From Aplysia californica (lineage: Eukaryota): a DNA stretch of 56,276 bases. Location: positions 1-56,276 of the forward strand of contig NW_004797968.1 in assembly GCF_000002075.1 (NCBI RefSeq), written 5' to 3'. Shown here in pieces: positions 1-56,276 of the stretch (its first letter is position 1; every line of letters starts with the position of its first letter). The position numbers and the translations under genes are program-made. Below the pieces are notes generated by a model that saw nothing but the letters and a program-made list of their open reading frames with translations, had not been told where the DNA came from and ran no database searches.

Positions 1-2
1 AT

Positions 3-34
<32 letters not shown>

Positions 35-70
35 AGAGAGGGAGAGAGAGGGAGAGAGAGGGAGAGAGGG
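1..70. repeat. (GA)n/(GGGA) microsatellite
   Basis: Seen directly. Confidence 0.95.
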
Positions 71-1452
71 ATATAGATACACGATACACCATCAAAAAGA
101 CGTCGACAGGCTACTTGATAGACTATAAGCGCGGGAACTACTTATTGTGTTTGCAACAACGAAAACCTTGACCACCAAACCGCAACCGTCGGCACTACAA
201 CCTTCATTACCTGCTTTTTTTGACGTAATATAATATTTTGTCACAGCCTACAGACAACTCAGGATTAATAGTCACTTTTACTAGTTGGTCAAAATTTCAT
301 GCCCCCCCCTGAAGTATGACTTGAGCATAACTCACGATCTTAGAAATCACTCTTGTGCTTAAAAGACGAAGTGCCTCAAGCTCCCAAGTTTAGCAAAGAA
401 AGATTGTTTTTAACTTGTGAAGAATCTTTGGTTACAGCCGAGTACTAAATATAGTAACTAGGTCAGGTGTTGTCAGTTATGTTAGGCTACAGTGTACTAC
501 AATGGGGAAGGAAGTCTGCATAAGGGCTGACCTGGCTGATTTCTTGCCACTTTCTCCGGATACTTTGAAGTGGTAATATTCGAAGCTGGCCAGCTTGCCA
601 GGAAAAGCAAAACGTTTGACAGTCTGTTCGCATTCGAAAAGGAAGACAGTGTATCCCCCAAGAGAGATGAACTGATACACTTTTTCCTCAAACTTGATCA
701 AACAGGTTAGTCGAGATGGTAACTTTTAAATAGTAATAAGGCATCACAATAATAATAACTTTATTGTTTTCCTTCAAGTTAAGGCTCGTTACAAAACGAA
801 TAGAATAAATAGTGCACGAATATACCTTGCGCTGCTAGAACTGTTTCTTTGCTGCCAGTCTGTTGTTTTTGTATATTTACCTGTCTTGTTCTTTCCCGTT
901 ACACTTGTTGTGTCGATGTTTCTCTCTCTTTTCCACGAATTATGTGTATTTTACGGAATGCTGCTTCGCTCGTGTTAGTAGCGGGCCCTTCGTAGACAGG
1001 GGAAACAGAATTATTTTTACTGTTAGCCTATCACGCACAATACGAGGCTGCAAAGGACCTATGTTCCTCGGCTCGTAAGGCTACGAGATTCGAGTTTTGA
1101 CTTCAAAACCACGCACGTTAGCTATACTGAGTACTCGAGTAGATAGAATTGATAGCGTGTGTGTGCTCGCCTGTCTGTTTTATAAAACAGAGTACACTCA
1201 AATCTCACTGTACCGCCCCCCACCCACCCCCGTTACCCGTTAAGTGCCAGCTCTACTTACCACCAGGTTTTGCCAATGTACTAAAAGGAGCCTCTATTCT
1301 CTATGAGCATATTATTTCATATCGCCTTCACACCGCCTTCCGCAAACTGTCTGCCCGAGGTACATACAGCACATGGCAGACTATACCCACTACCCACTGG
1401 TTGACTACTTGATACTTGATGATCTTTCTCCCGCGGTAAAGACACACACGAA

Positions 1453-1490
<38 letters not shown>

Positions 1491-1756
1491 TATATATATA
1501 NNNNNNNNNNNNNNNNNNNNNNNNNNNNNNNNNNNNNNNNNNNNNNNNNNNNNNNNNNNNNNNNNNNNNNNNNNNNNNNNNNNNNNNNNNNNNNNNNNNN
1601 NNNNNNNNNNNNNNNNNNNNNNNNNNNNNNNNNNNNNNNNNNNNNNNNNNNNNNNNNNNNNNNNNNNNNNNNNNNNNNNNNNNNNNNNNNNNNNNNNNNN
1701 NNNNNNNNNNNNNNNNNNNNNNNNNNNNNNNNNNNNNNNNNNNNNNNNNNNNNNNN

Positions 1757-1787
<31 letters not shown>

Positions 1788-2020
1788 TCTTGGCTCTGAA
1801 TACATGTGCGCATGTACATGTATATCAGAAAAACAAAAAGACGTTTTTTTAAAATCACATAGCTCAGCAGAATCATATTCCTTGACGTTTGGCATTCGGG
1901 CCTATACTATGCAGCAGAGAAGCACAGTTGAACTGCCAGCCCCATCTATTCCGCCAACTTCGTGCTCACCTCAAGGGTTGTGGTATAACGAGGTTTGGCA
2001 GCATCAGAAGTAGGCCACCC

Positions 2021-2825
2021 GCGTCTTTGATGTAACGGATAGGCGCTTTGCTGTCGTGCGCAGAGGACCTGAGTTTGATTCCCGTGTGAGAATTTCCAAC
2101 GGGTGTCCGTGGGGGCTCTTAGGTCTAGATGTACGGTTTTGGCCTCTAGGTCAAAAAGGTTGCAGAGACGAATCCTGTCTGCGACGAACAAGTATGCCTA
2201 TTCTTCTCTAAACATTATCTTCCCGGTATACCTTTCCTACTTTCTAATCATGTTCTGACATCAGCTTCCATCACCCCTTTATCTGCCATCCCCACCCCTT
2301 GCCCCCTTCGTGCTTCTTTCTCCGCTACTCCTTATTCTCTTTTGCTATCTCTGGCTACTTCTAACTGCACTTCTGTCTTTCAGCCACACCCCTGATTCCA
2401 GGGAACGAAAAATCTCGGTGGTCTCGGGTGCAAGTTCCTTGGTGGTTCTAAAATCGATATGAGTAGGTTTAGGCCACTACCTGGACAAAATTCAAAATTA
2501 ACTCATACCGAAACTGAAAATAGTCATTATGAAAAAGACTTACAGTACCTTCGAAATCGGAATGCGGCTGCTTGAAGGCAAGCGGCCATACGAAGTACAG
2601 GACAATAGACCAGGTCACAATTGCATTTCAGATTGAAGAACCAGCAGTCGGCTTATCCTGATGTCTAGCACATGAACGCAAAGAAGAAGAAAGATCGAGT
2701 ATCTCGGACGTTCTGCTGGGACGTTGTATTCATTTCATCTAGGGTTGGTCTTGACAGGCTGGGTCGAAGCCCAATATCCTAAATGATCTAAAGTCTCTCT
2801 ATGGGGCCATAAAACGCCAACATTT
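2021..2825 (+). mobile_element. Old tRNA-derived SINE (A) with a second old SINE (B, ~2111-2695) nested inside; part of the duplicated unit
   Basis: Two degenerate tRNA-like heads (2021, 2111). The body of B resembles the young SINE family. Homologues at ~10300-11610, 20000-20830 and 33350-33830. Confidence 0.6.
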
Positions 2826-3236
2826 TTATTTTTAGAAACAGGCTATACCATGCACCATGAGACGTGACCTAAAATGTATCCTGCAAAGGTGCATTGTGAC
2901 AAAAGGAAAATTTTTACCACAAAAAGGGTTACACTAAATTTAGAAACCATTAAATCTTAAAGATTGTCCTCCTTAGCACAAGAACTGACGTGTTTTTACT
3001 TGAAAAAAATAAGACTGATAGTTCGGATTTTCTTCACTTCATAATAACAGCTATGGTAGATAATCATTCGTATGAGAAAATATTGCTATAAGGTCAACTA
3101 CATCTCATCGTCGGCCTTGAACGATTTGTAATCTTCGGCACTGCGCCTTCTTTAACACGCTCTGCTTTTTCCCACCGTCTATCATAGACAGGGGGCATGT
3201 TTAGATTATATTATCGTCTTTCAAACCGTAAGACCC

Positions 3237-3270
<34 letters not shown>

Positions 3271-3892
3271 CTATTTTGAAAAAAAATAAAAATTATATAG
3301 TCTTATCTCGTGTTGACCTGTCTATTCCGATTTCGGGCCTTCCCATTTCATGCCATTACTCACCATCTGATCAAATTGACCATGTTGCTGGTTGGGGGCA
3401 GGGGTTGGGGGTGGGAAGGGGATGTGTCACTGGTATGTTTGTCTTGCTTTCCCCTCCAACACACGGTTGTTTTCGATTTGCTTCACTTTTTTTTTCAAAC
3501 TTAATTCGAAACTTGGTCAAGTTTTATCTTTGCGTATAGTAGCTGGTTGGACGCACCACAAGAGGATCTTTTTTCCTCTTTTTTTCTGTCCGTCTATTCG
3601 CCTTTATTCCCCAAAATGTTGTAGTGTTTAGAAAATCAATGTGCTTCCCTTTTCTAAAACATATTTTTGTAAGTCTTCAACTTTTTAAATTGGGGGTTGG
3701 CGGGCGGTCAGGTGTGGTTTGCCCCTTTTTTCTTAACAAACATCTTTCGTTCATATCTCTCTTCCTTCTGTGTCTGTTACTCCCTGGTGACACATTTGAT
3801 CTTCGGCACTTATATGACCTATTTGTGTTGCAAGTGCGGTAAAACTTAGACGAAAAAAGAATAACAATCATTTTGAACCTTACTTTCTTCAG

Positions 3893-4039
3893 CCTCTGGG
3901 CAATGTGAGCGTGACCAAAGAGGCAGTGGCTGAGGCTGTGAGCTTCCTTGCATCGGACGCCGCCAGTTTCCTCACAGGTCTGTGTATGCCGGTGGATGGC
4001 GGCAGATCTTTCACGGGGACATTTGGGAACAAGTCCTAG
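3893..4039 (+). pseudogene. Orphan terminal exon (exon 3) of the SDR family, with no exon 1 or 2 upstream in the window
   Basis: ttcttcag acceptor then PLGNVSVTKEAVAEAVSFLASDAASFLTGLCMPVDGGRSFTGTFGNKS*, nearly identical to exon 3 of copies 1-4. It is preceded by ~600 bp of intron-2-like sequence. Confidence 0.8.
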
Positions 4040-4716
4040 TGCTGGGGAATTTACCTACACCGTCATGTCCGGACTTTGAACACAGATAGCCGGAGACAAA
4101 GTGTTTTACCCAACATTTANNNNNNNNNNNNNNNNNNNNNNNNNNNNNNNNNNNNNNNNNNNNNNNNNNNNNNNNNNNNNNNNNNNNNNNNNNNNNNNNN
4201 NNNNNNNNNNNNNNNNNNNTATATATATATATATATTACATCTTACGGTACTGTCTCTAAATCTGAAATAGCCTGATCTTAGAATGATTGAATTTCCGTT
4301 GTACTGTCTACACAATAATGGCTGAATGTGAAATTCAGAAAAAGGTCTAGAAAAAAATAATTATTTAATGCAGTGTACCTGTGTTCAGATGCTGTCAGTG
4401 GGAGGCGGACGTTTAAACTGTTGTGAAATTACTATGACGATGGGCTCGATGAATTTGGAAAAAACCCATCGATGTGCTATGTGTAGCCCGTTGGATCATG
4501 GTCTAACTTGCCGCTATTATGAGTTCTCCATAACTTCTATATCTGCTGTGTCCAAAGAAATATGAAAAACATTTGGTTCTGAAGGATAAAAAAAACTACG
4601 ACGTATTACGGTTGACAAATAATCAAATAAACGGAAGTAAAGGCTTAGATAGTGCTTCCATAATAGTACATTATCATTCTTCAAAACAAAATAACGATCT
4701 TATTTAATTTGAAATA

Positions 4717-5242
4717 GGGGGGCTCTCGTGGCCTAGAGGTTAAGGTGTTGGCCTCTCATTCAAAGGTCCCGGGTTCGATTCCGGGTAGCGACCAAAATAT
4801 TTTCTTCTCTAAAATTGTCTCCTTTCACATCCTTTCCTGATCTCTAACAATGTTCTGTTGTCTGCTTTCATTTCCACTTTCCGCCCCCACCCCCTCACCT
4901 CCTTTGCCCCCTCCTCTGGGCTCCTGACTCTTTCTGCAGCCTTTCTACTGCTACTCCTTGGCTCCTCCTAACTGCTGTCTTTCTGCCACACCCCTGATCT
5001 TCTGGTAGGAAAGATCTACACCTAGCCTTCTCGGACAAGGGCGAAAAATCTCGGAGGTCCCGTGTGCAAGTTGCGCACGTTAAATATCCCTTGGTGGTCT
5101 AAAATCGATAAGAGTAGGCTTCGGCCGCCACCCGAGCAAAATTCAAAATTTCCTACCAACGAAAAAGTATTAGGTGTGTCCCGCGCGCTCATATGACCTT
5201 ATGCAGTTGCGAGCGCCGTAAAACCCTATACTAAACAAACAA
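4717..5242 (+). mobile_element. tRNA-derived SINE, young family, full length
   Basis: Head GGGGGCTCTCGTGGCCTAGAGGTTAAGG (A box) ... GGTTCGATTCC (B box), tail GCCGTAAAACCC...(AAAC)n. TSD TAATTTGAAAT at 4705-4715 and 5243-5253. Confidence 0.9.
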
Positions 5243-5537
5243 TAATTTGAAATGAGTACTTTTTAAAGAAAAAACCCAAAGTGAAACTGACACAAGCTAA
5301 GAAAATTACATGTACACGTTATCCGTGTTTTCGTCTCGAGCGCATCGACCGGGTATTCTGGTAAGGGTAAGATATTCATTTTGCACAACGCAAATCACAT
5401 TTCCTTTGTGCATTTCTTTGAACAGTAAGAGCAGAACATTTTTTTCACAGGAGTTACCACTGCCTGCAAATAGTAACCCCATTTGACTGAATCGAAGATA
5501 ACGTAGACACAAACCTACAGCCCAGACTTCAGGCAAA

Positions 5538-8252
5538 ATGGCGTCAAGGAGAAGCCAACACACTGAACAACTCAAAGGCAAAGTCTGTGTCGTGACCGGA
5601 GCCAGCTCTGGGTTAGGGGAGAGCATCGCCATCATGTTCGCCCAGAGAGGGGCATCTGTCACCTTATGTGGCCGGAATGAGGACAGGCTCCAGGCCTCCT
5701 TGACCTTGTGTGTCCAGGCCAGTGGAGGTCAAGCTGACCGCTTTTTGGCCGTGAGCGGGGACGTTGTCGACCTCTCTGCAAGGAAGGCGATTGTGGAGAA
5801 GACGGTAGAGAAATTTGGACGTCTGGACGTGTTGGTGGCTAATGCTGGTGTAGCAGATCCTCATTGTGGTATTCTGACTGCCAGTGAAGAGACTTTTGAT
5901 AAAATCATGAACACGAATGTAAAAGCAGTGTTCTTCCAGATTCAAGAAGCGGTGCCACATCTGGCAGCGAGCAAGGGCAACATTATCGTTGTGTCATCCA
6001 TGTTGTCATTTATGGCTTGCTCACCCAACATCCTGTATCCGATGTCAAAAGCGGCAGTGGATCACATGATCCGATGTCTGGCCGTCGACCTTGGGCCGAA
6101 AGAGATCCGGGTCAACGCTGTGAATCCTTCCCTCATTCCCACAAGAATGCGTAGGTTTGTATTTTGTCCTGGCTTGATTTCCACGAGAAGTTTACGTTAT
6201 TCTAGAATATTTTATTTCAAAATGAATCGGAGTCAGCTTTTTAAAAGGTAGATTATCAATAAACCCTTAAGAACAAAATAAAAGAAGAAGGGCAGAAAGT
6301 CACGAATATATCTGGAAAGAAAGGGAAAAATTGTTACCTTAGAATTTGAAATTCAATCAGGTAAAAACCAGAGGCTTTGGCTACATTGCCCTTTGATTCA
6401 CAGCATATTGAAACAGCGAAATAACACCAGTGGCAAAGCTGACTACGCTAATAGAAAGGAATACATGACCGTGAATTAGTAGATCTTTGAAAAGACAATC
6501 ATGTTCACTACTCCTCACCAATCACTTTTAATTCACCACAACCCAGACAAGGCATGGTAAAGCAGCTCAGAAAGAATTTGCATTCAGAACTTTCACATTT
6601 TTCTCTGCAACGAATTACATCTTTATTGTGGATTTCAGTGGTAAACTGTATGATCTTATTACCCCCCCCCCTTTTCCCAACCTTCTGAATCCTCTCCCTC
6701 TATTTTCAGAGACTACGCCCCCGATGAAGAAACTATGGATAAGCAGTACAACCAAGCGCTTGTCCCAGAAATTGAAAAACAGGTCTGTGGTCTCAAGTCC
6801 ACGTTTTGTACGTTCTCAATACCTGCCTGCCTGTGCTTTGCGCTGCAAACCTTGAAATTGACCTGCTTTGTGGTAATTAAAATCAGGGGTTTGGCACATG
6901 TAGTTCCAAATTATTCTTATTATTTCTGCTAGAAGTAGAAGACTCCGATCGAAAGTAGATCACTTAGGCCCCCGATTCCTTGGTGGAGCACAAAACATCA
7001 AGGAAAAGTTTCAAAAGGGATGATGGAAACCCTCCTATTTCTAACTTAAAACGTTCGAACGTTAGTCCTTTGGTAAGAGAAAAAATCCAAGCTGTCTTTT
7101 TTCATCTTCTTATTCATTCTAAATGAATCAGTCAATCTGGTGGTGTGCACAAGCTATGCAGTTTTTTGAAGATTTTTGAACGTACCCGGTACCTTTTAAC
7201 GCCCTTTCCCCTGCAGTGTAGTTTTCCATGTCTGTGCTCTTGGTCAAGCCCCCATCCAGTATTTCAACAGCGGCAGGCATATTATTGCTTACCGTGTCTC
7301 TTTTGTATTCCTAACGGTGGTAATTTTCTGTGCTTACGAGAGGTTATCCCAAGCTTGATAAAAAGAAAACTTCTCTAAGATGAACCTGCTTTACAGCACT
7401 TAGTTACTTATTGGTATTTTCACATTTAGTTTAAAAATAACGACCGCAGACCTCTTGGACTGGCGTCTGGGAGGTAATGGGTAGACTCTTTGCTGTTGCA
7501 CGCTGATGACGTGAATTTGATTCTCGATTGGAACATTTTATTTTATCAGATATATCTTAATGTCACTACTGGGATGCAGCATTCCACTCAGCTCGGGTTG
7601 GCCCTTATAGACAGAGTCGAAGTAGCTTGCGCTTTTAAATGTTATAAATTGTCTCACTAAAGACGTAAAAAATCAATTCATTCCTTCAGCCTTCAATTAT
7701 AATGTGATTCAGATTCAAGCCCAAACTCATATTATAATATACAGATTATTTTCAAACGTTTGGAGCTCCAGAGCCTCCAGCAATTGTGAATTAACTAGGG
7801 AAGGGGATATTGAAATGATTTTGCTACGAAATTTTATGTAATGTCTTCTTATTTATCCAATCCTTTCTTATAACCCGATGTCCCCTTATATCTCTTGTGA
7901 GTGCTTGGTGGGTGCTCTGGTGTGGTTTGCTCCTTTATTCCCATCAAACGTCTTTCGTTATTTCCTCTCCTCCTTTGCATGTTTCTCTCTTGTAAAAAAA
8001 CCCAACTAATTTCCGACACTTATGACCTTATTTGTGTTGCATGCAAGTGTCATAAAACGTTTACTAAAACTAAACTAAAACCGATTTGAAAATTATTTTC
8101 TCCAGCCTCTGGGCAATGTGGGCGTGACCAAAGAGGCAGTGGCTGAGGCTGTGAGCTTCCTTGCATCGGACGCCGCCAGTTTCCTCACAGGTCTGTGTAT
8201 GCCGGTGGATGGCGGCAGATCTTTCGCGGGGACATTTGGGAACAAGTCCTAG
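5538..8252 (+). CDS. Classical SDR / FabG-like oxidoreductase, copy 1 (278 aa); exons 5538-6154, 6710-6782, 8106-8252
   Basis: Motifs TGASSGLG, NAG and catalytic N127-S154-Y167xxxK171 (YPMSK), IRVNAVNP and C-terminal FLTGLCMPVDGG. GT-AG introns in phases 2 and 0 give one continuous frame. R46 after beta-2 suggests NADP(H) preference (inference). Confidence 0.93.
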
Positions 8253-10410
8253 TGCTAGGGAATCTATCTACGCCGTCATGTCCGGACTTTGGACACAGAT
8301 AGCGGAGACACACACCATTAAAAGAGACTCAAAGCTGTTGAAATTACAATAAAACAAAAATTTTGAAAGACTCTAATTTTTGGAAATTGTCTTTGACTCT
8401 GGAATCAAGTTTTCTCTTCTGCCCCCNNNNNNNNNNNNNNNNNNNNNNNNNNNNNNNNNNNNNNNNNNNNNNNNNNNNNNNNNNNNNNNNNNNNNNNNNN
8501 NNNNNNNNNNNNNNNNNNNNNNNNNNNNNNNNNNNNNNNNNNNNNNNNNNNNNNNNNNNNNNNNNNNNNNNNNNNNNNNNNNNNNNNNNNNNNNNNNNNN
8601 NNNNNNNNNNNNNNNNNNNNNNNNNNNNNNNNNNNNNNNNNNNNNNNNNNNNNNNNNNNNNNNNNNNNNNNNNNNNNNNNNNNNNNNNNNNNNNNNNNNN
8701 NNNNNNNNNNNNNNNNNNNNNNNNNNNNNNNNNNNNNNNNNNNNNNNNNNNNNNNNNNNNNNNNNNNNNNNNNNNNNNNNNNNNNNNNNNNNNNNNNNNN
8801 NNNNNNNNNNNNNNNNNNNNNNNNNNNNNNNNNNNNNNNNNNNNNNNNNNNNNNNNNNNNNNNNNNNNNNNNNNNNNNNNNNNNNNNNNNNNNNNNNNNN
8901 NNNNNNNNNNNNGAGAGAGGGTGGGGAGGTTAAGGGAGGTTCCCATGACACCCACATCTTTTCATACTTCTTTTAAAAAGTTCTATAGGCCCTATATACT
9001 TTGATTCGGTCAATAAAGAAATAAACCACCTCGTAGATAAAGTGCTGTTGAAGCAATAAAGGTTGTTTTTTTTTCTTCTTTTCTTTAAAGCCCATATCTC
9101 TATTCTATCTATTTAATAATACATTTATTTGTAGATCTAGTTGTAGAAAGAACGCCGTATTATTGCAATTTAGTAATTTAGATATATAGTACGCCACGGC
9201 GCCCATGTAAAAAAAAAAAATCAACAAGAACCAAGCCTCGCCTGTCGCGTATGAGAGAGAGAGAAACATGCCTAGCCCATTGCTTTAGCATGAACTCCTT
9301 CAGTAATTCACACAACTTGCCACAAAAAACATGGCGGACGCCGCTGTCAAATGTGGCCATCGCGCAGCAAGGCGAGAGAGGGGCGTACTGTATCTAGTAC
9401 TATAGTGTACATCTATGGTCGTCACTATAAGCGAGGATTTCATGCCACTTAGTCCCGGTAATTTGGAGTGACAACATCAGACGCTAGCCAGGAAAAGTAA
9501 AACGTTTGATGGTCTGTACACATTCTAAAAGGAAGACGTCAGTGTATTCAAGAGAAATGAACTGACTCATTATCCCCTCAGATTTGATTGGAACACGCTG
9601 GTCATAATTGGTAAGTTGTACGGCACCACATAATACGCTATTGTTTTCCTTTAAGGTAAGGATCTTTACTTGAGGTATAGAATAAATAGTGCACGAATCT
9701 ACCTTGTGCAGCTAGATCTACACATTTAGTTCCCTTCTGTCGTTTCTGTAAGTCTGTCTTGCTCTATCCCAGTAGTAAATGACAATAATTATGGTGTCGA
9801 TATGCCTCTCTCTTTACCCTAAATTATCATGTGTATTTTACGGGATGCTGTCTCGCGCGTGTGGTAGCGGGACCCACTTAATAGGCTCGCAGGTGAACAT
9901 AATTAGATCTATTTCTACTGCTAACCTGTTATGCATACAGTTACAGTAGAAAGCCGCAAAAGACACAGGTTCCTCGATTCGGAAGACAACAAGATTCGAG
10001 TTTTGACATCAGAATCATGCATATATTAGTATTAGTATTAGCCATAACCCTAGTAATAGAAGTGGTAACTCTGGTGCTCGCCAGAAAAACATTCTCCACA
10101 ATACCAATGTCGGACAGAAACCACCCAGGAAACTAAATTGCAAACGATCGTAACCCCTATGAACCCAACACAAGAAATTGTAAGTGCCATGGATATACTA
10201 CAGCAGTACCGCCAGATTTGTTATTGAAGCTGGTCTCCATAATAAAAAGCATACAAAAAGAAGAAAACGGAATGTTGTCGGTCTGTTTTATCTTTCTCCT
10301 AACTGCATCGTCTTTCAGCTACATCCCTGATCTTATGAGGCGAAACATCTTGGTGGCTCCGGGCACAAATTGCGTACGTTAAATTTCACTTGGTAGTCCT
10401 AAATTAAATA

Positions 10411-11005
10411 CAGTGGAAACCTGATATAACAGGGATGGTGGGAGTAGAGAAAATGTCCTGTTATATCCGATCCCTGTTAAATCAGAAATGCAAGGAAAGT
10501 AAGCATTTGTGGACTAATCCAGCTGTACTTATTCACGGGTAGTAGTTTCCTTTGCCACAAGTACCCACGAACAGGGGTTTTGGCACCAACTTTCTCCTTG
10601 CCTCCTTAAACCACTTCAGAAGAGCTTGGTCCACAACATCTGCATCGGGTAGTCTCATCTTCTTTCGATCCGGAGCAAACTTTTCATTGGAGTATGCTGC
10701 CACTATCTTCTCTCTATCCTTGATAACGGTGTCAATCGACCCTTGTGGAGTGTCGAACTAACGACAAATCTCTGCCAGTGGAGCTTGCTTTTTGTCAACA
10801 GCCTGGATTACTTCGTATTTTTTGTCAATTGAAAGGCATTTTCTCTTGTGCTTGACCTCGTTGGTGGCAGTAGACACATTACTCGTTTGTGTTGCTAGGT
10901 TTGGGGCTAGATCGAGGTCTGCAGCACACCGCAGCCCTCTCTCGCTTCACACGCTGCGTGTGCTTGCAGTGGCATGGCTTGCATGGCCTTGCTCCATCAC
11001 TGCCT

Positions 11006-11072
<67 letters not shown>

Positions 11073-11257
11073 TCTTACTTTTTACACATTGTTAACGAGC
11101 CTTTGTCCCTGCTATAACCGGTTGGGCTCTGATGAGGCCCTGTTATTGCCGATAAATTTTAATAGAGACAAAGAGTAGAAAAAATCGGGGATTAAAAAAA
11201 TCCCTGTTATTACCGGATCCCTGTTATTACCGGGCCTGTTATATATGGTTTTCACTG
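10411..11257 (-). mobile_element. Tigger/pogo-type non-autonomous DNA transposon with N-terminal transposase remnant
   Basis: TA-flanked TIRs CAGTGGAAACC..ATATAACAGG / CCTGTTATAT..GGTTTTCACTG. Minus-strand remnant KRKCLSIDKKYEVIQAVDK...EICR*FD...RKKMRL...VDQALLKWFKEAR is a psq/CENP-B-type HTH. Confidence 0.85.
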
Positions 11258-11726
11258 TAGATAAGAGTAGGCTTAGGCCACCATTCGGACAAAATTCAGA
11301 ATCAACTCTGACCAAAACTGAAAATAGTCAGTATGATAAAAGAGAGTGCCTTCGACATAGGAAAGTGGCTGCTTGAAGGCAAGGGGTCATACGAAATAGG
11401 AAAACATGTCACAGTTGCACAGTAGCTTAACTGTTGGCTTATCCTGATATCTAGTTAGCACATGACCGCACAGAAGAAAGATCGAATATCTCGGTCCTTC
11501 TGTTGGGACGATATACCGCTCTCAGCTCGAGTTGGTCCTGACCGGCAGGATCGAAACCCACATCCTAAACGATCTAAGCTTTGTCGATGGGGGCGTAAAA
11601 CACCAAAATCTTAAGTTTTAGAAACAGGCTATACCCTGGATCCCGAGACTTTACCAAAACGTATCCTGCAAAGGTGTATTGTGACAGAAGGCACATTTTA
11701 TGTTTCGAAAGTGTTACACTATATTT

Positions 11727-12259
11727 GGGGGCTCTCGTGGCCTAGAGGTAAAGGTGTTGGCCTCTCATTCAAAGGTCCCGGGTTCGAATCCGGGTAGCGA
11801 CCGAAAAATTTTCTTCTCTAAAATTGTCTCCTTTCACCTCCTTTCCTGCTCTCTAGCAATATTCTGTCGTCTGCTTTCGTCTCCTCTTTCTGCCCCCACC
11901 CCCTCACCTCCCTTGCCCCCTCCTCTGTGCTCCTGACTCTTTCTGCAGCCTTTCTACTGCTACTCCTTGACTCCTTCTTACAGCTGTCTTTCTACCACAC
12001 CCCTGATCTTCTGGTAGGAAAGATCTACACCTAGCCTTCTCGGACAAGGGCGAAAAATCTCGGAGGGCCCGTGTGCAAGTTGCGCACGTTAAAGAGCCTT
12101 TGGTGGTCTAAAATCGATAAGAGTAGGCTTCGGCCGCCACCCGGGCAAAATCCAAAATTTCCTACCAACAGAAGGGTATTAGGTGTGTCCCGCGCGCTCA
12201 TATGACCTTAAGCAGTACTGAGCGCCGTAAAACCCTATACTAAACAAACAAACAACAAA
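11727..12259 (+). mobile_element. tRNA-derived SINE, young family, full length
   Basis: Near-identical to 4717-5242. TSD ACACTATATTT at 11716-11726 and 12260-12270. Confidence 0.9.
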
Positions 12260-13750
12260 ACACTATATTTAGGAACCTTAAAATTAATCTTAAAGATTGT
12301 CCCCCTTAGAATAAGAACTGATGTGTTTTTACGGGAAAAAATAAGACTGATAGTTAGGATATTTTCACTTTATATTAACAGCCATGGTAGATGATCATCC
12401 AATTGAGCAAATATTGCTATACCCCCCCCCCCCCTCCACCTTTCACGCATACATCGACCTTTCGTCGACACTGCACCTTCTTCAATACGCTCAATCTTTT
12501 ATCACTATCTTGGACAGAGGACATTTGGATTTAAAATCGTCTTTCGAACTGAAAGACAATATCATATATATATTACCATATACTTTTATAATCTTACAGT
12601 ACTCTCTCTAGACCTGTAATAGTCTGATCTTAGAATTGTTGAATTTCTGTTATACTGTCTACACAATAATAGTCGTGTGTGAAATTCAGAAAAAGGCTTG
12701 GGGAGAAACAAGAATTTCAATTCAGTGCCCCTGTGTTCAGATAGGCCTACTGTCAGTGTGAGAAGGACACTAAAACTCACGTGAATACTCTTTCGATACG
12801 CCCAACGAATAAAAAAACAAACCCAACCACACCCCATGTGCTATGTGTAGCCCGTTGAATCATGGTGTATCTATCTTATTGTTATCATGAGTTCTTTCTA
12901 ACTTCTATTATGTCCAAAAACATGCGGCAAACATTTGGTTCGGAAGGATATCAATTGACGACTCGTTACCGTTGACAAATAATTAAATAAATGGAAATAA
13001 AAGTTAAGATAGTGCTCCGGCAATCTATTAAATACAGTTTGTATTTGACATCTTGGAAACATATGCGTCACTTTCCCCATAAAACTACGACAGTTACAGA
13101 GTTGAACGTTGGCAAGTACCTGCCGAAAGATAGATAGTTCCCCATGATAGAGCCAGATTTTTCATTTATTCATTTCCTGAATTTAGAAAAATATATTTGA
13201 CAAAAAGCTCCCGTCCTTCTTCGGCCTTAGTGATTATTCCACTAAGAAAAAAAAAGAAATCTGCGTAGCTGTCCTTCACAACGGGAGTGCCGGAAGTGAT
13301 ATTTCGCGAGGTGCATTTTGTTTTGAGTGTTTTAGATTTAGGTCTCTTAATTTTTTGCATCTCTCAAGATTTACTGCTCCATTTCAGTAGAGTGTAAATA
13401 TAGTAGGCCCATGACTTTCAGTTGATGTTAATGCACCGAAAGGGGGGGGGGGGGGGCAGCTAGTACACTCTCATTCAGCAAAACAGGAACGTCGTTCCAA
13501 TTTTAATAGAAATTAGTTTTTTAGATTAAGTGAAACTGGCACACAAGCTAAAAATCATCAGGAAATCGCTGTTTTCGTCTCCTGTGCGCTAACCGGGTAA
13601 AGTATTCATTTTGCACAACGTAAATCACATTTTCTCTGTGTATTTCTTCGAACTGTAATAGTTGAACGAATTTTATTTTACAGGAGTTACCTCCGTTGAC
13701 TGAATTGAAGACAACTTAGACACAAACCTATAGTCCAGACTTCAGGCAAA

Positions 13751-16700
13751 ATGGCGTCAAGGAGAAGCCAACACACTGAACAGCTGAAAGGCAAAGTCTG
13801 TGTCGTGACCGGAGCCAGCTCTGGGTTAGGGGAGAGCATCGCCATCATGTTCGCCCAGAGAGGGGCATCTGTCACCTTATGTGGCCGGAATGAGGACAGG
13901 CTCCAGGCCTCCTTGACCTTGTGTGTCCAGGCCAGTGGAGGTCAAGCAGGCCGCTTTTTGGCCGTGAGCGGGGACGTTGTCGACCCCTCTGCAAGGAAGG
14001 CGATTGTGGAGAAGACGGTAGAGAAATTTGGACGTCTGGACGTGTTGGTGGCTAATGCTGGTGTAGCAGATCCTCAAAGTGGGATTCTGACTGCTAGTGA
14101 AGAAACCTTTGATAAAATAATGAACACGAACGTAAAAGCTGTGTTCTTCCAGATCCAGGAAGCGGTGCCACATCTAGAAGCAAGTAAAGGCAACATTATC
14201 GTTGTTTCATCCATGTCGACACTCATGGCGTGTTCACCCAACATAGTGTATCCGATGTCAAAAGCGGCAGTGGATCACATGATCCGATGTCTGGCCGTCG
14301 ACCTTGGGCCGAAAGAGATCCGGGTCAACGCTGTGAATCCTTCCCTCATTCCTACAAGAATTCGAAGGTTTGTAATTTGTTCTTGCTTGCTTTCCCCACT
14401 AGAAGTTGTACGGTATTTTAGGATATTTTATATATTAGAAAATGATTCGGATTCGGCTTTTAAAAAGGGATATCAGCGCTAAAACTTTTAACCCAAATCA
14501 AACGAAAAGGGCAAAAAAGCCATGAAAATATCCTGAAAGAAAGAGAGCGCTTGTTATCGCAGGGTCTGAATTCCAATCAAGTAAGACTTAGAGGCTTCAG
14601 AGTGGGTTTTTACGAAATTACATTGGCACTTTGATTTGGCAGCGAACTGACATAAAACGGGTCGCAAAGCTGACTAAGTGGGTGGTTGGCGGGTGCTCTG
14701 ATGTGGTTTGCTTTCTTCTTTCCTATCAACCATCTATCGTCCTTATCTCCCCTCCTTTTTATGTTTGTTACTCTCTTGCAACATCTCTAATCTCTAATCT
14801 TCTGGCACTCATGTGACCTTATGCAGTTGCGAGCGCCGTAAAACCTCTACTAAAACAAAACAAAAGTTGACTAAGTTAAAAGGGAACATATGACCGTAAT
14901 GGGTCAGCCTTGAAAAGAGACATTATGTCCACTACTCCACATCAATCCCTTTCTCTTCACCACAACTCAGGGAAATTATGGCAGAGAAGCACGCATTCAG
15001 AACTGTTACATACTGCGATTCTACCCGTTATCTTGGGTTTCGGTTGTAAGCTGTATGATCTTATTACCCCCCCCCCCCAACCCCCCAACCTTTTGAACCC
15101 TCACCCACTATTTTCAGAGACTACGCCCCCGATGAAGAAACTATGGATAAGCAGTACGCCCAAGCGCTTGTGACAGAAATTGAAAAACAGGTCTGTGGTC
15201 TCACGTCTACGTTTTGTATGTTCTCATTGTACCCTCACTCTTCTTTCTGCTTCCCGCTAAACTGCCGTGAGGAATGCTTTTACTTGTTTGTCGTGATTTT
15301 GGTTACCAGTAAAAAGTAAAATTGTTCTCGCATCCGATCCGGACATTGGGGATTGTCTTGTTAGTGAGACGACTTCCTAGGCCTTCGGCATATTGTGGTA
15401 GGATGGCCAGTTTCTTTCCACGCCGCCTTTACTTCCCCAATTCGAAGTGAGGTACCCATTACTGCTGGGTGAGCAGGAGGGGGCGAAAAAGTACGTGTCC
15501 GAACCGAGGCTCGAATCCGGACTTTTCGCTTCGGAGACGAACGCACTAACCGCTCCGCCACCGCACCCTTTGGTGACCAGTAAACACACTAATGAGCTTA
15601 AAACGACACGCGAAATAGCAAGTCAGAGTATATTTTGCATAGAAAGAAATTCTCTTAATTCACTTGCCTGCTGCTTTGCGGAAATTGAAATCGGGGGGAG
15701 GGGGGGGGGGAGAGTTCCGAATTATTTTAAACATTATAAATTTTCTTCTAAATACTCCGCTCGAGATTTCCAAGTCTGTGGTATAGTGATGAAATCAGGC
15801 GCTTGTTAAAATAATGATGTTGAAGAAACCGACATATTTTAACCCCTTGGAAAATTGTTATCGATTTTTTCCCTCTACACCCTTTATATCCAGTTACAAA
15901 CATGTTATTATCTGTTCAGATTTCATTGCAAAACGACGATCAAAAGTACAGAAGGTGTAAATAAGCAATTTCAATTGGAGGTCATTTTCTTGCTAATTTT
16001 GCCTCTGATACCAAGCAACGAGCCTCTGCTGGTTGGGGGGGGGGGGGGGGGGGGGCGTAGTTTTACTATGGGGGAGCAAAGAATACACCTGCCGTGGTAC
16101 TGCGTGTCGTAAGAGGCGACTAAAAGTGCATAGGTCTGGTCGCCCGAAAAGTGCCAGTTTGCGGAGGGCCAACTGCCCAACCCAGTAAAAAACAGTAAGT
16201 TACAGAAACACGGACGAACACAGCTTTTTATTTTTCGATCTTGGAAGACGGAGGAGCTTCTGCATCAGCAGGAACAATGAAGGACTGCGGACAAGGCCGA
16301 AAGGACTCTTCTGACCCGAAACTTTCTCTGTCGAACAAGTCTCTCCGCATTGCGTCGTGGAATGTTCGCATCTTGTATGAAGCAGGAAAGAGTTCTCAAG
16401 TAGTACAAGAGATGAAGAGATACAGACTGCACATACTAAGAGTCAGCTAAACACACTGGATACAGTCTGGACAGAAGCAGCAACATCAAGAGGCTAGCCC
16501 ATGATAGAGAAAAGTGGAGGGTGTTTGTCCGTGGCCTATACCCTGGTGCAGGGTGAGAAAGGCACTGATGATGATGACTCCGCTCGAAACTAGATCACCT
16601 GTAGCACAAAACTTCAAAGAATATTTCAGAAGGGATGATAAAAACCATTCCATTTCTAACAAAGAACATTCGAACGCTGGTCCAGGGGTACGAGTAAAAA

Positions 16701-18126
16701 TCCCAGACAATCTTATTTCGTCCTCTTCTTCCTTCTCGGTGAATCTGTCAATCTGGTTGTGTGCACAAAACATGCAGTTCTCTTAGATTTCCGAACAAGA
16801 AGCTCCTTTTTTGTTCTTTCTCCTGTAGTCTAGCTTAACAATATTACTATTACCCCTTGGTAATGCTCCCAATCAATACATTATATATATTGAAATAGCG
16901 GCCGACAGTATAGCTTACCGTGGCTGTTTTGCATTCCTAACAGTGGAATTTTCTGTTCTTTTAAAAAAATGGTGAAATGGTATAAGTTTAACTTTAACGC
17001 CCCCTATCAGCGCTTCTGAGAATGTTCTAAATTGTTTCAATATGGACATAAATAATCAATCAGTTCTCTCATTTATACAACTCAGATTCAAGCCCAAATT
17101 CAAATACCCATCTATCTTCAAAGGTTTCGCGTTCCAGAGCCTCTAGCAATGTGGTTAATTAATCAGGGAAGGGAAAACGGCACTCATTTTGCTGTTTTTA
17201 AAGATATCATGTACATATAATTTCATCTCATCCATCTCGTTTCATTTTTCCGTACAGCTCTATTTACAAGTATATTCACTTGTTGATATGTCTATTCCTA
17301 TTTCGTGCCTTCCAATCGTATGTCACTACAGACCATCTGATCTAATTGCGTATGTCGTTGGTTTCGGTTGTGGGAGGAGAGACGGTGGGGNNNNNNNNNN
17401 NNNNNNNNNNNNNNNNNNNNNNNNNNNNNNNNNNNNNNNNNNNNNNNNNNNNNNNNNNNNNNNNNNNNNNNNNNNNNNNNNNNNNNNNNNGGGGGGGCAC
17501 TAGCATGTTTCTGTTTGCATGTCTTACTTTCCCCTCCAACACACGGTTGTTAAAGTTTCGATTTCTTTCACTTTTTAAACATTTAGAACTTAACTCGAAA
17601 CTAGGTCAGGTTTCATTTTTGCTTTTGGTTGGTGGTTGAACACGGCTCTAGAGATCCATGTTTTCGCCTTTTTTGTGCCCGTCTATTCGTTTTTATTTTC
17701 TATAAATATAGAGGTGTAGTGTTCATGTGCTCTCTTTTTTCAAACTCGTTTTTATATGTCCTCAACCCTTTTTAGTGTGTGGTCAGCGGAAGCTCTAGTG
17801 TGGTTTGCTCCTTTTATCTTATCAAACATTTTTTGTTCTTATCTCTCCTCCTGTGTTTGTTACTCCGAAGTTACGTATCTAATCTTCGGCATTGACATGA
17901 CCTATTTATGTTGTAGGCGCTGCCAAACTTTGATTAAAACTAAACTAAAAACAACAATTTTGAACATTATTTTCTCCAGCCTCTGGGCAATGTGGGTGTG
18001 ACCAAAGAGGCAGTGGCTGAGGCTGTGAGCTTCCTAGCATCGGACGCCGCCAGTTTCCTCACAGGTCTGTGTATGCCGGTGGATGGCGGCAGATCTTTCG
18101 CGGGGACATTTGGGAACAAGTCCTAG
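13751..18126 (+). CDS. SDR / FabG-like oxidoreductase, copy 2 (278 aa); exons 13751-14367, 15118-15190, 17980-18126
   Basis: Same motifs, exon lengths and phases as copy 1. Exon 2 reads DYAPDEETMDKQYAQALVTEIEKQ. Frame is intact. Confidence 0.93.
14686..14865 (+). mobile_element. 5'-truncated SINE 3' fragment in intron 1 of SDR copy 2
   Basis: Ends ...ATGTGACCTTATGCAGTTGCGAGCGCCGTAAAACCTCTACTAAAACAAAAC. A closely similar fragment lies at ~43060-43240. Confidence 0.7.
15314..15568 (-). mobile_element. tRNA-derived SINE of a second family
   Basis: Minus strand GGGTGCGGTGGCGGAGCGGTTAG (A box) ... GGATTCGAGCC (B box) with central CACCCAGCAGTAATGGGTACC motif. 16-bp TSD TTTGGT(T/G)ACCAGTAAA at 15298-15313 and 15569-15584. 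Confidence 0.85.
15765..16576 (+). mobile_element. TSD-bounded composite insertion ending in an internally deleted RTE-clade LINE derivative (~16080-16576)
   Basis: APE endonuclease N-terminus (LRIASWNVRILYEAGK...EMKRYRLHIL) joined to an RTE-like C-terminus (LAHDREKWRVFV) and a (TGA)n tail. TSD ACTCCGCTCGA at 15754-15764 and 16577-16587. Confidence 0.8.
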
Positions 18127-20928
18127 TGCTGGGGAATCTACACACCGTCGTGTCCAGACTTTGGACTCAGATAGCCGGAGACAGACTGTTTTTACACAAC
18201 ATTTAAAGAGACCAAATAGTGCTGAAAGATCTAAACAATAAAACAAAATTAGAATGATATTAATTTGAAGAAATTGACTTTGACTCTTGAATTAAGATTC
18301 CTATTATGCCCATTTCCCCTCTCCCCCAGCTCACTCTCACCCCGAATTTGCAAAAACAAGCCCTGAAGAAACTGCAGGTTTGTCGCTCCAAGCTTGAGAG
18401 TGCCATAGCTTAGTAAATTCTGCTGATTACGCTACTCCTACCTACGTGGTGCATAAAAAACAAAACAAAACAAAAAGTTGTGTTCTTCCAGGTTGGTTAG
18501 TGAAAAAAAGGGGGGGGGGGTGCAGGTACGAAACTAGATACCAATTTTGACTCACGGATTGGCTTGGAAAGACAAACAGCAGACGATTTCAATCATTCGA
18601 ATGATGCGGTGTTCTTAATTTCATTTCTCTCCAATACCTTTCTTCATCTCAGCTAGGTGTGTTCATGGGTGTAGGGGGGGGGGGTATCATGTTTGACATA
18701 AAATAGATTGCATGTTATACGGTGCTTAACTTCGCCACATAAACTTCTCATAAAAAACTGTGCGACTGGTAGGCCCTGATCTTTGTAGACTTTCAGCTAT
18801 ATCGACACATTCATTGCAGAGGTGAATGGAATTCGATTTTTGTGTGTAGAAAAAGCCATTAAAACGCTATACTGTTTCAGCTTTGTTATATCCAAAGAGG
18901 TACCTTTGGTGACAACCTGCTCAAACAGAAATGACTTTGTACGGTACGCTTAAGTTTGACTTGAGAATAATAAATCATTTTTATAATCACCCTTTCGCTC
19001 TGCAGACGAAATGCCTGAAGCTCCTAAGTTATAATGTAATTGCTGCTTAATATAGTAACTAGATTAGTTGTGGTCAGGTGCGTTACAGTACAACGGGGAA
19101 GGCAGTTTGATAAGAGCTGACCTGGTCGTCAACAAGCGAGGATTCTTGTCACTTACTCTCGATAATTTGAAGTGATAACATCAGAAGCTTGCCAGGAAAA
19201 GCAAAACGTTTGATGGTCAGTACACTTTCGAAATGGAAGATAGCATATCGCAAATAGAGATGAACTAATACATTTGATTGGAGAAGGTCGTTCGTAATTC
19301 GTAAGTAGTAAGGCATCACATGAATAATAATAATATTATAATTGTTTTCCTTTAGTAAGGCTCGTTGTAAAACACATACAATGAACAATTCACAAATTTA
19401 CCTTGTGCAGCTAGATCTTATTCTTCGGTTCCCTTTTGTTTGTTCTGTAAGTATGTCATGCTCTTTCTTGGCGCTAAATATGGCACTTACCGTGACAATG
19501 TGCCTCTCTTTACCCTGAATTATGTATTTTTATGGGATGCTGCTTCGCACGTATGGTAGTGGGGCTCTCTTAGAGGGGTGAACAGAATTGTTTCTAGGCC
19601 TACTGCTAGCCTGTCATATATACAGTACACGTCTGCCTGCAAAGTACAGGTTCTTCAGCCCCCGAAGGCAACGAGATTCGAGTTTTGACATCGGAGATCC
19701 TGGGCTTTCAAAACCACAGCACCTCTCACACTTACCAAACCAAGTACCCCAGTAGAAATTGTAATTGATAGTCGGTGCGGTACACGCCATGAAAACATCC
19801 GCCTATGTCGGGCTGAGGCAAACGATCGTAACCCCTATGTACTCAACACGAAAAATTGAACGTGCTGGTAGACATACTACAGAATACCGCCAAATGTATA
19901 TATTTCGAAGCTGCTCTCCAAGAGAGAAAGCATACGAAAAGAAGAAAACGGAATGTTGTCTGTTCGTTTAAAAAAAGAGAGTTCAGAAATTGGTTACCAG
20001 CGCCTGTGGTGTAGTGCCGAATGGTTTTGCCTTCGTGCACAGAAGACCTGAGTTTGATTCCCGTGTGAGAGGAATTTTCAACGAGTATCAAGGGAGCTCT
20101 CATGGTCAAGACGTACAGTGCTCGCCTCTCAGTCAAAACGGTTGCAATACCGAATCCTGCCGGCCATGACCAAGTATTCTTCTCCGATTTAATATTCTCC
20201 TTTGTCTTTCTTTCCTGTTCTCTAGCCGTGTTCCAACATCTGCTTCCATCATCACTTTCCCCCCCCCCCTCCCTACCCCAAATCACTGGCCTCCTTTGAC
20301 CTTCTCTCTCTGTAACTGTTAACTCGTTCTACTGCTTTACCCGGCTTCTCTTTACTGATGTCTTTCAGCTACACTTATGATCTTAAGGCAGGTAAGATCT
20401 AACACCTAGCCTTCTGGGGTAAGGATGAAAGATCTCGGTGGTCCTGGGTGCAAGTTCTGCAAGTTAAATGTCCCTTGCTGGTCCGAAAGCCGGTCAAAAT
20501 TCTAAATTATTTCTTACCAAAAATGAAAACAGTCTTGTCAGACGTAGAGTGTCTTCGAAATGGGAATAAGGATGCCTGGAGGCTCGTGTCTCTACGAAGT
20601 AGTAAGACAGGTCACTTTCGTATTATCAGTTGCACTCTAGGTTGAAAAACCAGCCGTTAGCGACGTCTGAGATCTGGCACGGGAACGCAAAGAAGAAAGA
20701 TCGAGTATCTGTCTTTCTGCTGGAACGTTGTATCCCTCTTAGCCCGGGTTGGTCTTGACAGGCAGCGTCGTGGCCAACCTCCCGAATGATCTAAATTGTG
20801 TCCATGGAGTCGTAAAAACACCTACATCTACTTTTTTAAACGGGCCATGCCCTGCATCCTGCTTACAGATTGGACCAAAAATGTATCCTGCAAAGATGAA
20901 TTATGATAGAAGCATCCTTTGATGTTTG

Positions 20929-21456
20929 TTTTTTGTTTGTTTTTGTAAAGTGTTTTACGGCGCTCGCAACTGCATAAAGTCATATGAGCACGCGGGACAC
21001 ACCTAGTATTTTCAGTTGGTAGGAAATTTTGAATTTTGCCGGGTGGCGGCCGAAGCCTACTCTTATCGATTTTAGACCACCAAGGGATCTTTAACGTGCG
21101 CAACTTGCACACGGGCCCTCCGAGATTTTTCGCCCTTGTCCGAGAAGGCAAGGTGTAGATCTTTCGTACCAGAAGATCAGGGGTGTGGCAGAAAGACAGC
21201 AGTAAGGAGGAGCCAAGGAGTAACAGTAGAAAGGCTGCAGAAAGAGTCAGGAGCTCAGAGGAGGAGGCAAAGGAGGTGAGGGGGCGGGGGCAGAAAGTGG
21301 AAATGAAAGCAGACAACAGAACATTGCTAAAGAGCAGGAAAGGAGGTGAAAGGAGACAATTTTAGAGAAGAAAATCTTTTGGTTGCTACCCGGATTCGAA
21401 CCCGGGACCTTTGAATGAGAGGCCAATACCTTAACCTTTAGGCCATGAGAGCCCCC
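20929..21456 (-). mobile_element. tRNA-derived SINE, young family, full length
   Basis: Reverse complement of the 4717 family. TSD TTTGATGTTTG at 20918-20928 and 21457-21467. Confidence 0.9.
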
Positions 21457-21654
21457 TTTGATGTTTGAAAGGGGTTAGATACATTAGATTTGGAAACCAA
21501 TAAACGTTTAGGTCCCCTTAGAACAAGAACCGGTGTGTTTTTAAGAGAAATAATATGACTGATATTCAGGATTCTCTTCTTTTAATAAAAAACAGCCATG
21601 GTAGATAATCATCCGAATGAGCAAATATCGCTAATACCTCCTGCAATCACACAG

Positions 21655-21658
<4 letters not shown>

Positions 21659-21717
<59 letters not shown>
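21659..21717. repeat. (CA)n microsatellite
   Basis: Seen directly. Confidence 0.95.
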
Positions 21718-21718
<1 letters not shown>

Positions 21719-22661
21719 CGACTTTTCGCCATCCGCATTTGACAACTCTTAATCTTCGACACTGCACCTTTTTCAACACGGTCCTGCCTTTTTAATCACC
21801 GTCTATCTTGGACAGAGGGCATCTGGATATCGTCTTTCAAGCCGAAAGACCATACATGATGTACTTTTATTTATATATAATTTTACTGTACTCTTTATAC
21901 CTGAAATAGCCTGATCTTAAAATTGTTGAATTTCCGTTGTATTTTCTACACACTTATTATGTTCGTCTGTGAAATTCAGTCCAGGAAAGATTTACGAATT
22001 TCAATGCATTGTATCTGTGTTTAGAGGCTGTCAGTGTGAGATGGACGCTTAAACTCTCACTGTGACAATAGGTCCAAAAGGATTTGGAAAAACAAAAACA
22101 AACGATGTGCTATGTGTAGCCCCTTGAATCATGGTCTACCTTGGCGTTATTGTGAGTTTTTCCTACTTTTTATTTGCAGTGTCCGAAGAAATATATGTAT
22201 GACAAACATCTGGTTCGAAAGGATGAAAAACATGACGGCGTGTAACGGTTGACAGGATTTTATGGAAGTAACTGTTTAGAAAGTGCTTCATTAACACGCT
22301 ATCCTTTTTCAAAACAAAAGAGAAGTTCTGGAACAAAAACAAGATAAGCATTTGGTCTAATTGATTTCTAAAAAAGTAATTTAAAAAATAATCAAGAAAC
22401 AACCATTTCAAGTGAAACTGGCACAAGTTTAAAACATCAGCACGTAATTGCTGTTTTCGTCTCCCGCGCACTGACTGAGTATGCTTGAAAGGGTAAGGTA
22501 TTCATTTTGGACAAGTAAGTTACATTTTCATTTTCTCTATGTTAACAGCCGAGTTATCATTTTTTACAGGAGTTACCACGACCGGCAAAAATAGTAACCT
22601 CCGTTGACTGAATCGAAGACACAACTGAGACACACAACTTATAGCCCAGACTCCAGGCAAT

Positions 22662-25600
22662 ATGGCGTCAAGGAGAAGCGAACACAATGAACAACTCAAA
22701 GGCAAAGTCTGTGTCGTGACCGGAGCCAGCTCTGGGTTAGGGGAGAGCATCGCCATCATGTTCGCCCAGAGAGGGGCATCTGTCACCTTATGTGGCCGGA
22801 ATGAGGACAGGCTGCAGGCCTCCTTGACCTTGTGTGTCCAGGCCAGTGGAGGTCAAGCTGACCGCTTTTTGGCTGTGAGCGGGGACGTTGTCGACCCCTC
22901 TGCAAGGAAATCGATTGTCGAGAAGACGGTAGAGAAATTTGGACGTCTGGACGTGTTGGTGGCTAATGCTGGTGTAAACGATCCCAAAACTGGAATTTTG
23001 ACTGCCAGTGAAGAAACTTTTGATAAAATCATGAACACGAATGTAAAAGCAGTGTTCTTCCTGATTCAAGAAGCGGTGCCACATCTGGCAGCGAACAAGG
23101 GCAACATTGTCGTTGTTTCATCCATGTCGTCAAGAGCAGCGAGCTCACCCAACATAGTGTATCCAATGTCAAAAGCGGCAGTTGATCACTTGACCCGATG
23201 TCTGGCCGTCGACCTTGGACCGAGAGAGATCCGGGTCAACGCTGTGAATCCTTCCCTCATTCCCACAAGAATTCGTAGGTTTGTATTTTGTCCTGGCCTG
23301 TTTTCCACGAGAAATTGTATGGTATTTTAGGGTATTTTATGTTGCAAAAATTAATCGAAACCATATTTTTGAAAGGTAGATCAGCACTATAAACCCTTAG
23401 ATTTAATATAAACGAAAAAGGTAAAAAGCCACACAGATATCCCGAAAAAGGAAGAACTCGTTACCGTAGAGTTAGAATTCCAATCAAGTAAGAACCAGAG
23501 GTTTCTGAGTGGATTTTACGACGCTACATTGTCACCTTGATTTGACAGCGCATTGAAACGGTGAAACAACACTGGTGGCAAAGCTTTAAAAGAGAAATAA
23601 TTGTGTCAACTACTCCATATCAATCCTTTTCCACACGAAGTATGGTAAAGCAGCTTATGAATAATTTGCATTCAGAACTTTCACACTTTGCTCTGCAACG
23701 AATTTAGTCTTTATCATGGGTTATCCGTATTATCTTTTTAAGCCCCCCCCCCCCAACCCTTTGAACCATCTCCCTCCATTTTCAGAGAATTCGCTCCCGA
23801 TGAAGAATCTTTGGATAAGCACTTTGCTGAAGCGCTTGTCACAGAAATTGCAAAACAGGTCTGTGGTCTCAAGTCCACGTTTTGTATGTTGCCATTGTAC
23901 CCTCCCTCTGCTTTCTGCTCCACACTAAATTGCTATGAAGTACGTCTTTATTTGTTTGTTGTGAGTATGTATGGTGACAATAATAACATTAATTACTCAA
24001 AACGACCCGCTNNNNNNNNNNNNNNNNNNNNNNNNNNNNNNNNNNNNNNNNNNNNNNNNNNNNNNNNNNNNNNNNNNNNNNNNNNNNNNNNNNNNNNNNN
24101 NNNNNNNNNNNNNNNNNNNNNNNNNNNNNNNNNNNNNNNNNNNNNNNNNNNNNNNNNATTATTATATTCCTGTGGCGTCCAAAAGAAACTTGAAAATGTA
24201 ATTGCCCAAAAATCGTTCTAAAGCCTTGTAAATTTAGAAGCATTTAAAGGCCCTTTTCGGAGCCTGCTATTAAAACCGTGTCATCTGCATACCTGATGTT
24301 ATTAATATTTTCTCCATTAACTTTGAGGCTTGGACTCTTCTATGTTTCTAAGGATTGTTTCACTGTACATGTTAAAGAGGTCTGGTGACATAACATATCC
24401 TTGCCTCATTCCTCGCCTGATCTGCGCAGCGCAATCTTAAGTTGGCCGTGCAATTTTACGATCGTAAAAACGCGCAGTAAGATTTCGCAAATCGGTAAAA
24501 TTGCGAGGAACATATACGAGGGTCGTTTAAAAAGTTTTGCCTCCAAGTTCTTAATTTCTTTATTACTGATGTTGCATACAAAAGGTATACACTAAATGAA
24601 AGCTTAGGATGTCTGCTAAATGACAGTGCCTTTACTTTTCGACATAGTCGCTTTCTTTGTCGAGGCAGATCCGCAAACGTTGAATAAGTTGTCGCTTGTC
24701 GTCGGCGAAATATTAATGTAGTTTTCCTCTGAACCTACGACGCACATCTCCTTGAACTTCATCGTCATCTGCAAAACGTTTTCCTTTAAGGTACTCCTTC
24801 AACTTAGGAAAGTCAGATGGAGCAATGTCTGGACTGTATGGTGGGTGCGGTAAGGTCTCTTGAAATCTGAGACTTTTCATGGCATCTTGAGTTTGTCGAC
24901 TCGTGTGTGGACGGGCGTTGTCGTGGTGCAAAATTCATTTTTATCCGGGCCGAACTCGTGACAACCGTGCTCTACGTTTTCTCAGGGTATCAATATATCG
25001 TTCAGAGTTGATAGTGGAACCCTGTTTCAAAAATTCCATATGAATCAGACCATCGCAGTCACAAAACACTGTCATAAGCACTATCTTTGCAGATGCAACA
25101 ACTTTGAACTTCTTTGGGGTAGGTGAGCCAATGTGCCTGTATTCTTTCGATTGTCTTTTGTTCTCTGGGTCATACTGGTGTACTCAAGTCTCGTCTCCTG
25201 TGACTATACGATGTAAGAAAGCTTCACCTTCATCAATATAACGAGCCAGGAGTTCATCACTAACTTTCAGTTTCCTTATTACTGGTTCAATTTCCGGTCG
25301 GGTGATAACATGTGGGGAACCCACCGTGCACACACTTTCCTGTAACCCAACACATCATGGATGATATACTAAGCACTCCCCACAGAAATCTCTAGCAATT
25401 CACTGACATCTTTTACTTTGATCCGCCGATTTGCTTGGATGATCTCACCCACTCTCTCCTGGTGTTGAACATCACTGGCAGAATTGGGACTACCACAATG
25501 AGCCTGGTCATGCAAATCTGTCTCTGCTGGACTGGTTTCAGCGAACTCCTTTGCCCACCTTTGAACAGTACTTACAACTACACATGCTTCACCATAGACA

Positions 25601-27429
25601 AGCTTCATTCGCTTGTGACTATCGATGGGTGCAGCTCCCTCTGCAGTAAAGAACTCAACAACAGCTCTTTGCTTCAAGCGCACATTCATAGGTTTGATGG
25701 ACGCCGTTTTCTCGGCGACAATGTACCCTAGCTACCTCGATGTAAACAGCAAGAGCATAAAGGTGTGACATTACAGCATAATTCTGTTTTCTGGGTTTGA
25801 GAATGTACATATTGAAAGTCAATTGTGTACACATTTCATGAAGATATCTTGAATAGTTTAGAAGTTATTAGAGAGGGGGCAAACCTTTTTAAACGGCGTA
25901 AGTATTATTGTATAAAGAAATGCCCTCCCCCCATTGCCTGCTGCTTTGGCGCTGCAAACCTTGAAATTGACCTGCTTTGCGGAAATTCAAATCAGGGGTT
26001 TGGAAGTTCTAAATTATTCATATTAATATTATTTCTGAGAGAAGACTTCGGTCGCAAGTAGATCACCTGTTTAGACCGCCTGATTCTTTGGCTGGGCACA
26101 AAACATCAAGGAAAAGTTTCAGAAGGGATGATAAAAACCCTTATATTTCTAACTAACAACGTTCGAACGTTAGTCATGGGGTATGTGAAAAAAATCCAGG
26201 CTGTCTTTTTTCATCTTCTTCTTCCTTCTCAATGTGTCAGTCAATCCTGTGGTGTGCACAAACTATGCAGCTTTTGAAGATTTTCGAACGTACCATTTAC
26301 TGTTCTTTCTACTCTAGCGTAGCATATTGCCACGTCTGTGCTTTTGGTCAAGCCCCCAACCTGTATTTTACAGCGGCCGACAGAATTGCTTACCATGGTT
26401 CTTTTGTATTCCTAACGGTGGTATTTTCTGTGTTAACGAGAGGGTATCCCAAGCTTAATAAAAATTGTGTCAATGTGGACGTAAACAGTCAATCAATTCC
26501 TTTAGCCTTCAGTTATAATACAATTCAGATTCAAGCCCAAACTCAAATATTCTAACTATCTTCAAACGTTTGTCGTCCCAGAACCTTTAGCAATGATGAA
26601 TTAATCAGGGATAGGGAAATGGAAATGATTTTGCTACTTTTTTAGAAATGTCATGTAATGTCATCTCCTTTCTCCAATCCTTTCTTATAACACGATGTCT
26701 CTTTTTATCATCTTATATCGTATCGTCTTTTATATCGTCTTGACGATCAGTCTGTTCCTAGATTTCGAGCCATCCCATCTTATGCCATTGCATATAATAT
26801 AGCATCTGATCCAATTGAGCATGCCGTCAGTTTTCTAACCCTCCCCTACAAAATAAGGTGTTAATGTTTCGCTTTGTTTCACTTTTTTTCAAACTCAACT
26901 CAAAACTTGATCAAGTTTTATCTTTGCGTATGGTGTATGTTTGGAATCACCACTAGAGGCCCTTCTTTTCCTCTTATTTTTTATCAGTCTATTCGTCTTT
27001 TTTCCCTACAATGTTGTAGGTTTACGTGCTGTCTTTACTTTCAAACTCATTTTCTACGCCTACAGCCCTTTCAAGAGGATTGTTGGCAGGTGCTCTGGTG
27101 TGGTTTGCTCATTTTTCCCCTTTCAAACATCTTATGTTCCTATATCTCCTCCTTTGCATGTTTCTCCCTCGTAGAAAGCTTAATTTTCGGCATTTATATA
27201 ATATGACCTATTGGTGTTGCAAGTGCCCTAAAACGTTTACTAAAATGAAACTAAAACCGATAACAAAAATTATTTCCTTCAGCCCCTGGGCAGTGTGGGC
27301 GTGACCAAAGAGGCAGTGGCTGAGGCTGTGAGCTTCCTAGCATCGGACGCCGCCAGTTTCCTCACAGGTCTGTGTATGCCTGTGGATGGCGGCAGATCTT
27401 TCGCGGGGACTTTTGGGAACAAGTCCTAG
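22662..27429 (+). CDS. SDR / FabG-like oxidoreductase, copy 3 (278 aa); exons 22662-23278, 23786-23858, 27283-27429
   Basis: Same motifs and splice phases. Exon 2 reads EFAPDEESLDKHFAEALVTEIAKQ. Frame is intact. Confidence 0.93.
24515..25900 (-). mobile_element. Full-length degenerate mariner transposon in intron 2 of SDR copy 3
   Basis: TIR TACGAGGGTCGTTTAAAAAGTTTTGCC and a degenerate GGCAAACCTTTTTAAACGGCGTA. Disrupted transposase from 25689 (MNVRLKQRAVVEFF) with WVP, VTGDET, HDNARPH and HPPYSPDIAPSDF motifs. Confidence 0.93.
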
Positions 27430-29149
27430 TGCTGGAGAATCTACCTACAGAGTCATGTCCGGACTTTGGACATAGATAGCCGGAGACAGAGTGTTTTTAC
27501 ACAACATTTAAAGAGACCCAGAGTTGTTGAAATTACAATTAAACAGAATATTTGAATGACTTAAATTTTGGTAAATTAGCTTTGACTCTTTAATCAAGAT
27601 TCCATTCCCCCCTTCGCTCTAGCGGACTCTCACCCCGACTTTACAAAAAGAAGCATTGAAAGATCTGCAAGTTTGTCGCTCCAGGCTAGAGAGTGCCAGA
27701 GCTAGGTAGATTCTGCTGAGTAGGCTACACCTCTCCTACCTACGTGGTGCATAAAAGAAACCAAAAAAACAAACAGCGAACAACAACAAAAAACAAACAA
27801 ACTACTGTTTCCTCCCAAGGTAGTGAAAGGGGAAAAAGGGGAAAAAAGGGGGGGGGGGTCTGAAACGACAATTTGGAATACCAAATAGGGTGTGGGTATA
27901 TGGGAGGAGGGGGGAAGGGTAATGCTATGCCGACAGCAGATAATTGGCGCGGGTACGACACTAGATACAAATGTTGTGCCGTGGGTAACCTTGGAAATAC
28001 AAACAGGAGATATTTTCAGGAATCCGAGTGATGTCGTGTTTTTAATTTCATTTTTCTCCAATACTTTTCTCCATCTCCATTAGGTGTCTTGTAAAAATTG
28101 GCTTGATGGGGAGCGAGTGTATCAAGTTAGAAATAAATTAGATTGCAGTTAAACACCGCATTAACTTCTCATAAGAAGGTGAAAGATGGTTGAAAGGTGC
28201 GATTGTTATGACATGCCCTGTCCTTTAAGTCTCTGTCTTGTCGCCGTCTGCCTATTTCACACTTTCATGTTCAAGGTGACAATCATCGCATCTCATCGAT
28301 GTGGCTCCCTTTATCACAGACTCATGGCAAAGGAGTGGAAAGTAGTGAGCTGATCGGCTATCTACTCTATCAATATATTCGGTTGTGTCGATTTCGAAAG
28401 TTCATAGCTAATGCATCCTCGTGATTAACCTGATTCAAGAGATTGGCTCAAACGAAAGCAAACCCTAAAGGCTGCACCATTTTTGCGATCTAAAGTAGTA
28501 AAATGAAAAGATAGAAATTAGAAATGGAATATCTCGTTATAAAGAACACATTTTCACAAAGCAATTCACGTCAATTTAATTTGAAGAAATCGGAACGATA
28601 CCTCAAATTCACAAGGTTCCTGAAAACAATGTTTTTCACTAATTTTGTGTTTTGACCCATGAGTCTTATCTTTAGAACTATTACTAATCAAAGTTTAATA
28701 TTTAGATGCAATTAGGACATAGTTTAGATCTATAAAATGGATAAGATTTGAATCTTTATTTTGGAAACCAGCACTTTCTGCCATTCCTTTCGAACTGTGT
28801 AGTTTAGCCAGCTCGCTGAAACCCCGCAGCCAGTGCTGAGCGGGCCACGCCCTAGATTATCTAGTAAGCGGTCGGGCATCGTGATAAAGTAGGTTATCAA
28901 TCGATTCAGGTGGCATCAGGACTATGCAACAAAAACCTAGGATATCTAGATTCTAGATAAAAATGTTTCACATGATCGTCGGAAGCCGCAATTTGAAAAA
29001 TGATAAACGGGGTCGGGTTACTAGTACACACACATACACTCGGTCGTGTTTTGATGACACACTGTTATGCATCTGATCGTTTTTACGCCAAACTACATTC
29101 TGTGCACATCGAGGCAAGGACCACCAGCAAACATTTAAAAAAAGTAATC

Positions 29150-29399
29150 ATGGATGTTGATGTCAATTGGACAGAGAAATTAATAAGTGCAGTTGAAGGC
29201 AAACCTTTGCTGTACAATAAAGCTTTGAAAGATTATTCTAACAGAGATTTAAAAGTAAAAGCTTGGACTGAAGTGTGTGAATCTGTCGTTTCTGGATGGG
29301 GAGACCTGTCTGATGAAACTAGGAAACTCAAAAGAAAAGAAAATTTACATATATTTCTCTATCTTTCACTGCTTCTGTCTATATTCGTCTGTCTGTCTG

Positions 29400-29440
<41 letters not shown>

Positions 29441-30940
29441 NNNNNNNNNNNNNNNNNNNNNNNNNNNNNNNNNNNNNNNNNNNNNNNNNNNNNNNNNNNN
29501 NNNNNNNNNNNNNNNNNNNNNNNNNNNNNNNNNNNNNNNNCTCTCTCTCTCTCTCTCTCTCTCTCCATCCTCTCCTTCATTCATCTTTTTCTTCTTCTTG
29601 TACACCCCCCCCTTCCCCCCTTACACCTATGCACTTTTATACATGCACACAAAAATTAAACTTCATAGACGTTACAGTAATACAACAAACATGAATTATG
29701 AGTATTTAATATTTATTAGAAGGAAAAAAACCAACAAAACCCACACAGATGAAAACAAAGTGGAATTAAATATTGATACATGTATTTGTATAGTCTAGAT
29801 TTTGTCATTTTGCCAAGAGACAGAACCTTGTGGAGAGGTGAAGTACTTGGTAAAGTAGTCCCTTTTTGACATTGCGGATGCTGGAGCACGGACATTACAA
29901 AGAGTGAGACTTTCTATGGAGCATTCATACAGTGCGTCGTCAAAGCAAACTCCACCCCTTCGCCCCACGTAGTTATGCAGAATACAACCAGCTTTGATTA
30001 TGATATCGAAAAAATCAGGATTAACATCGAATTGGGTACGGAGGATTCTCCATTCATTTGCCAAAATTCCAAAAGCACACTCTACCATCCTTCTTGCACG
30101 AGTGAGGCGGTGACTGAAAATCTCTTGGCCTGTGCTAGATTCTTTCTGGCGTAAGGACGTAGGACGTGATCTGAAAGTGCAAATGCCTCCTCCCCAACCA
30201 AAACAAATGGCAACTGTAGACCATCAACATCACCTGGCAACTGCATATTTGACGGCAGATTTAACTAGCCGTTTCCAGTCTCTGGCCAAAATTTGAGTTC
30301 TTGAAAGCATACATGTAACTTCCGTATGAGCCAATGTCTACTGATATAAAACAGTAGTTTGCATCCACACACCCAAGAGCATATTAAAAAGAAATTCTTA
30401 TAGTTGTAAAACTTAGAACCACTGCTGTTTGGCTGACGAATTCGAATATGCTTTCCGTCAATTGCCCCGACACAGTGTCTTGCTGTAAAATTCAGTGGCA
30501 GTTTTTCAACCGTACATCTTCGTCCATTTCTGGCGTGTAGTGAGGTACAAGGCATGTCCACAAATTTTAATTCTCACAAACTTGCCTGATGATTTCACGG
30601 ATTGTTTCAATGCCAAGGAGAGATTCATAGTGAAGAGACAATTCTGCACCCAGTTGATAGATATCTGAAATTTAAGATAGTATTGTATCCTATACATAGC
30701 TGTTTAGGTCTTAGCCTAAATGTGTGTTTCCGACTAAACGTTCCTATTATATCTACTATTTAAGAAATATTATCTTTGCATTCCGTTTCAGGTAAAGAAA
30801 TCCAGCAAAGTTGGACACATTTGCGCAATTGTTTCCTTCAAGAACTTAGAGAGCAGAAGAGATGATGTCGGGACAGGCAGCCAGTAAAAGGAGGAAATAC
30901 ATTTATTTTGACCAGATGCTCTTCCTTTTACCCAGTCTTG

Positions 30941-30945
<5 letters not shown>
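29150..30945. mobile_element. Degenerate PIF/Harbinger element: MADF (Myb-like) gene on + with DDE transposase on - (~29795-30700)
   Basis: + strand LISAVEGKPLLYNKALKDYSNRDLKVKAW (MADF) and downstream KEIQQSWTHLRNCF...KRRKYIYFDQMLFL. Minus strand [12 protein letters not shown]...FYNYK and RARRMVECAFGILANEWRIL...CILHNY (HARBI1-like). Frameshifted; termini not identified. Confidence 0.85.

Positions 30946-30947
<2 letters not shown>

Positions 30948-31029
<82 letters not shown>
30948..31029. repeat. (GA)n microsatellite
   Basis: Seen directly. Confidence 0.95.
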
Positions 31030-31031
<2 letters not shown>

Positions 31032-31843
31032 ACATGTAAAAAAAAAGCATGTGATAGCTTGTTTAGCTTTATTTGGACCCCATCTCTGCCAAGTCAAGTT
31101 TCATCTGTCTAAATCCATTCACAAACTTCTGACTTTTAGCAAATAATGGACAGAAAAATATGATGTATAGGAAAACGCAATTTTAGTTCAAAATTTGTTC
31201 CCAGAAGCTGTAAATCACTACATTTTAAAAGCATGTTAGAAGAAATAATATCTATCTATCTGAGGCATAATACATGGTAAAATAACGCAATAGAGGCTAA
31301 ACTACAGGAAATGGGTTTTTAAAAAAAATGATACTTTGAAACTATACACTCATTTCAGGTGCCATCTCCTCTTAGTTATAATAGCCCAAGGTATTGGTCT
31401 TGAAAATACTGACATAGTGTTATGAACATAATGTCTAAACCCCGAAATTGAAGCTCACATGACCTTATGCAGTTGCGAGCACCTTAAAACCTCTACTAAA
31501 ACAAAAAACAACAACAACAAACAAAACCACGAAAACAACAGCTATAGTGTTTATTGACGAATGACGATAGTGTTTTTGGCGTGGGTAGTCAATCTGGCGT
31601 GAAAGCGGTAGTGTTTTTAGCTTAGAGATAGTGTTTATAGCGTACGTCCAAATCATTAGGGTAGTGTTTACAGCATGTGCAAAACTCACTACGGTAGTGG
31701 TCATGGCATGAAAGCTTACGCCAAAACCACTACGGTAGTCTTTATTGCACGGTAGTGTTCTGAGCGTGTTACAGGGTAAATGGAATGTGTAGAAAAACGC
31801 AGTTGAGAAGACGTACGGGTGGAGACACGCTCTAACATAACAC

Positions 31844-31846
<3 letters not shown>

Positions 31847-31912
<66 letters not shown>
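31847..31912. repeat. (TA)n microsatellite
   Basis: Seen directly. Confidence 0.95.
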
Positions 31913-31916
<4 letters not shown>

Positions 31917-34900
31917 CAATCACCCTTTTGCTTCGCAGACTATACGCTCTAGTTCGCAGACAAGGCGCCTGAAGCTCCCAATCCAGTTATATAATATAAT
32001 GCATGTTGATGCTAAATATAATAACTAGGTCAGTTGTGGTAAACTACAAAGTCTACAATACAGTGTGGAAGGAGGAATTAGGCCTATGAAGTTTGATAAG
32101 GGCTGATTTGGTAGTCTCCATAGCGAGGGATTTTTCCACTTTGTCCTGATAATTTTAAAGTGATAACACTAGAAGCTGGTCAGGAAGAGAAAAACGTTCG
32201 ATGGTCTGTACACATTCGCAAAGGAAGACAGTGTATTTCAAAGACAGATGAACTGATACCTGTACGTTTTATCCTCAAACTTGATTGGAACACGCCAGTC
32301 GTAATTCGTAAGTAGTAAGGCATCACACCAATGTTTATTGTTTATTGTTTTCCTTTAATTAGCCTACTTAGTGTGTATAATAGAATAAATAGAGCACGAA
32401 CTTACCTTGTGCAGCTGGATGTAATTGTTAAGTTCCCTTCTGTTTTTCTGTAGGTTTGCCTTGCTTTTCCCCAGCTCTAAACGACACTTGCCGTGTCGAT
32501 GTGCTTCTCTTTTTTATTATGCGTATTTTAAGGGATATTGCTTGCTGCTTCACTCTTGTAGTAGTGGGGCCAGGTGAACAGAATTATTTCTTCTGCTAGC
32601 GTGTCATGCGTACAATAGAAAGCTGCTTTAATAGAATTGGTAAACGCGCTTCTTGCCATGAGATCATTCGCCACACATACCAATGTCGGACTGAAGCAGT
32701 ACCGCCAGATGTTTAATTGAAGCTGGTCTCAACAAAAACAAGCATACGCAAAGGAGAAAACGGAATGTAGTCGGTCTGGCTTTATCAAACACATCTGCTT
32801 CCATCACCACTTTGTTTCCCTTCCCCATTCACGGCCTACTTTGTGCTGCTTCCTCCGTCACTCCTGCTTCTTCCTGCCGTCACTCTTNNNNNNNNNNNNN
32901 NNNNNNNNNNNNNNNNNNNNNNNNNNNNNNNNNNNNNNNNNNNNNNNNNNNNNNNNNNNNNNNNNNNNNNNNNNNNNNNNNNNNNNNNNNNNNNNNNNNN
33001 NNNNNNNNNNNNNNNNNNNNNNNNNNNNNNNNNNNNNNNNNNNNNNNNNNNNNNNNNNNNNNNNNNNNNNNNNNNNNNNNNNNNNNNNNNNNNNNNNNNN
33101 NNNNNNNNNNNNNNNNNNNNNNNNNNNNNNNNNNNNNNNNNNNNNNNNNNNNNNNNNNNNNNNNNNNNNNNNNNNNNNNNNNNNNNNNNNNNNNNNNNNN
33201 NNNNNNNNNNNNNNNNNNNNNNNNNNNNNNNNNNNNNNNNNNNNNNNNNNNNNNNNNNNNNNNNNNNNNNNNNNNNNNNNNCAAACCAATGTGCCAGCAT
33301 CTGGACAATAAAGATTTATCGTATCTTTTCTGATCTTGTCTTATCTTATCTTATCTGGTTCTTTCTATTGCTATCCCTGACTCCTTCTAACTGCACCGTC
33401 TTTCAGCTACATCCCTGATCTTAGAAGACGAAAAATCTCGGCAGTTGCTCATGTTAAATTTCCGTTGGTGGTCCTAAAATTGATAGGAGTAGGCTTAGGT
33501 CACCCCTCGGACAAAATATAAAATTAATTCCTTCCAAAACTTACAAAAGTCAGTATAAAACAAGATATAGAGTACCTTCAAAATCTAAATGCGGCTGCTT
33601 GAAGGCAAGGGGCCATACGTGTAGGAAAATATGTCACAGTTGCACTGCAAGTTGAAGAATCAGCTGTCGGCTAATTCTGAAATCAAGCACATGAACGCAA
33701 AGAAGAAAGATCGAGTGTCTCGGTCTGTTTGAGACGTATCCCTCTCAGCCCAGGTTGGTCTTGACAGGCAGGGTCGAAGCCCATATCTTAAATGATCTTG
33801 TGTTGGTGGGTGTGAAAAACCCTTATATTAAAATCTTTATTTTTTTAATAAAACAGGCTATACCCTCCACCCTGAGACTTGGCCAAAATTGTATTCTGTA
33901 AAGGTGCATTGTAGCAGAAGGAACTTTTTATGTTTGAAAAAGGTTGCACTAAATTTAGAAACCTTTGAATCTTAAAGATTGTTCCCCTTAAAACAAGAAC
34001 TAAAATGTTTTTACGGGAAAAAATAATCATCCGTATGAGCAAATATCGCTATAAAGCCCCCTGCATACACACATCGACCTCTCGTTGTCCACTTTGGACG
34101 ATTTGTAATCTTCGACACTGCACCTTCTTCAACACGATTCTCTTTCTATCTCCCTCTATCATAGAAAGAGGGCATTTGGATAATCGCCTTTCAAACCGAA
34201 AGACCCTATAACAATGTATTGTACTTTTATAATCTGACGGTACTTTCTCGAAATATGGAATAGTCTGATCTTTGAATGATTGAAATACTATTCCGCTGTC
34301 CACACAATAATGGCTGAGTGTGAAATTCAGAAAAAGACCTGGAAAGAAACAAGTATTTCAATGAATTGTACGTGTGTCCAGATACTGTCCGTGTGAGGCG
34401 AACGCTTAAACTGTTGTGAAATACTGGGACAATAGGCTCAATGAATTTGAAAAAAGAACCCGATGTGCTATTTATAGCCGATTGAAGCATGGTCTATCTT
34501 GTTGCTGTTACGAGTTCTTCTGGGAATAACTTCTATATCTACTGTGTCCAGAAAAATATGGCAGACATTTGATTCAGAAGGACAGAATTGACGGTTTGTT
34601 ACGGTTGACAAATAATGAATTATAATATGGAAGTACTGGCACAAGCTAAAAAAATTAACTCGTAATCGCTGTTTTCGTCTCAGGGGCACTGACCAGGTAT
34701 TCGTGTAAGGGTAAGGTGTTCATTTTGCATAACGTAAATCACATTTTCTTTGTGTATTTCTTTGAAGAGTGAGTCCTGAACGAATTTTTTTCAAGAGTTA
34801 CCACTGCCTGCAAATAGTAACCTCCGTTGACTGAATCGAAGACAACTTGGGTACAAACCTTTACCCCAGACTTCAGACAAAATGGCGTCAAGGAGAAGCG

Positions 34901-35509
34901 AACACAATGAACAACTCAAAGGCAAAGTCTGTGTCGTGACCGGAGCCAGCTCTGGGTTAGGGGAGAGCATCGCCATCATGTTCGCCCAGGGGCATCTGTC
35001 ACCTTATCTGGCCGGAATGAGGTAAGGCTCCAGGCCCCCATGACCTTGTGCGTCCAGGTCAGTGGAGGTCAAGCTGACCGCTTTTTGGCCTTGAGCGGGG
35101 ACGTTGTCGACCCCTCTGCAAGGAAGACGATTGTGGAGAAGACGGTAGAGAAATTTGGACGTCTGGATGTGTTGGTGGCTAACGCTGGTGTAGCAGATCC
35201 TCAAAGTGGGATTTTGAATGCTAGTGAAGAAACTTTTGATAAAATCATGAACACGAACGTAAAAGCAGTGTTCTTCCAGATTCAAGAAGCGGTGCCACAT
35301 CTGGCAGAGAGCAAGGGCAACATTATCGTTGTTTCATCCATGTTGTCATTCATGGCGTGCTCATCCAGTATTTTGTATCCAATGTCAAAAGCAGCAGTTG
35401 ATCACATGATCCGATGTCTGGCGTCGACCTTGGACCGAAAGAAATCCGGGTCAACGCTGTGAATCCATCACTCATTCCCACAAGAATTCTTAGGTTTGTA
35501 TTTTGTCCT

Positions 35510-36049
35510 CAATTGTTTTATTTTCTTTTTTTTGGTAAGTGTTTTACGGCGCTCGCAACTGCATAAGGTCATATGATCACGCGAGACGTACTGAACTTTT
35601 TTTGTTGGTAGGAAATTTTGAATTTTGGCAGGGTGACGGCCTGAAGCCTAATCTTATCGATTTTAGACCACCAAGGGATATTTAATGTGTGCAACTTACA
35701 AACGGACTCTCCGAGATTTTTCGCCCTCGCCCGAGAAGGCTAGGTGTAGATCTTTTGTACCAGAAGATCAGGGGGATGTGGCTGAAAGACAGCAGTGAGA
35801 AGGAGCCAAAGATTAGCTGTAGAAAGGCTGCATTAAGAGTCAGGAGCTCAGAGGAGCGGGCAAAGGAGGTGAGGGAGTGGGGGTAGAAAGAGGAGACGAA
35901 AGCAGACGACAGAACATTGTTAGAGAGCAGGAAAGGAGGTGAAAGAAGACACTTTTAGAGAAGAAAATGTTTCTTTCATTACCCGGATTCGAATCCGGGA
36001 CCTCTGATTGAGAGACCAACAACTTAACCTCTAGGCCACGAGAGCCCCC
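35510..36049 (-). mobile_element. tRNA-derived SINE in intron 1 of SDR copy 4
   Basis: Reverse complement of the 4717 family. It interrupts GTCCT|GGCTTG, which is contiguous in intron 1 of copy 1. Confidence 0.88.
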
Positions 36050-36828
36050 TGGCTTGCTTTCCACGTTGTACGTTATTTTATAATATTTTAAACAAAAGGT
36101 AGATCGGCATTAACCCTTTAAAATGAAACAAAGAAGATGGGCATAAAGCCACGAAGATGTCAAAAGAAAGGGAGAACCTGTTGCCTTATATAGAGTCTGA
36201 ATTCCAATCAAGTAAGCACCTCAGGATTTGGAGCGGATATTTACGAAGATACACTGCCACTTTGATTTGATAGCGTATTGAAACAGTGAAATAACGGCAG
36301 TCGCAAAGCTAAGTTAAAAGGGAACATATGACCGTGAATGGGCTAGCCTTTAAACGAGAATTATATCCACTATTCCACACCAATCCCTTTCACTTCATCA
36401 CAACCCACGACAAATGAACTAAGCAGGACGGCCCAATTTTTGACAGATACCAGACTTCAATTGTGATGCGATCGAGAAGAAGAAGATCACAACCCAGACA
36501 AAGTATGGTAAAGCAGCTCAGAAATAATTTGCATTGAGAACTTTCACATTTTGCTCTGCAACTAATTTTGTCTTTATCATGGGTTTCGGCGGTAAACTGT
36601 ATGATCTTATTACCCCCCCCCCACACACACACACTCTCCCCAACTTTTAAAACCCCCTCCCTCTATTTTCAGACACTACACCCCCGATGAAGAAACTTTG
36701 GATAAGCTGTACACCCAAGTGCTTGTCTCAGAAAATGAAAAACAGGTGTGTGGTCTCAAGTCCACGTTTTGTAAGTTCTCTTTGTACTCTCACTCTGCTT
36801 TCTGTTCCACGCTAAACTGCTGTCAAGT

Positions 36829-38284
36829 ACACCGTGATCCTAACCCCCTCCCCCCCCCGAAAAAAACAAAACAAAACAAACTATACCGCATTTTTGTAAA
36901 TATTTCCCTCCGCACTGAAGTTTTGCATTTCAAATTTGTACACAACATTGAAAATCAAAAGAAATTTGTCTGATATTCATTTAAGATAATTCCACAGAAT
37001 AGTTTTGCTCGACATAGCGCGTAAAAAAACCCAAACCATTTTCAGCTGTCCTCATTTTGTGGCATGACGCACTTGTTCGCATTAGGCCTACCACCAACGA
37101 TCGCGCCATATTGCAAACTGCAGTAGTCTAACAGGCCAACAAAGGGTTTGTAGATAGTTTTTATCAAGTTTCCCTTGCCTGCTGAGATCATGGTTAAGAT
37201 TAGTAACTAGCAGAGAGCTTTTGTATTGAACGTTTTCTCACCGCCAACTCTTTTCGTAAGTCTCGCACAAGATACGGTAGGCCTAACAATGTTAAAGTGC
37301 CCTTAATGCCTTCATTGATGTCAAGGGTGGAAATGTTCCATCAGTTAGGACCTGTAGAGAATCAGAACAAAAAAATCCCAAACAAAACGACCACTTTAGA
37401 TCAAAGACACACCGTTTGCACCTCTTTAAACGTCACCAGGGCACAGAAATCGGAAGATAAGCCCCATGAGACGTCTTTCCGCAGACGATGTCTACAGCAA
37501 GGACTTTCCTACATCAGAACGGTTCGCATTTTCAAGGCAGATCTTCATCTACGGCTGTACCATTTTCCTGTTCGCGAAGCTGACACAAATCAGAAGTTTT
37601 CATGATTCCTCGATCGTCTTGAAAAGCGTGATCATTCCTCTAAGACTTTTGATTTTTTTGCAAAGCCCAAGTTCACATTTCAGGATATGTTAACTCCACA
37701 AATGCCTATTTGAGCAACCTCACCCGCCACCCTACTGTCTCTAGAAGCAACTCCATACTGTAAGGTGTACAGTGTGTGTAGCTTTGAGTACTCGTGGTTT
37801 GGTGGATCTTTGTGTTGGGCCACCATTGAACATTACGAACGACGCCTTATAATGTGACGAGTCCACAGGAGGACATATAGAGCACTAGTTCTCGGAGTTC
37901 CAGAATACAACAATTTTTTAAAACTCTTTAAAGAAAAGAAATATTATTGTTTAAATGTTACAGGGATGGAAAGATTATATTTTAAAAAGAAAAGGAAGGC
38001 AAAAAATAAACCAATCATTTCATGACCTTCCTTTTAAATTGCAAGATCTTTTAAATTGGTGCCTATTGCATTTATTTGTGGTTTTTCATAAGCCATTTCC
38101 GTGTTCGAAAACATGTTTCTTCTTTAAGAAATTTATGTCAAACAAATTCCTTTAAAATGAATTATATCTGTACCACATTACAACATTCTAGTACAAATTG
38201 TACATTAAAAAAATCACCCTGTATGCTTATATTTTTTTGTCGTGATCCTGGTGACAAAAATCACATGAATTACTGAAAACGGTA
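36829..38284 (+). mobile_element. Decayed Tc1/mariner-superfamily element (maT/rosa-like transposase relic) in intron 2 of copy 4
   Basis: Absent from the other copies' intron 2. Fragmentary translation QRAFVL...TSFRRR..QQGLSY..V.IFKADLHL..Y...GYVNSTN...LHTVRCTV fits this transposase group. Ends are approximate. Confidence 0.55.
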
Positions 38285-41200
38285 CGCTCTGTAGAAAGTG
38301 TAGATTTTGTTCCTTGTATAAAGAATTTCTCTCCCCCACCTGTCTACTGCTTTGCCCTGCAAACCTTGAAATTGACCTGCTTTGTGTAAATTCAAATCAG
38401 GAGTTTGGTAGTTCCAAATGATTCTTCTTATTTCTGCTAGAAGACTCCGCTCGAAAGTAGATCACCTGTTTAGGCCACCCATTTTCTTGGCTGGGCACAA
38501 AACTTGAGGGAAACGTTTCAGAAAGAATGATAAAAATCCTTCTATTTCTAACTTTAAACATCCGAATGTTAGTCCTGGGGTAAGAGAAAAAAGCCCCCAG
38601 GATGTCTTTTTTCATCTTCTTCTTCCTTCTCAATGTGTCAGTCAATCCAGTGGTGTGCACAAACTATGCAGTCCTTGAAGATTTTCGAACGTACCATTTA
38701 CCGTTCTTTCCCCTGTAGTGTAGTATTTTTATTGCCATGTCTGTGCTCTTGGTCAAGCCCCAAACCAGTATTTTAACAGCGGCCGACAGAATTGCTTATC
38801 GTGGTCCTTTTGCATTCCTAACTTTGGTATTCTCTGCGTTTAATGAGATGGTATACCACACTGGATAAAAACAAAACTTCTTTACGAATCTGCTTTACAG
38901 CACTAAGCTCCGCATCGGTATTTTCACATTCAGTTTAACGACCGCAGATCTCTTGGACCGGCGTCTGGGAGGTAATGATTAGGCTCCTTGGTGTTGCACG
39001 CTGAAGACGTGAATTCGATTCTCGATTGGAAAAAATTATTTTATTTTATTTTATATATTGGTGTCTCTGCTGGGATGCCACATTCCACACAGCTTGGATT
39101 GGCCCTTGTTGTTGGAGTCGAAGCAGATTGTGCTACAGAATGTTCTATATTGGTTCAGTATATTAACGTAAACAATCAATCAATTCCTTCAGTTACTCAA
39201 CTCAAATTCAAGCCCAAATTCTAAAGAATTCCATCTATCTTTAAAAGTGTGGAGTTCCAGAGCCTCTAGAAATGGTTAATTAATCAGGGAAAACAAGCGT
39301 AGATTTTGCTACCTAAAAAAAGTCATGTATTGTCATATCACTTATCTCGACCCGTCCTTTCTTATTCTACAATGTCTCCTTATAATTATCATCTGATTTC
39401 GTATCGTCTTATTTAATCTCTTATCTCTTGTCGATCTGTCCATTCCTATTTCGTGCCATCCCATCTTATGTCATTACACACCATCTGATCTAATTGAGCG
39501 TGTCGTTGACATTAAAAAAATGTTTGGGGAGTGCGTATGGTGGGCGGTTGGCCCTTCTTTTCCTTTTATTTTCTGTCCGTCTATTCATCTTTATTTCCCA
39601 AAATGTTTTAGATTAAGGAGCTTCCTTGTTTTCAAACTCATTTTAGTACGCACACTATTCTTTTAAAAGGGTTGTTGGCGGGTGCTCTGGTGTGATTTTA
39701 TCCCCCCCCCCCTTATCAAACATCTTTTGTTCTTACCTCTCCTCCCTTGCATGTTTCTCACTTGTAAAATGCCTAATCTTTGGCACTTATATGACCCATT
39801 CGTGTTGCAAGTGTCATAAAACGTTTACTAAAACTAAACTAAAACCGATTAAAAAATTATTTCCTTCAGCCTCTGGGCAATGTGAGCGTGACCAAAGAGG
39901 CAGTGGCTGAGGCTGTGAGCTTCCTTGCATCGGACGCTGCCAGATTCCTCACAGGTCTGTGTATGCCGGTGGATGGTGGCAGATCTTTCACGGGGACATA
40001 ATTTGGGAAGTAGTCCTAGTGCTGGGGAATCTACCTATACAGTCACGTCCGGACTTTGGACACAGATAGCCCGAGACAGAGTGTTTTACACAACATTTAC
40101 AAAGACCAAGAGTTGATGGAATTACAATTAAACAGAAAATTTGAATGACTTTAATTTTTGGAAATTGGTGTTGACTCCTGCTTCAAAATCCTATTATTAA
40201 TATCATGTTTCCTCCCCAGTTCCATCTGGCTTACTTCCACCCCATTTTACAAAAAGAAGCACTGCAAACTTGAGAGTGCCAGAGCAAAGTGCATTCTGCT
40301 GAAAACACCACTCTTTCAGCGCGGTGCATAAAAAAACACTGTGTCCTTCCAGGACGGAGAAATAGGGGAGGGGGTCTGAAATTATAATTTGAAAAAAAAA
40401 ATGTTTGGGGGGGGGGATGCCGTATCGACTACAGATCGTCCTCTAGCGCAGGTATGACACTTGATACCAATGCTGTGTCTTGGATGGACTTGGAAAGACA
40501 AACAGGTGACAATTTCAGGAATCAGGGGGATGTCGTGTCTTTAATTTAATTTCTCTCAAATACTTTTCTTCATCTCAACCTAGTGTGTTGATGGGAAATG
40601 AGTGTATCATGTTAGACCTAAAATAGATTGCATGTTGTTAGGTGTCAAACACCATGTAAAAGCCTCATTATAACAAGGTGATGGATGGGTGAAAGGTGTG
40701 GCTGGTAGGCCCGGTTCTTTGTTCCTTGTCTTGTTTTCGTCTGCATGTTTAGCATTTTGAAGCACACCGTAACTATAATCTTATACAATGTATATATCAT
40801 AATTATGCCTCGTAGATGTGTCTCCTATTTATTAACACAGACTGATGGCAAAGGTGTCGAAACTAGTGTGCTGGTCGGCTATCAATTTTAGATCTATCAA
40901 TTTATGCGGTTGTGACGATCTGTCAATTTATACGGTTATGACGATCTATCAATTTGTANNNNNNNNNNNNNNNNNNNNNNNNNNNNNNNNNNNNNNNNNN
41001 NNNNNNNNNNNNNNNNNNNNNNNNNNNNNNNNNNNNNNNNNNNNNNNNNNNNNNNNNNNNNNNNNNNNNNNNNNNNNNNNNNNNNNNNNNNNNNNNNNNN
41101 NNNNNNNNNNNNNNNNNNNNNNNNNNNNNNNNNNNNNNNNNNNNNNNNNNNNNNNNNNNNNNNNNNNNNNNNNNNNNNNNNNNNNNNNNNNNNNNNNNGA

Positions 41201-42020
41201 TAGAGAGGTAGNNNNNNNNNNNNNNNNNNNNNNNNNNNNNNNNNNNNNNNNNNNNNNNNNNNNNNNNNNNNNNNNNNNNNNNNNNNNNNNNNNNNNNNNN
41301 NNNNNNNNNNNNNNNNNNNNNNNNNNNNNNNNNNNNNNNNNNNNNNNNNNNNNNNNNNNNNNNNNNNNNNNNNNNNNNNNNNNNNNNNNNNNNNNNNNNN
41401 NNNNNNNNNNNNNNNNNNNNNNNNNNNNNNNNNAGATACTAGATAAAAGAGACTTCCCAGCGCAGTAACTGACCCTGCGTATTTTGTTTGCAGCAACGAA
41501 GACATTGACCACCATCACAGCCGTCGGTGTTACAACCTTCATTACCTGCAATTGGGGAGTAATAAATCCCTTTTACTAATGGGTCAAGGTTTTCATGTTG
41601 GCATTCTGAAGACATCTGCTTCTTAAAAAATTAATCTTATTACGAATTGGGACACTTGACTGTAACACGTGTTTCAAGCGATATATATAATGATCAGGCA
41701 CTTTCAAAGTCTTTTCACAACCAGGACGTGGTCAAGTACTGACAGAGCATTATTGTGGTGGTGAATGGAATTCGATTTTTGTGTCGTAAAAAGGCATTGA
41801 AAAGCTATTCAGTTTCAGTATTTTTGACATCGCATCTGTTCGAATAGAAATGGCATTGTGCGCTTAAGTAAGATTCGAGTTTTGACACCACAGGTGCTGG
41901 GCCTTTGGAAGTACTCTTCAAAATACAGAGCCACGTACATTAGCCAAGCCGAGTACCGTATAGCTCATAGAATTGATAACTGATGTGGTGCTCGCCGTGG
42001 AAACGTCTGTCATATAATTC

Positions 42021-42831
42021 CAGTGGCGGTAGGTCGACCAAAATTTGCGTGGGGCTTGGGTTGCTTCCAGTTCTTTATCAACAACTAGCAAGCAATAAGA
42101 ACTAAACAGTGATGGTTTTTCTATACTCACCGTGAGCCACGACATTTTGAGAACCATTCAAACGAGATGAGTTACCTTTATTTTCCATCTCTTTGTTCTT
42201 AGTTAAGTTCTTGTTGATGGTGGGGACGAAGCCGATTCACCTCCAAATGTCCTCTAATTAATTTTCATGTGATGAAAATGTTGCCTTAAAAGTAGTTCGA
42301 GCAGCTAACTGTTAAATCTCAGTGGCACAAACAAAAACATGCACACACAGCACTTCAAACATACTATTTCTATGAACTGGATTAGGCCGTATACTCGAGA
42401 AAGTTGAACGCACCCAGCAAAGAACCAATGAGCGCATAGGTATCTGTGTCAGTGGTGGAAAGTAAACTTTCCCCCAATTGTCAGGGCTTGGAGAGCGTGA
42501 GCCCTCAGTACAGTGTTCTTTTTTCAAGTCTTTTACCTTTTTTACCAGAAGAGTTTCATTAAGGACGGACCGTATAAAAGGTCTCATCCTTTGCTGAGCC
42601 CTATAGACATTTGGTTGGCTGCTGGGTTACTATAGTTGTAAGCGGTGACAACAGTGATTGGATAAACGAACAAGCCGCCAAGTTGATCACTCTGTGTTCG
42701 TTGCGTGCGGTCATAACGGTTTCAACTGCTAATTTCCCTATGGAGAAACTTTCATTTACTTTGGGATAGAGTTGGGGTGGGGAGGGGAGAGGGGCTCAAG
42801 CCTGTGAGCCCTTCACTACTCACCGCAACTG
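42021..42831. mobile_element. hAT-like non-autonomous element
   Basis: TIR CAGTGGCGGT / ACCGCAACTG with an imperfect 8-bp flanking duplication TATAATTC / CATAAATC. Confidence 0.5.
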
Positions 42832-43498
42832 CATAAATCCAATTTCGGACTTAAGCTATACACGCTACTGAATTGCAAATTATTGAAACCCGTGTGTATT
42901 TTGCACGATAAATTGTGGGTGTCAGTGGCCATAGTACAGAATATCGCCTTGTTCGTATTTGAATGTGGTCTCCACAAGAAAAGGCATAATATCATGAAAA
43001 GAGGAATACAGAATATTGTTATCTGTCCGTTTTTATCAAACAGCAAACATCTGAAGCTGGGTGGGTGGTTGGCGGGTGCTCTGGTGTAGTTTGTTCCTTC
43101 TTTCCTATCAAACATTTATCGCCCTTATCTCCCCTTTTTCTTTTTTTATGTTTGTTACTCTCTTGTGACACCTCTAATCTTCTGGCGCTCATATGACCTT
43201 ATGCAGTTGCGAGCGCCGTAAAACCTCTACTAAAACTATAACTAACTCTGAAGCTGCTACAGGCTACAAGCGTCTGTGGTGTAACGGCTAGGCGCTTTAC
43301 CTTTGCGCACAAAATGGTTTGGTTTCAGTGAGGAGGAGGATTTTAATAAAGTATTTCGGTCTTTCTGCTGGGACATTGTGTCCCTCTCAGCTCAGGTTGG
43401 CCCTGGCACTGACAGAAAAGGTCGGAGCCTGCTTCCTAGATTGTCTAAATTGGGTCGATAAAATGGTGGTAAAGCACCTACATTTTTTAATTTAGAAA

Positions 43499-44020
43499 GG
43501 GGGCTCTCGTGGCTTACAGGTTAAGGTGTTCGCCTCTCATTCAAAGGTCCGGGGTTCGAATCCGGGTAGCGACCGAAAAATTTTCTTCTCTAAAATTGTC
43601 TCCTTTCACTGCTCTCTAGCAATGTTCTGTTGTCTGCTTTCGTCACCACTTTCTGCCGACCACCCCCTCACTTCTTTTGACCCCTCCTCTGGGCTCCTGA
43701 CTTTTTCTGCAGCCTTTCTACTGCTACTCTCTGGCTCCTACTTACTGCTGTCTTTCTGCCATACCCCTGATCTTCTGGTAGGAAAGATCTACACCTAGAC
43801 TTCTGGGACAATGGCAGAAAATCTCGGAGGTCCGGTGTGCAAGTTGTGCACGATAAAGATCCCTTGGTGGTCTCTAATAAATAACGGTAGGTTTCGGCCG
43901 CCACCCGGGCAAAACTCAAAATTTCCCACCAACCGAAAATGTTTAGTGTGTCCCGTACGCTCATATGACCTTATGCAGTTGCGAGAGTGGTAAAAAAAAC
44001 TATTTAAAAAACTATTTTAA
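43499..44020 (+). mobile_element. tRNA-derived SINE, young family
   Basis: Same head, body and tail as 4717. It interrupts TTTAGAAA|CAGGCT, which is contiguous in units 1 and 2. Confidence 0.88.
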
Positions 44021-44277
44021 AAAAGAAACAGGCTGTACTCTGCATCCTACCAAAAGATTTTAGCCAAAAAGTATCCTGCACAGATGCCTTGTTACAGAAG
44101 GATCCATTTACATTTGAAAAGGGTTGCACTAGATTTAAAAACCATTTTAAAAGATCGGACTCCTCCGAACAACTACTGATTTGTGTTTACTGATAGTCAG
44201 GAACCTCTTCCATTCATAGTAACAGCATGGTAGATAAACAGCTGTATAGATGGACATGTCACTATACGTGTCCTTGC

Positions 44278-45142
44278 CAGGCGCGGTTCGTCCATAGAGC
44301 ACGGTCGTGCAGTGCCGCCCAAAATGTTTTAATGTTCTATGACGTAAAGCACACACAATAATAAAATAAAAGACGCCAGAAACAAACACTAGCCAAATAT
44401 TATATCAAAACTAGGCCTTCGCTGGAGCTATAACTGTCGTTTCTATTCTATAGCGCCGTAAATCATCTACTATGCCATGCCTAAGTTCATGCGCTGTATC
44501 TAAACATAACAGGATAGTCAACAGTAGAAACCTGACCTATAAATCGCTCTTTGGGATAACCCAAGCGATGACGACACTTGTAGAGAGTTTGGCGGTACAT
44601 TAATATTAATAAGACGGCACATCTCAAATGTGCTCCTGCCGAATAGCGCAAAAACATAGCCCAGAGTAGGCAATCTAAAAATAAAGGCCATAGACTGTGC
44701 ACCTTTCCATGCCAAAATTATGTGGGCCCGGGAGCAATCCAGCGGAGTGCTCAAGTGAATTGTGATTGGTTCAATGTCTTGTCGCTATTTTAAGTGACTC
44801 TGTGACCGTGAACCTAAGGGAGGTGAACGTGACATACTTAAGTCGCCGTCCTATGAGTTGTGCTTTTGAACGGTTTTGTAGTGGATTGGGGAAAGGTATT
44901 ACTTGAGTGTTCAGTTCTAACGCAGGATGAATGAAATTGACGTTTAGCTAACAATGGTAACAAACAGATTTAGTTCTAGAAGTCACAAGTTAAAAGAATG
45001 AAAATAAAAGCACAAGGTCTTCCTTCACCAACCCAAAGATCCTAAAATTATACACCATCCCATTTACTCTGCCCTTGATTATCTTCATCCTAAGATAGCT
45101 TAATTGTGCACGCCCACTTTTTAGACCCACGAGCCGCCCCTG
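44278..45142. mobile_element. hAT-like non-autonomous element
   Basis: TIR CAGGCGCGGTTCGT / ACGAGCCGCCCCTG with 8-bp TSD GTCCTTGC / CTCCTTGC. Confidence 0.7.
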
Positions 45143-46117
45143 CTCCTTGCGTACACACGTCGACCTCTCGCTGTCCTACTTTGGACAACTCGTAATCTTT
45201 GACACTGAGACCGTCAACACGCTCTGGCCTTTTTATCACTATCTATCTTGGACAGAAGGCATTTGGATATAGTCTATAAGACTGGAAGACCACATACATG
45301 TATAATTATATATTTTTATAATCTTACGGTACTCTCTCTAAACCTGGAAAAGCCTGATCTTACAATTATTGAATTTCCATTATATTGTCTACACATTTAT
45401 CTTGGTGTGTGACATTCGGGCAAAATGGCTGAAAAGACGTGAGACTTCCGATCTTGTAAAAATTCTCAGTGCAGTGTTCTGTGTTCAGATGTTGTCAGTG
45501 TGTGGTGGACGCTTAAACAAAATCTTGTGAAGATCGTGACGAAAAGCCCAACGAATTTGGAAAAGAGAAATACGTGCTTTGTGTAGTCTCTTGAATTGTG
45601 GTCTAAGTTGTCGTTATTTATCCTAACTTCTGAAGCCTCAGTATCTAAAGAAAGGGGATAAAACTTTGAATCGGGCTGATTAATAAATTAGGACATGTTA
45701 GTGTTGAAAAATAGTTAAAAGGTGGGAATGTTTAGACAGGGCTTTAATAACACGCTGCCATACGTGTACATGCATGTTTAAACAAGACTGTCAAGAACAT
45801 ACACGTTCGATTAAAATTCAATTTGGAATTAATATCAATTTTGAAATAATTACCCCCCCCCCCAAAAAAAAAGCAAGCGAAAGCGGTTGAAGCTTTTTAA
45901 AAATAACAGAATTTGCTATTGTGGTCTCCAGCGCATTTAGCAGGTATGCTTTAAGTGTTAGCTAATCGCCAGGAATATTTTTCTGCGTATTTCTTTGAAC
46001 AGTAAGAGCTCATTGTATTTTATTGTTCAGAAGTTAGCATTACCGGCAAAGAGTTGTTTCCATTGACTGAATTGAAGACTACTTAGGCACAAAGCTTTAC
46101 TCCAGACTTCAGGTAAA

Positions 46118-48359
46118 ATGGCGTCAAGGAGAAGCCAACACAATGAACAACTCAAAGGCAAAGTTTGTGTCGTGACCGGAGCCAGCTCTGGGTTGGGGGA
46201 GAGCATCGCCATCATGTTCGCCCAGAGAGGAGCATCTGTCACCTTATGTGGCCGGAATGAGGACAGGCTGCAGGCCTCTTTGACCTTGTGTGTCCAGGCC
46301 AGTGGAGGTCAAGCTGGCCGCTTTTTGGCCGTGAGCGGGGACGTTGTCGATCCCTCTGCAAGGAAGGCGATTGTGGAGAAGACGGTTGAGAAATTTGGTC
46401 GTCTGGACGTGTTGGTGGCTAATGCTGGTGTAGCAGATCCCCAATGTGGGATTCTGACTGCTAGTGAAGAAACTTTTGATAAAATCATGAACACGAACGT
46501 AAAAGCAGTGTTCTTCCAGATCCAAGAAGCGGTGCCACATCTGGAAGCGAGCAAGGGCAACATTATCGTTGTTTCATCCGTGTCGTCAAAGATAGCGAGC
46601 ACACCCAACATAGCGTATCCGATGTCAAAAGCGGCAGTTGATCACATGATCCGATGTCTGGCCGTCGACCTTGGGCCGAAAGAGATCCGTGTCAACGCTG
46701 TGAATCCTTCCTATGTCCCTACCAGAATTCACAGGTTCGTGGATCTCTATAAACCAAAATTGTTGTTAGAAATAAGACTTTACTTTCAACCTCATGTGTA
46801 ATATAGGAAACAGATACATCTATTGGACACTAGTAAACCATAAATGGAACGCATCTACGAATATGTTTTCAAACATATTGAGAATTCCTTTTTTTATAAA
46901 CTTCTTATTTTATTTAGCTCGATTGACGCCATCATTTTTTTTATAGCAACGAGTATGTATAGTCAGTTAGCCCTATAGTTTCCTGACAACATGGTGCAAT
47001 AAGAATGACAATGTTTACACTTGTGTGTTGATAGGAAAACATGTATTTACGCCAATTATATAAATACTTATACATGTATTCTCAGAAAAGAGATAAATTG
47101 TGCGTTCTTATGCTAACAATCACGTTTTTTTCAAATAACATTTCTATAACTTTTCTTTTAAAAAATGAGGACAAAGCTTATATAATAAAAATGGTATTGC
47201 AAAATACTTGTGGAACAGACTAATAGTAATACACATTTGGNNNNNNNNNNNNNNNNNNNNNNNNNNNNNNNNNNNNNNNNNNNNNNNNNNNNNNNNNNNN
47301 NNNNNNNNNNNNNNNNNNNNNNNNNNNNNNNNNNNNNNNNNNNNNNNNNNNNNNNNNNNNNNNNNNNNNNNNNNNNNNNNNNNNNNNNNNNNNNNNNNNN
47401 NNNNNNNNNNNNNNNNNNNTGTCTGTCTGTCTTTCTCTGTCTCTATTCATATCTCACCCCCACCCAGTCGTGTACGTTACGTAAGTTAGCTCTACCGATA
47501 TTATTATTATCTTCGTTTTACCACCCGCAGTTCAACGAAGCCCTACTTTTCTTTCGCCACAGGGTGCCCAGTGAAACGGCGGGGGAGGCGCAAGAGTTCT
47601 TGTTGAACATTGAAGCCATGGTAGCTGCAAAGCATGTATGTAATCTAATGACGATTTATAATAATATATACTGTCATTATCAAAGCTTCATAATGAGTAT
47701 TCTCTCATAAACACTTCAGCATTAATCCCCCCCCCCTCGCACACACAAATACACTGACACGTATACACACACCTGCGCAAACATACAACACACACAGATG
47801 CACACACATGAACACACATACAACACATACATACAACACACACATATATACAACACACGCACACATACACACACGCCTCCTCCCCCAACCAACACACCTA
47901 CACACATTTATCAACCCATCCACACATACATGCACACACATGCTGGTTGAAATATCCTACATTTTGACGTTTTCGACTGGACGCTGGACGACCGAGGAAT
48001 GTAGGTAACTGAAGACGAAACCGTTAGACAGAGAGCTCCTTTCTTTTGTACGTTATCGTTATAATACTATAACTCTGTGTGATCTTTTTAATCACGTAAA
48101 TAACAAAAAATGTCCAATCCATTTCATGACCAAGTTGCAAAATTATTACCCCCCCCCCTCCTCTCCATGTCTAATAAAAGAATATATCACAACCCTTTTT
48201 CCCCAGCCACTCGGAAACAGATGTATCAGCAAAGACGCCGTAACCGAAGCAGTGTCTTTTTTGGCTTCCGATGCCGCACGTTTTATTACTGGTCAGTGCC
48301 TCCTGGTGGACGGAGGCAGACATTTGATGGGCTTCCTTCACCGCCCAGTCCCAAAATAA
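46118..48359 (+). CDS. SDR / FabG-like oxidoreductase, copy 5, divergent 3' half (280 aa); exons 46118-46734, 47563-47635, 48207-48359
   Basis: Exon 1 resembles the other copies. The 73-nt exon 2 (VPSETAGEAQEFLLNIEAMVAAKH) has cag/gtatgt sites and the same phases. Exon 3 reads PLGNRCISKDAVTEAVSFLASDAARFITGQCLLVDGGRHLMGFLHRPVPK*. Confidence 0.9.
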
Positions 48360-48504
48360 GAGTTCTGAACATCGACAGGGGGTATCTCGGATGCACATAA
48401 ATGTATTCGTGTATTTTAACAATAAATGTACAGATATCATGAGACCTATTGCGTGTGCCTTGAATTTAAAAAAAAACTATATACATATAATTTTTTGGAC
48501 CCTG

Positions 48505-48505
<1 letters not shown>

Positions 48506-48586
<81 letters not shown>
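48506..48586. repeat. (TA)n microsatellite
   Basis: Seen directly. Confidence 0.95.
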
Positions 48587-48588
<2 letters not shown>

Positions 48589-49409
48589 AGGCTATGTATG
48601 ATAGCATGCGACGCCGTGCAGTTCACAAAACGATTAAAACACAGAAATTAATACAGGCTGTCAGACTTTGATTTCACACATGCTTAAGGAAAGATGCTCT
48701 ATAAAAACAAAGCTTTTGTAAAAACAAACAAACAAAAAGTAGAAAGAAACTGGTGCAGTTGGCAACAAGCCTGAGGGACAGACACAAGATAATTGAGGTT
48801 TGAATCTGAGGGGGGGGGGGGGGGGGATGTCTAACTTTTATTGTCTATTCAGGACAGTTTCTTTCAGTCTGGTGCTTTTACGTGGTGACCAAATTCTTAG
48901 CCATCCCTTTTTTTTAGTGTAGTGCTNNNNNNNNNNNNNNNNNNNNNNNNNNNNNNNNNNNNNNNNNNNNNNNNNNNNNNNNNNNNNNNNNNNNNNNNNN
49001 NNNNNNNNNNNNNNNNNNNNNNNNNNNNNNNNNNNNNNNNNNNNNNNNNNNNNNNNNNNNNNNNNNNNNNNNNNNNNNNNNNNNNNNNNNNAGCACGCAC
49101 ATATACACATTTACAATACCTCCTTTCAAAAACAACAGTACTAACAAAGAATGTTTAAACTACAGTTAAAACTAACGTTCACTTAGTCCGTTAAAAAAGA
49201 GTCCCGAATCTGCTGCTCAAAGCAGAAACTTTAAAAGAAACCCGCCAAAAATGTACAACATTATGTGACACAATAATGCTAGAGCAGTACAAAATATGTT
49301 GTAACCATTTGTAGGTCCACCACGAGCAACAGAGGTATTTATAAAGTGTCTGATAACTCGATACTTTTCAAATCCATTTTGGGTCAGGTGCACACAAACA
49401 CATACGCAC

Positions 49410-49467
<58 letters not shown>

Positions 49468-49527
49468 AACACCATACACACATACAAGCACACAAACATA
49501 CACGCACAAACGGAAAACAACAACAGC

Positions 49528-49589
<62 letters not shown>
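49410..49589. repeat. (CAA)n plus (CA)n compound microsatellite
   Basis: Seen directly. Confidence 0.95.
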
Positions 49590-49590
<1 letters not shown>

Positions 49591-50733
49591 CCGCGTGGGC
49601 GCATGCGGGCGCCTCCTCACCCGACTAACCTTCCCACACACACTCACCCAGCCACTATAATATAATATGCTCAAATAGGTCTTGTTGAAATATCCTAGAA
49701 TCATATCGACCGTACGACCAAGGAATGTATGACCAAATCTTGTGGCAGTGCCTTATAACAACCAAAGAGTCTACATAACAAGAGGGGCCACTTCTCTCTT
49801 TGAGCCAATTAAAAAAGTGTCCTCAAAATTCGGTGGCGCCCTCTTCGCAAAAGCGCACCTTTTGCGAACAGAGTTATCCTACTTGAGTTTAAAAAATTAA
49901 AGTGAAACTAGCAAGTTTTTGAATGCATTTCGGAAGAACGCTTTTTTAAAATGGTTACGCTGACAAAAAAACCTCTTCCGGAGGAAAGGGTGATTGTTTT
50001 CTTCGTTTAATTTGACTTTAGAATGAAAGGCGAGAGGTCATTAAAAAACAAACAAACTAAAACTCTGCACTGAACGAACCCGAACTGCTAATGAACAGCA
50101 GTCGATCTGCGCACGCAAGGAGGTGCTATTCCTATTCTTCTTCTGGAAAAACGGAAGAGAGCTTCAAAACAGACTGCAGCACCATCTGAAGCAAAGAGCA
50201 TACTTCCTGCGGACACTTTTTTGGCTTAGTGGCCCATCTTGTTATTTACTATCTTTGTAACAACTAAAGCTGTGCAGAAAGGTGCACAAGCACACGCCAG
50301 GCTAAGGATAGCGGCGACTACAGTTGCTGCGCACTTGTCCCTCTCATCTCTGACTCCGGCAGCACAATGTGCAGAAACACAAGGACAATAACCTAAAGTC
50401 TGTTTGGTATACAAAATACAGAAGCAATAATATTAACAGTAACAACCACAATGGCAGCAACAATAACAATAACAGCAGGAACAATAACAGAAAAACAACG
50501 TAATCGTCATGCTAAGTATAAAACAGCAACATTAACACAATAGCAGCAACTACGACTGTGACAAGGTCGACAACAACAGCAGCAACAGCAAGAAAAAACG
50601 ACGATAAAGACAATAATAACAACAGCAACACCAATAATAACGACTGTCAAGAAATAAAAATCATGAGCAATGAACAACAATGTAAAATAAACATATTATT
50701 TAATACTATATATAGATAGATTTGGCATGATGG

Positions 50734-56276: not shown

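Follow-up and report, generated by a model that had tools for sequence, protein, structure and literature searches.

In the window analysed here, a 56,276-nucleotide stretch of Aplysia californica contig NW_004797968.1, classical SDR genes of three exons are present in four intact copies (c1, c2, c3, and c5). A frameshifted pseudogene (c4) and a single isolated exon 3 (c0) accompany them, likewise on the + strand; the array copies are annotated by NCBI as A. californica proteins. In c1 (P0003), exon 1 (5538..6154) encodes residues 1-206, with the Rossmann fold and N127, S154, Y167, and K171; it is followed by a 73-nt exon 2 (6710..6782), corresponding to the lid helix 212-229 in the structure model, and by exon 3 including the stop codon (8106..8252). 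The exons of c2 (P0095) lie at 13751..14367, 15118..15190, and 17980..18126, and those of c3 (P0094) at 22662..23278, 23786..23858, and 27283..27429. The c4 pseudogene has an exon 1 of 612 nt with 4-nt and 1-nt deletions (34882..35493), an exon 2 (36673..36745), and an exon 3 with a small insertion and a premature stop (39870..40018). The last copy, c5 (P0001), has exon 1 at 46118..46734, a 73-nt exon 2 with the same phases at 47563..47635, and exon 3 at 48207..48359.

The sixth gene, c0, has its exons divided between two contigs and lies partly outside the interval covered by an earlier, sequence-only reading of this locus (5538..48359). The window holds its exon 3 (residues 231-278; 3893..4039, +), which corresponds to the C-terminal end of NCBI protein P0096, and lacks its exons 1 and 2. 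The latter are encoded on the minus strand of a second contig (G000:C701:43969-43353 and 42741-42669), on which exon 3 of c0 was not found. A tblastn search of 20 kb beyond the window and of C701:1-25000 recovered no SDR exons, and a whole-genome search returned six loci with >80% identity among 41 matches. Literature searches found no paper on this locus.

The encoded proteins (278-280 aa) match Pfam PF00106 (adh_short) with 167 and 165.6 bits (gathering cut-off 26.6), and all five intact proteins possess TGASSGLG at 20-27 (TGxxxGxG), NAG, N127, S154, Y167, and K171 (YxxxK). The structure model (pLDDT 94.8) has a Rossmann fold; its best match is 1xhl (TM 0.86), which with 1xkq and 1spx forms a set of structural neighbours from C. 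elegans. Classical SDRs that prefer NADP(H) carry a basic residue just behind beta2 and lack an acidic one at the beta2 end. The motif CGRNEDR, present in all five, shows this pattern with Arg46 as the basic residue, and by the Arg46 rule we infer the enzymes to be NADPH-dependent carbonyl reductases. The family is likely a detoxifying one; small diet-derived or endogenous carbonyls are the leading candidate substrates, with the case for them falling a little short of even. Identity as FabG (3-oxoacyl-ACP reductase) was considered and rejected (TIGR01830 149-153 bits against an equivalog cut-off of 297.75). Relatives at 53-75% identity are snail and slug proteins of a heterobranch SDR subfamily that carries the automatic NCBI labels 'FabG-like / TM_0325-like'. 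The pocket segments vary among gastropod homologs as well, including those of the land snail Bradybaena similaris, in which a single contig bears a long series of members with consecutive numbers (9 of 12 positions variable in 155-166). Other paralogs of this genome have an intron near codon 189, without a separate 73-nt exon.

The sequence-only reading described a nearly invariant stretch of ~100 N-terminal residues and differences concentrated in residues 106-110, residues 155-166 between Ser154 and Tyr167, and the 73-nt exon 2. Its strings and numbers agree with the sequence, and among the four intact window copies 5 of the first 100 residues vary; the per-copy strings are likewise correct, but the fourth entries (ADPQS and MLSFMACSSSIL), listed there among the copies, belong to pseudogene c4. 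Concentration in three places holds for the exon-1 segments and exon 2, but the largest block of difference is 207-230/231-272 of c5 (identity to c1 of 4% over 207-230 and 67% over 231-272), which is not a pocket segment. Residues 1-197 hold 23 variable positions among the four intact copies of the window, and 11 of these fall in the two exon-1 segments, which make up 17 of the 197 positions. Segment 155-166 alone contains eight variable sites within its 12 residues (p=0.00045 under random placement, in a scan that allows for post hoc choice of the 12-residue window). Exon 2 varies at 10 of 24 positions among c1-c3, and exon 3 of these copies is as invariant as the N-terminus (1/48 positions variable). 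Over residues 15-197 the five enzymes share 91-96% identity, and most of their differences lie in the pocket segments, where codon 158 is the most variable (L/F/R/K) and where radical changes occur (K/R versus L/F at 158; S versus C at 161). In the structure model the variable segments occupy the predicted post-beta4, post-beta5, and lid positions of a classical SDR fold with intact catalytic residues, as had been proposed.

Variants are shared between copies in a mosaic fashion: the beta5 loop is common to c0/c2, c1/c4, and c3/c5, the lid to c1/c2, and c0 and c2 share a tract at nt 390-472 of exon 1. Such sharing is likely the result of exon sequence exchange by gene conversion. The homogenised scaffold of the sequence-only reading is borne out by PHI tests (p=0.0002-0.04; for exon 1, 0.036, 0.0004, and 0.0002 at k=1, 3, and 5, with 49% of informative-site pairs incompatible) and by scaffold silent sites at about half the intron divergence. 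Fourfold sites differ at 0.08-0.14 in the scaffold versus 0.16-0.23 for introns (p<0.05 in 9 of 10 pairs, the pairs not being independent); silent-site constraint could partly explain the low exon value. Sawyer-type run tests were significant after correction in 1 of 15 pairs with all sites and in 0 of 15 with silent sites. In the pocket segments, fourfold divergence reaches 0.21-0.38, as measured on 13-24 sites, with 2-6 sequences per test and segment borders chosen after seeing the data. Codon models give these segments a silent rate 2.9 times that of the scaffold in c0-c3 (p=0.0002; omega 0.40 versus 0.20), and 3.2 times in exon 1 of five copies (p=0.001; omega 0.48 versus 0.19). Taken singly, no segment has a significant silent elevation (p=0.06, 0.16, and 0.47), and silent variation is spread over codons 108-146, beyond the loops. 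The 93 hits of the homology search included no orthologous array from another Aplysia species.

Judged by its silent sites and by phylogeny, c5 joins a young exon 1, which belongs to the c0-c4 lineage, to exons 2-3 of a far older paralog. Against c0-c4, pS is 0.11-0.19 in exon 1 and 0.80-0.87 in exon 3, where silent sites are saturated; fourfold differences number 9/84 in exon 1 versus 11/16 in exon 3 (p=3e-6), and exon 2 has 4-8% protein identity to c0-c3. Exon 1 follows the c0-c4 lineage to about codon 198 (46711) and diverges from codon 199, which places the breakpoint near codon 198-205. The young half includes the 5' flank (45142..46117, +), which aligns to the c1-c4 flanks in two to three alignable blocks (330-570 bases) with 18-25% mismatch, and the introns of c5 have 0 aligned bases in all 10 intron comparisons with other copies. 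In trees (a quick tree and LG+G4 trees) the five Aplysia N-halves form one clade (99) and the C-half of c5 falls outside c0-c3 (97-98), with the source lineage of this old half supported at only 21-74. The sequence-only reading had missed this chimeric build. It had treated exon 2 as a separable specificity module, a claim that is weakened here: the lid begins at residue 198, in exon 1, and in c5 exon 2 travels with exon 3. Exon 2 (phase 2 to 0) also shifts the frame if skipped. From two raw PolyA runs, 0 and 1 reads fell on exons 1-2 of c5 (45900-47770 covered), counts that do not bear on expression.

We consider it probable that this is a tandem SDR array with exchange between copies, comprising a uniform core, predicted pocket segments that are older and less constrained, and the chimeric c5. 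Conversion would pass freely through the scaffold and be less often kept where it overwrites a pocket segment. Conversion seldom kept over the pocket would in turn leave islands of divergence there, with the beta4, beta5, and lid variants reassorted between copies. The c5 gene may have arisen from an old neighbour in which sequence of the younger lineage took the place of exon 1 and the 5' flank.

A possible, on balance doubtful, alternative is neutral birth and death for dosage, in which all copies do the same job, the pocket comprises the least constrained parts of an SDR, and short or edge segments are converted less. Across 53 homologs the same segments are indeed the most variable (mean entropy 2.4-3.1 versus 1.2 bits; Spearman 0.30, p=1e-6). 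The death of c4 is also in keeping with this account, as are an omega never significantly above 1 when the silent rate is free and a c5 breakpoint close to the exon end, where homology stops anyway. However, the pooled segments of c0-c3 have omega significantly below 1 with a free silent rate (p=0.002) and are therefore constrained, yet they carry the radical changes at 158 and 161; and the beta4 and beta5 islands are interior to exon 1, at some distance from its edges, and still have the 3.2-fold silent divergence.

The sequence-only reading favoured positive selection driving the pocket residues apart for different algal or defensive compounds, which now appears unlikely. The segments are richer in non-synonymous change, as it had expected (omega 0.4-0.9 versus ~0.2 in the scaffold), and with one shared silent rate omega is 2.0 for the two exon-1 segments (p=0.01) and 2.0 for 155-166 (p=0.04). 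Site models are also significant (M2a versus M1a, p=0.008; M8 versus M8a, p=0.003), c3 and c5 differ in 155-166 by six replacements and one silent change, and, of the columns that vary in the family, those in the pocket are enriched for paralog variation (19/48 versus 6/68, p=0.00015; 17/42 versus 4/34, p=0.009). Against this, the enrichment fades at the strictest threshold (16/35 versus 4/20, p=0.08), and omega significantly exceeds 1 only under one forced silent rate on segments picked as variable (3 tests, p=0.01-0.04). Fast adaptive change of specificity is not supported: silent sites of the pocket segments are also ~3-fold more diverged, and models that free the silent rate give omega values of 0.40-0.93, at most 1 in all six pocket tests. 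The site models flag codon 158 alone, at an implausible omega of 100-400 that is typical of multi-base change or recombination, and gene conversion is described as a source of false-positive selection signals (PMC3924837). One of the six copies is dead, and c3 and c5 retain a loop close to that of outgroup P0004 (VSSKVASSPNIV). On arrays of this kind, dN/dS is misleading if the models leave out silent-rate variation and conversion.

Less likely again is a combinatorial library, in which conversion would keep one chassis and reassort three selected pocket cassettes, c5 would be a modern chassis on an ancient lid and C-terminus, broken at the first lid residues, and the products would be distinct reductases for dietary algal metabolites. 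Should the copies truly act on different algal compounds, they would offer a molecular entry point to the processing of dietary chemicals by sea hares.

Haplotypes laid in tandem, or a false join in c5, are very improbable and largely refuted for c1-c5: the array does begin at a contig end, but introns are 15-26% apart with different lengths and insertions, as in true paralogs, one contig from another sample bridges c5 46660-47240, and contigs with the c5 and c3 variants coexist in run X9, which comes from another sample that has SNPs of its own in the single-copy flank. Depths in run X9 are 47 for the c5 pocket contig (0 differences), 39.9 for the c3-variant contig, and 39.4 for the c5 intron contig; shared exon-1 stretches reach 158-340, depth not being equal to copy number. 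For c0, local misplacement is plausible: the gene is on two contigs, and its exon 3 breaks up a flank that runs uninterrupted upstream of c2 and c4.

The five near-identical enzymes provide a ready series for finding the residues that set SDR specificity, with c5 as a natural lid swap. Tropinone reductases I and II are likewise classical SDRs with a Ser-to-Tyr spacing of 13, and their specificity is described as depending on a small number of residues that follow beta4, follow the Ser, or lie in the lid (PMC3783447). Array positions 155, 156, and 161 are in register with their pocket residues 159, 160, and 165, although identity is only ~31%, the register positions 108 and 164 are invariant in the intact array copies, and codon 158 is absent from the pocket residues listed for tropinone reductase (PMC3783447). 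Groups I and II of the SDRs of Tetranychus urticae resemble the array as a clustered, species-specific expansion in a herbivore; in the mite a host-plant response has been measured (PMC6288829), whereas the sea-hare array is described here at the gene level. As far as the available text of each source extends, work on Aplysia concerns other SDR families (PMC9859523), and a description of polyol dehydrogenases in gastropod digestive glands gives no link to the array genes (PMC5846779).

Peaks of divergence that selection maintains in the face of conversion have been described before (the Teshima-Innan model; PMC3924837, PMC2588116); in the array, selection is one possible cause of the local rise beside neutral ones. 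The array departs from the two-copy systems in having six copies, in the higher divergence of its introns than of its exons (opposite to the opsins), and in being known here from a single species. As in the array, the human red/green opsins and a Drosophila transporter pair are homogenised paralogs with divergence islands that include silent sites (PMC3924837, PMC2588116), Tigriopus GOT1 paralogs combine concerted evolution with divergence peaks (PMC3728101), and in those conversion systems rare conversion is described as making chimeric genes. The array belongs to a known kind, concerted evolution with divergence islands, a familiar course for likely detoxifying enzymes, and is a tidy example of it, combining a converted enzyme array that stays divergent at the pocket with a naturally chimeric gene.

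Six-frame translation, self-comparison and splice-site reading of the window identified five three-exon SDR genes on the + strand (c1–c5), each with a first coding exon of 617 nt, an exon 2 of 73 nt and an exon 3 of 147–153 nt, with AG/GT borders. The open reading frames of c1, c2, c3 and c5 are intact and, across the 270 residues compared, identical to NCBI proteins P0003, P0095, P0094 and P0001, respectively (labeled Aplysia californica); the array genes are already annotated by NCBI, and no publication on this locus was found in the literature searched, in which subscription journals are thinly covered. c4 has two deletions in exon 1 (4 nt and 1 nt) and a stop in exon 3. The sixth gene, c0, is present as a solitary exon 3 (3893–4039), the C-terminal part of NCBI protein P0096, exons 1 and 2 of which lie on another Aplysia contig, C701; no additional copies were found in the 20 kb past the window or in C701:1–25000. 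Every intact protein matches the Pfam adh_short profile and retains TGASSGLG, NAG, N127, S154, Y167, K171 and Arg46, and the predicted structure is a classical SDR (pLDDT 94.8; TM 0.86 vs 1xhl); scores far under the FabG cut-offs exclude FabG identity. By the usual SDR cofactor rule, the proteins are, judging from sequence, likely NADPH-dependent carbonyl reductases. Exon 2 of c1 has a tandem acceptor (CAG/AG) at 6708–6712, and NCBI isoform X2 of c1 (P0002, 235 aa) has exon 2 in a different frame, with predicted loss of the lid and C-terminus.

Other Aplysia SDR paralogs (L005–L010 on G000 contigs C638, C83, C56 and C921, and those on C585) show 46–54% identity and different intron positions; some are clustered, with two or three on C83 and about four on C585. 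The land snail Bradybaena similaris has a more extensive tandem group belonging to the array's subfamily (P0014–P0054; BsWGS_12347–12377). In five of these proteins the catalytic Tyr is missing where the alignment would place it (e.g., ‘ALLSK’, ‘SLLSK’), so they may lack catalytic activity or work by a different mechanism.

The array copies are paralogs, not the haplotype mis-assemblies that the sequence-only reading had allowed for: alignable intron blocks of c0–c4 are 15–26% different, and intron lengths are unequal. In sequencing run X9, from a sample carrying its own SNPs, contigs for the c5 pocket (0 differences), a c3 variant (c3 states at 46565, 46580, 46675 and 46680) and the c5 intron coexist, at depths (47, 39.9 and 39.4) that do not represent copy number. 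c0 alone is possibly a misplaced assembly piece or a real insertion; its exon-3 block (3250–4219) has a TA repeat at its start and an N stretch at its end, and breaks a flank that runs unbroken upstream of c2 and c4.

The window also carries a dispersed element of ~530 bp at 4716–5245, 11727–12260 and 43498–43995 (+ strand) and at 20925–21457 and 35514–36050 (− strand), with 81–94% similarity between copies. It is likely a SINE, given its tRNA-like 5′ end, AAAC-rich tail and apparent target-site duplications. One copy sits in c4 intron 1 and the other four each precede an SDR start codon by no more than about 2.2 kb, at unlike insertion sites; C701 carries several more. A PIF/Harbinger-type transposon remnant lies between c3 and c4 (28997–30573; MADF PF10545, + strand, E 7e-7; DDE_Tnp_4 PF13359 fragment, − strand, E 2e-9), and an ORF in c3 intron 2 (25369–25731, − strand), with no Pfam match at E 0.01, presumably resembles a mariner-type transposase N-terminus.

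The proposal of a homogenised scaffold was upheld. Exon 1 has 112 polymorphic sites (32 informative), with groupings that shift along it (c3/c4 at codons 7–9, c0/c2 at 130–157, c3/c5 at 158–161), and the PHI test gave p = 0.036, 0.0004 and 0.0002 for k = 1, 3 and 5; run tests were weaker (significant in 1/15 pairs after correction, and in 0/15 for silent sites only). Fourfold-site divergence is 0.08–0.14 in the scaffold vs 0.16–0.23 in introns (p < 0.05 in nine of ten pairs, which are non-independent), to which constraint on silent sites could contribute; in the pocket segments it is 0.21–0.38 (n = 13–24 sites).

c5 is a chimera, overlooked by the sequence-only reading. Relative to c0–c4, its pS is 0.11–0.19 in the exon-1 scaffold and 0.80–0.87 in exon 3, with fourfold differences at 9/84 vs 11/16 sites (p = 3e-6). 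Divergence sets in at codon 199 and is total from 207 onward; the 5′ flank is alignable to other copies (mismatch 18–25%), the c5 introns gave no alignment to introns of any other copy, and one X9 contig bridges 46660–47240. Phylogenetically, all five N-halves group together as a clade (99), with the C-half of c5 placed outside c0–c3 (97–98). Because outgroup proteins are closer in the lid to c1 (48–50% identity) than to c5 (4–17%), it is the 3′ half of c5 that is old; thus, this one half accounts for much of the hypervariability attributed to exon 2. Nor is exon 2 a clean specificity module, since the lid starts in exon 1, loss of the 73-nt exon by skipping would shift the frame, and exon 2 of c5 moves with exon 3; c1 and c2 do combine a near-identical exon 2 with unlike β5 loops.

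Among c1, c2, c3 and c5, five of the first 100 residues vary, in keeping with the near-invariant N-terminus described earlier, and 11 of the 23 variable positions in residues 1–197 fall inside the 17 positions originally named in exon 1; the 155–166 cluster holds under a scan test (p = 0.00045). The quoted segment strings were all correct, although one of the five entries belongs to pseudogene c4. On the structure model, 106–116 form the loop after β4 and 155–165 the loop between β5 and the Tyr helix, as proposed, and the two lid helices span 203–208 and 212–229. Counting from the catalytic Ser puts 155, 156 and 161 in register with residues 159, 160 and 165 of the tropinone reductase pocket; none of the pocket residues listed for that enzyme matches 158 (PMC3783447). 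By model position and this register, the variable segments are predicted to line the pocket. Variability across 53 homologs also peaks in these segments, which vary in a Bradybaena subclade as well; among family-variable columns, paralog variation is enriched in the pocket at two of three thresholds.

We propose, as the most likely history, that c0–c4 were born by tandem duplication, and that recurrent exon-to-exon exchange would have held the scaffold uniform while reshuffling tracts. Exchanges covering pocket segments would have been retained less often, leaving islands of divergence; a single long event would have swapped the front of the old neighbor c5, and c4 would have lost function.

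Two alternatives share conversion with this history and differ in what kept the islands. That relaxed constraint and tract geometry sufficed is possible, if somewhat doubtful; that selection drove pocket residues apart is unlikely. In GY94-type codon models (own implementation) of c0–c3, with segments 106–117, 155–166 and 198–230, a free silent rate fits better (2.9×, p = 0.0002) and gives ω of 0.40 vs 0.20, the segment value being below 1 (p = 0.002), with the same outcome under the best and worst tree; exon 1 of the five copies gave a 3.2× silent rate (p = 0.001) and ω of 0.48. Under a shared silent rate, ω is 0.90 vs 0.15 for c0–c3, 2.0 (p = 0.01) for the segments as first named, 2.9 (p = 0.015) for 106–110, 2.0 (p = 0.04) for 155–166 and 1.09 for exon 2; under a free rate, the last four become 0.81, 0.93, 0.72 and 0.80. 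Site models prefer a selected class (p = 0.003–0.008), which is codon 158 only (ω 100–400), and gene conversion can yield such false signals (PMC3924837). Thus, replacements are enriched in the segments as anticipated, and adaptive drive was not borne out (free-rate ω 0.40–0.93): the segments look older and looser, and not provably driven. A combinatorial library, in which conversion reassorts selected pocket cassettes on one cofactor chassis to give distinct reductases for algal metabolites, is improbable.

Divergence peaks under conversion, like the pocket islands here, are described in reports on opsins and Drosophila duplicates (PMC3924837, PMC2588116) and GOT1 (PMC3728101), and the clustered array resembles the clustered SDR expansion of herbivorous spider mites (PMC6288829).
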